Shown: positions 1 to 63,869, counted from the first letter of the whole stretch. The stretch is 63,869 nt of DNA, filler included, from Rhabdomonas costata (GCA_019059605.1; 50 parts of 50 records of this genome joined end to end with filler, not necessarily neighbours in it), one strand, 5' to 3'. Made by a program: numbers and translations. Notes: generated by a model not told the origin, from the sequence alone.

Positions 1-225
1 GTGGTGGGTGTGGTTGGTTGGTGGGGGCGAGATCGGCCTTTTGAGGAGGACCCATCAGCAGCAGCAGCGATAGGAGGAAGAATGGCATTGCAGATTCAAA
101 CCCATATCTGTATCGGCTGCAGCACGTCCAAATGCGCTTCGGTTTAGCAAATATTGTGCAGCAGAGGAGTGTAGTACAAACAAGACCACGGTAGCCCCCG
201 CAAGGTCAAAACCCATCGCACGCAC

Positions 226-1013
226 CTCCGCTTGGCCGTTTTCTGCCGCATACATCGCTGCGGTCCAGCCCTCCTCGTTCTGAGCATCGATCTCCGCGCC
301 GCCTCTGACTAACTTCACACAGACCTTTGGACAGAGAAGGAAAAAGACAAAAGCAAAAAAGACAAATCCACAAAGGAAAGGGAAGGCCCAGCGCGTCCAG
401 AACGTCCAGCGCGGAAGTAGAGGTAAGCCGAGTAATATATCGAAACTCAGACGCAAGTGTGCCTGGAGTTTCCGCACAGAAGTTCCGGTAACCCCACAAA
501 AATGCTGATGAGGCTTCCGGCGCACAGGGCTAAAGCGTGCACGGGTTCAGAGTTTACGGTGAACTTACCTATAGGCGCGGGGAGATCTCTAATTCCCCAC
601 TGTCGCACTGTGAGAGGGGGGGAGTGTACAAAAGGCGGTGCTAGTTCTGCAGATACGTTAGGGAAATCCGTTGAGCCACAAGCTTTTGTCCCAACCATAC
701 GGCATAAGGATGCGCTTTTGCCCCGCAGGAATACCAACTCCCCATGAAAATAGGACCCTCATTGAGCTGAGGTTTTGTTGCTAGTAGCCAAAGGTAACCA
801 GTCGAGACCAGTGCGTGGGGGATCGCTCTCAGCACAGCGCATACTTGAAAGAAATCAGAAGCCGTTCACACACGCCCAAAACACAGAGGTCATCCCAACG
901 CACGCGTATCGCACCTCAGTGAGGCCACCCTTGGCGCAGCACATCAAAAAGGTGCGCCCATCGGAGGCCTTCACGCTGAGGTTGGCGCCAAGTTCCGCCA
1001 GAACGGTGACAGT
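226..1013 (-). CDS. Ankyrin-repeat protein, two internal 99-nt exons (1013-915 and 324-226)
   Basis: Exons translate TVTVLAELGANLSVKASDGRTFLMCCAKGGLTE and VCVKLVRGGAEIDAQNEEGWTAAMYAAENGQAE, 33 aa each with ankyrin consensus (GA.., G.T). Each has an AG acceptor after a pyrimidine tract and a GTGCG donor, phase 0. Confidence 0.9.
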
Positions 1014-1180
1014 CTGCAGAAGGGGTACGCAGCCCACATAGAAGGAGAGCGAGAGAAGAAGGCCTCACCCACATCCTCTAGAATAAGAACAAATAGAAAC
1101 AAACTCTGACGACGAGGAGTCCTCCAGAGTGAACTAACCAAACGGAAGGAGGCACAACGAGAGAACTCTGCCCAAAAAAC

Positions 1181-1280
1181 NNNNNNNNNNNNNNNNNNNN
1201 NNNNNNNNNNNNNNNNNNNNNNNNTTAATTAATTAANNNNNNNNNNNNNNNNNNNNNNNNNNNNNNNNNNNNNNNNNNNN
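1181..1280. other. Artificial contig-joining spacer (representative; 49 copies, one about every 1.28 kb, last at 62591-62690)
   Basis: Identical N44-TTAATTAATTAA-N44; the core gives stop codons in all six frames; flanking sequences are unrelated and of near-identical length (length-sorted contigs). Confidence 0.99.
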
Positions 1281-2560
1281 GAGGTAGGGCGTAGGGTGTT
1301 GGTACCCATAGGTATGCTGCCAATGTACAGTATGGTAACCTGTGTGTGTCATCCCGTTCCCAACCTCAATGTCATGTGGTGGTAGTGGCATCGGCGTTCC
1401 TTTCGTTACAGCACCACGTGTAGAAGGTGGGTTAGTCTGTGCGTAGGGTATGTCATGCTGTTATCATCCGGTGGTGGTCATTGGCAGCGTTCCTCCTTCG
1501 CTGGTGGTTATGCATCGAGTGCTAGGCATTGGCTGTCTATCCCTTTGTGTGTGATCCTACCGTTGGAGTGACGTTGTTGGTGATCATCAGGTGGTCGTGG
1601 CGATGTTGGCAACCCAGCGAGGGCCCAACATCCTACACTGTACAAAGGTAGCGGTGTCACAACCCCGTAAACCCTTCGTCTGTGTGGTGGTAGTAGTAGT
1701 AGTAGCATGGTGTCACATCGTCGCTTCTCACCTTGGTGGTGTCATGGCATCCTCTCTCCTTGGCATCGGTTGTACCCTACCGTGTGAGTCCAGTGACTGG
1801 GAGTGGACGTTGTGATGCCATTGGTGGTCAAGGCGTGACATCCCAGGTCGTGTTAGGCTGACCGGGTGCTGCGTTGACCCTGATCTTGGGAGTTACGCGA
1901 AGTGGAGGGCGCCGAGCCCGACATGCAACGTCAACCTTCCTCCTCTTGTTGTCATCCTCACCTCAATGCCTTCCCTACCCTGTGTTGTCATGTCTTGCTC
2001 TGTGTCAAGGGCATCTCACCCAACCTACCTTCGAGTGTGAAAGTGGTGAAGTGGTGATGTTGCCATGAGGTGAAGACATCAGGCCAATACCCTGCTGTTC
2101 CTGACCTGATGCGTAACCCTACCATCCACTTTGCATTCCCGAGGCAAGGGTGTGAGATGTTGGCATTCCTGACGCTACTTCTGATGCAGTGTAAGGGTAA
2201 CGCTTATGCAGTGCAAGAAGAGTGCGTAGGATGGGGTGAAAGGTGGGGTGTCAGAATTCCACCGCTAACCCAACACACAACCCACCAACATGAAGTGCAT
2301 AGCAAGTGCATGATGTTGGATGTCAAAGCGTGAGGGAAAAAAGGGCTCCGCAGGACGATGGGCGATTCAGTCGTCACACTCGCAATCGCTCTCGTCACTG
2401 CGTTCCTCGTACTCATGCTCCTGTTCCTCCACAGCAGAAGTGTAAGACGTCACAAACACCNNNNNNNNNNNNNNNNNNNNNNNNNNNNNNNNNNNNNNNN
2501 NNNNTTAATTAATTAANNNNNNNNNNNNNNNNNNNNNNNNNNNNNNNNNNNNNNNNNNNN

Positions 2561-2840
2561 GGTTTGGGGTAACCGTCGGTGTGTCACTTGGGGTGAAGGA
2601 AGGGGTGGGTGATGGCGTGATGGTGGGGGTGGATGTGGGAGTGTATGTAGGAGTTGAAGAAGGAGAGATTGTAGTGGAGGGTGTCTTTGTGGGTGTTAGG
2701 GATGGACTGAGGGTTTGGCTGGGGGTTGGTGTTAAGGTAGGAGTGCAGGAGGGAGTAAGGGTCGGAGTGAGGGTCCCACCGGCTGTGCTGGTGAAGAAGG
2801 TGAAGAACGCAAGAAGGAAAACAAGGGAGGCAAGTTCCAT
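2561..2840 (-). CDS. Secreted or surface protein N-terminus: signal peptide followed by Thr/Pro/Ser mucin-like repeats (partial)
   Basis: MELASLVFLLAFFTFFTSTAGG followed by about 17 degenerate 4-aa TPT/SPS units; open to the contig edge. Confidence 0.75.
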
Positions 2841-3840
2841 TTTTGGAGGGATGCAAAAAAATACTTGGAAAAAGGATAGACAGGGCGCAGTTTTACAGGG
2901 TTGCCTGCTAGACTGCGAATATGCATTTCATGGTAGATTGCCGTAACTCATATTCATCACTCCCACGTATTGCCCTAACTGATGTACGTCACTACTACTG
3001 ACACAATGGTGACACATTTTTTTTTCAGCATTTCAATGGGGAAGCGAGGGCTTCCGATGCACCGATGCAGCAATTTTATGCCTATGGACGCGCGCAGTTC
3101 GCCAAGCAATCGTCACGGCTTTCTCGCCACAGTTTGTGCACAACCCATGATGGGGGGCGGCACGACTTCTTTGCATACAAGCGTAGGATGTGAGAACAGA
3201 GCCTGCAACCTGGCCCCCACCCCTACTCAAGATGCCGATAACCAAAAGGCATCAAACCAAGACAGTCAGCACGGCACTGCACATGAAAGTTGAAACCGTT
3301 GGGGGGGGGGGGGGTTGGGAAGCGGACCCCTTCAGACCAAAGCACAGCTTGGGAAAGGTTTTGCCCCACATCATATTCGGCACCACGAAGACATGACACC
3401 GCATCACGACACAAACACATCAGAATGGAACGTACAAAACTTGAGCGAAAGAGAGAAGAAGAAACACAGAAAGTACACCCACGACGATCCACCAATGAAT
3501 GATAACCGGGAAGACGGTAACAAACTCGAACTCCTTCGACGGGCAGCCCTCATTACTGTGTGAATGAAATAAAAAAAGCACACAGTACGAGACAACATCA
3601 AAGGGAATTTTCCGAATTAGACGTCACAAGGAAAGGCCCACTTCCATTGCGAATGACCACTGTACACAGATATGAAATTCCTCGTGGGCGTGGGTGCGCC
3701 ATACCACCAACATACTACCCCGCGATTCAGCAAAACAACCNNNNNNNNNNNNNNNNNNNNNNNNNNNNNNNNNNNNNNNNNNNNTTAATTAATTAANNNN
3801 NNNNNNNNNNNNNNNNNNNNNNNNNNNNNNNNNNNNNNNN

Positions 3841-4535
3841 TGGGTGGGGGTGTTTTCCATTCGCTCCACCACGCTGTTGCTCTGACTGTGAGCCTCGATC
3901 AACGTTCCGATGCGCAGGCATTCGTCACAAGCAAAGCGGCCTCCTTTGCAGTCGCAAGTAGCTGCGGTAAAATTCATTGCGGTGACTGAAATCGCGGTGT
4001 CGTTGATGGAAACCAGAGGCGACGATCGGTGAATCGAAGATTCCTGAGAAAGAAAACCGGTGACCCCCGAATCCCACCTCTGTACCATGATGCGTGACAG
4101 CACCGGAACATTGTAATTTACAGCATCAATCTTTTTCAGCATTCGACAGTTCAAACGAAATGAAGCGCCCTTAATAATGAAAATGAAGATCCCATAATAG
4201 GAATAATGTCCAGGGGAGATTCAATCGTGGTTCAACCAGCAGTTATCAGGGGACTTCCCATTACCAATCTACTGATGCTATGCAAACTGAGTTTATTAAC
4301 TTGGAGGTCCGTACCCAGCGTGTAACCCAGAGTCCATACTTCAAGTGAGACAAAGACATCACGCTTGCCCTAACGCATATGCAAAGACGCCTCGTTCCAG
4401 GGCAGGGTGCATATTCAGTACCTGGTGGAGAGTGCTTTCGTCCTTGAGGACCGTGCTGGCAGCAACCTGCGTCTTGTTATCCAGGTGAGCCGTGACTTCC
4501 ACCCATCCCACACGGAGGAACAACAGAATAAACGT
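3841..4535 (-). pseudogene. Frameshifted/interrupted paralogue of the adjacent extracellular-type protein, in inverted orientation
   Basis: 4535-4451 reads TFILLFLRVGWVEVTAHLDNKTQVAAST, matching the plus-strand ORF end at 4936-5020; it continues in broken frames to the contig edge. Confidence 0.35.
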
Positions 4536-5020
4536 TTCCGCCACCGCCACCCCCACCAAGTCAGAGACATTAACCTCGAACTCGGGGGATACAGGCCTAC
4601 GTGCGTTTTTTGAGCACAACACCAGGTCCTTGTACGCATTCAACCTCTCGTCGACGGTGGTTCAGAATGGCGCATCTCAGTTTCAAGCAGGGTCCTACCT
4701 CATGAACGTCACTGTCGTTAATGCCAGCTTGAGCGACACGGTGCTGTACGTCGAGCTGGTGACTCAGGGTAACGATTCTTCTCCCACCGGTGGCAACGGT
4801 TCCGCGGCAGGCGGAGAAACGGGCCGCAATGCGATTCCGTTTCTTGTTCGAGTGGACGTTCTCTCCAACGCCATTAACGACGTCACCTTCTCGACATTGG
4901 ATAAAGTCAGCACGCAGACTGTGCAGGTGGTGAAGACGTTTATTCTGTTGTTCCTCCGTGTGGGATGGGTGGAAGTTACGGCTCACTTGGACAACAAGAC
5001 GCAGGTTGCTTCCAGCACGG
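4536..5020 (+). CDS. Hypothetical extracellular glycoprotein-like fragment (intronless, partial)
   Basis: Open frame of about 160 codons, S/T/V/N-rich, with several N-x-S/T sequons (NLS, NVT, NAS, NDS, NGS, NKT). No family recognised. Confidence 0.5.
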
Positions 5021-5281
5021 NNNNNNNNNNNNNNNNNNNNNNNNNNNNNNNNNNNNNNNNNNNNTTAATTAATTAANNNNNNNNNNNNNNNNNNNNNNNN
5101 NNNNNNNNNNNNNNNNNNNNCAATGTTGTTACACAATGGGGCACCCAGCCTACCATAAAAGTCAACATTGACCGAATGGGGGAAAGGGGGGTTCGAGCTG
5201 GGGAATTATTGACCCTAAAAAGTGCATTTTAAAATCGAGCTTTGTCAGGTATATTCCATAATTTCCGCTGGCGCGGTGCAG

Positions 5282-6063
5282 TTCTCGAAGATTCAAAGCG
5301 GGATGCTTGTGCTGGATATCCGCCCCTTCCTGCTGCACGACTGCATCGACCGCACCCTGGAGATTGTCCAGATGAAGGCAGAAGCCAAGGGCCTGGAGCT
5401 GGTGTCCTGGGTCAGCTCTGCCGTGCCGTGGGTCTCGTCTGGGGACGCTGGGCGGCTGCGGCAGGTCCTATTAAACCTCCTCGGCAACGCCATCAAGGCA
5501 TGCGTGGCGTGTGACCAAAAGCGATCGGCAAGGAAATATTGCAGAAGGCAGAGCATAGTGTCACGGAGAAAACACTGTTGCGCTGACTGGGGGAGTGGAG
5601 GACGTCTGGGTGGTGAGCCCATAAAATGCCAGGAAGAACAACCCTTTCAAAGCACTCGCTTTTACAATGAAAGTGCTTCTTCCTCCCTGCCCTGTTGTAT
5701 TCCGTGCAGTCCAGCGGAAGCGTGGCACTTGAACGCACTTGAAGTGGAGAGGGTGAAAGGGTGTCTGTCCATTGCATCTGTTCCGCGTGAAGGGGTGAGG
5801 GGGACAGTCTGCTGGTTTGTCATACGGGGAAACTGGAACCCACCGAAACAGTGATTCTATTTATAAACTTAACAGGAAATTATATACATGTTCCGTCGTG
5901 TTGTGGCCATATGGGAATTTTCAGTTCACCCCAAATGGGCGAGTCAGCCTCCGCTGCTTCCCCAACGCCGACCTATGCAGACTGCAGTTTGAGATTCAGG
6001 ACACAGGAATCGGCCTCAGTGAGCAAACCATCGAGCGGCTGTTTCATCCGTTCGTACAAGCAG
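5282..6063 (+). CDS. Two-component histidine kinase fragment (end of HisKA plus HATPase_c N and G1/F boxes); exons 5282-5497 and 5925-6063
   Basis: FSKIQSGML..PF.L..., GDAGRLRQVLLNLLGNAIK|FTPNGRV...FEIQDTGIGLSEQTIERLFHPFVQA. Splicing 5497 to 5925 restores the conserved NAIKFT via a GC-AG intron. Confidence 0.93.
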
Positions 6064-9000
6064 GTGCCCTTCTCCTCTATGTTTCCATGAAATCGAGAAC
6101 CTTTCCTTCAATGGCTTCTCTCTGACCGTCGCATATTCTCTGTGGGTATATGTGGGTGGGCGAATTGAGCCGGGCTTCTTGCGGATTTAGATAAGGTCTC
6201 CGATTTGGTGCTTCTTTCTCACACGCTGGTGTTCCGCCCGCAGCTTTCCGTTGCTACAAGGAATTTTCACACCAAATATGCCGCCCGCCCCCCCACCCAC
6301 NNNNNNNNNNNNNNNNNNNNNNNNNNNNNNNNNNNNNNNNNNNNTTAATTAATTAANNNNNNNNNNNNNNNNNNNNNNNNNNNNNNNNNNNNNNNNNNNN
6401 CAACAGGGAGCCCCAGACCGGGGCTGACCTCTCCTGCATCCTCGGTACCGAGCTTCACTCTACCACTGTCTGGCTTGTGTAAACTCTCGCTCCACCCTAC
6501 CCCTCCCTCCCGGGAGGGGTTTTCTTCTAATGCCTGGTTTTGGTGCTTTTTCACGGAGTGAAGCTTTCTGGTCCCTCTTTTCGACTCAGCAATAGTTTAT
6601 TGGGTTGCGATAGAACCTCCGGTGGCATTCCGCGCTGCGGCACTTCTCAAAACTCACCGCTGTGATCTGTTGTGCGGTTCCAGTGCAAAAAATGCCCCCG
6701 ACTTTTGTTCCGAGTGTCTGTCGTTTTGTTCGTGTGCTGTTTTTGTTCTCTGCAATGTCACCTGGGATCGGTTATCATCGGCAGTTTAACTGAAATCTTG
6801 CACATTGAGGGCGAAACATGACGCGCGCGAGTTTGTTGTGAGTGTGCTTGGGTTCCTTGGCCGGAGTCACGCTCACCCGTTGCCTTGTACAGAATCTCAG
6901 TGCGTTTCTCTTCTCTGTCATCCAACTCAATGTGACTCAATGTGTCTTCCGCTGTACGTCCTCCTTCCTTTGCACTTCTGCACTGTACTGCATCTCTGCT
7001 CGCTGTGGTTCCAGTTGCGGTGCTTTCCTCCGCCACCAACCCCACCTTCGCTCCTATCCATCTGACCCCTCTGGTTGCGTACCTGGCGGGTCATTCTCCA
7101 TTCCCACAAAAAAATTTGATGGGTGCGGAGTTGGGTCTCAATTGGAGTGCATATGCCTTTGCAGGGGTTCTGTGCACCTGCGGCTGTCCCCAGTGCCGCG
7201 TCACCCCGATCTACCACCACGCCCGCCGTTCCACCGGCTCCACCTCCCCTGGCGCTAACTTCTACGCTCGCCCCCGCTGGCTCCCTTCCTCCAAAGAAGC
7301 GGGGTAGACGAGCCCGGCCCGCCATGGACACAGCTGGGGTTGTGCCCTCCCCTACTTCCACTCTCCCCTCCCGCCGGAGGCAACCCGAGGGCGAGGACTC
7401 GTGCGCCAATTGTTGTTGTTACTAGTTCTGAATAAACGGCAGGTTGTAAAGAAAATGGCAGGCGAAGAACAAAAACGATACCTAAAGTCTTAAACTGCCT
7501 CCAAAACCCTTCGCAACTTATGGTGTTGCGGTGAGTCATGCCAGTTTACACTACACTCACAGTCTCACCACCCCCCCACCNNNNNNNNNNNNNNNNNNNN
7601 NNNNNNNNNNNNNNNNNNNNNNNNTTAATTAATTAANNNNNNNNNNNNNNNNNNNNNNNNNNNNNNNNNNNNNNNNNNNNGGTGTGGGGGTGGATGTGTG
7701 CCGCGGCCTCCTTGAGGTTATCGACAACAGTTAGCAATTTCACGACAAAATAGTACCTTTGGTTTAACTCTTCTGTGCTGCATTGGCAATGCGATGCAAA
7801 GTGATCATCCTCATTCCGCCTTTTAGTGGACTGTAGGTATGCTTGTTGCCGATCCAAAACTTTCAGCTCGAAAAGACAATCCTGGCATCAGCAGCACTTG
7901 TCACTCCTCGTTGGAACGGTATCATCATTTTTGCGCGGCACACACACAAAAAAAGAATTCCCAAAAGGGAATTCCTTGGAAATCCCCTCTCGTTCCACAT
8001 TTTTTCTCGCACCAGAGTGAACAACACGAGTCCCGAGGAGATGTCCCAGCAGTGAATTTCCTTGTCCCTGGAACCTGCAAAAATGAAGATGAAACCAAGA
8101 TAAGATGAAAGAACATATGATCAGTGTACATATGTTTGTTGTTTGCTTGCCTGCTGAGCAGGCGCCACGTCTGCTTGAACATGTCTAGAAACCACTAGCA
8201 CCAATTTTACTTTGAGTGAAAGTCCATTAAACGGCATACCTTAACTAAACAGGCCCAGGAAGAAGACGAAACAACCCCACGACAGTCACAGCAAACAACC
8301 GTCCGGATGCAAAGCCATATTGCTTCAAAAAGTCCCGCAACTTGTCCTCCTCAGCGCATAAACCCTCGAGCTCAAACAGAGAAAACATAACAATTCTGCA
8401 AAGAGGCGACGCTCCCTAACCCCCGCAAGTCAATACACCTTGCATCGCTCCGTAACCCCCCCCAAAAATTAATCCTATTCTTGGGCCAGTTTAGTAAAGG
8501 CCATTAAACATACGGAGTAGTGAGTATGCAAGACCAGGGGCACTCTTATCAGAGATGAAAACGGCAAATAGGTAAACGATTGAACTGGTCCAGCTTCTCA
8601 GCATTTGCCATGCAAGAATGTGTAAGTGATGTGTAAGTGAGGTGAAAGGGGTGAACTGTGGGTTGAGCAGCTGGATGATCTGATGTCTTACTGGAGTGAC
8701 TGGCGTTTCGACTCTGGCGGAGTGGTTGGGTCATCATCAGCAAGGCACCATCTCCGCCTGCCTTGGACGCTCTTCGTCGAGTTCTTTGGGACTGTGGGGT
8801 CGAGGTCGACTTTTTGTGGGATGCTTGGCATGTGGAATCGGTGCCTTGCTGATGATGACNNNNNNNNNNNNNNNNNNNNNNNNNNNNNNNNNNNNNNNNN
8901 NNNTTAATTAATTAANNNNNNNNNNNNNNNNNNNNNNNNNNNNNNNNNNNNNNNNNNNNGTGTTGGGGGTCTCTGTCGTGTTTTATGGCATGGCGGGCGT

Positions 9001-10239
9001 TGTGAAACATTGTGGAACACATGTACTGGGGGAACTTGGGGAGGCAGCTTTGCTCTCTGCCACACTCCCTCAGAAATGATGCGTATGCGATGAGCATGCG
9101 AGCATCTTTCGTGATAAGTGGTCATGGTATTCTTGGAGCTATGGCTCTCAGTTGTCTTTTGGGGCACACATGCATACACACACACTCACAAAGTCGTTTC
9201 GGAATGGAGCGACCACTCATCGGCTTGCTTCGAGCCCTGCGCTCGCCTCTCTTCAGACAGTTACCCAGTTGCAATTCAAGGACCAGTACCCTCCACCCCC
9301 TCTGTCACGTTGGGTTCTTCAGTTCAGGTTGGCGTCGTTTTCCGGCTTTTGGCCAGCTGCGCCTCCCCATTAAATTTGGAGTTGCGTCTGGTCACCGGGG
9401 TCCAATGCAATCGTTCAAGTGTGCCCGGGGCCTCTTCTCTCTTTTTCTTCTCTCCGCAGCCCTGTTCTCTTTCCAGCGAACAACAAATCCCTGCGCTGGA
9501 AAGTCTTTCTGAGAAAGAAGAGGAAACTGCTCATCGTCGCTCCACCCCTCGGACTGTTCGCTTCGCCCTCCCACTTACATTGTGCACCTTTGCCAATTTA
9601 GTCTTTCTCAGTAGGACACCCCCCCCATTCTGCCGAGCTCCCCCCGTTTTGTGCGACCGCCCCAGAAAGACTCTCCTCGGACCTTTCCCTCGGCGTGTGC
9701 GCATCCCATTTACATTCCCACCCGCACTCGCAAAATAAAAAAGCACACCACCAAAATAGCTGCGGACGCGCCGGGGACGCTGCCGGCAAACCAAGTAACA
9801 TGAGTTCCTTTTTTTGGCAGGTCCCAATGGTCATATAAAAGCCGCACTGGAACAGGGAAGTCCTCAAATGCATGTTCACACAGCCACGGGACACGCTGTC
9901 ACGGACACAGCCCATTTGTTTGGAGGGGTGCTTGCCAAATGAATAAAAATGGAAACCGGAGGAAGACTCAGAATGGGAACGAGAAAGTGAAAGACATAGA
10001 CAGATGACAGAATGGTGCACAGCCTATTAAAAAAAGCAACAAAAATGCAAAGATCCCTAGCGCGGCATTACGAAGTCTTTAGCGGCCAACAAAAAATTGC
10101 TGAGCATCTGCAAGATTTCTTCTGGCTTTATGTAACCCTNNNNNNNNNNNNNNNNNNNNNNNNNNNNNNNNNNNNNNNNNNNNTTAATTAATTAANNNNN
10201 NNNNNNNNNNNNNNNNNNNNNNNNNNNNNNNNNNNNNNN

Positions 10240-11276
10240 CTAAAACATGGAAAAATAATCATAAGAGAATCAGAAAATTTATTTGTACATGGTGGTTTAA
10301 TTAATAAAGGTATTATAATGAATACTGCACAATTTCTTAGTTGGAAGAGAAAACGAAATGTCAATATAACAAACAATCCAATTAAAATTCAACGTATACA
10401 AGATGTAGATGAGACTACATACTATACTTCGATTTCTTTTGTACCATCATATGAGGATTTTAATTTTCAAATCAGTGGATGGATTCGAGATTTAAATAAA
10501 TGGTATACAGAAATTGTTACTACCATTTCTGACAAAGATCGATATACATTGTATGATGATGATAATTTTATAAAATTAATAGAATATACATTTAGTGACA
10601 AAGATATAACAACGGCAATGTGTGGTAAACATATTAATAGTGACGGAATGCCTTTATATTTATCAGATGTTACAAAAAATATCGCGGGCAATATAAAAAG
10701 TAGTAGTTATACAGTTCTTGAATTATTAAAAGAGAATATTATAACTAATTTATTTGTTGGTCATACACCTGTTGGATTTTCACCTACATTCATACCTGAA
10801 AATGATTTTTTAACAATAATGTTAAATACATCTATGTCAGGTTGCGGACCTCGTGATTTTTCTGTTTCATCAATTGTATTATCATTAAATGAACAAAATT
10901 TTACATTAGAAAGTAAACAAATTGTTCGAAAAGATACTTCATATCTTTTTATGTTACAGATAGTCTTGGTAAAATAAAAGATATATATGGACAAGGAAAT
11001 TCAACAACAACATACAACAGACAGATAATAGATGAATTACCTTTAATAAAATTAGGTAATACTACAGATGTATTAGATCGACTACAACTTTTTGATACTA
11101 AATGTGATGCTACAACTCCAATTAATCCTACAAATCAAAATACATATTTAAAGACACTTGTTGTTGATAAAGGAAGATTATATAAATTATATGTATCTAT
11201 TGAAGGATTTAAACATAAATATACATCAGTTGAAGTCGTAACTAATAGTCCTGAAATAATTTCTGATGTATTTTAA
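10240..11276 (+). CDS. Calcineurin-like metallophosphoesterase C-terminal part; AT-rich, intronless, virus-like; apparent -1 frameshift near 10917
   Basis: Frame open from the contig start with LFVHGGL, LFVGHTPVG and LNTSMS motifs (HGG, GHT and DTxxS-type boxes) to the stop at 10977. The -1 frame 10917-11276 is open for 119 codons with no ATG. Confidence 0.7.
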
Positions 11277-11285
11277 TTCAATACA

Positions 11286-11318
11286 ATTTATTTAGATTAA
11301 ATAATTATCTGAATAAAT
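11286..11318 (+). terminator. AT-rich hairpin directly after the stop codon (candidate Mimiviridae-type 3'-end hairpin)
   Basis: ATTTATTTAGAT (11286-11297) pairs with ATCTGAATAAAT (11307-11318), 12 bp with one G.T pair, in the 64-nt intergenic gap. Confidence 0.5.
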
Positions 11319-11340
11319 ATTATCGTTTAAAATTATATAC

Positions 11341-11412
11341 ATGGAAAATTATCAACATAAATATCTTAAATATAAATCAAAATATATAGATGCGAAAGAG
11401 AAACAACAAAAA
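11341..11412 (+). CDS. N-terminus of a protein with the giant-virus-type KYLKYKxKY motif (partial)
   Basis: ATG at 11341 gives MENYQHKYLKYKSKYIDAKEKQQ; I recognise this motif from Klosneuvirinae/Mimiviridae proteins. Confidence 0.7.
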
Positions 11413-12487
11413 NNNNNNNNNNNNNNNNNNNNNNNNNNNNNNNNNNNNNNNNNNNNTTAATTAATTAANNNNNNNNNNNNNNNNNNNNNNNNNNNNNNNN
11501 NNNNNNNNNNNNGTGGGTGGGTGTCCAAGACAAAGGCACAAACGGATCTGGCGTCGACATCCCTGCCCTGAAGCGTTCAGGAGGGCACATGGGAATGGAG
11601 GAAGAGGGGGTGCGGGAGAAAGGGAGGGGGCACCTCGTCAAAACCAGTGGAGGAACGGTGGCGGGAGCTGACCGCCGACGCCGACGCCGAAGGAGTGTGC
11701 AGGACGTCAGGCTCGGGGGGCAGCAGAGGGGGCGACGGCCCCTTCGCACTGCTGAAAGGTGCACCACACGACAGCCAGAAGCACTGGTCGAGGGGCAAAG
11801 TTCCAATTCAAAGAGCGTGATTGCTTTGCACGCACTTTTTCCTGGGGGGATGTATCATGGGTGTATGAACTTATGTATGAACTTAAATTTATGGTACCTT
11901 AGACGCAGAAACTCAGAAAATCTAATGTGACGGTGTTCCCTTTTTCCGTGGTTGTTGCTCTTTCGTTTCGAAGTCATTTTGCCCCATGTGAAGCCGTTGT
12001 CTCAGCACAACTTTTGTCTGAACCCGAAAGTAATGAGATATGAAACCGTGAGGTGCCTTCTGCGCCGAAGTCGCCACTTTTCGGGTGCTTCCGTGTTTGA
12101 GCTGATTTTCTGCTGCAAGTTGTGGCGGATTTTGGTGTTTGGTGAAGGGAGATATGAAGAAGTCTGAAGTACCTATGTGGTGCAAGTTCTGAGTTTTGGG
12201 TGTAGCGTACTTGATCAGAAGCAGGAAGGAAAACGTCTCAACGCGTTTCGGGTTTCTTATGCACTATCCACATTAGCAGCACCCGAACGCGAGCACAAAC
12301 CATATCCCCACCATGCAGGACACTTAGATTTCATCGGTTGGAAGGAGAACGGGAAAGGGAAGGGTTTCGCACAGCTTACTTTGTCCTGGACTGACTGGAT
12401 TCTAGCGACCAGAGACCACCACAGATGTCGTGTGTGTATGTGTCATGACGGATAAAGATGCGAAAACCGAAGGTGGGCATCGAATGC

Positions 12488-12686
12488 GGGGAACAAAGAA
12501 GAGGCAACTACCCAAGGCGCCCCAATGCAGCTGCTCGAGGGGACACCGCACGGGCAGGCCAATGCGCCGGGGATGCGGAGGGGTCCACAGAGACAGCAGA
12601 GGGAACTATTGCGATGCAAAGAGCATGTGTGTGTGTGTGTGTGTGTGTGTTGGGCGCATTGCGTAGTTGCCTCTTCTTTGTTCCCC
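12488..12686. repeat. 35-bp imperfect inverted repeat enclosing about 130 bp that include a (TG)n tract; MITE-like element or fold-back
   Basis: 12488-12522 versus reverse complement of 12652-12686: 33/35 identical; (TG)n at about 12626-12650. Confidence 0.7.
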
Positions 12687-13480
12687 CCAAAANNNNNNNN
12701 NNNNNNNNNNNNNNNNNNNNNNNNNNNNNNNNNNNNTTAATTAATTAANNNNNNNNNNNNNNNNNNNNNNNNNNNNNNNNNNNNNNNNNNNNCTGTGCTT
12801 GCATGGGCCTTGCGATCCAGACAGTGACTGGTGCGAACGTTTCATCTTTCTCATGGCTCCAGAGGATATCAGGTGTTAAGCCATTGCCCCGCAAAGGATA
12901 ACGTATGAGTTTGCAGGTGTGTGAAATGCGAACAGCCGAAAGGAAAGGAAAACGGAAAACGGGCTCATGTGGCAAAAATAATTCCCGTCCACACCGAGAT
13001 CAGATGGGACTGCTAACGGTGGGCCGCCTTCCTGCGATTCGAGCAGTATTTTGCAGTGGGCCATTCACGAACTTGGGGATTCGAACAGGAGATTTTGTAC
13101 TTTGGATCAGCGAGTACCGCACACTCGTCAGCAGTTCGAGTATCTGTGGGGTCTGTTTGATCACTGAAAGGTCAGTGTGGGACGTTCCTTGCAACGCCCA
13201 ATCGCACGAATCAGGGCTGCTTTTTCTTACTTACCTGTGCATACCTGTGGTTTTTGTGGTTTGCCCTTGAACCTCTCGAAAGGCGTGCATAGGGTGATGT
13301 TAGCCTCGTTTCGCCGGAATAGAACCCGGCGTTGTGGAAATGGGAGGGATATGGGTATGGGGTTTCCCTTTTGTGTACATGCGCAGCTTAGCTGTGGATT
13401 TCCCTTTCCATCACTGCTAAATCTGTGCGGAAAAAGCTCGGGCGGTTTGCTTCTGAGACTTCCCTGCAGCCAGGGCAGTG

Positions 13481-13711
13481 ATGTCAGGGACAGTTCCTTC
13501 GCCGATGGGTGGAGCCTCGTCCTCGACGTCCACGGGCGGCACCAGCTCCCATGCCATCCCGTTCGACTACGAGGCCCACCGCGAGGCTCAGGCCACGGAG
13601 GTCGCCGCAGGGAAGAGGCACTCCGTCGCCGTGCGCCCCAGGGAGTTGGCGCATATTCTCTTCCGGCAAAGGCAGCAGCAGCAGGCCCAGCTGCAGGGTT
13701 CAATACCTGCG
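13481..13711 (+). CDS. Probable first coding exon of a hypothetical protein
   Basis: MSGTVPSPMGG...IPFDYEAHREAQ...RQQQQAQLQGSIPA; GC3-rich, AG at 13468-69, GTGCGA donor at 13712. Confidence 0.5.
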
Positions 13712-16700
13712 GTGCGAGTGTGTGCACGGGCGTGCATAAATGTTCAACCACACCGCGCATACAACCTCGCCCGCACCCCGCCGCAGCCACCCCGGATACC
13801 AATCTCACATGTTTTTCTTTGCATGCGGCTTTTTGCAAATTGCTTGCTGCGGAGTTTGTTGTATTCCCAAGCGAAGGCATTGCTGGTAGTGGCTAATGTC
13901 CGTTTGAGTACCGAACAAATGCAAATCTCTACTGATCTCCTCTCAGCCAGGGGCTCCCAACCACAACNNNNNNNNNNNNNNNNNNNNNNNNNNNNNNNNN
14001 NNNNNNNNNNNTTAATTAATTAANNNNNNNNNNNNNNNNNNNNNNNNNNNNNNNNNNNNNNNNNNNNGTGGTTTTTTTCACTGTCTCACGAGTCCACGTT
14101 TGCAGCGGAAATGGGCGCTGGGATTGGCCGTCGGCCGAACTCTGGGGGTGGGAAAAGGGAAGGGAGAACCGATTTTGCTTATGGATTATTACTGAATAAA
14201 TCAGGCTAATCCAACTTTTCGGTCATGTGGTGCAGTCATTTTTTTGTTTCTGCGTGCGGCTTACCTGCAGCACCCCTGGAGTTCCTGGTTTCCGCTGCAA
14301 ACGTGGACTCGTGAGACAGTGAAAAATACCACACGGATACAGCAGCGTTTCCTTTTCCTTTCTGCATAGACGGCGGTCCTCAGCGCCCTCTACAAAATTT
14401 TGGTCCTTGTGCTGGCTCTTTGCTGACTTAGAGATGTTGCAGCGACGCTTTCTTCTCATCTGTCCTCAGCCCCTGCCAGGAACTCTGTAACTGCGGTGCC
14501 TTTTTCCATTCGTTCCAGCACACACACACACACACAAGGGATGCGCTTGTGCACTTGACCGAGGCGACTTTATTCCGGGAAGACTCGCGTTTCCGACTCC
14601 TCACTTCCCCACTGGGCTCCTCACCCTAGATGGGTTACTCTCCCCTGCCTCGAAGGGCTGGTGTCTACCTCCACGACCACATACAGACACTCCGCCTCCT
14701 CCACCACAGCTTGTTCTCATTTTCTTCCGCAGCACCCTACGCGCTCATTGACCGGGCCTCGTCTGCAAGGACTCTTCTTGCCGCCGCACCAAAGCGCTTA
14801 AAGCGCCAAAGTACTTAACTCACCGCAATGCCCGGTTTGTAGAAAAAAGATGTCCCGCTCAGACTCAGATAGCATACCATTCGGCTCCCTCATCCGAACC
14901 CCGGTGCCGTCCCCTCAAAGTGGTTTAGGTATTTTGGATCCAACCCTGGGGTATTGGCAAGTATCTTAGGGGTCTGGAAACTGGGGGTTTGGGGTCGGCT
15001 ATCATCGAAAAACAGTGACTTGCGCTTGACAGATGACATTTAAATAGAGGCACACGGAGCGAATTGAAGTAAGACCACCTTGACAATATCACCTGTTCGC
15101 TCCGAGTAAAACCCACGAAAGAACGACCGACTCGACTTTGGCGCGACTGGTGCGAGAAAACCGCGAAGAATACCCAGCAGCCATAGGTCGCACCCAAAGA
15201 GATCGTTTGCGCGATATGACCCTCCGCGTCAGCGGTGACACCCCAACNNNNNNNNNNNNNNNNNNNNNNNNNNNNNNNNNNNNNNNNNNNNTTAATTAAT
15301 TAANNNNNNNNNNNNNNNNNNNNNNNNNNNNNNNNNNNNNNNNNNNNTGGTTTTTTGTGCTTTGCGTGCACGGGCCTTTCCCTGGGAAACTGTTGCATGC
15401 CCCGCTGCCCCTTTTCCCCCTTCCTCCCTTGCTGCTATGCGCAGTTTTGGCAGATTTGCGGTGTCGACGTTTCTTGCCGAGTCTCCCGCAGTGGCATTTT
15501 CGCGGGGAGGTGAGGTGGCTTGCTTGCTATGTCCGGGCTTAAACGGGCAATAAGGACCAACGAGTGTTCCATCTCTATGTTATTACTATCATTATTAGGA
15601 GAGGGTGCTGTTGATGTTGTGGGGTAACCAATTTCAATGGTATCAGTAGTTCCTAGGGTTGAGTAATTGAATTGATGGATTAGATTATTCCGCCGTTCGC
15701 TTCCTTTATAGCTTTCTCCCTCTGAGATCCCTTTCCTCGCGAACGCTCCTCGAGGAAATGGTTAATCTAAGTTTATGTGATACGATATTACTGCGCGTCA
15801 CCCCACCGCAGTGCCAACTAACCCTAGTGCTCCCCACATCCGGGCCGATATGTGGGTATAAACACACATGCCGTGCGTCATTATGGACGTGTGTTTGTGT
15901 GCATATCCCAGATGTACATACCCTCTTCCCTCAATTCCTATTCCCCGTTCACTGCTTACTCAGGGGAGGTGTTTAGAAAATCTGCTGTGCCTGACGGGGA
16001 TGCGTTGAAAGTGCAATGATTTAAAAGGTGCAGCCGCCATTGTTTACCTGCAGCCCTGACTTAGGGAAAGTTTCTTTTCGATTTTCCCGTTACACTGCAG
16101 TCCATCCAAAACCAAAGTCTCAGAAAGGGGACCCTGGGCTGGAATGGAGCGGCACCACGAATGATGTCGAAAAAAATGTCCGCTTTGGATGTGCCACTTA
16201 CAGTTACATGCTGAAAAATCTTGAAAGAGAAAGTTTTATGCTTTTGTAGGTCTGGACAAAACATTTTGTGGAGTCCTGCCAATGTCGTCATGCTGCGTCG
16301 CGTCAGCAGCACATTTTGGGGGTGGCCCAAGACCCAAGCAGCTGTCATCGTATCATCATTTCAGACATCACGCCACAGCCTTTTCCACCTGCGAAGCATG
16401 AGGAACATATGCCCCCGAACGAAGAACAGCGGACGTGTTGATTCGCCACGCTTGATTCCCTGCCGGTATCGGGGCACCTTTCGTATCTCTGTGCAAAACC
16501 TCATCTCCAGGTGAACCACACCACCCCNNNNNNNNNNNNNNNNNNNNNNNNNNNNNNNNNNNNNNNNNNNNTTAATTAATTAANNNNNNNNNNNNNNNNN
16601 NNNNNNNNNNNNNNNNNNNNNNNNNNNATTGTGGTGGTATCTTGGCCTCCATGACCCACTCACTCACACTTACACCACCAGCATGCATGAACCACCCATC

Positions 16701-16854
16701 CACCATTAGACCCCATGCCATGCACCACAGGATGGAGGCCAAGATACCCACCACATACCATGCACCCAAAACTCAACTCAGGGAGACATCGCCATGCGTG
16801 GCCCTCTACATTCACCCTAACCATCACATTTTAAGTGAGGAGTGGGTGATATCT

Positions 16855-17607
16855 GAGCGCAGCGAATGCACCAGTAACGAAAGTTTGACACGAATAGTAG
16901 CGGAGCAGGATGGAAGATCACGAAGCGTAGTTGAGTAGATGATGCCTACTTGTCGGTCGCTGCGCTCCCTCCACCTTTCATCTTCACTCACTCACCTATC
17001 TTCAGTCCACATTCAACATGCGGTCTGGGTGTTTCACTTCCATCACCACTCATGCATCACACTCAGAGTGGGGTTGTTGGTCATCGTGGGTGCTCAGTCA
17101 CTCCCTAAGTCTTCCGGTGTTTCAGTGCGTAGGAGTAACCCTTCTACCATTTAATCACATTATACGGTTGGTATTCCTCGTTCACTTCAACCAACATAGT
17201 AGGAGAAGCGTAAGAGTGCGGTGGGTTTTGTAGGTGGGAGCGCATATCTACCAGAGTCGTTAATCCACGTCCACCACAAAATATGCATGCGGATCGTCAC
17301 TACACCGGCAAAAGCACGACTACGTTCCTTCTATTGTCATTGCCACACCAACAGCCATGACTATCACCAGTGTCGCTCCACAACCACAATGATGGTTACG
17401 CTCCCTTACACTCAACCGTTCAACAGCATCAGGTAATGGTATGTAGGTCTCGGCGACCTATCGCGAATGCCGACAGGATAACAGCATCGAAGGAGCGTAG
17501 CGACTGAGGACGTAAATACAGGAGGCATGAGAGTAGTGAATGCCGACAAGACAACACGAGCGAAGCGAGTAGCATACAACATCTAGGATGGATGACGAGC
17601 GTAGCGA
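16855..17607. repeat. Five dispersed copies of GAGCGNAGCGA (sixth copy at 31397-31407)
   Basis: Exact matches at 16855-65 (+), 16957-67 (-), 17493-503 (+), 17558-68 (+) and 17597-607 (+). Confidence 0.9.
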
Positions 17608-17909
17608 GACATGCCGACATCGTGAACCCCCCACCTGTAACTACGCATCATTTCTCCCCATAAAGGGCTTACAGGATGCTCCGTCATGGCGTAGCCACAG
17701 TAAAAATACAGCCTTTGACACGAAGGGCATGTCGAGGAACGAGGCATGACCGTAGTAGGATGTAAGATAGATGTCACGTAGCGGAGTAGCATACACGCAT
17801 CAAACAANNNNNNNNNNNNNNNNNNNNNNNNNNNNNNNNNNNNNNNNNNNNTTAATTAATTAANNNNNNNNNNNNNNNNNNNNNNNNNNNNNNNNNNNNN
17901 NNNNNNNTT

Positions 17910-19087
17910 GTGGTGTTGGAAGAGACTGACCTCCCCAGGGAAGTGCATCTCAACACGTGGTGCGTTACTGAGTCGTTTCTCTGGCAACCACCAGGTGCAC
18001 CTCGTCTGCCAGACAGTGATCGGCTGGGACCTCTGCACAACGAACTTTTTCCGCTGAAACTTAGGCGCCGTTCTCAGTTTAACAAGGCAATTCACGAGAG
18101 TCTGGAGGAGGATCTGGACGATGGTCTTCGTCGAAGTGGTGTTTTTCTAAGTCCAAGACCGGCCGCTGTGGAGGTCACCTCGGCATCCAAGCTCCTTCAG
18201 AGGTCAAGTGACAAAATCAGCAGCGCTGCCGAAACACAAGTTCAAAGAATTACTCGGAGCGTATCGCCGGAGCACATTGCGCAGGATATAATTTCTTCTT
18301 TAGAGTCCCTGTGCTCTGCGGGCATCGTTGTTTGTAAGGTCTCTGCAGCCGAAATTCGGTTATCGCAATTTCAGGAAGCCGGGTTGCTTTTGGTGCAGGA
18401 AGGGCTCGAGATGACCCGCATACAGCCTTCAATGGTGAACACCATCGATGTAGACGAGCTCTCGGAAGTTATTCAAGGGCTATGGCCTTCCTCCTGGAAT
18501 GTTTCTATGAGTGACGTTATGTTTACGTTTCTTCAAAAGGGCTGGAGAGTTGCGGACGTACCCCCGTGGAACACCGCGCCACCGCAGAAGCGGTTGTCGT
18601 CGTGTTTCGAAGTCGCCACGAGTCTTCTCGGAGATGGGCTCTGTCTTCGCCGCCATGAGGCCTCTGATCAGGTGCGTCTTCGACGCACTCAATTTGTTCT
18701 GCGAAATTGCGGTCTAGTCCTTTGCCCCACGATATCTGAAAAGCCCGTGGATGAAAACGAGATGGAGGTTGTGCTCGGCCACCTCGATACTGCCAATCTC
18801 GTGCTCAAACGCACCTGCAGGGGTCTCCTGGAACCTAAGTGTCGCCGAAACGATGATGATAATAATTTGTCCTTTTCCGGATCCTGGGCTGACTGGCTTC
18901 GCCGTCGCTGGACTCAGTTCCGCTTGGGTTGGTACAACACCAAGGAGCTTTGGAGAATCCCTGCCAATGATGAGCCCACGACTGATCCCCTCGCTGTGAG
19001 TCTGAGCAAGGCTGACATTGTGATTGTCCCTGCGTTGAGGTGTATCCGCAGTGGCTCGCCCCCAGCCGAGTGTGGTGCCGGCAATCC
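17910..19087 (+). CDS. Hypothetical protein, long internal exon or intronless segment open across the whole contig
   Basis: About 392 codons without a stop, globular composition; no motif recognised. Confidence 0.75.
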
Positions 19088-19293
19088 NNNNNNNNNNNNN
19101 NNNNNNNNNNNNNNNNNNNNNNNNNNNNNNNTTAATTAATTAANNNNNNNNNNNNNNNNNNNNNNNNNNNNNNNNNNNNNNNNNNNNAAGGCCTGGGGTG
19201 CCCCTGCGTGTGGCGGTAGTGTGTTTTCTCGCCCTTTCTGTGGTTTACTTTATTGTTGGTTACCTGGTGGCGCGGTGAGAAAGCCGACGTGTC

Positions 19294-19446
19294 ATGGAAG
19301 GTAAGGTGCGGCTGCTCCTTGTGGCCCTCGTAGTGCTGATTGTGGGCTCCATGGTGAAGTTGATGCCCTACCTCAGGGCCTCCAGTGCAGGGGCGGAGAT
19401 ACCTCTGGGGCATCCTCGCGCCCACGCCGAGGAAGCCCGGCTTAAG
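19294..19446 (+). CDS. Putative first exon of a type II membrane or secreted protein
   Basis: MEGKVRLLLVALVVLIVGSMVKL... hydrophobic anchor; candidate donor AAG|GTATGG at 19447. Confidence 0.4.
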
Positions 19447-20468
19447 GTATGGCACAGAGCAGCTTCCGCAGAGTCTCCCGGAAACGCGCACTATGCACAT
19501 CTGCTCACAAGATGTGGGTGAGAAAGCAATCAGCTCAGCTATGTCAGCGTAACAAACAAGAAAAAAACAAGAAGAATGCTAAATCAGTATAAAAAACATG
19601 CGTGTAGTGACACCCCTCCGGGACTTTTGATTTTTGTCACCAGGTCAGAGCTGGTAGCCAGCAGACAGAGAGAGAGAGAGAGAGAGGTGCTGCTGCGGCC
19701 GAGAACCAACTGGAACCTCCCCGTACTTGTCTGAGAGCAGAGAGGCGAACAAGCAAAACAATGCAAGCCGCATCCTGGGGGGGGGGGCGCTAGCAGTAAT
19801 AGTTTTTCATCCCGGCGGCTTCTGCGGATGCGGGCAGTCGCTGTGGGGTGGCTTTACCCGGATCCGTACCATGCTTCTTTACTCGGGGCACTCTGGAAGC
19901 GGCTCTGGGACATCGCATTCCGAGCTCTCCGCGCTCTCGCGCGCATCCTGTATCATGTCCCTGCCAGGGGACCCACGAACCTCCACCGAAGAGGCGTCCG
20001 AGGCGTCCGAGGCTGATGATGGGAGGACACTCACTGAAGTGGGCATGCCCGCACAAACGACTTGCCAATAGTACAAACGGGACGGCGCACCCCGCAAGCT
20101 CCAGTCACGAAAAAGGTATTTGCATTTGTTTCTACACAAACAAACACGATACCTTCATCGGGCATGCTCGCACAGATGGGATGCCAACAGTTCTCAAAAT
20201 TCCTGCGTCGGACACAAAAAAACGACCTCATCAAGGCGAGAGAAGAAAAGAAAAGTAAGGTGGTTAACCGAGGGGAGAATAACATCTCCATGTCCTCGTC
20301 TTCGTGTTCATTGCTCACGAAGACGAGGACATGGAGATGTTATTCTCCCCTCGGTTAACCACCAACCNNNNNNNNNNNNNNNNNNNNNNNNNNNNNNNNN
20401 NNNNNNNNNNNTTAATTAATTAANNNNNNNNNNNNNNNNNNNNNNNNNNNNNNNNNNNNNNNNNNNNG

Positions 20469-20694
20469 TGTGGGGTGATGGCCGGGGACAACAAGAGTCT
20501 TGATGAAGATTTGGGCACGTACCTCAATGACAGGTGGTACAGTTCCACGTTGGAGGCCGGAAACTGGACCTTAGCCCCTGTCCCCGGCTATCCCGGTCGG
20601 TCCTACTTTGGGCTCGCTGAATTCTATGGAGAAATATGGGTCGTCGCGGGGATGGGCGCGGATGGACCCCTGAATGATGTATTTATTTTATTTG
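20469..20694 (+). CDS. Kelch-like beta-propeller exon (partial)
   Basis: VMAG...YLNDRWYSS...NWT...PGRSYFG...GEIWVVAG...LNDV repeat pattern; donor at 20679 or 20695. Confidence 0.7.
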
Positions 20695-21747
20695 GTGAGT
20701 GCACTTGTTCGTGAAAGTGGCAGTATGCTAACTTCCTGGACACCATTTCGAAAAAATGAACGAACGAACGAAAAAGAAGAAGAAAAAGAAAAAGTTCAAT
20801 GATGTCCAATGGTAAAGGTTGAGAGTGGGAAGTACAGCAGAAACGTTCGGGTGGTTTCCTTTTCGAGGTCGCTTTGCTGAAAACAAATAGAAAGGGACCA
20901 AAAAAAGCTTTGTTTTTCTAGATGTTCTGGTTCCACCGAGCGGTAGTCTTGGTCCCCATTTCTGCGTACGCGGGGAAAAGGAATGAAACCAAACCTAACG
21001 AGCGCTGAAAGCTCGGCTATAATCCAACGGTCCTGCAGGGAAAAAACTGGTTTTTTGTTTGCTCGTTGGCGCTATTTTTTTTTCCGGTTTTCCGAAAACT
21101 TCCGTTTTGGCCTGGGGCAAGAAAGAAGCAACCACGGGCACGGTGGTGCAGCGAACAGCCACAGCCAAACGCAAATATTCACAGGGTTTCTACTATTATA
21201 TGGGGAGGGAGGTGTGGGTGCGTGCGCACTTTGTTTGAGAATGTCAAGATGAGGCCAATGTTTAAAACGGGAAGGGTCGGATTGTTGCAGCGTGTGGGCG
21301 TGCAGGTGCAGGGTGGGGGGTCCCGCAAAGCGGTCCGGGTATCGGGACGTGAGGAACGGCACATGGGTGTACGCGTCCAGCGGGTCAGCGAAAGCTTACA
21401 AAAGAACAAAAGTGGTAAAAGAACAAAGAATAGAAGTGGTAAAATTCAGCAGTGACACCAAAAACGCGGACAGGTCCCTCCACTCCAGACACGCATATTT
21501 CCTCTCGTCTTTTTTTGTCGTTTTTTTTTTTGCACTCTCGGATGGAGAGCGGATTTGGTGAGAGAGAAAACTCGTTTCTCCTGTACACTCTACTTTCACA
21601 ATCAGGTGGATGGTGAATAGTGCCACACACCCTCAAACACACACAACNNNNNNNNNNNNNNNNNNNNNNNNNNNNNNNNNNNNNNNNNNNNTTAATTAAT
21701 TAANNNNNNNNNNNNNNNNNNNNNNNNNNNNNNNNNNNNNNNNNNNN

Positions 21748-22846
21748 ATTCATTGTCTATAAATTGATGATTATTTAATTTATGCAATGAATCCTGCATT
21801 GATAAAGCAGCATCGCATGCACTACATTCGTGATTATCAATATCATTAGGAACATTCCACAAAGCCATAATACAATCTCCAATAAATTTGTCAATAATCC
21901 CATTATTTGATGTTATAATAGTACACATTTCGTTTAAATAGATATTCATTAATTTCAATAAATTATCCGGTGTAATTTTATCACATAAAGATGTAAATTT
22001 TGTAATATCTGCAAACAGTATAGTTACATATGTTACATCCATTTGTTGAATTGTATTACGTCTATTTGAAAATAATATTTGCACTACTTGAAATGGTATG
22101 TACTTACGAAATGCTTTGATACCTACATTTAATTTACTTACGGTGTATTCACATTCTTCAAATTCATACATATTAGATTTAAATTCAATGTCTTGATCTG
22201 TACAATTTATTAAATTTGTTAATTGTATTGATAATTTTTTAATAACACGTGACATCATAAATGATACTAAAATAGAAAGAATAAAAGATACTATTACAAT
22301 CAAACAAATAATAATTATACTGTATATAGATAAATTAGTTAATGTAGAATTGATATATTGTGTTGTAAGTAGACTTTCTTGAGTTAATGCTGTATGATCA
22401 AATAAAAAATATATCGTCATATCTACATCAAAAATCGTAATATTTGTAATTATTATATAATATGTAACATCATTTTCATCTGTCCAACATGAATTATTAT
22501 GCTTTTCTAATTCATTTGTTATCGAATAAGAATCTGATACATTATTGTAATACTTCCAAGAATCAAAAATATCATATAATTGTACTCGTGGATTATCTAG
22601 TACACTATCAACATATATTCCATATTGTGTAAATGATAATATAACATAACTTTGACCTAAATTTATTTTTGTTTGATAATATCGTATAATTGAATTAACA
22701 CTTATATACATTGAAAATAAATATGGTGTTGAATTTGTATATAGTTTTTGTTGTACAGTTCTAAACATTAAACCATATTGTTGATTAACAAGAATATTTT
22801 CAGAATATGTTGGTATACTAGTTACATTTAAAATTGAATTTGTAAT
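21748..22846 (-). CDS. Membrane-anchored class III adenylate cyclase (ectodomain, TM, linker, cyclase); AT-rich and intronless, partial at both ends
   Basis: TM segment SIYSIIIICLIVIVSFILSILVSFMM; FRKYIP linker; TILFADITKFT and IIDKFIGDCIMALW (both metal-binding Asp and the ATP-specifying Lys present). Frame stays open upstream of the ATG at 22768 as far as 22846. Confidence 0.92.
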
Positions 22847-23115
22847 TTAACTAGTATACCAACATATTCTGAAAATATTCTTGTTAATCAACGATATGGT
22901 TTAATGTTTAGAACTGTACAACCAACANNNNNNNNNNNNNNNNNNNNNNNNNNNNNNNNNNNNNNNNNNNNTTAATTAATTAANNNNNNNNNNNNNNNNN
23001 NNNNNNNNNNNNNNNNNNNNNNNNNNNCCCCCCCCCCCCCATCCTAGTGCCTCCTCATCTCGTTAAGTTTCCAAGTTTGGTGTTTTTTTTTGTGGCCTGT
23101 CTTGGTTTTACACAG

Positions 23116-23580
23116 GGCGCACGGACGGGGCGATGGACGCGGCCAACCTTCTGAAGCCCATGCTGGCCCGGGGCGAGCTGCGGTGCATCGGGGCGACCAC
23201 CCTGGATGAGTACAAGAAGCACATTGAGAAGGACCCCGCGTTCGAGCGGAGGTTTCAGCAGGTACGCTGGCAGGGGACTTATCAACGTCTTCACAGAAGC
23301 ACAGTGGAAATTTCATCTGGAGTATGCTTTTTTTCGGAGGCGCGCAAAGAAGTTGTGGAAAGTGATCCTTCACATTTAATTTCCTGGCCTTGTTGTGGCT
23401 GTGGATATTGGGTGAAGAGTTGCGAATTGGGTGGTTGCACATTTCACAGGTTTTTGTGGGGCAGCCTTCGGTGCTGGACACCATTAGCATCCTTCGGGGT
23501 CTGCGCGACCGGTACTCGCAATACCACGGAGTGCAGCTGACGGACGGTGCACTGATCGCGGCGGCCCAGCTCTCAGACCG
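23116..23580 (+). CDS. clpB: ClpB/Hsp100 chaperone NBD1 fragment; exons 23116-23261 and 23450-23580
   Basis: [93 protein letters not shown] intron. Confidence 0.96.
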
Positions 23581-23716
23581 GTGTTGCACATGGGTTGCAT
23601 TCAGCTTTGAACTTTTTACACTGAATTGTGTTCACCTTTGAGTACCCCCACATTGAACTCTGAACGTTGAGGTCCGCGCAACCCAGGATGCGCGAAGCGG
23701 ACGTGTATGAATTCAA

Positions 23717-23980
23717 AATGAGCTTCAGAACGGGTTATGAATGACATTGACCTGCGTGCCATTTATGGGCTATGGCTTCATGAGTTAGGATACAAGACCC
23801 ACTTCCCAGGGAGTGATATGAGTATCATGTTTGCTGGGCAGCCTGTAATGTCCGTGAACCCAGGAGTTGTAGATAAGAAAATCGAAACCATTGGGGTGAG
23901 CTGGAATGGTACTCACAGACGGTCAACCGTGTTCATGTATCGCCCCCATCGCTTCAGAATGAGCTTCAGAACGGGTTATG
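23717..23980 (+). repeat. 23-bp perfect direct repeat, 241 bp apart, in a ClpB intron
   Basis: AATGAGCTTCAGAACGGGTTATG at 23717-23739 and 23958-23980. Confidence 0.9.
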
Positions 23981-24306
23981 CTCTCCTGACGTGTTTTTTT
24001 TACACAGCGGATAGAACAGCAGCGAATAACGACGAATAACTCCTGTGCTTCCGGAAAAGCCGTCACTTGTGGTCGGGAAGACAGCAGGGAGCGCACCAGG
24101 AAAACGCCGAGAGCCACCCGACATGTAATGGAAAGTTTGCCCACCAGTAGATTGCCAGACCGTATAGCACTAGTGCTCTGGGGAACGGGAGTGTTTCCAC
24201 ACACAANNNNNNNNNNNNNNNNNNNNNNNNNNNNNNNNNNNNNNNNNNNNTTAATTAATTAANNNNNNNNNNNNNNNNNNNNNNNNNNNNNNNNNNNNNN
24301 NNNNNN

Positions 24307-24557
24307 GGGGTGTTGGCCCAGCCCGACTTGTGCAGGGGCTTGGCCGTGGTGGAGGCGCTGTGGTTGTAGAGAAAGCTGTAGAGCATCGCGCTGCCCGTGT
24401 CCACCACAGCGGTGACGGTAACACCTGGGGTGCCTAGGGTGAGTTCAGCGTGGACCTTGACGCCATTGCTTTTCAGGGGCACTCGGACTGTCTGGCCACC
24501 ACACATGGAGACCAAGACCGACGCGAACACCAGCAACCCAGGAAGGAGATGGGTCAT
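24307..24557 (-). CDS. Secreted pepsin-like (A1) aspartic protease, N-terminal part
   Basis: Signal peptide MTHLLPGLLVFASVLVSMCGG, then LTLGTPG.TV.AVVDTGS (catalytic DTGS) and YNHSASTT. Confidence 0.85.
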
Positions 24558-25690
24558 CTTTGCTTATGTAAGAGAGAAAATAGCTCACTGAAGCAAGGGT
24601 AAGGGGAAACAAGAGGGGAGCCCAAGCACACAAGAAGGGTCCCCAAAGGTCCGTCTCAATGCCCACTACACCTGGCCTCCGGCCTTCGCGACTGTCGGCG
24701 GTTGGTCTTAACACCAACCTTCACCACAGTACGTGACCTCCGCGACCGCCTTTCAATTGCCCTTCATCCGAACCTCCCGCTCCCCACCCAAGCGTGACAA
24801 CCCCGCTGGAGTCCCATATCACTTTCACGGGTGGGGCTAGGGAGTCCTGCACTAGGTAGTTCCTTGTCGCAGTTCTCTCCTCGTCACTTCGCGTCACAAG
24901 AAAAACAAATACAACAAAGCAGCCTGGATCGGAAGGCGCTGAACACAAAGGCAGATGGGGCACCCCCAGCCAAGGCTAGGGTGGTGAGAGAGTCAGTGTT
25001 TAGCACATACACAAAAAAATGCCACGTCTCTCGAGTTGACGACTTCCTCCCAAAGGCGGCTGCACGGAAAAGGGAGAACTCTAAGCGCCACACCCACCTT
25101 GACTTCAAGAAAAGTGAAACGCCCGCTCAAGTCCTTCGCCCCAGGTACCAGGTACTCTATTCCCGTCACCATCTGTTGGAATGGAGGTTGATAATTGACC
25201 TAAGGGAGTGTTGAACACGATTGGGCTTCGTTCGAGGGGCGGGGGGGGTGACGCTGAAGCCACAGAAATTCCCCGACACCGTTTAGAATATGCTCAAAGA
25301 CGGAGTGGCCCTTTGAGGCATTGCACACCAAGGAGACAGCAGAAGCAGGCTGCAGCGGCTTTTTGCCGCTGAAGGAGCGAACGACCCCGGGAAACAACTA
25401 GCCAACCTAGCTGGAAGTCCTTACTTGGCATAAGACATGGAAAACCCGACCAACCTGAACCCTCCCCCACCAACCACACCCAACACNNNNNNNNNNNNNN
25501 NNNNNNNNNNNNNNNNNNNNNNNNNNNNNNTTAATTAATTAANNNNNNNNNNNNNNNNNNNNNNNNNNNNNNNNNNNNNNNNNNNNGGGGAACTGCGTGC
25601 ATGGTTTGCTCCTCTCCAAGATTATTATGCTTCTTCGGTCCAGCACTGTCAAAGGCTTGTTGTAAATTCCCCTTGACCTCAATTCCTAAG

Positions 25691-25814
25691 GAAGCTGAAG
25701 AAGCGCCTGCTGGAGGTCAACCGCCGCCTTAACGACGTGCAGGTGGGGGTGGAGCTCAGCGCGGCGATTGCGACTTTTGACCTGGAGAAGCTGGCCTTTC
25801 TGGAGACGATTCAG
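25691..25814 (+). CDS. Isolated helical/coiled-coil exon
   Basis: AG|G KLKKRLLEVNRRLNDVQVGVELSAAIATFDLEKLAFLETIQ, GC3-rich; codon bias ends at CAG|GCACTT. Confidence 0.5.
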
Positions 25815-26374
25815 GCACTTCTAACTGCATTTAGATTTCTCAGAAGTTTTTGGTGGGACTATTGTTTGCTGGGCTTGGTTTTTATATTTTTGCAAAAGGC
25901 CTCTGGTTTTAGGACTCAGGAGACTCATCATGTTGTCGTGAAAGCGTAAAAAAAGTTTTAGGCAAGAGTTACATTAACGATACCGGATAATGAAAAGCCC
26001 CTCTTTCCCGGATTTATCCGCAGTTGAAGATCAGAACCCACTCCGAAGCCCCTTGCCTTATTTATTGACACGAGCATATCCGCAGATCAAATGAAGTTGT
26101 TTTCTTAACCACACCCCAAAGAAGGTGAGGATGCTGCAGCATTTCGGCAACCAAAACCCCGCCTCTGCCCACAGCCCTCTACGTTTTGGTGTCAAATCAA
26201 GTTAACAACCATATTCTCTGGCCCGCTGAGTCTTTGCACGCTGCGTGGGCACCCTGTGGTTATCCATTCTCATATGGGTGACTCAAGGCTCTTAGCTGAA
26301 AATTATTTCGGGATTGTGCTGAAAATAGATCGGTGTACAGCGAGGGGGGGAAGGGGGGGGGGGTGCCTGTATAA

Positions 26375-26715
26375 GGGGTATTATAGCCATTATGCTATAA
26401 TACCCCCCCATTATGCTATAATATCATGGGACATGTGCATCGCCACCTACCCCCCTGCAAATTATCTGGTGGAATCCCAGGGGGCACGTGTATCGCCTAC
26501 TAAACCTCGCATGCAGAATGTGTAATAATAGCTAAGGCTGGCTCCCCCCGAAAACTGAGAGAGTAGTCTGGCCGTAGTCTGTAACGTTGCTAACAGAAGT
26601 CTTTTTACCCTGTTCTAATTCCAAGCTGCTCCGACAAAAGTCTCAGTTTACGGTGGAGCCCGCTATTTAATGGGGTACTATAGGCATTGCGCTATAATAT
26701 CATTATAATATGAAT
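26375..26715. repeat. Perfect 13-bp-stem hairpin plus degenerate copies of a GCTATAATA motif
   Basis: GGGGTATTATAGC-CATTAT-GCTATAATACCCC at 26375-26406; related copies at about 26409-26427 and 26672-26710. Confidence 0.8.
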
Positions 26716-26894
26716 TACGCGAGGCGTAGAATGGTATTATACCCCCCCCACCCAAACAACCAACACNNNNNNNNNNNNNNNNNNNNNNNNNNNNNNNNNN
26801 NNNNNNNNNNTTAATTAATTAANNNNNNNNNNNNNNNNNNNNNNNNNNNNNNNNNNNNNNNNNNNNGGCGTCCCATACACAGAGAAAGGTACTG

Positions 26895-27550
26895 GTGATA
26901 ATGACCAGGAAGTTTCGAGAAGCACATAACCATCCACACAAGGTTCGAGTGGAAGTGGGAACACGAGTTCACCCAAAAAAGCTGTGCAGTGATGAGCGTA
27001 AGCACGAACGACTGAGTCGTTCATATTCCTTGAACATCCACAGAGACTTGGATAGTGATGAAGAGGGAACAGATACAGACACCAGTAGATGGCACTACTT
27101 GAAGCGAGAGCGAGAACAGGTATCATCCTCGGCTCCACCCCCAGCCATCAAGAGGGCAGTCAAAGAGTTATTGAAGCCGGAGTTCAGTTTTCGAATCCGG
27201 AAATGGATGATTACTTTGCTCCAGAGCGCGGAGGTTATAGGTTGCGAGGTTTGCGGTCCAGAGGATCACACAGACGGCAGGGGACGTAGAGTAATGGCCG
27301 TTGAGACGACAGAGGAGTTATTGGTGAAGAAGTTATTTCTCTGAATGGATTGTTCAAGAGAGGAAACCCCAGCTCCACAGAGTGTGGTGATGAAGCTGAA
27401 GCCACTAAATATTTTCACATGGTGTGTATATAAAGTGGGGTACACGTGTGTGCCGCCGAAGGACTTGGCCAGTGCAGGTGCCGATTTCAAGATATTAGAG
27501 AAGAGATCCAGATAAATGTTGCGGCTAAAAAGCTAAGCGGAGCGAGGCTA
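26895..27550 (+). pseudogene. Possible decayed retroelement gag-like relic
   Basis: Intronless, lacks host codon bias; degenerate CX2CX4HX4C-like strings (CEVCGPEDHTDGRG; HVCAAEGLGQCRC in another frame); stops and frameshifts. Confidence 0.2.
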
Positions 27551-30500
27551 AAGCGAGATAAAGGCGAGTCAGGGCTAAGGTTGAGAGATGAACCTTCTCA
27601 CTTTCCCCTGTGCTGTGCTCTGGTGCCGTTCTCTTCTTGCTTGCCTTGTTTTTGGGTGGGAAATGCGTAAGCGGACGGCTGGGTAGAGGCAAGACCTCCA
27701 GGACACCACCTCCCAGCGGAACCCTCGAAAGCAAAGGCCTTTGAAGCGAGCAGCCAGCAGAAGCCACAGGCAAGAGAATTCCAGCTAAACCACCCGCTTT
27801 GCCCAAGACCACGGCCCCACTTCAGCTAAAGAGCCCCCGCCACCAGCTAGAGCAAGAAAGCGCGGAGCCGAAGATCCCGACGTCATACAAACCCAAGCCA
27901 GAAGCCAAAGATATAGCCCCCGCCGCGGCGACAGACCGCAGCGCACAAAGAGAGGAAACCAGACCGGGATCGAGATAAACTCAGCCTCGTTTTGGGTGTT
28001 TCCACCCAGGTAAACCGCGACAGCGCCACTTAGTGCAAGCTAAGTNNNNNNNNNNNNNNNNNNNNNNNNNNNNNNNNNNNNNNNNNNNNTTAATTAATTA
28101 ANNNNNNNNNNNNNNNNNNNNNNNNNNNNNNNNNNNNNNNNNNNNTGAGTTGGGTGAGTTTGGGGGGGTTTGTGCGGTGGCCCGGGACTGGGGCGGAGCA
28201 CACCGTGGAGCGGTACCTCCAGATCATGGTGTGGGTCGTGTGGGTGGGTTGAGGAATCGATCTCACACCCGCTGGTCGAAAACCGCTACCGCGACTGAAA
28301 CCCGCCACTGCAACGGAAGCCCACGGAAACACACGTGTCATATGAAAGCACCTAGGGTCTAAACATCCTGGACAAGATGAAAACCACCTGTCCATCGCTG
28401 GAGTCTCGTGCGTCGCATCCTAACACCCTGCCCGGTGGTTTCCACGATTTCCTCTGGAAAGGCGGGTTTTGACCAGCGGTTATCAGTCCGACGCGGGTGC
28501 GGGGGTGCTGCTGGAAGGACCCTGGCTAACAAAAGGCCGTAAGGGGGACATGCCGATCAACGGGCTGGCTTTGCGTGATTAACTGTTGGCGAGTGCTGTG
28601 TCACAGGCTATCAACTCAAGATTCTCAGAGAGGGCGGGAAAGTCAAGGCAAATTAGAAGAGCGATAGACCGTGAGCTTGTGGATTCAGTTTCCGCACTTC
28701 TAGCGCTTTCCCTAACTACCCCAAATGAGAACCCAAATGTCTCAACACCTTGATCCACACTATATGTGTTCAGAAAGGAGGTTGTTTTTTCTGGTTTTTT
28801 GATCCTTTCTACTGGGCTCTCCACTGGTGCCTTTCAGGAGAGTCGCCGGTCCCCCAGCCCCAAGAGCAGGACTAACCACTTGCCCGCAGTGCGCCCTGCA
28901 AGTGCCATGTCTTTGCTCGTGAGCTCTTCAGGTCTGTTGTGCACCATCGCTTGCACCCCAGCTGTTGCATTTAGAGGGTTAAACAGTCCAAACTCAGTAA
29001 ATCTTCATCTAAGGGGCACTGCAAAATATAACCCTGTTTGGGCAAAACTGCATTATCTAGTTGGCACTGGCACCAGTTATCCAAATTCCGGGTTCGGAAG
29101 ATACCTTCAAGAAGAAAAATGTAAAAATTCGTGTTAAAATTGTCAGCTAGCGCTAAACGTGAAGAGTCAAGCAGTCAACCTCCAATGGTACCCGCCTCGT
29201 CTCTCCGCTTAGGTCGTACGCGGACCGCGGTGGCTGGCCTTTCCTAAAATAAAACTGTCCCAATGGATCCGCAAAACGTTTTTTGCCGTTAAACTTTTAA
29301 CACCCCACCGCACCGACCACAAACANNNNNNNNNNNNNNNNNNNNNNNNNNNNNNNNNNNNNNNNNNNNTTAATTAATTAANNNNNNNNNNNNNNNNNNN
29401 NNNNNNNNNNNNNNNNNNNNNNNNNGGTGTGGGGTGAGAGAGCCACATTGAAACAAGCCCTGCGAAAGGATTATGGTGGACTGTCACCACTTGACCCACG
29501 GAGGCGGGATGAGTACCGGGGGAGAGGAACCCTGGGTCGGCAGGGAGAGTGTCCTTGCCGTAGTCCTTCATTCGGCATGGATGAACCCTTGTAATCGCCC
29601 CCAAGACTGGGGCTATGGGGAGCTGTCAACGCTCATGATTGATACATTAATAGAATGAAGCGTGGATAAAGAGGCAATGCCCACCATCGATGCTTGTTTG
29701 TAACTGGAATAATACATATCTGCAGCCGGCGGGGGAGTCTAGGCTGCGTTCCGGCAGGGGCCTAGCAAAATCTTTCATGAAAACAATTTCCATATACAAT
29801 GTAATGGTCAATGGAAAGGTGGACGGTATATCTCCCAGATTCGTTCCATTCCCGCGCCAGGACAGATTTAGATCGCCATGAGCACAATTATTTCCTCAGA
29901 AGGTGTTCAAAATTCATGGCTTGCCAACAATAAGGTGCGATCGGACAAGCCGTGGCATGATGAGTTCTCCCCGATCTTTGCACCATAAGGAAAGGGAGAT
30001 CAGTCCCGTGTGTGCGTGAGCCGAAAAGCATTCCATTGAGCGAACCCAGCTCCTTAAGGAATCCCACCCAGTCAGCGCTATGAGAGAGGGGAACGATTTA
30101 AAAAGGGACACATCAAAGTCGCTCCTTGTGATTAAGAGGTGCGCGTGCACAGCCGCTTCGCAGCAGGCTCGAGTGAGTCTCGGAGGACATAAACACATCT
30201 TAACAACGTGAACGAGGTGCCAGGAAAGCCTGCTATCAGTAGAAAATCACCGAAACAGAAAAATACAAAGAAACTGAAAGGCGCAGAATACCCCATGCGA
30301 TCCCCGCCGCACTGTAACACCAAAGACTCTATTGACATGCTTGGTGAAACAAAACCGCTGCTTCGCGCCGGATTTGAAGATCAGCGCACAGCCACCATCA
30401 GAAAAAGATAGCATTGATAACGAAAAAAGGCTTCTGTCTCGCGCGAGTCATACCGCTGCCTAGCGTGAGTTCCCCAGAAGTTGATGTGCAAAACAGTGCC

Positions 30501-31563
30501 GAAGATCCGCGGAGATGACTCCATCGGGAACGTAATTTGTAAGCCCAAAGGAACATGCGGAATCTCGCTGGAGACTTCGTTTATCTTGTATGGCATCTCG
30601 GAACTNNNNNNNNNNNNNNNNNNNNNNNNNNNNNNNNNNNNNNNNNNNNTTAATTAATTAANNNNNNNNNNNNNNNNNNNNNNNNNNNNNNNNNNNNNNN
30701 NNNNNGTTTTGGTGTCATGGTTGGTGGATGTGAGGGTCGAGGCATGGTTGGTGTCGTGGCGTTGTTGGTGCTGGTTACGTGCTGTGTCTGTAGTTCTGTG
30801 TCTGTAGTGGGCTGCCAGGGTGTGGTGGTGTTGGCATGTCAGGAGGGGTGGTGGTTGGAGGCGATGGGTGTGCTTGTGTCAGGGTTAGTGCGTATTAGTG
30901 CTGTCTTTGTGTCTGAGTGTGAGGGCTGCGCTGTGCTTGTGGTGCGAGGATGTCATGGTCGGAGGGTGGTTGGCGTGTCGAAGCATGGTTGGTGTGAGAG
31001 GGTGTCTGTGTTGTTGGTTCTGTAGTGCGTTAGTGGTGTTGGTGTCAGTGAGTCAGGATGTCGAGGGTTGAGGGTCGATGGTTGAGGCGTAGGGGTTGAT
31101 GGCATGATGGTGATTTAGAGCGTAAGGGTAGAAGTATCAGCATGACTGTAGCAAGAGTGAGAGCAAGAACTCTTAACATGACTCTCTACCGCTGTAAGAA
31201 CTCACCCTTCTATCACAGATGTCCTTCTACTCCTACTACGCATGGCTCCTGCTACGCAGACCCATGCTTCGTGACTCTACTGTAAGAGAAAGCGTAACCC
31301 TAAGGTGGTATTCTTGCTGTGGCTTCGCCATGGACGGAGCATTCCGACCGCAGGGAGGGATGCGTAGTGACAATGCATCTTAGCGTCGTCATGACTTCGC
31401 TACGCTCGTCATTCCTCCTTCTATCCCCATGCTCGTATGTCGTGGGGCCCCTTTCTTAACGCTTCGTCACTTAGTTCCAGGTGACGCCATGGGTGATTTA
31501 TGCAAATTCAAGGTCCGGTGGAAGAGGAAGTCTCATTAGTTTTGCACCTCGGCTGGGCTGAAC

Positions 31564-31757
31564 CTCCTCCGTAATCTTGTCGTCGGCCTTGGCCTCCCGC
31601 GTGTTCTTGTTGAACTCCTCCTCCTCCTTCTGGTCTTTGGTCTTGACGTCTGAAGACTTGCCCTTCTTCGCCGCTTTCTTGTCCTCCTTCTTGCTGTGCA
31701 CAGGCGCACTCTCCTGCTCCCCCTTGATCAGCAGGTTGCAGAGCTTCTCACGCGCAT
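31564..31757 (-). CDS. Lys/Glu-rich exon of an unknown nuclear gene
   Basis: AG|AT: AREKLCNLLIKGEQESAPVHSKKEDKK...EEEEFNKNTREAKADDKITEE, strongly GC3-biased; GT donor at 31563 (or slightly downstream). Confidence 0.6.
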
Positions 31758-31985
31758 CTTGACGGGGGAGGGGGGAAGGAACTGGTGCCGAAGGTGCCGC
31801 GTTTGCAGAGACTTATCGCCTGTTTTGTCGGGGTCACAGCAATTGCACCAGATGCAAAATGCGTCCACTGCTTTGCAAAAAAAACNNNNNNNNNNNNNNN
31901 NNNNNNNNNNNNNNNNNNNNNNNNNNNNNTTAATTAATTAANNNNNNNNNNNNNNNNNNNNNNNNNNNNNNNNNNNNNNNNNNNN

Positions 31986-32629
31986 GGTGGTTTTTCTGCT
32001 TCTTCTGGTCGCTGTGTTGGTGGGCCTGCATTTGGTGCTGTACTTCATCGGTGTGATCTCGTGCTCGCGTTTAGATGGTTCAGTTTGTTTCATTCACTCA
32101 CACTCATTGCTCGAATTTGCTTCCCCGCAGCTTTTTTACCTTCGATTATACCGTTCTAATTTTGAAAGTCCCAAAGTTCCCAAAGTTTATTGGATCGCCG
32201 GCTGACTATCCGAGGCAGTCACATACAGGGACGGGGAGAGAGAGAGAGCGAGCGAGCGAGAGAGACGTTGTGGATGGTGCGCATAAACGATGATGGGTTT
32301 TTAATACTCGGAACCTTCTGCCAAAATTTTCCTTCGAGCAGCCCTCCTCTCTCTCTCTCTCTCTCTTTGGCATGGCAGATTGCGTCGGAGTGTGCTGCTC
32401 GTCTTCGACCCGTGGGGAGCGCTCGCGATCCCCAGACGACATCAACGGTCCCACGGCCTCAGAGAAACCCAGTAATGCCTCTGAGGTTGCGCAGGAGTCG
32501 GTGCCGGTAACCTTTGAGGTCTCTCGCCCTCGGAGCCCAGGCCCCACTGGCGAGGATCTTCCACCCACTGTCCGGGCGGACCGTCATGTTCGCATCTCCG
32601 AGCTGCCCGTTCATGTGAGCCAAACCTGA
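31986..32629 (+). CDS. Membrane protein C-terminus: TM exon (to 32050) plus last exon 32379-32629
   Basis: VFLLLLVAVLVGLHLVLYFI joins in phase 1 (G|AT = Asp) to CVGVCCSSS...HVSQT*; GT-AG intron containing (GA)n and (CT)n tracts. Confidence 0.55.
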
Positions 32630-33295
32630 TGATGTGAAACCACGACCACGTTTCGTGGGACGGGGTGTGGTTTACGGCGAACCACTTTCTTTGTGTTGGT
32701 CGCTTGCTCCTGCTTTTCCATGCGTTTTTTTCTTATCTGTACATAAAATGGCCAAGCCGCAAAGGCTCTTTGAATTCAACCGTCTGTGGTCTCTGTACTG
32801 TATGAGTTCCTCTGAATTTCTGTTCAAGTGTACAATTTTCAACCGGGGTGTCTCTTTGGAGTCATTGCGTTTTGTCAACAGTGGAGCAAATGTATCGTCA
32901 TTCAAAACTGCCACGGTGGAATTGACGACTACGAAGAAAAATCGCCTGTTGTCCTGCCCTGCCAGAAGATGCGGCAAACCCGGTGGAAAGCAAGCTCCAA
33001 AATTCCTGAGTTCAACACTCGTTATCTCTCAGTATATTTTTCCCCCATCACTTCAGCATACTTTTTTGATTTCTTTCTCCACTGTTTTCCACCAAGTGCT
33101 TCACCATTTTCGTTTTGGCCCATTTCGACCCCTGTGAACGGCTTTTGCACCTCTTCTCCAACCCANNNNNNNNNNNNNNNNNNNNNNNNNNNNNNNNNNN
33201 NNNNNNNNNTTAATTAATTAANNNNNNNNNNNNNNNNNNNNNNNNNNNNNNNNNNNNNNNNNNNNGTGGTGGGTGTGTTTGGGTGGGTTGGTCAG

Positions 33296-33865
33296 GAAGC
33301 TTCGGTGATGTTGATTGCGGCAAAGGACCGAGATGCTACAAATGAAAAACTTGCCCGGGATCTTTCCCAAAGCCTTGAGGAAATCGCGCGGTTCCGGTCT
33401 GAGTTGGCGAAGGTTCGCGGGATGGCTTTTGCTGAGACCCTCCAGCTGAAGGAGGAGCTCAAGACCTGTGTTACTGAGCTGGACCACGCGACCACTAAAC
33501 AACAGGAGAAAGGCGACGAAGTTCTACGACTGGAGCAGGAAGTCTCCGCACTGAACATTTCTCTCCAGGATCAAGATGCCGCTTCTGATTCGATTAAGAA
33601 AGAACGCGACATGCTCCGGGATGAGTGCTCCCGGCTTCGGACTGAGCTTGCGATTGTCCGCGGAACTGCGTTCACGGAAAGCAGCTTGCTGAAAGACGAG
33701 CTCAGCTGCTGTTCCTCTCAGCTGGAGCAGGCCCGCAGAGCGCAGCAGGACAAGAGGGTGGAACTGGTTCGGCTGAAGCAAGACGTTTCTTCGATTTCAG
33801 TATCCTCCTCGGATCGATCCGCTGTGAAGTCAAGGAAGGATACGTTCACGTTCGTTCCGTCGTGA
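33296..33865 (+). CDS. Coiled-coil protein exon with an 81-aa internal duplication
   Basis: RFRSELAKVRGMAFAETLQLKEEL...QQEK versus RLRTELAIVRGTAFTESSLLKDEL...QQDK, offset 243 nt. Confidence 0.7.
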   Translation, partial: EASVMLIAAKDRDATNEKLARDLSQSLEEIARFRSELAKVRGMAFAETLQLKEELKTCVTELDHATTKQQEKGDEVLRLEQEVSALNISLQDQDAASDSIKKERDMLRDECSRLRTELAIVRGTAFTESSLLKDELSCCSSQLEQARRAQQDKRVELVRLKQDVSSISVSSSDRSAVKSRKDTFTFVPS

Positions 33866-35542
33866 GTAGGGTGGGCCGAGGGAGTATGTTCTTTTTGCTT
33901 TTATGAGATTTTTAGAATTGTATTATAGCTATGGCAAAACTCCTGAAAGGATACATTTTGCCTTGTTACGTTTTCTGCTCACGGCCTTTCTCACATTGTT
34001 TCTGGTAATAGCAATAAGATGTGATGGTAGGTGCTCAAACCACTACTGCTATCGGATGCTGGTGCTTCCCTTGCGTGGGTGGGTTGCACAGGCTTGCGGA
34101 AGTGCTGCGTTTGATCCTGATTGAGTGGGGGGTTTACTCCTGCATACTTTGCTGACCGTTGATCGGAGAATTTCCAACCGCGCTGAGCTGGTGTGAAAGT
34201 TTGGTTTAGATTGCGTTGATCCAAAATGAGCCTGTGAGGCACTAGAATCTTTATGATAATTCCGGCTGTACTTAACCCTGATTTGCCCCCCTTCATTATT
34301 GGTGAAAGCGCTTGCATTTCTTTTCTTTCACGTTTTCAGTCATCCTTCTTCCTCCTTTTTCTGTTTGCTTCGGACCGTGATCCTCGCCCGGGAGGATCAA
34401 TGAGCCGTAACGTTCGGGAATCCTCTTTGCCTCTGAGCGGCCAGANNNNNNNNNNNNNNNNNNNNNNNNNNNNNNNNNNNNNNNNNNNNTTAATTAATTA
34501 ANNNNNNNNNNNNNNNNNNNNNNNNNNNNNNNNNNNNNNNNNNNNCAAGCACGCACGCACACGCTCCACTGTCGCTTTTCTTTGAGCCAATTCAGCTGAT
34601 AAACGCACCACACTTCCCATATGATTCCAATGATTATCCGAAGCCCACGCGGCGTGGGATTCCACAAGCAACTCACCCACAACACTCAGTGTTCACGGGG
34701 TTTCAAAAAGGAAGCAAACAAATGCAACGCTGGTCTGGGAATTTACACGCGCGGCTTAACAAGGGGACTAATTGGTGGTGCAACGGCAGGACGATTTAAT
34801 AATAATCACAACGCCGCACTCCCCAGCCAAAAAACCACCGTTTGTATCAATGTGTTTGAAACTAGAAAGGTACTACCAGACGGGCAGGTACGAATAAACG
34901 GGCAAACGACAGAGTTTTGCATTGGCCCATGGGAAAGAGGTCACGAAACCGGGGCTTCTTAAGACCGACAAAATGGTGGGAAAAAAGTTCAGCAAGGAGT
35001 GTGGGTAGGAGCGAACTCCCGGAGACATGTCGGACTGAGCCTGATCTTCCTGGGACTCGCACTGTAAAGGCAGACGTGCAGATATACACGCAGAGAAAGA
35101 AATCTTTCCCCTGGGGAGTAAATCGCACAGTTTTCGGGCCAGGTAACCGCGTAGGATGTTCCAGTGACATGTATATTGTTGAAGGACCTATGTAAGTGCA
35201 CTGTAAGATAATGATATCACACAACACATTACTATAGGCATCATGCATAAGCGCGATCAGCGATTCAAGGAAAACTTTGCATCATCCGGTTATCATCGCA
35301 TTGCAAACTCATCTTTCATTCCGCACAAGCTCTATTGTAAACAACCAACCAAACAGTACTGATAAGATGGCAAATGAGATAAATCTGGTGGATGAGAAAA
35401 CGCCAAGCCTGCAAAAACAGAGGAAGGGATGCATAATAGAGAAACGCATCCTATATTTTCTTCCACATTTGGAGACATCATTTTGGGAAGACCATCCCAT
35501 TCAGAAGACGTTTTCAGCAAGTTACGGTGCAACACCTTGATT

Positions 35543-35716
35543 TCAACGCTCCTGCTGCTGCTGCTGCTGCTGCTGCTGAAGGGCAAGGAAGCGAAGCGTG
35601 TAGGCAACCAACTGGGGGTCCTCTGTTAAGCCCCTCAGCTGGTCCTCCAAGTTCTCCGGAAGCGACGACAGGCTGAAAAATCCCTCTTCCTGAGGCTTTG
35701 CGACCTCATCGACACT
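35543..35716 (-). CDS. Probable terminal exon ending in poly-Gln
   Basis: TAG|SVDEVAKPQEEGFFSLSSLPENLEDQLRGLTEDPQLVAYTLRFLALQQQQQQQER*; (CAG)7. Confidence 0.45.
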   Translation of the reverse strand, partial: SVDEVAKPQEEGFFSLSSLPENLEDQLRGLTEDPQLVAYTLRFLALQQQQQQQQQER

Positions 35717-36218
35717 CTAAGCAANNNNNNNNNNNNNNNNNNNNNNNNNNNNNNNNNNNNNNNNNNNNTTAATTAATTAANNNNNNNNNNNNNNNNNNNN
35801 NNNNNNNNNNNNNNNNNNNNNNNNGGGTGGTTGGAGAAGGGCGATATGTCGTGTGGTATGTCTGTGGCCCTTTACTGGTAGCAGGCCTTGATGTGCACCC
35901 TCGTGGTGACAGCGTGTGCTCAGAGGTGGGTGCAAGGGTGTCCTGCTACTGCGTGCTGTGTTCGATGCGGCGTGGAGGGTCCTGTTGACCGAGGACATCG
36001 TGGCGTTTTTGAAGTGGAGACTCCTTTTTGTTTGCGTGGAGGCGGTTGTGCCTCTCGTTTCTATGAAACTGTCGCCCTTCTAGACTTGGATAGTGGAGAG
36101 AGTGTCGCGGCTGATCTTTTTGGGAAACGTGTTGTAAGGTATTGTGTGAGCTAAAAGCTTTCGGTTTCGTTCTGCGTTCATACACCTGCACCCCTTTGTG
36201 GACGACTCCCTGTTACAG

Positions 36219-36639
36219 GACTCCTCGGGCAAGACTGCGCTTCATCTCGCCCTTGAGAAGAAGTGGGTGGAGGCCTTTGAGGCCCTGCTCTCCGCGAAGC
36301 CCAACCTAGACCTTCAGGTTTCTGCACATGAGTGAGTACGGGCGGTGGGGTGCTCCTTTTTGTTTGCGTTGTCATAGAGAGGTTTTTAGAAGTTAGTTTT
36401 TGAGGTTTTTTGAAACTGAAAGTGGATGACCTTTTGGAAAAGCAATGCATTGCGTCTGCGAGGGCTTTCGTATCCACGGCACTGCAAGAGTGGGCTCCCA
36501 CTACGGGCAGTATGGTGCACCGCCGCTTTTTTTCTTGCAGGACAAGCAGGGCAAGACCGCCCTGCATGTTGCCCTGGAGCTGAACAATGCGGAGGCCTGG
36601 CAGGCCCTGCTGACCGCCGGTGCTAGCGTGGATCTTCCA
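36219..36639 (+). CDS. Ankyrin-repeat protein, two 99-nt exons (36219-36317 and 36541-36639)
   Basis: DSSGKTALHLALEKKWVEAFEALLSAKPNLDLQ and DKQGKTALHVALELNNAEAWQALLTAGASVDLP; AG/GT boundaries, phase 0. Confidence 0.93.
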
Positions 36640-37430
36640 GTGTGTGCAATCTGTGGTGCCTCTTGAAACAGAGCATGGCATTCGTCGTAAGGTTGCACAT
36701 TGCATGGGTATAGGCTTCCTACATTCTTACTTCTGCATGGGTTCTTCCCCTCTACGGCACCTTTCCAAAAAGAAGGCCTTGTCAGCCGCCCGTTTTATTC
36801 TTGTACGAGTAGAGGCTGTGCTCTGCATCGTTTTCTGTCAATCGCTGCATGGCGTTCCGAGTGCTGGTGGGCTGACTGGCGTTGCATATGTCTTCGTTGG
36901 TATTTGTGAGGGTGCGTGACCACACCATCAATTAGGACCCGTAATTTTGTTTTTCTTTCTCAGGAAGAAACGTGGAAGGGGAGTGGGGAATCGTGACCCC
37001 NNNNNNNNNNNNNNNNNNNNNNNNNNNNNNNNNNNNNNNNNNNNTTAATTAATTAANNNNNNNNNNNNNNNNNNNNNNNNNNNNNNNNNNNNNNNNNNNN
37101 GGGTGGGTGGGGGTCACGAGTGCGTTTGGAACTGGAGGGAGGGACTGTGCCCTTGCCTGTCGGCTTCTTGTGCATTTGAAGCGCCGTAAAAAAAATCTCG
37201 TACTTTGCTCTGGGTAACCATAGGTGACCGTGAATGTCGCAGTAAGCCTCTCACTTTTGTTATGGCAGCGGCCAACTAAAAAAAATACAAGCAGGCGTTT
37301 CATTATTCAGGGTTTGTTGCCACATTTAAATTAGTGGGGTGAAAACATGAGACTCAAAGCCACCACGTGCACTTTGACGAAGGGTTAGGAACAGCTTGTA
37401 GTAATCAGCCTCACTTTTGACTTTACCCAG

Positions 37431-37878
37431 ACCATATAACCCGACCTCACCGTCATCCAGAGCAAGGTACTACCGAGAAATGCTGAGGGTTTCGCAGGAT
37501 AGCTTTCTGGGTCCAGAAGGAGGAAAGCAGTGCCTTTGCCCATGGTTCCTCCGCAGGAAACCATCGAGCACACAGAGTTGCACCTTTGTTTGCGGAGCCC
37601 CGGCGTCAGGCCAAACTGCCTTTCGTCGAAACACGCTATTTCGCCAGTATTTCGCGTTTAAAAAAGTTCAACCCCCCTCCTTCCATTCAAATGAGGTGAG
37701 GTTACCTTCTTCTGTACTCCAGGCCCTTCTGCTGGACGATGGGTTTCTGAGGGAGCGCAGCCACTCGCTGGCGTGGCACGAGCAGTTCGTGCCGCACGTG
37801 TTTCGGGTGTTGCGGATCGAGCGCGTGGCGGAGGAAGTGCTGGAGGCAGCTGCCGTGGAGCACCCCACACCCCCAAAG
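37431..37878 (+). CDS. Hypothetical protein exons (about 37431-37466 and 37723-37878)
   Basis: ...PDLTVIQSK|ALLLDDGFLRERSHSLAWHEQFVPHVFRVLRIERVAEEVLEAAAVEHPTPPK; GT-AG boundaries; the first exon needs one extra C near 37440. Confidence 0.5.
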
Positions 37879-38539
37879 GTGTGTGTGTGTGTATGTATTT
37901 GGGAGAGTATTTGAAAGTCCGATGAAGTCAGAAAAGACCCCAACCAGCGCCATGTCTGTGTGTGCGTGTTGAATGTGAGGCCCCAAATAGTTCTCAAAAC
38001 GCGCCCGGTGTACACTATGAATCGGTGGGCCACATGAGGTTAGCCAATCCCACGGTACAAAAGAGAAGGACAAGGCACCGTGGACCGACAAGGGAGTGAG
38101 GCCCAATGGGCCCATACCCCATCGAAAGTTGGGAGCCCAGTGTCACTGTGAGTCCAGCAGCAGAGAGGGGATTTGCACCCTTAGAAGCCCACACTGCTGC
38201 CTTTCTCGTTTTGGTGGGCCGCTTCCCACGTTGATCCTTTTGGTTGGAGAAGGACCTTCCAGGGCTTCATCCAAAACAANNNNNNNNNNNNNNNNNNNNN
38301 NNNNNNNNNNNNNNNNNNNNNNNTTAATTAATTAANNNNNNNNNNNNNNNNNNNNNNNNNNNNNNNNNNNNNNNNNNNNTTTCGCGGCAACTTTTGGAGT
38401 TAGTGTGAGTTTAATTGACCGACCCAAGTTACAAGTTGTGAGAATGTTGCCTGAGTGAACCACGGCCAAATTCAGGGAAAACGATACGTCAGGGTTGGAA
38501 AAGGGTGAGTAGGTGGGGGGGGGTGACCCTGGAGCTTAC

Positions 38540-38753
38540 CTGGTTGACAGCCTCCAGCTCCCTCTCGCTGTGCACCAAATGGGGCGCCGTGGGGTTGGGG
38601 TTCAGCGTGCCTTCCTGGTAGATCCGTACACACTGCTCGCTGACCTGATAGGGATGGAAGTCGCTGTGCCCAGTGCCCTCCTGCGGGCTCACACTGACCA
38701 CAACGCAGTGCGGGCCGAACTTCGCCGCCAGCTCCGCAGTTTTCAGCACCTGA

Positions 38754-38799
<46 letters not shown>

Positions 38800-39561
38800 A
38801 GTCAAGGAAACCAACCTGCATTTCCTAAACCCACCTCCAACAACTATACTGCCCGTTTAGGTGTTCGCATCTTTCATTTTGGGTGGTGAACGTGTGAAAG
38901 GCCTAAAAACAAGTGAAAAGTTGTGACAGAGAAGGTCCCGCAGGGACGGGATGATGTTTTGCACCACCCCAGTTTTGGATGCCGTGGACACGTACCATGG
39001 GCTACCGTGGAGTATGGTATCCGACAGGGATCAGCTTTTCATGAGTAACTTTTGGCAAACAGTGTATAAGGTCCAGGACATCAAAATACGAGCTTCAGTT
39101 CCCTACCGCCCACTAACGGACAAGCTGAACGGACTTATGAGACACCAAAATCAGGTCCTTCGAATACTGCACCATCCCCTCTCAACTTTGCACCTTCTAG
39201 GTGCGCACTGCCCAGCATGGTGAAAGCTTGGGGTGCGGGGATAAAAAAGCTTCTTCCCTCCGTAAAGCAGAGGATAATGTGCTACGGTGTGTATAGCTCC
39301 GGTTTGTGTGTCTGCGCTCAAAAAAATTCACCTCGGCGGCACTGAGGACGTAGTCCCCTCGGTTCTTGAGGTGGGAGAAGATCCACCCCACCACTTGCAG
39401 CCCCAGAGCCTTGCCCAAGGGAAGCACGTAGTCCAACAGGGGGTCTTCGATCTCGGAAAACCCAGTGGTGCCCACGGCGGCCTGGCGAGGCTCGTAGATG
39501 CAGTCCACCGTGACCACGCGGGAGGCGGGGTCGAAGCTGCCCAGCATCAGCCCAAACCACA
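38540..39561 (-). CDS. NPL4: NPL4-family (Cdc48/p97 cofactor) fragment; exons 39561-39332 and 38749-38540
   Basis: GLMLG...VTVDCIYEPRQ...LGLQVVGWIFSH...YVLSAAE|VLKTAEL...FHPYQVSEQCV matches NPL4 MPN-like motifs (IYEPPQ, GL..VGWIF, LS..EV, YQVS.QC). Confidence 0.88.
38761..38797 (+). repeat. (CA)n microsatellite next to the NPL4 splice acceptor
   Basis: About 18 CA units seen directly. Confidence 0.95.
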
Positions 39562-39661
39562 NNNNNNNNNNNNNNNNNNNNNNNNNNNNNNNNNNNNNNN
39601 NNNNNTTAATTAATTAANNNNNNNNNNNNNNNNNNNNNNNNNNNNNNNNNNNNNNNNNNNN

Positions 39662-39916
39662 GGCGACGTGGCGGTCTTCTCATTGTCATATTCCGCCAAT
39701 GGGGAGGCCTTCATCCACATTCCGGACGAGTTCCTATTCCGAGGGAAGAAGCTGTTCGTCCGCGCAGCTTTGGAGGCCACCCCGTCGGAAGCGTGGGTTG
39801 CGTGGATCAGGAACGGTGTATCCTGGTGGAAGGTTGACGACGTCTCCGTGGTCCAAGTCCAGGCCATCCCGTCCGCCAATTTTGTGCTGCTGTTCACCGA
39901 AAATGTGCAGTACTAG
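39662..39916 (+). CDS. C-terminus of a USP (C19 peptidase)-like domain, His-box degenerate
   Basis: IPDEFLFRGKKLFVRAALE...AWVAWIRNGVSWWKVDDVSVVQV...FVLLFTE* fits the USP pattern HY.A..R....W...DD..V...Y.L.Y, but without the His. Confidence 0.55.
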   Translation, partial: GDVAVFSLSYSANGEAFIHIPDEFLFRGKKLFVRAALEATPSEAWVAWIRNGVSWWKVDDVSVVQVQAIPSANFVLLFTENVQY

Positions 39917-41048
39917 ATAATTTCGTGCTGAATCTTCACCACCATACTGGCGATTCTCACGCTGCAGTACTCCGCTCCTATATGTCAAAAGCGGGGGAAA
40001 GTAAAAACTCGCCTGCCAATCCCTTCCTTGCTTCAATTCAGCGTTTTGTGACGTTACTACGTAGAACTTCTGATCTGAAAAGTCTTGTTGTTTTCGGGGT
40101 TTTCGGGCATTCCAATGAGAAAGACCAGCAGACAATGAGCACATTTAAACAATTTCTCAGGTATCCTTTGATTTCCAACTGCGAGTTAGGAAAAAGAAGA
40201 GGCATTTGAATTTGCTTTTTCCGGACTTGACTCTGAAATTGAACTTTAAAGCAGAAAACACGTAATGCAAAAAGGAGGGTAATCCAAGTGGTGAATCAGG
40301 CCCGAGATCTTGCAATGTGACACCAAAAAGTGTGCCCAACCCCTATTAAAGCCCTCTTCTCAAAAGCAAAAGTGCATAATCCAAGAACTCAGTGATGCCA
40401 AAAAGATCGTGAAATCGTTCGCTGTGTTTTTTCCGGTTTTATGTCAGCATGTAAATGCAGCCATCTCTCAAACGCAGATTACTTTTGTGCCTTCATTTGC
40501 CCATACAAGCTCTGTGCTGTGAATGGAACTTGACGAAGAAAACAACTGGATGGAAGGTCTAGTGGAAGATCGCGGACTACTGGATTGGATCAATATTTTG
40601 TCACAACCTGATGGAGATGCTCCGTATGCCAAAAACCGTGCTTACTACCATTTCTTTTGAAAAGTGAAAATTTTCAGGAAATGAGCACACCTTGCCATTT
40701 GTCAGGAGCAACGAGCTGCATGAACCACTGCATCACGGCGATCATCCTGGTCATCACGCTGACGGCAATCATAATCAGCAATGGGTGAATTATCCAATCG
40801 GCAGCGTTCCATTGATTTCCACTCAATTTACCCGGTTTGTNNNNNNNNNNNNNNNNNNNNNNNNNNNNNNNNNNNNNNNNNNNNTTAATTAATTAANNNN
40901 NNNNNNNNNNNNNNNNNNNNNNNNNNNNNNNNNNNNNNNNGGGTGGCAAAGAAACACATTTCAGGGCACTACTCAGCTGAGTAGTGCCCTGAAATGTGTT
41001 TCTTTGCCAGCCCCACCATATCAACTTGTTTGCAATTTGCTCCCACAG

Positions 41049-42119
41049 GTCCGATGCAGTGCCTGGAACTTCCAAGATACCATGGAATCCACGATTCCTG
41101 ACTTTAAGGGAAGGCCAAACAGGGCGGGCGCGGATCTGCAGAAGGCCAAGGATGCTCTGCCCAAGATTGTCTTCATGACTTCCTACGAGTTCGGTGTGGT
41201 TCTATGGTCCAAGAACTGTTGGGAGAGACGTCGGTCGAGAACGTCGTACACTCCTCGTCTTCTACGTACGTGCTTCTTCTTCAGACTTGCTCTCCAAGCC
41301 GCGCACCAATATTGTTGGGGAGTACACCTACCAAAGGGACTCCCGCATCAAGGTTTCCGAGCTCCTGCTTAAGGAAGGTTTGCCCCGAATCTGTGGCTTT
41401 TGGAGCTCGGGGCTGCACATTCAGGAACAGAGCAGGCGTTTAGACTGCTTTCTTCCTTAACCCTTCCTCGCTTCCCAGCCCCGGAGAAGCTCCACGAGAT
41501 TCACGAGTCCAACCCGGAGGTCAAGAAGTTCGCCGAGCTGAAGGCGCTGCAGAACCTCTCCGAATACGCCGGGGACCTGCTGGAGAAGCAGCTCACCAAT
41601 GTGCAGCGGATCAACGACTTTGTGGACAGGTGTCTTCTCCCCATGCAGGCCACCGGCCACCGGCCCATCTCTGGCATCACTGGCTTTGTTGGTGGTTCCA
41701 ACCACCCAAACCTGAGCTCTTGTCTCTTGCCTATTGTGAGTCTTGAAGTGTCTCTGAGTCGGCCCTGGTCCAAGCCAAGACAAGCGAAGACAAGCGCAAG
41801 CCAAATCATGGAGTCCGAAAAGAACGCAGTGAAATAGCTTACAACCAAACGAGGGAAGGTGCAAACGGTTTATTTATTTGACCGATCATCAAGATCCATC
41901 ATATCATTGGGAAGAGAGTCTCAGAAAGAACTGGAAGAACCGGCTTTTTGCTGCAGGCTTGCTGAACGCTCATTTCGGGGAGATCCTACGCACACGTCAC
42001 CCGCGCGTTGTGTTCGCAGCAACCCTGTCTACCTGCTGGACCAGCCCCTGCGAGAGGAGGCCCGGTGGAACCTCACCGAGGCCATGGACAACCACACTCG
42101 GGCCCTTGTCCGCAAAGAG
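41049..42119 (+). CDS. Putative homologue of the trypanosomatid cytochrome c oxidase subunit trCOIV; exons 41049-41193, 41285-41377, 41479-41629, 42020-42119
   Basis: Three phase-consistent GT-AG introns give one frame. AKDALPKIVFMTSYE and PLREEARWNLTEAMDNHTRALV resemble trCOIV AKSVLPHVDFASSYE and SLREKTRWNVNTELHPADRAEI (recalled from memory) at similar spacing. Confidence 0.7.
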
Positions 42120-42219
42120 NNNNNNNNNNNNNNNNNNNNNNNNNNNNNNNNNNNNNNNNNNNNTTAATTAATTAANNNNNNNNNNNNNNNNNNNNNNNNN
42201 NNNNNNNNNNNNNNNNNNN

Positions 42220-43348
42220 TGTGTTGGGTGAGTTTAGGTTTGTTGTTGCGGAAGACGTTGCGAGTGACGGTGAACTTGCTGTCGCCATCCAGATACACCG
42301 CGTAGGCGCCGTTGTTGGTGAACTGGCTGTCCTGCACCGTGACCTGGGTCTGGAAGCGGTAGGTCAGGATGGCTGCGAAAAGGGCACAGTGCACAGTGCG
42401 ACCGCATTCTCAGCGACAATTCATCTGTGGTGTGCCACCAGTGGCTCTGTCACCTCCTCACCTCGCATGAAAGCACGCATTTTGGAAGACAGGCGTCGGC
42501 GCGCCCGATTGCGGCAAGTGGTTGTCATGATGGGCGTCTGCACAGTTCTGAGAGAAACATATACGTCTCAAGAGAACATGAATTTTCACTGTTCGACGGA
42601 TGCGCGCATACTGTTGCAAAGTAACAAAGCGCGCGTGGGAACGGGGTGTATTTTTGTTGGGTTACTATCGTCCAATTTGGGATTCCAGAAGAAAGACAGT
42701 ACGGCAAAAATGTAGATGGTGTTCACTATAGTGTTATTTGAAGGAGGATGGAAAACAACACCAGGGAGACAGCTCCCCCTCCCTGCTCACCGCTCAGGCG
42801 GTTGCCCTGGAGAAGAATACCAGGTTTATGAAGGGTCCGCTCCACCAACACTTCGGTCCCGAACGACTCCGGCGCCCGGTTTCTATCCCATCCTTTCCAC
42901 AAAAAGCGCACCGTTTAGCGCGCAGTTCTTGAACGTGGACCCAGAAACGGTGACAGGGGAGAACTTCCCGTACAGCAGCAGGCACACGCCGCCGACACCG
43001 TCGAAGGTCGTGCTGGTCACCTCGCTGAGCCTGCCCTCAATACCGGCCACCGCTGTGCGGGTGCGAAGATACTGCGAGTTGAATGTTTCAAAAGTTTTAC
43101 TCGAAGGTACTGCCATATACACAAATCAAGTGGGGCAGTGATAGGCACTATAAAGAACTCCCATTGAAGTGCAGATCAACGTGAACGAGCGGACGTTGCA
43201 AAATCACCAGGAGCAGAAAAGCACGGGCAAACCCTCCCTGTGGATCTTGGTGAAGGTGCACAGGACGATCCCAACGGCAGTGGCAGGGCCATTGATCATC
43301 ACCGCAGGGCCAACGGCACCTGGCACAATAGAAAACGCGGATTTGAAG
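42220..43348 (-). CDS. Right-handed beta-helix (PbH1-like) protein; exons 43348-43233, 43052-42912, 42372-42220
   Basis: Repeated V...TF/QF..N turns: VTSTTFDGVG, VTVSGSTFKNC, VTVQDSQFTNNGAYAVYL, VTRNVFRNN; two phase-1 GT-AG introns. Confidence 0.75.
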
Positions 43349-43774
43349 CTGCAAAATGACGGACGCTTCCACGTACGTGAAACGACAGAAACCACACCNN
43401 NNNNNNNNNNNNNNNNNNNNNNNNNNNNNNNNNNNNNNNNNNTTAATTAATTAANNNNNNNNNNNNNNNNNNNNNNNNNNNNNNNNNNNNNNNNNNNNGT
43501 GGGTGTGGTTGTTTGGGGTACATCAGAATTTCCACCCTACGTTGAAGAGCAAGTACTCCCTCCAGGGGATTTTCTCCTAGCTCAGCGGCTGCGCAGGGCA
43601 ATGATTGAGAAAATAGCTTCGTTGGTCTCTGTGGTTTCAGCTGCTAGTAAGGAGTAACCAAGAACTGTGGAATGGTTGCAAATCCCATGGGTCTCGGCTA
43701 TGTCAAACTATGGCTTGGACTGCCAAAGTTCAGCAAAGGGCAAGTCCTCAGTCAGCATTCCGAGAAGAAAACCG

Positions 43775-43880
43775 TCTCTTCTCGGTCAGATGTTTGCTTT
43801 TGATCGGAAGCCTGCTCTTGGTCAGAACCCTGCTCTTCTTGGTCGGAGGCCTGTTCTTAGTCAAAAGCCTGCTCTTAGTT
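43775..43880 (+). repeat. Degenerate tandem repeat of about 18 bp (about 5-6 units)
   Basis: Units such as GCCTGCTCTTGGTCAGAA, CCCTGCTCTT(CTT)GGTCGGAG and GCCTGTTCTTAGTCAAAA. Confidence 0.7.
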
Positions 43881-45189
43881 GGTATTTGATCTTTGTGGGA
43901 TGCGTGCTCTTGGTCAGCAGTCCACAGGTTTTCTAGCTCCCGCCTTTGCTCGAGTCTCTGGCTGAGTTCACTTGAGCAAAACGGGTGAGCTGACCAACGT
44001 CTCCCAGGCAAACCTGTTCGGAAGGAACTGGAGAAGGGCTGGGAAAATATGCGACCTGCAAAATTTGCGAATTCGACCCCGCCGAAAATTTTGGCTTGAA
44101 CTGCACCGGTTTTTTTTGCATGAGTTGAAACCTCACAACTGCGGCACAACAGTTCATATTTTCGTATTTTTTTTTTTTGCATCGCCTTTTTTTCTTGGCC
44201 AATTCGCATTTTTCCCAGCCCTGTGTGCGTGTTGTGTGAGGACACCGGTGTGCGGTCAAGACTACGCTTCACCAGGATTTGGAGTGAGGGCTTTCGTATT
44301 TTGGTTGAGGCCTTCGGGTTTGGTCTCTTCTGGCCGCGACTTTTGGCCGGGACCACAGCATTGAGGTTCTTTTGTGTTGGCGGCGCCTTTTTGCTCGTCA
44401 TTCTTGGACCGGAAGAGGTGTACCAGTGGGCAGGCTTCGTCACTATGCCGTAGAATTTTTATTCTCTGACTTAGGGACAGTTGTGCACATCGGAAGAATA
44501 TAGGTCGCTTGAGGGTGGTTAATGCCCAGGACTGCGTCGGCTGACGCGAGTGTTTCGGACTGGCTCCGCGGAAACTCAGAAACTCGCGCCGTCTCCCTCT
44601 CCCTCCCCCCTCTCCAGCGAAGAATAAAACAACACAACAAGGCATGCCCGCACAAACGGTGTGCCCACCAACCACAANNNNNNNNNNNNNNNNNNNNNNN
44701 NNNNNNNNNNNNNNNNNNNNNTTAATTAATTAANNNNNNNNNNNNNNNNNNNNNNNNNNNNNNNNNNNNNNNNNNNNTTTTGGGGGGGCTTTTTCTTTTC
44801 TGGAAAGCGCCGTGCCTCAGGCAAAAGAGGGAGGGGCCGTTCGCAGAGGTTAGAGCATTCCGGCATTTGATCATATTTAGTGAACTCTTGCGAGCGTACC
44901 AATTAACGTACCAGTGATCACTGTGATGTGAGGGGGGACTTCTTGAGACAAAGTGCCTTGGTATGTGTGGGTTGCCTATCTGCAGCAAACGCTCAAAGCC
45001 ACTGGGTCTACAGGATCTCGGGCACCGAAACAGCAGCTCCAAACCATAGCTCTGTTCTTGAAAAGGCGAAAGAAATAATGCTGAGATTGTAATATTTGTT
45101 CTGGCTGTAAAATGAAGGGTGGGGGTGAGGGTGGGTTGCGAGCTCGGGCTTATTATTTTGGCTCCACTCCACTTTTCTCCTCTCCACAG

Positions 45190-45270
45190 AACGAGAAGGA
45201 GGCCCGCATTGAGGCTCAGAAGAGGCAGCTGGAGAAGGACCAGAAGGAGTCCAAGCGGCTTTACGAAGAG
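45190..45270 (+). CDS. 81-nt coiled-coil exon
   Basis: CAG|NEKEARIEAQKRQLEKDQKESKRLYEE|GTGTGC. Confidence 0.65.
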
Positions 45271-46056
45271 GTGTGCCTTTGTGCGTGCGTGCGTGCGTGC
45301 GTGAGATTTTTTATGGATACTGGGCAGCTGTCGTCACTGGAGTAATTCTGGAGGTTGGGGGGAGGTGGTAATTGTTGCCGATAAAAGTTGTCATGTTTAG
45401 CAGTGGCAGGGTTACCTTTTTCAGCCTGCACCCTCACCCGGTGAGTATCCTTTGCCCTGCCATCCCCCTGCAGCCCCGTGTCTCATTCCGTATCCGGGTT
45501 CCAGGTGGCACTCTCTTACCGCACCCCTTTCATCACACTTTGTGATCTCAGGCAAACATCAAGACCGATAAGTATTCGGTGGAGGACAGGGTTTCCGCAG
45601 GGTCACCCGATTCACGTGTTGAGGCTACGATTGTAAGGCTTGATTGATTTAGGCTTGTCGGTGTGTGTTGGTGTGAAAACCGCAGAGAGCAGCAAACAAG
45701 GATCCAAAAAGGTCTGAAGTCCCGTGCCCTGGCGAAGAGCGCCAGGAGCGGCGCCACGATTGGGGCTCTCCGTGGTATGAAGAAGATGACCTGGGGATCC
45801 CAGGCAGAGGAAGAGTTGAAGTGAGGCCACCGAGCAGCAAATGCAGACTAGACTAGCGCCGAGGGTTGGAGCTCCCTGGAACCTAGAACAGTGGCATAAT
45901 GTGTCATTGGTGTTTCCCGTTCCCCGAGAAGGCGCCAGGGAGCTGGAGACACACAANNNNNNNNNNNNNNNNNNNNNNNNNNNNNNNNNNNNNNNNNNNN
46001 TTAATTAATTAANNNNNNNNNNNNNNNNNNNNNNNNNNNNNNNNNNNNNNNNNNNN

Positions 46057-46080
46057 CTACTACTACTACTACTACTACTA
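46057..46080 (+). repeat. (CTA)8 microsatellite at the contig start
   Basis: Seen directly. Confidence 0.95.
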
Positions 46081-47626
46081 TAGTATGGTGTTACCAAAAG
46101 CGTATACATTAGTTCACAGCATAACCGCAGCAATTCTAACAATCATGTAATGCCTCATATTCCAAGCATACGGTGCAGCTGCTAGGTTTGAGTGAAGATG
46201 CATCACAGCTACCTTTAACATTAACTAATCACGCGCCTGGTATATGTTATAAACTAGTATCACCTAGTATGACGCCACAACTACGTCTGGTATTCCATGT
46301 GCACTCGCAGTAGGGTAAAACGTTGCATTGACTCGCTATAATATGACCAAAATGACACAACTTCTCATACCAGAATTTTTTCCATGAAGTAGCTGCTGCC
46401 CTTGGTTCTGTTGGATATTTGACATTCACAAGACGTCAAAAACAGCCATTACACACCTTAATCACTACCAGATGAAATTTCAAATACATCAAAGTCGCGA
46501 AGGAATGTACACACATCCAAAACCAATAACATGCGCTACTACATTGCCCAAGACCCACATTTTCACATCCAACTCTTACACCACCACCCAAAACATGAAC
46601 ACACTCACCACGACTCACACTCCAAATCCACATGTTAAACCAAAAGCCAGCATAACCAAAACCACCAACATCACATACAAACCAGCAACCTGCCCACTTT
46701 GCGTAAAACAACACAACTACACCACAACCAACCACACCTGCCCAATAACTCAACATCAGCCGAGAACGCAACAACTACCAGCAATTCCAAGCATCACTCG
46801 CAAACCCCCACCAACATAGAAGCAGAACCAACAGCACCAGGAACACCAACTGCTAACATCGGAAACCATATGCACGTCACACAACCAATGAAACCATTGC
46901 AAACACAGAACCAAGGCAAATTTATAATTGCAGCGAGAATGTAAGAGTGATTTTAAAAGCACGAAAATAAAAACAAAGAACAATTTCAACAGATCGACAA
47001 TCTGTGAAGCAGATATGAGTTTCCAAGAAAATTGCACATATCAACTGCTGCAACACCAGCCACTACTACAATCTCTCCTTACCACGCCCCATTCAAGCAC
47101 AGTCAACAGCACACAAAACACTCAAGAAGCCACATGGATAATAAACCACACATGGGTAAGTCAAAACACGCATGAAATCCATACGCAATAGCAACAAACG
47201 TAGAACCAAAAATCATGCGCGAGCACACACACACACNNNNNNNNNNNNNNNNNNNNNNNNNNNNNNNNNNNNNNNNNNNNTTAATTAATTAANNNNNNNN
47301 NNNNNNNNNNNNNNNNNNNNNNNNNNNNNNNNNNNNAGTGAGAGAGAGAGAGAGAAAGCGCTTTGCGCCGAAGAGAGAGGACGGAAATGAATTATATGGA
47401 GCTGGAGAAAATCGTACCGCACTACCGCGGTGGGCACCGGGATTTCGCCCCCTATGGGTGCAAGACGACCACCTCCCCGACGTGCAAACCACAAACCCAC
47501 AAACAAACCCCGTAATTGGATGAGTTTTTCGCTACTTCCTCTGTTGTGGTTATTTCAGCGATCGATTGTAAACAATTGTTGCTTTCTTATTTCGGGGTGA
47601 TGTGAAAGTTGATGCTGGGGTTGTAG

Positions 47627-48410
47627 GGTGGAGGTCAGCCTTCTCGTCTGCGAGATCCCTGACTTTGACCGCCTTGTGGTGACTCTGCCCGTCGCGGATG
47701 TCATTGAGCTTCATGCGAAGTACCTCACCCTTGTTCAGGTCCCCGCCACACAGCCCCCACGCCCACCGCGTGCTTTGGGGACAGCTTACGATGAATGCCC
47801 CCTCCCAGCCTTTTTATTTCCCGCATGGTATGTGCATCACTTCCTAAACCCCCTTCGAGGTCAACAACCTCTCGAAGAAAAAAATTGTTTCGTGCCTTGC
47901 CTGCTAACCCCCCGAGAGCCGGTAACAGTATCTCCGTTTCAGCGGACTTTTCGGGCGTGCGTATTCATCGCATCGTGTTCTCGTTGCTTGAATCCGAGAT
48001 CAGTGGCTGTGGGTTGGGCGGGAAGCTTCCTGCTTTCTCTATTTTTTTCTTTCAGGACATCTCGAAGTCCACCAAAGGGGTGCTGCACACCCTTGTTGGG
48101 GATAAGGTAGTTCTCTCATACAACGCTGCCAGCCACGTCGGCAACCACTCCGAGCAGGTTTTTATCCGCTGCTTGTGCATTGCCTTCTCCCGCTCTCCCC
48201 CCTCTGATTGGTCATCGCCCTTCACCGAGAAGAAGAAGGGGCCTGAGTGATGGAATGAGTATGGAGTGGAAGAGCGGAGAGGTCAGTCCTTCGCTTTCTG
48301 CGTAAAGGCGTGCAACGCAGCACTATCGCTGCGGGACACCCTGGCAAAGAACAAGGACTTCCTGGGCCGCAAGGTCCGCGCCGCGGTGGCTTCGGGCAGG
48401 GCCCACGTAG
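47627..48410 (+). CDS. Degenerate class III nucleotide-cyclase-like domain (host gene); exons 47627-47738, 48056-48157, 48308-48410
   Basis: VSLLVCEIPDF...HAKYLTLVQ|DISKSTKGVLHTLVGDKVVLSYNA...H.EQ|ACNAALSL...VRAAVASGRAHVG follows the cyclase fold pattern; GT-AG introns, phase 0. Confidence 0.8.
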
Positions 48411-51400
48411 GTGTGCCCTTTTTTCCTCTGTGCATAACCCCAACCCATAATGTTGACCGACCCCGGTATTCTAATTCTCAGCTCATGCCCATATCTAATT
48501 GTCACAACCCCCCCCNNNNNNNNNNNNNNNNNNNNNNNNNNNNNNNNNNNNNNNNNNNNTTAATTAATTAANNNNNNNNNNNNNNNNNNNNNNNNNNNNN
48601 NNNNNNNNNNNNNNNGGTGTATGTGAGTGCGGGTGTGAGTATGTGCGTGGGTCTGCGAATAGTGTGAGTCGGTAAGTGGGCGAAATGATTGATACTGGGT
48701 GTTTACTTGTGGCGACAAATTTTGTTGGTGCGTTTGATGCCCCATTCCGGCCCCCGTCCGCTTCCCACCTTGTTTTCTACTTTGTGTCTGTGGTGTGACC
48801 CCTTGCGTTAGTGCTGTCCTGGTTATTTCTTATGCATGTGCAGTCTTGCTTTGCCTGTTTTGCTCACAGTTTTTCCCTGGTCAGGGTGAAGGGAACCAAT
48901 TGTTGTGCGGCGTAGTTGTGGTTCTTGACCCTTTTTCATTGGGCAATGGTGGTGACATTGGGGACTTGATCGAGATTTTTCCAGCATATTTCACACGGAT
49001 GCCAGCTTTTCATTACGTATTCGTCGTTTTCTTTCTCGAAATTTCTGATCATCTGCTGAGAGCAGTCTCGTAAACTGAATTCTGTCTGTTTTATGGGCCT
49101 CAGCTCACTGACACTGACGGAGGGGAGGGATTAAGTTTATGAAACTACCGGAGGGGTTATTGCTGGCTTCCGTCCCCGCAGCTTTGGCCAGTATTTCTTG
49201 GTATTATTCTGGGGCCGTTGCACTGTGGATTCCTGCTGCGCATCTGCTGGTTTTAACCTATTCATGATGGCCGGTTTCGTCGAGACTTCCTCAAGGACAT
49301 CAACCAAATTAATAAAGACAAGCAGGCAGATAGGGTGTCGTGCACACTGTAGCTGCACTATCAGCGGGGGAACGAGGTCTTCGGTTGCTTCGCTTCTTGT
49401 TTGCCATGAGGCAATTGACAGTGTGTCAAGAAAAGGTAATTAGGCTCCCCAGGGCCACATGAGAAAAGCAATTAGCTCGACAGGTCAGACCCTGTTGTTG
49501 TTCTTGTATTTGGGGGGGGGGCAAGACAATGCACAAGCAGTGCAGATTAAGTGCACAGTTTGAAAGCGGGCATTGGTTTGCATTGGAACGGAAGAAAGGA
49601 GACAAAGCGAAACGCTATGTGCTCTGGGATACAAAGCGGATGTGGCAGACAATGGCTGGATGTTGCTCGTTGCTAGTTGCTTTTCTGGTAAGCAGATGGT
49701 GATCGGAATTTTTCTACCCGTTTTCAGACTTTTTTTTTTCATTTCGTTCCAATCATCCGATTCTCCCATGATGACACCCGCCTGATCTTGACTTNNNNNN
49801 NNNNNNNNNNNNNNNNNNNNNNNNNNNNNNNNNNNNNNTTAATTAATTAANNNNNNNNNNNNNNNNNNNNNNNNNNNNNNNNNNNNNNNNNNNNGTGGGG
49901 GGTTTTTTTAACCTTTCTCCCGCCCTGAATCTTGAACTGATGCCAGTGGGTGCGGTTTCTGTGGACTCCCGATGCTAGCCTTGGACCTAATGCTGTGTTG
50001 CTGTTGCACATTCGGTTGCGGTTTTTTTCCATCGACGCTGGCTTCAGTCTAGTAGGCTCCATCAGGTTCTGTGTTCTCAATTGTTGAATCTCGGCTGTAG
50101 TTTCCGCCATTCTTTTGCAATGATACTGATCTCATGCGAAATATCGCCATAAAAGTGTCATGCGATACTGTGCGGAGGGTGCGTCTTCCTTCCCTAAAGG
50201 TTGTTCTGCGTGGGCTGCGGGAGCTTCCCGTACAGCAGCCGCGCTCGGCTCCGAGGCAGAGCGGGAGGTCCGGCGCCCCTGCAGAGGTTCATACGAGCGT
50301 GTTTCTGTTTGAGGGCTGGCCACTTCAGCGGTTTGGTTTTGTATCGAGTGAGCGAGAAATGGAGTCTGATTCCTACTTCTTGATTCCGATTCTTGACTGA
50401 GCGTTCTTGTTCTTGTGTACTTTCCGTCAATGGGCCGTTTGGTAAATTTGGTTTTGTATTTGGACTTGGAGGATGAGGTGTGCCCATTCTGAGCGGCTAG
50501 GGCAACCAATGATGTGGACCGGCGTTAAATTTAATGTGGCAATCTCGAAAGTGGATCGTGTTCTGGTGTTCTGGGGTGTAAACAAGGCTTTCCTTTGTTC
50601 TTTTTTCTGCATACATGCTGTAAGCACAGGACGCACCCCACTCTCCCGCTTAGCCATGTTGTGTCAAAAGGACTATTACTCCTCGGCATCCACCGCTGAG
50701 GAGGCTCTGATGGTGTACGTCAGCGGAGTTCCCTGCCTGGCGGCGCGGTTCAGCTCTTTGGGTACCGCGGGCTATCCGCTGACTGGATTGTTCCCGCACC
50801 ACCTGCTGCCTGCCTCGCTGAGCCCAAGAGGCTGGCTCGAGGACGTCCCTGGGGGTGCGGCTATCTCTTTCTACTTGCTTCTCCCTTACATTACATTCCT
50901 TTCGCGAAGTTTTTCCCCCCCGCTTCCTTTTCCTCTTGAGACATTCTTGCTTGACAGTTGCTCACTACTTTGCTCACTACGTTACTCACTACGTTGCCGC
51001 GTCTTCCATGTATTTCGTGCTTCTTTTTTATGTGATGTTCAGAGTTTTTATTGCTTTACGAAGCAGCGAAAACANNNNNNNNNNNNNNNNNNNNNNNNNN
51101 NNNNNNNNNNNNNNNNNNTTAATTAATTAANNNNNNNNNNNNNNNNNNNNNNNNNNNNNNNNNNNNNNNNNNNNACGGTCGGCCATTCCCAGCGTTTGAT
51201 GAGAGCTTCGGTATTTCACTCTCAGAAGAGTCCGACGGGTGGTCGAAGTATGCCTACTCACTGTCCACTCGGGGTCGAACACGCTGTTTTCTGAGCAGGT
51301 CTCACACCATCGAGTAGAAGTGCTCTCCCTCGCCAATGAAGCAATGAAGCGTCAATTGACAAGAATGTGATCAAGCCTGCGTGAACCTTCATCGTTTGGT

Positions 51401-51449
51401 AAAGGCTAGTGCTCCCCAAACCAGGCGCTTTTATCTTATTACCTCTCAG

Positions 51450-51545
51450 GTCACCAACTCCAAGAACACTTTCTACGCGGTGAAGCGCCTGATCGGACGC
51501 CGCTACAGTGAGGTAGCCAAGGAGCTGAAGAACATTCCGTACAAG
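51450..51545 (+). CDS. Organellar-type Hsp70/DnaK, single 96-nt exon
   Basis: [41 protein letters not shown]. Confidence 0.9.
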
Positions 51546-53040
51546 GTACACAGAAAGCTTTGGCAACACCACACAGTGTTTCATGTTTGGTGTCTCCGGG
51601 TGGCCTTGAGGCCCCGCGAAAAGAAAAGTTCGTTTCGCAAGAGATTTTGGGACTGCAGAAGCAGAGAATGCGGTAACTGCTTCACTCGGGAGTTCATCTT
51701 TCTCCTTCAAGGTTCCTTCAAGGTCCACGGTGGCCGCGCTTCTGTGGGCGGCAGGTGGTTGATATTGATATCCTCAATGTAGTGGGCTTTGCATTTCGTC
51801 ACCGCAATTGCCCGAGTGTAGGAACAATTGTATGGTTGTTGTTGTTGTTTGCGGATTTTTCGAATTGTCGTTGCTGGGCGTTGGAGAAAAAAGGGAGTGG
51901 GGAGGCGGGGCGGAGGCCAATTTGCGGTGCGGCCGGATGAATTGGGACGTTTCATGGTATGTGTGATGCTCTGGTTAGCACTGTTAAACGTTTTGCGGTG
52001 CCAAACAACCGAACCGCTCAGTTTTTTTATGAACCGGTCAGTTTTTTTTGGCTATTTTGTTTTTAGGGAACGGGGGTAAGGTAAATTGTTTATAACTCTA
52101 AATGCATTTGCTTTAGCAAAATGGGGTTATGTGTACCATTTTTCTGCCTTCTACAGACTGTAGACGGTGATTCAGTTGAAGAGGGGTCAGGAAAATTTAT
52201 GACTGTTTAGCAGTGCTAAACGTTTAGCGCCCTGCGCACAGAAAAAATAAAGCTGAAGAGGGCTCGTGCGCCAGCCTGATGGCCATGGGTACAGCTGGAG
52301 TTTGGTATTTGAAAGACCTTACCCTCTTTTGCCATGGTGGGTGCAACCACAAANNNNNNNNNNNNNNNNNNNNNNNNNNNNNNNNNNNNNNNNNNNNTTA
52401 ATTAATTAANNNNNNNNNNNNNNNNNNNNNNNNNNNNNNNNNNNNNNNNNNNNCCACTCAATCAATGGTACCCGTTACCATTGATATCCTTTACTCCCAC
52501 CCAACTTCCATTGACTGACATGGGCTGACATGTGTGCTGGACTCCTGCTTCCCCTGAAGCCACACACCACCACTGCTACCACCCACACCCACGAAAACAG
52601 GCAAACAGGCAACCAAAGTGCTCCAGGGAGGAGGGTGGGATGCTGAAGAAATGGTAGAAGGAGCAGCACGTTTCTGCAAAACGCGGGCGAAGGGTGAATG
52701 GACTTGGCTCACTGTGGTTTGCAAAAGTTCTCTCTCCCCCAACCAATTGCAGCACTCTTTCCACCACTCTGGCCAATGCTGACGCGTCTTGATTCTGTCC
52801 ATGTCCTCCTATTTGGCGTACTTCCGATTCCGATTCCTCCTATTTCCAGCCCCTCCATTTTCTTCAGCTCGCACCTTAGGCACATTCGATACTTCGGTCT
52901 ATTTTGCTTTCACCGATGCAAATCCTGGCGTGCTGATTTGCAGCCTTGCTGGTTCGTAGCTGTGACCAAGGGATGCGGGGAAGACAGTGAGCCTGTGGTG
53001 TGCAGGAGTGGTAAGGGGGTGCACAACATCTTCCCAGAAC

Positions 53041-53628
53041 CTGCGAACGGGACGCGGCTGGGGTCGTCACAGCAGAGTTCAGCGACCTCCACGGGCTTAG
53101 TGGCGCCGTACGCCCGGGCCACCTCCATGGGCTGCAGGCACCCCAGTATCAGGATCTTCCGTGTAGTGTACAGCTGGTGCATTACCGGCTTCAATGGGCT
53201 GTGACTGAGAATAACCTGTGACCCGCGCAAGGGAATAGCACTGCCATGTCTCCAAGATCCAAGTGAAGGCAAAGCACAACGAGGAGAGGAAGTCATGCGA
53301 ACAGAGACTGGATGGATGAATGGATGAATGGATGGAGTAAAGGCTTCAGAGAGACCTGCTCAGGGTGGATCGGGAGTTCCAGGATATCGCCCAGCCGAGA
53401 GGCCACCTTGGCCTCCGTCCGGCCCCCGCCGTTGGTGAGGAACACAAACGGGATCCCAGCCTGGACCAGTCTAAGGATGCTCTCGCGGGCGCGCGGCAAT
53501 GGCTCCCGCCCGCGCAGCACGACCCCATCAATGTCAAAAGAGACCGCGGCTTGGGGAAACGCGGAGCCGCCAGCGGACGCAGAGGACAGCGAACGACGAG
53601 CCCCACATCGGCGAATAGAGCCCCCCAA
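53041..53628 (-). CDS. HAD class IIA hydrolase, HDHD5/CECR5-like; exons (contig edge)-53356 and 53215-53041
   Basis: SFDIDGVVLRG..PLP.A...L....IPFVFLTNGGG..E.....L...L.....PEQ|VILSHSPL; Arg/Ser-rich leader resembles a mitochondrial targeting peptide. Confidence 0.9.
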
Positions 53629-54480
53629 GTGTNNNNNNNNNNNNNNNNNNNNNNNNNNNNNNNNNNNNNNNNNNNNTTAATTAATTAANNNNNNNNNNNN
53701 NNNNNNNNNNNNNNNNNNNNNNNNNNNNNNNNGTTGGTGTGGGGATTACATGGCAGATTAAGATTTGAAGAGAGGGCGCCGAGTGACATCAGCAAACTGG
53801 AAAAAACGGTTTCGGATTCGAAAGCCCCCGCTGAAGGCAGATAATCCCGCCTCCAAATTATTGCCTTGTACACGCGGTGTGTTTGAGTGACTGTGAGAGG
53901 GTGAGGGTGAGCGAGCGAGCGAGCAAGCGTGTGTGTGTATGTGTGGTTGTGCGTGTGGTTGTGTTTATGCGAACGCAGGCAGCAGGAGTAATTTCGGAAG
54001 GCTCACTGGAGGCAGAAAAGACCCCAAAGCAATACTTGGCGCTAGTACTGAACATGCGCATGGTGCCAGACTGAATATGGAATGCCCTTTCGAGGTTTGT
54101 ATGGGACCTACCTCCAACTTTGGTACGGCGGTGCCAGTGCGAATCCGAATCTTTTGCAAACGCTGGCATGCCCCGCCACACACCGTGCATATTGCTTGCT
54201 ACCCCTCAGAAAGGCCCTATCGGACACAAACTACTTTACAGGAGCCCGATTTTCAATTATGTGCATATTTTTACCAGACCTGGAGTTCGGCCTGAAATCC
54301 ACAGCCAAGACCCAAAAATCTGATGCTCATCCATCCCCGAATACGCGGCTGTAGTACATTCGACAGACGACGGTTCTCTGCCGTAAAGGGCCCTGCAACC
54401 AGGTGGCAAGCAAATCCCGCAGAAGACTTCCTAAGCAAGCTCTCAAGAGAGGAAGTGATGTTGAATGGTTTTGGTCTTAG

Positions 54481-54681
54481 GTGGAGGAGCTGCGGGAGGC
54501 CAAGGCGGCGCTGCTGCGGAAGCTGCGGTCGGTGGAGGCGGCGAAGGCGTTGGAGGATCGGCTGGGGCGCCGCCACGATGGCGCCCTGGAGGGCCTGGAG
54601 AGGGAACGCGCTGAGCTGGCCCTGCAGCGCGAGGCCCTGCGAAAGGAGCGAGAAGAGCTGAAGCGCACCCAGGACCTCGAG
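54481..54681 (+). CDS. Coiled-coil exon (67 aa)
   Basis: TAG|VEELREAKAALLRKL...ELKRTQDLE|GTATAT, strongly GC3-biased. Confidence 0.7.
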
Positions 54682-56289
54682 GTATATGTGTCCGGGTGTT
54701 TCAAAATCGACTGTGATCTTGAGGCCCCGCGTGGGGCACTGAGCTGTTTGCTCTGGCTGCAACTGCCGCATTCGCGGCTGATGCATGAGTCTCGTTAGTC
54801 TGCGCTTTTCTGACTGGCGAGCCGGGGAGTGACCCCCGACCAGAAGCTGAATGAGTCCTAACAAAGTGCACGGCTGGAAATCCGTGCGCCACGCACGACT
54901 CACCCAACCCCNNNNNNNNNNNNNNNNNNNNNNNNNNNNNNNNNNNNNNNNNNNNTTAATTAATTAANNNNNNNNNNNNNNNNNNNNNNNNNNNNNNNNN
55001 NNNNNNNNNNNGCCAGGCCTTTGGGACCTCCGAAAAACACCACCTCATATTATGCAAGGGGATGCCGCCAATAGGCGCGATGATGCGCTGCCTGGGTGAA
55101 AACCTTACGCGATAAGGCAAGCCAGACATGCGCAGGAGCGCCTCTCCAAAACCACTAACTCCATCCATTGGATATCGGAAAAAACCATCACACCATGGAC
55201 AATAATCGCCATGTTAATCCTGGATCATCCGCATGTGAAATAGCGGCCACACAAGTAGTATGACGCAGCGGCGGCGCCCATCACTTGAGACCACCAGCCC
55301 TTCCTGGCCCCATGGCTTTGGACACCTTCCGGTCCCACAACCACATTTAGCAACACCCTACCTTTTCCCCTCCGCATCCACATCTGGATCTACCCAAAAC
55401 CCCACTTTTGTGCATCAGTACAAACCTTGTCAGGCTGTGGTGTCATGCCTCCTTTCAACTTCGCAGCATTTCCACCCTGGAAATGGAACCAAACTTCAAG
55501 TCCTCCTTGTGCCTTCGCACAGTGGCTTCCCTGCTACCGGAGCCTCCCAAGGCACTCCCAGCAATCATCCATCCACCATCTCCAAATGCATCTTCATCGC
55601 CATGTGGCGGGCGCAACATAAAGTTGCAGTACACCAGAAAATGCATAGTGCTGGGCATTCTCTGACTTCATTTGTTCCATCGCCTCGAAGAACGCCCGTC
55701 CTGGTTCACCATTCAGCCGTTGACAACGCCATCCTCCAAATTCCCGTGATCCCTCCGCAACCACGGCTCCACGTTCCGTGCAACCGCCGACTACCTGCGG
55801 CGAGCCCCGACTGCACGAAACTAATTATCCTCATCCTCATCCTCTTACACACCGGTAGAACGTATATCTCCACCAGAAGCAGCAGCTCAGCACCACGCGG
55901 GTCCTCCACATATCCCATGCTGATCCACCAACCTCACGCCCTTCGAAGTCCCACAATACTTCAGTTGGCCGCTGGCTGGAGGCTGACTGCCCACAGGCTG
56001 ACTGCCACCACATCATACTTACGTTCCCGCCGTTTCAGCATTGGCCACCCACTGAACCTGCGCATCTAGAGCCCCGAACCCAGCCGCCACGACCCCTGGA
56101 ACCACCACACGTGGCTACAAGCTTCCAGCCGCCGTACTCAATGCTCCGCCCGGCGGGGGTCACGGACCCGGGTGAACCCCAACACCCCCNNNNNNNNNNN
56201 NNNNNNNNNNNNNNNNNNNNNNNNNNNNNNNNNTTAATTAATTAANNNNNNNNNNNNNNNNNNNNNNNNNNNNNNNNNNNNNNNNNNNN

Positions 56290-57468
56290 AAATGGAAAAA
56301 TACAACTGGTTTGTTAAGTGTTTCTTTAAGCGACGTGAATATTACGTCTGTATCAAATAATCAATTACTTATATATGATTCTGCTTCTAGTAAATGGATA
56401 AATTCAAGTGCATTATTAGATACTGTTTTTACTTTGGAAAATAGTACAGATAAAACTAAGAAAGTACAACTGTCATTATCAGAAATTACAAGTGGAGAAA
56501 CAAGAATCTTAACTGTTCCCGATGCCTCTTGTGTCCTTGTTGGAGACACTAATGTTCAGACTTTAACTAACAAAACATTAGTTGATCCATCAAATATTAT
56601 CATGGCTACTTCATTAAAATCTGCGACATCAAATATTGATATATCATCTGCAATCGCTCCTACAAGTAATCAGGTATTAACAGCTGTTAATCCTACATCT
56701 GCAAATTGGCAGACTTTGGATTCATCCTTTTTATCTGATTTCGCCTTATCATCGCCATTAAATAATCAATTAATGGTATTTAACTCAGTATCAAATAAAT
56801 GGATGAATGCAGATGGTCTTTTAAGTATATCTCTTGCTGATGTGGCGATTACATCTCCACAAGATCATCAATTACTTGTTTATGATTCTGTAACAAATAA
56901 ATGGATAAATACAACTGGATTATTAAATGTTTCTTTGGGCGATGTGATATTCACATCGCCGTTAAATCATCAATTACTTATTTTCGATTCTGCATCTAAT
57001 AAATGGATCAACACATCCGGATTATTAAGTGCTTCTTTATCTGATGTGGAGATAATATCTCCATCTGATCATCAACTAATTGTTTATGATTCAGTGTCGA
57101 ATAAATGGAAAAATACAACTGGTTTATTAAGTGTATCATTATCAGACGTGAATATCACGTCTGTGTCAGATAATCAATTACTTGTATTTGATTCTTTATC
57201 TGGTAAATGGATCAATTCAAGTACCTTATTTGATACAGTATTCACTCTTATAAATAATACTGATAAAACTAAGAAAGTACAACTGTCATTATCAGAAATT
57301 ACAAGTGGAGAAACAAGAATATTGACTGTTCCCGATGCTTCTTGTGTCCTTGTTGGAGATACAAATGTTCAAACATTAACCAATAAAACATTAGTTGATC
57401 CATCAAATATTATCATGGCTACTTCATTAAAATCTGCAACATCAAATATTGATATATCATCCGCTATT
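56290..57468 (+). CDS. AT-rich, intronless, nested-repeat protein (virion fibre/structural-like), open across the contig
   Basis: 34-aa units LL.xSL.DV.ITSP..HQLL.YDS.SNKW.NT.G (102-nt period) inside a 271-aa (813-nt) super-repeat that also contains DKTKKVQLSLSEITSGETRILTVPDASCVLVGDTNVQTLTNKTL and SSAIAPTSNQVLTA...ANWQ. Confidence 0.85.
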
Positions 57469-60400
57469 NNNNNNNNNNNNNNNNNNNNNNNNNNNNNNNN
57501 NNNNNNNNNNNNTTAATTAATTAANNNNNNNNNNNNNNNNNNNNNNNNNNNNNNNNNNNNNNNNNNNNGTTTTGTTTTTGGACTTTCCGTTCCTTCTTGC
57601 CGAGACAAGGGAGAACGGAAAGTCCGACAACAACCTCATGGTCTTTTCCTGACGCCCATGAGAAAAAGGAGGCTCAATAAATTCCGTGTGAAAAGTCCAA
57701 GAAAAACAAAGATAGATTCTCTTGGTTGGGGACACTCAAAAATTCCTGGTTGAGTATACTGTCGCTGTCGCCCGCGCTACAGTACGGCATGCGTCAGCAG
57801 CGAGTTTGGAAGCGTGTCCTCGACCCTTCACCGCTTCACTTGTAGTCGTGCGGTGGACCGCCGACTACAGCGATCAACGATTAACTGTAGTTTGAGGATA
57901 TCTCTTGGAGGTGTTGAGGAAATCTCCTCCAAGGCATTGGCATCGTTGTTCCTCAACGGGGCTCAGGGCGGGCTTATCCGCTTGACGGCAAGAAGAACTT
58001 GATTGACAAAGGAGTCCACGGCACAGTAGGTCACGTTGTGCATCGAGACAAGCAAAGGGTTCGGAGGGCCCACGAAGGGCCGGAAAAGCTGCAAACACAA
58101 AAGAAAGAGTGAGCTGAAGCAGAGCACGCACAATCCACCCCACCCACAGCGCCACAGCAGCTCAGCTCTCCCGTCATTTGGGAATCGAGATTGAATTTTC
58201 AGAAAGGCTGAAACGGAGTTGCATGAATTCACTACAAATTTGACAGCCAAAGCACAGCAAAAATCACACTCTCAGATAGCCTTCGCTCTGGAATTGCCAA
58301 CCATAGGGATAACTGCCTCCCTCCATCACTCCCCCCTCTCTCCCCGTCGCTCCCAAGGCTGGCAATGCGAAATGGATCGACGGTGAGGGCCGACGAGCAC
58401 CTGCATAAGCACTGGCCCCATGGCCTCCAGCGTGCGCACCGTCTCCCACACCACAACAATGGGGTGCACCGCCTCGGCATACTCCTGCACCGAGCAGAGC
58501 GGGGCCGAATCCACCGCAGCTGCCGAGCCACCCTGCAGAAGGAGACCCAAGCCCAAATCCCAAACCCCACGGCAGCGCCGTGCGCGGCAGTGTGAGCCGG
58601 TTCTTCGTTCAACACCCGAGAAGCTGACACCATCAGAGGGACTCAAACCAAACTGTGCGTGCAAATAGTGTCGAAGGAGCTGGGAGGGCACTTTCGCCCT
58701 GGGATGGTCTGAGTTCAACTCCAACAAAGAGAGTAGGCAACACCAACNNNNNNNNNNNNNNNNNNNNNNNNNNNNNNNNNNNNNNNNNNNNTTAATTAAT
58801 TAANNNNNNNNNNNNNNNNNNNNNNNNNNNNNNNNNNNNNNNNNNNNTTTTGGTTTGAAGCCATCAAAGCACGGAAAGAGCGATTAATGGTGCTGCCAAG
58901 GGCCCGGATGGTGTTGGCAAACACGACGGCGTTGGTTAAAACTTCTGTTGTGCGGGCTCTTTCCAACCGAAGCCTTGCTGGAGGGCAGCCCATGTGTGTT
59001 GAAAACCCGCGTCCCGGGAAACACATGGCGCCATGTTTCCGCTCCACCCGATTTGGAAACATCTTCTGGCGGGGTTGTTTTGTGCGATGGTGCCTGGGTT
59101 AGTTGCGGTGGTTCGATGTTGGAAGATCGTTCCTGGTACTTCATCTTGGGCCGTGAATCGACAGTGGGCCCCTTTCAAGGTCGAAAGGTTGGACCGTGAA
59201 AACCCCCAATTTCTGGAAAGGTCTCCGTTGCCATTGGGATCGATTTTTCTGAATGCGAGCGTTCCTTATGTTGTAGGATGAAGTGCTGATGAATTGATAA
59301 CTGCCGGTCCTCTGCGGGAACAGTTCGTGTTGCTGATGGACATCGTAAAGAACCGCAAGTTGGCGTCCCACGCCGCTTCGTAAGCTGCAGAAAGTTTTGT
59401 TGGCTTCAACTAAATTACTGCTGAGAAATGCGATCAGCGACTGCGTCGGAAAGCTGTCGATGAGCACATTGGCCATCGATAGACTTTGATACACCAGCAG
59501 GGTTCGGATGTCTTAGATTTCCATTGTTGCTGTGGATTAGAAAGGAACTAGACGAGGCTATTGACGGACGACCACATCTCCCCCCCCTCCCACAACCCTT
59601 GGAAATAGCTGCGCCAACACAAATACCTTGGGCGTTGAGGGCAATGCGGCAAAGCCTAGTCACGGAGAGAAGACTGTGTACGGAGACGAGAGCAGGGGAA
59701 TCAACCTACCCTCCTCTCCAAAACGACAAAAATCACAAAGCTCACAAAAACCTAAAACTTGCCGATAAAAAACGCCGTTCAACAAAACCCCACACGCAAG
59801 CTCACTCGGCTCCACTCGCTCACGGCCTGCACCAGGGGGACAGGGGAAGGAGGGCCTGGCCAAACACTGATCTGATGCCCGGACGCGCTCAAAGAAGCGC
59901 TCCCCGCCCCGCGAACAGCACAACAAGCAGCGTAAAATGAACCCGAAAAAAAAGCACCCACTCCAGCTCCAGCGAAAAGCACCCAATTAACATACTGCAG
60001 AAGAGCAGCCGGGTAATGGCAACACCCACACNNNNNNNNNNNNNNNNNNNNNNNNNNNNNNNNNNNNNNNNNNNNTTAATTAATTAANNNNNNNNNNNNN
60101 NNNNNNNNNNNNNNNNNNNNNNNNNNNNNNNGGTGTGTGGGGGTGTTTGTGCATTGCCTGTGGTCCGGATCCTTTTTCGTGGCAGCTTGCCCTTGCACGG
60201 ACACAGTCACACGGCCACTGATGACACACACATGCGCTTACGTCGGAGTTCGGATGCCTTCCTCCATGTACAGATTTCGACACGCCCTCACCCAGCCCGT
60301 GCCTCTGCGCTCGGTTGTCCGCCCTCTTGGAGAGTTTTGTAAGTCCTGGAAAAATCGGAATCATTTCGCATTAAAGCGGTGCTCCCGCTGAGCTGGCAGC

Positions 60401-61954
60401 CGCTCCCTCAGCGTTTAGGAATGCCCGGCCTCTATCTTCCCGTGCTTGTTTAGCCCTCCTCTTGCTTGCTTTTGCTTCTGCAATCGCCGCCATGCTTCCC
60501 CCTGTCCGCTTTCTGCCCTGTTGGCATTTTTTGGAAGTGAGGGCGAGACGATTATGCGATGTTTTCTGCTGCGGAAGTGCTGTTGGTGCGCTGAAGTGCC
60601 GTTGGTGTCCTTTTTGTGGTCGCTTTTCCCTCCGTGGTGTTGCATTTTTTGTGTTCTGTGAAGTCATGCGTCCACAGTACCGAACGCTGCATCCCGACTG
60701 TCCTTTCAATTGGCCTTCTCTCACATGCACCGTCGCTGTGGAGTTCCTCTCTCCTCTGCTCCTCCAACTTGGTCTCTCACTTACACGCTCAGCCCACTGA
60801 CGTTCTGACACATCGACGCCTGTGCAAACCTTGTCGGATGTGCTCCCCGTTCACGTGTCCTGTGCCTGGTCAAAAGGATAGGTGGAGAGATGCCCTGCTG
60901 TAACCCGCAGTTGGGCACGGGGAAGCGCTTTGCTTCTTCTTCCCTACTTTTCCTAGTTTTTTTCCTTCACCCCGAGGTATCGCCGCCCCATGCAGTTCGG
61001 CATTGGGACGGTAATTTGTGTGTGTATGTTTCCCTCCCTCGGTGACTGCGGAACTGCGGTTGTTTTCATGTTGAGGCCGCTTCGGGTCGCACTGTGTGTG
61101 CCCGGGCGGGCTCGTTGCTCGTGCTCCTTCCGTTTACAAATGCCCAATGAAAGACAGGCATTATCTTCATCGGGGGGGGGGTACCTTTTTGAGTGGCTGC
61201 TGCTCGGGCACGATGCGAAGCTCCCTTGAGGTTGAAGGAGGAGGGAAGGTGATTTCAGATTGCTGAAATTCCCATTACTGGGTTTTGAAAGCGCATTGGA
61301 CCAACACAACNNNNNNNNNNNNNNNNNNNNNNNNNNNNNNNNNNNNNNNNNNNNTTAATTAATTAANNNNNNNNNNNNNNNNNNNNNNNNNNNNNNNNNN
61401 NNNNNNNNNNGGTTGTTTTTTTGTTCTTAGAGGAGACTGTGTTAAGAAAAAAAAAACAAAAAAAACTACGGGATATCCAGATGAGGACAGCACATGTGAT
61501 ACTGCGGAATATCAGGGGATTAGGGTCATTGCGAAACTGTTCATGTTCTTTGAAGCGGGTCCACATTTTCTTTTTGCGGTGGGGGGATCACACTGACTTC
61601 CCCTACTTTCTATTCTCAACCAAAAGAGCCAAAGGACCATGTTGGCGGATCAAGGGGTAGCACATTAGTTAAAAATCCACCGCTTTGCAAGGTACATAAG
61701 AGGTTGCAGCGAACGGTTTGCAGGGATGAGAGCAACCGATGGCTGGCTTTAATGCTGCTGCTGGACGAAACTCCATAAAAAACAGGCTGAGTGATACCCA
61801 GGGTAGGGCAGTTCTTTTTGCCCCCCCAATCATTTTTGCACCTTTCCCCAAAGGTTTTAGGGGAGATGCACGTGCGGGGGGGGGGGGTGTGGATAGAAAT
61901 TGAAAATGGTGTCTGACCAAATCGAATAATTCCAAAGAAAAAAGCACAAACCAC

Positions 61955-62242
61955 CTCTAAAGCTGCTAAAGGCCCCACATGGGGCACCTTCGTCTCATCG
62001 TACAGCATCCACGCAAGCCTCAGAAGGTTCTCCCTGGCCACTATGCCTGCGTGACTGGAGATTCTTGCACGGCATCCGGGCTCCTTCTCCTGGGAAGAAA
62101 GCCTAGGCTCGGCCTCTGGTAAGCCCCACTCCAGCTCTTCCTCTTCCTCTTCCGTGTCGCTGACGTCCGACGATCGCCACCGAAGCATTATCTCAGGACA
62201 ACCGCTGAGGAACCCGGAAACAACCTTGCGAAGTGTATCAAC
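61955..62242 (-). CDS. Hypothetical protein exon with an acidic stretch
   Basis: CAG|VDTLRKVVSGFL...DTEEEEEELEW...ENLLRLAWMLYDETK; donor at 61987 or 61954. Confidence 0.4.
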
Positions 62243-63869
62243 CTGAGCCCCAACAAGAGAGAAGAGAGAAGACGAGAGTATCAATGTCTGAGCCAAGACA
62301 ATCCAGAGCTATGGAACTATGGGTGAAACTCCCCTCCTGAAGCCCACAAAAAGCACCTTCAGCCAAACAGGGCAAAAACAATTTCTGCAGACGGAGGATT
62401 CGACATGGTCAGATCGCTCAAGGCTGTCACCACTTATGCAGAATCCGATCAGACCCGCTTCAGGGTGCCAGACTATAAGCGTTTCAGGAGGCGCCTGAAT
62501 TCGGACACTATCTATGAGTGCACCTGTTAGTTTACAACCTTCTCATTGACCACATCAAGAATTGCCCCAAAAAGGCTTTCCAGATGAAGGNNNNNNNNNN
62601 NNNNNNNNNNNNNNNNNNNNNNNNNNNNNNNNNNTTAATTAATTAANNNNNNNNNNNNNNNNNNNNNNNNNNNNNNNNNNNNNNNNNNNNGTGGGGGTGG
62701 TAGACGCAAGGAACCAAGGAAGGAAGAAGCAACCAATGGCGCATACCCCACACAAAGTGAAGTGGTGAAGGGCTGAGGGAGCCGAGGGGAACCTAGTCTC
62801 TTTCTGGTTGGACAGCGAAAGGTCCACCGCGGAAGAGTTCTGGAATACCCTAGCCTCTTGCGGAGGAACACGGCAGAAGAACCGGATCGAGGTGAAGGCT
62901 GGGTAGCGTCGAGTTCTGAATCTGCGTGTTCGTTTATGTGTGCAATAGCGGCACGATAAGTTGCATGTGCAAAGAAAAAGACCTTAAGCCAAATGTAGTG
63001 AAACAGAGAACAGAACAGAACAATCGAATCAACTGCAAACAACAAGTATCCGTATTTTTTCATACAGGAGGCATCCCGAAACGCTGCGTGGCCGGTTCTT
63101 GGGTCGGTAGATCTTGACTCTTTCAACATCAGCCGGTTGCGGTGGCTGAGGGCTCATTAGTATTTCTATTGCCCCGCTTCGCAGGTAAATGCAAGCAGGT
63201 GGTGGAAAGATGCTCTCCTCCTTCCCTTCCGCACACGCACGTGTTACGGATCATCCGGGTCATCATCTTTACCCGAGGCCACCACGCAGTGCAGTTCACC
63301 ACTGTGCCCGTAAGGCTGTAGGTCACGGAGGGCAGCAGCAAGGGCAAATCCGTGAAGCAGATCGCCAGCACCAGGTTGGCGTGGGCCTTAGCCCTGGGTT
63401 CAACACAAAGCTCCTCAGCTATCACGACAGTGGATTGAGCGAGGTGTGGAAAAGCAGCAGAAAATTCCTAGATTCTCCTCAAGATCCTCAATTTCCTGAA
63501 TCATAGTCTTAATTTCGATCTGAAGTTCCGGATGTCTGCTATTACCTCGAATCTTCCGTCACGTTCGCAAAGGGAAGGAAGAAGTCACACCAGGAGGTGC
63601 TCGTCACCACCGATCCCATGCCGCCCCCCAACCACAAAAGCCACAGACGACCTCAAGAAAACCAGTAATTCCAAGAATGGCATCCCCGGTGCCCACATAG
63701 CGGCCGTGAGGTACAGCCACCCGCGTGCTTGCCAGCGCAGCACCAGAGGCCGGTGGTGGGCAGGAAGCTGGAAAAGCTCCACGGTGGGCTGAGGCTGCCG
63801 TAGGCACGCTGTAGGGCCGTCCGAGGGCACTCCACCAAAAGTACTTGAGTTCAGTTCAACTCGGGTACG

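Follow-up and report, generated by a model that had tools for sequence, protein, structure and literature searches.

Three AT-rich contigs in the window (the whole stretch of 63,869 nucleotides analysed here, filler included, from Rhabdomonas costata, GCA_019059605.1) appear to come from at least two sources foreign to the eukaryotic, GC-rich bulk of the assembly, contigs 1 and probably 2 from a giant virus of Mimiviridae/Imitervirales type and contig 3 from a tailed phage, a reading to which we give about an even chance. A giant virus is the best-supported source of contig 1, and contig 2 is probably of the same source. Contig 1 would combine a euglenid-like phosphatase gene with a gene of a class found in giant viruses and recognisable by its TATATA leader and terminal tag, while contig 2 would present two head-to-head cyclase starts sharing a divergent promoter region with a mimivirid early-promoter octamer. 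The composition of the contigs, their gene structures, the motif distributions and the phage context of the contig 3 relatives are direct observations; we infer in addition that contigs 1 and 2 derive from one virus, associated with the host of the assembly. The giant-virus origin suggested for all three contigs in the original prediction was retained for contig 1 on its tag and, more weakly, for contig 2 on an AAAATTGA at −74, and was given up for contig 3, which has phage relatives.

Composition and codon usage of the AT-rich contigs

The window consists of 50 separate contigs of 1173–1184 bp each, with spacers of N44 + 12 nt + N44 between them. Three are far more AT-rich than the rest, as was first described, with GC contents of 0.250 (contig 1, positions 10240–11412, with two genes on the + strand), 0.236 (contig 2, 21748–22927) and 0.310 (contig 3, 56290–57468) vs 0.419–0.570 across the remaining 47 contigs. 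Their reading frames have GC3 values of 0.10, 0.13 and 0.18, respectively, and coding sequence fills nearly all of each contig, in agreement with the gene density noted at the outset. No 150-nt window within contigs 1, 2 and 3 rises above GC 0.30, 0.29 and 0.36, respectively, and thus none of them carries a host-like GC-rich flank, contigs so short rarely spanning a virus–host junction. Codon usage is indistinguishable between contigs 1 and 2 (p 0.37), differs between contigs 2 and 3 (p 0.02) and shows no clear separation between contigs 1 and 3 (p 0.13). A cyclase domain is the sole Pfam match above cut-off in the ORFs of contigs 1–3; NCLDV hallmarks (major capsid protein, PolB, A32 ATPase, VLTF3 and RNA polymerase subunits) were not found in these ORFs by Pfam, 3.5 kb being far too short for their absence to count.

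Contig 1: a split, putative phosphatase gene and a terminally tagged gene

The first gene of contig 1 appears, from its sequence, to encode a divergent PPP-like phosphatase of euglenid-like ancestry. Its first part, open at the 5' end (10240–10912, + strand), covers the C-terminal half of the metallophosphatase domain, as recognised by BLASTP and by LFVHGG and GHTPVG, the only elements that the fragment shows of the motif series GDxxDRG / GNxx / HGG / GHxxH. The reading frame is closed by a stop at 10975, and the gene goes on in a different frame through 119 open codons (10917–11273) that lack an ATG, the second part of the gene (10960–11276, + strand) ending with TAA at 11274–11276. Because reading continues in this way past the stop, the gene carries a short intervening sequence or a frameshift, and the earlier description of the contigs as intronless was not upheld. 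Excision of a candidate 47-nt GT...AG intervening sequence (10913–10959, + strand) brings both frames into phase. A 1-nt loss at any point of 10917–10974 would do the same, and homologues favour neither reading. Six different GT...AG pairs bring the frame back, so that in AT-rich DNA one would be expected next to any frameshift by chance alone.

The phosphatase family is extremely sparse. An exhaustive search of 1.84 billion representatives returned four proteins, two of which align over most of the fragment, one of them being RCo037780 of Rhabdomonas costata (P0152, 746 aa), its sole named relative. BLASTP of the fragment gave 2e-14 against P0154, and identity to RCo037780 is 31% over 160 aa. 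Residues 266–314 of RCo037780 (GDGGDRG...GNRD) match the PP2A catalytic subunit with an E-value of 4.4e-4. From LFVHGG to the domain end, RCo037780 and the contig 1 fragment run collinear, but the contig 1 copy is longer by ~33 aa following HGGLIN and by 14 aa ahead of the GHTP motif, reads GHTPVG where RCo037780 has GHTPHG, and is split in its reading frame. The fragment has no Pfam match, even at E 10, scans of IMG/VR yielded no viral relatives, and the predicted model has a pLDDT of 32.6.

The second gene lies 64 nt downstream and is open at its 3' end (11341–11412, + strand, MENYQHKYLKYKSKYIDAKEKQQK). The protein begins MENYQH-KYLKYKSKY, with the KYLKYKSKY tag at 11359–11385, six residues past the Met (ATG 11341), and a TATATA leader occupies 11334–11339 on the + strand (−7 to −2 of the ATG). 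A 12-bp-stem hairpin (11286–11318, + strand; dG −9.1, z −2.33, with 5 of 200 shuffles equally good) begins 10 nt past the stop codon of the first gene. This stop codon (11274) is the one visible, and the proposed post-stop hairpins have a candidate at this one site, the palindrome of contig 2 being located upstream of its gene.

The association of KYLKYKxKY with giant viruses, made in the original prediction, was supported in IMG/VR, where at least 120 loci contain the pattern and 74 of the 120 listed are named GVMAG, vs 7 of 23 loci for a scrambled control pattern with the same codons. Among 124 complete ORFs of the tag loci the tag is terminal in 120 (N-terminal in 82 and C-terminal in 38) and internal in 4. 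Prokaryote genomes gave 124 tag matches, of which only 9 fall at the N-terminus of an ORF of 60 aa or more, and these lie mostly on contigs of GC 0.22–0.28 that are apparently mis-binned. The 20 nt preceding the ATG contain TATATA in 60 of 84 tagged genes from giant viruses vs 206 of 767 other ORFs. The octamer AAAATTGA, given as an early promoter upstream of genes in mimiviruses, CroV and BsV in the excerpted source (PMC5871332), precedes just 1 of 82 tagged genes. Across the tag-bearing loci as a whole it is found in sense within 120 nt upstream of 169 of 828 ORFs (at least 100 aa; antisense 65), and in phage-like loci upstream of 4 of 1103 and 8 of 812 ORFs; this sense enrichment, together with the rarity in phage-like loci, identifies the tag-bearing loci as mimivirid-type. 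Their median GC is 0.229, to which the 0.25 of contig 1 is comparable. We defined a giant-virus tag gene class, which is empirical and not a curated family, whose members are required to carry the tag no more than 15 residues from either protein terminus and TATATA in the 20 nt ahead of the ATG, and to lack AAAATTGA. The second gene of contig 1 has the tag and the TATATA leader and lacks AAAATTGA, and it departs from the usual continuation after KY, with IDAKEK instead of LxLK..GG.

The same features bear on a cellular origin of contigs 1 and 2, either in an AT-rich eukaryote (prey, parasite or contaminant) or in an AT-rich nuclear region of the host, which we consider highly improbable. Removal of the 47-nt segment rejoins the phosphatase in frame, and a spliceosomal intron would require a nucleus and be odd for a cytoplasmic virus; in addition, the sole named relative of the phosphatase is from a euglenid, and the contig 2 cyclase groups with a Euglena transcript. 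However, the six frame-restoring pairs make a chance GT...AG pair expected, just 64 nt separate the two genes, and across the collections searched the combination of terminal tag and TATATA leader marks a class of giant-virus genes. The eukaryote-affiliated transcripts of one euglenid, moreover, are not below GC 0.45 in the excerpted source (PMC8219788). These observations would also suit an endogenised giant-virus element, which would be a variant of the giant-virus explanation rather than of the cellular one.

Endogenous elements of this kind are described for Euglena gracilis, where, in the excerpted account, giant viral elements of Asfuvirales lie in a euglenid genome assembly and show erosion, and where intron invasion of endogenised viral genes is discussed with reference to other GEVE studies (PMC12455990). 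By analogy, the split phosphatase gene could reflect similar decay. The Euglena gracilis elements differ in their affiliation to Asfuvirales, whereas the promoter octamer and terminal tag found here point to an Imitervirales-type virus; no GC-rich flank, as would mark an integration, is present on the contigs here.

Contig 2: a class III cyclase and an inverted duplication

Contig 2 carries a 3'-open class III nucleotidyl cyclase gene on the − strand (21749–22768), encoding an N-terminal region of ~145 aa, one hydrophobic span (residues 146–172, 22333–22253, − strand), a linker and the first half of the cyclase domain (residues 245–335, 22036–21764, − strand). The domain, whose second half lies beyond the contig end, matches PF00211 (Guanylate_cyc) with 46.3 bits vs a cut-off of 21.9 (E 4.7e-12), and the metal-binding Asp residues D254 (FADI) and D298 (IGD) do not vary across the alignment. 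The Lys of DKFIGD suggests that the enzyme is probably an adenylate cyclase. Among single-span class III adenylate/guanylate cyclases, the metagenome protein P0004 is built like the contig 2 protein, its N-terminal region being followed by a hydrophobic span, a linker and the cyclase; P0004 and the Euglena gracilis transcript P0005 share 34–38% identity with the contig 2 protein, in the linker and cyclase only, and no relatives of the N-terminal 145 residues were detected.

The palindrome of contig 2 lies ahead of its gene and is no post-stop hairpin; it consists of two divergent gene starts, duplicated head to head as an inverted repeat. It is centred on 22836 (22747–22925), and its arms (22747–22835 and 22837–22925) are identical at 84 of 89 positions, each containing ~67 nt of upstream DNA, the ATG and six codons. 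The start of the mirror gene copy (22904–22927, + strand, MFRTVQPT...) runs off the contig end. Since it reaches the contig end, the palindrome could be an amplification or assembly fold-back, the five mismatches between the arms making a fold-back less likely. The divergent region of 135 nt between the two cyclase gene starts contains the sole copy of AAAATTGA in the window (22830–22837, + strand), which occupies −74 to −67 relative to ATG 22904, where the mirror copy starts. A sense copy at −74 has a chance expectation of 0.03, and one of the three visible gene starts carries it; a count of one is close to the composition expectation for 2.35 kb on both strands, only position and orientation being unusual. 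With one site only, at a distance in the tail of those observed (the −80 to −71 bin holds 9 of 177 sites), the octamer is weak evidence for a virus of Imitervirales/Mimiviridae type. Direct reading revealed no Shine-Dalgarno-like sequence before either start codon.

Contig 2 could also be phage DNA, since the nearest viral cyclases (31–35% identity) lie on phage-like contigs with overlapping, operon-like genes, PcfJ and HNH domains and GC 0.29–0.33, and the contig 2 protein (P0002) matches phrog_35576 of PHROG (E 2.5e-20). IMG/VR contigs very often carry class III cyclases, 528 relatives having been found and none of the 80 matches listed being GVMAG-named, and P0002 falls inside a supported set of nine (96) in the tree that includes phage-like contigs. 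Only contig 1 would then be giant-viral, and contig 2, like contig 3, would come from a phage or an AT-rich bacterium. We regard this as rather unlikely: the GC of contig 2 (0.236) is below that of the phage-like cyclase contigs, its codon usage is like that of contig 1 and unlike that of contig 3, and no ribosome-binding site is visible. A sense AAAATTGA upstream of the start, moreover, is found in <1% of phage-like ORFs vs 20% in mimivirid-type loci, and the closest tree neighbours of P0002 are the Euglena gracilis transcript and one metagenome protein (SH-aLRT 85), outside the phage-like clade.

The giant-virus explanation of contigs 1 and 2 invites comparison with Bodo saltans virus (Klosneuvirinae, Imitervirales), the one giant virus so far isolated from a euglenozoan host. 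In the excerpted description, this virus has a GC content of 25.3% vs ~50% in its host, its early promoter is AAAAATTGA, its ORFs are followed by palindromes and it has genes recently duplicated in direct or inverted orientation, and a palindrome or hairpin after the stop codon is given for ApMV and BsV (PMC5871332). Contigs 1 and 2 resemble the virus so described in their GC of 0.24–0.25, one AAAATTGA upstream of a gene, one candidate post-stop hairpin and one inverted duplication, but the host of Bodo saltans virus is a kinetoplastid rather than a euglenid, and the two contigs carry no marker gene for subfamily placement. Apart from the cyclase domain, the proteins of contigs 1 and 2 showed no sequence homology to any virus, and no relatives of them were detected among 121 IMG/VR loci.

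Contigs 1 and 2 may tentatively be read as an Imitervirales virus infecting, or endogenised in, a euglenid and having acquired euglenid-type PPP-like phosphatase and receptor-type adenylate cyclase genes, which we hold possible at well below an even chance. If true, this would be the first mimivirid–euglenid pair, the giant-virus records for Discoba in the excerpted source otherwise comprising only Bodo saltans virus, from a kinetoplastid, and the Asfuvirales elements of Euglena gracilis (PMC12455990). Because two contigs look mimivirus-type and one looks like phage, a new giant virus–host pair is possible but far from shown.

Contig 3: a tail-fibre-like repeat protein

Contig 3 is a single + strand frame open at both ends (56290–57468) that encodes a tail-fibre-like repeat protein. 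The QTLTNKT repeats originally described are present, occurring twice in the frame (56557–56577 and 57370–57390). The proteins that match it best carry domains of Pfam families typical of phage tail fibres (Collar, DUF2793, Mtd_N and Peptidase_S74), and PHROG comparison gave the virion structural and tail-fibre families phrog_692 (2.9e-11) and phrog_38058 (1.8e-5). The best IMG/VR relative (L122, 55% identity over contig 3 residues 13–392, E 5e-53) is a 1778-aa ORF flanked by major head protein and tail protein genes; terminase, portal, head or tail genes are likewise present at L128, L131, L136 and L145, and all five loci inspected are tailed-phage structural modules. None of 80 IMG/VR relatives has a GVMAG name, and the view of the repeat protein as a mimivirid trait was not supported. 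In the preferred explanation, contig 3 is part of a tail-fibre-like structural gene from a tailed bacteriophage of some AT-rich bacterium in the sample.

A single Klosneuvirinae-like giant virus as the source of all three contigs is accordingly improbable, and the common source first proposed is not supported, in view of the tailed-phage relatives of contig 3. All three contigs are AT-rich, with GC3 of 0.10–0.18 and no clear codon-usage separation between contigs 1 and 3, and giant viruses carry genes of phage or bacterial origin. Against one virus, beyond the phage modules and the absence of GVMAG names, stand the GC of contig 3 (0.31 vs 0.24–0.25) and the lack of any match between its protein and the 120 mimivirid-type loci, the single match being L001, its own IMG/VR relative. 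The Atlas neighbours of contig 3 with a recorded taxon are Uroviricota, which is a lead only, and no evidence on contigs 1–3 bears on the subfamily.

The AlphaFold2 model of the contig 3 protein is beta-rich, its quality (mean pLDDT 48.3) being too poor for fold comparison. Tandem repeats of 102 nt (34 aa) extend over 56750–57259, and a 300-nt direct repeat of 88% identity recurs at a spacing of 813 nt (56290–56589 and 57103–57402). The same repeat motifs appear in the alignment consensus of contig 3 and the L122-type tailed-phage protein, although L122 has a higher GC (0.36 vs 0.31) and contig 3 represents only a 393-aa internal piece.

Composition and sources of the AT-rich contigs

The window is assembled from 50 contigs of 1173–1184 bp each, with joiners of N44 + 12 nt + N44, and is not one stretch of the genome. 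Three of these contigs, designated contig 1 (10240–11412), contig 2 (21748–22927) and contig 3 (56290–57468), had been singled out as AT-rich, and they do stand apart, with GC contents of 0.250, 0.236 and 0.310, respectively, vs 0.419–0.570 in the other 47 contigs and GC3 values of the longest frames of 0.10–0.18 vs 0.44–0.73, in both cases far outside the spread of the other 47. An alternative genetic code was ruled out, because the standard code leaves each of the three long frames open. The original prediction attributed all three contigs to one Klosneuvirinae-like giant virus of a euglenozoan host. This survives in part: the codon usage of contig 2 is like that of contig 1 (p 0.37) and unlike that of contig 3 (p 0.02), but the inspected relatives of contig 3 lie in tailed phages. 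The overall reading, based like all contig readings here on 3.5 kb and public collections, is that contig 1 and probably contig 2 are fragments of a giant virus and contig 3 of a phage, a combined statement to which we give even chances. A bin based on composition only would be impure on this reading, because one of the three AT-rich contigs would be phage DNA, and AT-rich 'viral-looking' contigs of a fragmented protist assembly can be mixed in source. The lead in contigs 1 and 2 is real and of moderate interest; it rests on ~2.3 kb, in which not one hallmark gene was found.

The 47 GC-rich contigs look like eukaryotic, largely non-coding DNA with sparse genes. Pfam matched one of ten long open frames from these contigs (Golgin_A5, 33266–33862), no Rfam family reached threshold anywhere in the window, and inspection of the contig at 46057–47236 (GC 0.419) revealed nothing notable.

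A terminal protein tag and a split phosphatase-like gene in contig 1

Contig 1 is very likely Imitervirales-type giant-virus DNA. Its second gene starts at 11341, only 64 nt past the stop of the first, is preceded by TATATA at 11334–11339, where the mimivirid early-promoter octamer AAAATTGA is absent, and encodes a protein beginning MENYQHKYLKYKSKYIDAKEKQQK, which carries the tag KYLKYKxKY. Only the first 24 aa of this protein are available, so the motif was back-translated to a degenerate DNA pattern and scanned in IMG/VR. The pattern occurred in at least 120 loci (L002–L121) with a median GC of 0.229. Among the matches listed, 74 of 120 carried GVMAG names (giant-virus MAG contigs, counted from names), vs 7 of the 23 loci returned by a control pattern of the same codons scrambled, and many of the tag-locus contigs without such names measure 100 kb to 1.15 Mb. 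The GVMAG names reportedly fit those of a giant-virus MAG study. In the tag loci, 169 of 828 ORFs ≥100 aa have AAAATTGA in sense orientation ≤120 nt upstream (65 in antisense). The sites are densest at −60 to −41, and 75 of 114 loci hold one or more such ORFs; the same count in phage-like loci gave 4/1103 and 8/812. The tag-bearing IMG/VR loci are mimivirid-type, and the proposal that KYLKYKxKY is a giant-virus trait is supported within the collections covered.

Of 124 complete ORFs among the matches listed, 82 carry the tag at the N-terminus, 38 at the C-terminus and 4 internally, with an extended consensus of M-x(3-12)-KYLKYKxKYLxLK..GG (for example L013:331-357, L058 and L079); the tag of contig 1 runs on after KY as IDAKEK, not as LxLK..GG. 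Tagged genes are a distinct gene class: TATATA lies ≤20 nt from the ATG in 60/84 tagged genes vs 206/767 other ORFs, and AAAATTGA occurs upstream of only 1 of 82. No Pfam domain was detected in eight of ten tagged proteins, the others matching XRN_N and MgtE_N. The tag may mark late or virion-targeted proteins, although this is a guess, and a single exact-string literature search for KYLKYK returned only two papers, both unrelated. For very short contigs in which hallmark genes are missing, a terminal tag with a TATATA leader offers a cheap marker of mimivirid-type DNA.

Across 596 Gb of prokaryote genomes, the tag pattern gave at least 124 matches, of which 9 of the 124 listed were N-terminal in an ORF ≥60 aa; these nine come mostly from contigs of GC 0.22–0.28 belonging to a few MAGs and show the viral consensus in full. 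About ten tag contigs (L301, L313, L316, L319, L330, L333, L335, L337, L348 and L350) belong to one MAG labelled Candidatus Kapaibacterium, L315, L379 and L390 are further contigs of GC 0.22–0.28 in bacterial MAGs with the tag consensus at protein ends, and one tag-bearing low-GC contig sits in a Rhodobacteraceae MAG. Such contigs of GC 0.22–0.28 in bacterial MAGs look like mis-binned giant-virus DNA.

The first gene of contig 1 has an open frame between the contig start (10240) and a stop at 10975, and its product corresponds to the C-terminal half of a divergent metallophosphatase-like protein, bearing LFVHGG and GHTPVG motifs. A word-based homologue search with this fragment found no relative, and exhaustive phmmer against 1.84 billion cluster representatives found four proteins at E < 1e-3, of which only two align across most of the fragment. 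One, the unnamed database protein P0154, is collinear from the first residue (BLASTP 2e-14); the other, P0152, is EukProt RCo037780 from the euglenid Rhabdomonas costata, with 31% identity over 160 aa. Residues 266–314 of P0152 (GDGGDRG...GNRD) match PP2A catalytic subunits (E 4.4e-4), a match that suggests a remote PPP-like phosphatase family. No Pfam model detects the family, no relative was found in IMG/VR by single-protein or alignment-based scans, and a PDB profile search with the alignment gave nothing meaningful; the predicted structure was too poor to use (pLDDT 32.6).

A second frame of 119 open codons (10917–11273) lacks an ATG and is therefore read as the continuation of the phosphatase gene past the stop at 10975. 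Excision of 47 nt at 10913–10959 (GTAAAC...TTACAG) brings both frames into phase, but this is one of six GT...AG pairs that restore the frame, and one missing base anywhere in 10917–10974 does likewise, so the split is a candidate for either an intron or a frameshift. Alignments with both homologues end at residue 214–219, upstream of the frame junction, and BLASTP of the downstream part alone against P0154 gave no match. The three contigs had been described as intronless, a description that the split phosphatase gene leaves in doubt. An endogenous element that has eroded or acquired an intron would be compatible with the split gene, although one such case carries no weight as evidence; passages of a 2025 paper consider intron invasion in endogenised viral genes at large and refer to other GEVE studies (PMC12455990). 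A 99-nt in-frame intron was also considered as the source of a 33-aa insertion in the phosphatase and was rejected, an open stretch of 33 codons being improbable by chance at this base composition (estimated at ~0.05).

Of the hairpins proposed to follow stop codons, one candidate was seen, after the contig 1 stop at 11274, where a hairpin with a 12-bp stem lies at 11286–11318 (z −2.33; equalled by 5/200 shuffles); the supposed hairpin of contig 2 consists of duplicated gene starts.

A cyclase gene, an inverted duplication and a possible euglenid link

Contig 2 carries a 340-codon frame on the minus strand, which begins at ATG 22768 and runs off the contig. The protein comprises, in order, an N-terminal region for which no relative was detected, a single hydrophobic span (residues 146–172), a linker and a class III cyclase domain, of which the first half is present (PF00211, E 4.7e-12, 46.3 bits vs a cut-off of 21.9) and whose two metal-binding Asp residues do not vary across the alignment. 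Its best relatives, a metagenome protein with an equivalent architecture and a Euglena gracilis transcript, followed by cyanobacterial cyclases, share 34–38% identity over the linker and cyclase part only. A quick 42-row tree, in which all branches were long and the tool issued a warning, united the contig 2 cyclase with the first two of these relatives (SH-aLRT 85), and this group nested within a set of nine (support 96) together with cyclases of phage-like IMG/VR contigs. A single-protein scan of IMG/VR with the cyclase found no relative; a later scan returned at least 528, with GVMAG names for 0 of the 80 listed. Cyclases are thus common on viral contigs, and the domain therefore says little about the origin of contig 2. 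The IMG/VR loci L202–L281 carry class III cyclase genes. Among them, one member of a tight clade (L202, L203, L208, L209 and L210; GC ~0.31) is a contig of 296 kb, probably a jumbo phage, that has overlapping genes together with PcfJ and HNH domains.

Upstream of the cyclase gene, a palindrome centred on 22836 has arms of 89 nt each (22747–22835 and 22837–22925) that match at 84/89 positions. Each arm includes a start codon and six codons, and the mirror-image gene start (ATG 22904, MFRTVQPT) leaves the contig end. The palindrome is read as two gene starts duplicated head to head, with a divergent promoter region of 135 nt between them. It could possibly be an amplification fold-back instead, but the five mismatches between the arms count against that origin. 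A role as a transcription terminator was ruled out, as start codons lie inside the arms. The promoter region holds the sole AAAATTGA of the window (22830–22837), in sense orientation at −74 to −67 of ATG 22904, with a chance expectation of 0.03 in the 200 nt of available sense upstream sequence. On balance, we lean towards contig 2 coming from the same kind of virus as contig 1.

Among described systems, Bodo saltans virus comes nearest in kind to contigs 1 and 2; passages of its description report a GC content of 25.3% vs ~50% in the host, an AAAAATTGA promoter, post-ORF palindromes, a duplication 'accordion' and recent direct or inverted duplications (PMC5871332). The 2025 paper names this virus as the only isolated giant virus of Discoba and reports, for Euglena gracilis, endogenous elements derived from Asfuvirales only (PMC12455990); a 2021 review describes virus infection of euglenids as being without experimental verification (PMC8061765). 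For contigs 1 and 2, the only pointers to euglenids are indirect and drawn from sequence similarity: Rhabdomonas costata has a relative of the phosphatase, and the cyclase has a Euglena neighbour. No GC-rich flank is present in any AT-rich contig. If the two contigs were tied to the host of the assembly, they would represent a second giant-virus order associated with euglenids, and their two euglenid-like genes would become candidates for signalling genes of host origin.

A probable phage tail-fibre-like repeat protein in contig 3

Contig 3 is likely to carry a phage tail-fibre-like gene. Its frame of 393 codons, open at both ends, encodes 34-aa repeats (LS.SLSDV.ITS...QLL.YDS.S.KW.N) and a longer unit with QTLTNKT, and the protein has 272 database matches at E ≤ 0.001, all unnamed or 'hypothetical', of which the few with Pfam domains contain Collar, DUF2793, Mtd_N, Peptidase_S74 or collagen. 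PHROG matches included one family of virion structural proteins (2.9e-11) and one of tail fibres (1.8e-5), and feature-based Atlas neighbours with a recorded taxon belong to Uroviricota, which serves as a lead only. The predicted structure was too poor to use (pLDDT 48.3).

A single-protein scan of IMG/VR found one weak relative (L001), and an alignment-based scan found 81, with a median GC of 0.404 and GVMAG names for 0 of the 80 listed. The best listed relative, a 1778-aa ORF in L122 (55% identity over residues 13–392, E 5e-53), has a major head gene (phrog_3437, 8.6e-36) on one side and tail genes (phrog_376, 3e-75) on the other, and terminase, portal, head or tail genes adjoin the relative in L128, L131, L136 and L145. 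All five loci inspected, out of 80, are tailed phages. The contig 3 protein had no match in the 120 mimivirid-type loci, and in tblastn of six proteins against 121 IMG/VR loci only L001 matched, itself found as a contig 3 relative. The earlier view of the repeat protein as a mimivirid trait finds no support in these phage contexts or in the mimivirid-type loci.

The ends of contig 3 (56290–56589 and 57103–57402) are 300-nt direct repeats of 88% identity lying 813 nt apart, and assembly across such repeats may have collapsed or mis-joined this 1.18-kb contig. The 'phages' collection yielded three weak matches to the contig 3 protein, of which one, in ON014754.1 (Pseudanabaena phage), coincides with a gene whose annotation reads 'botulinum neurotoxin type B', probably a mis-annotated repeat-rich structural protein.
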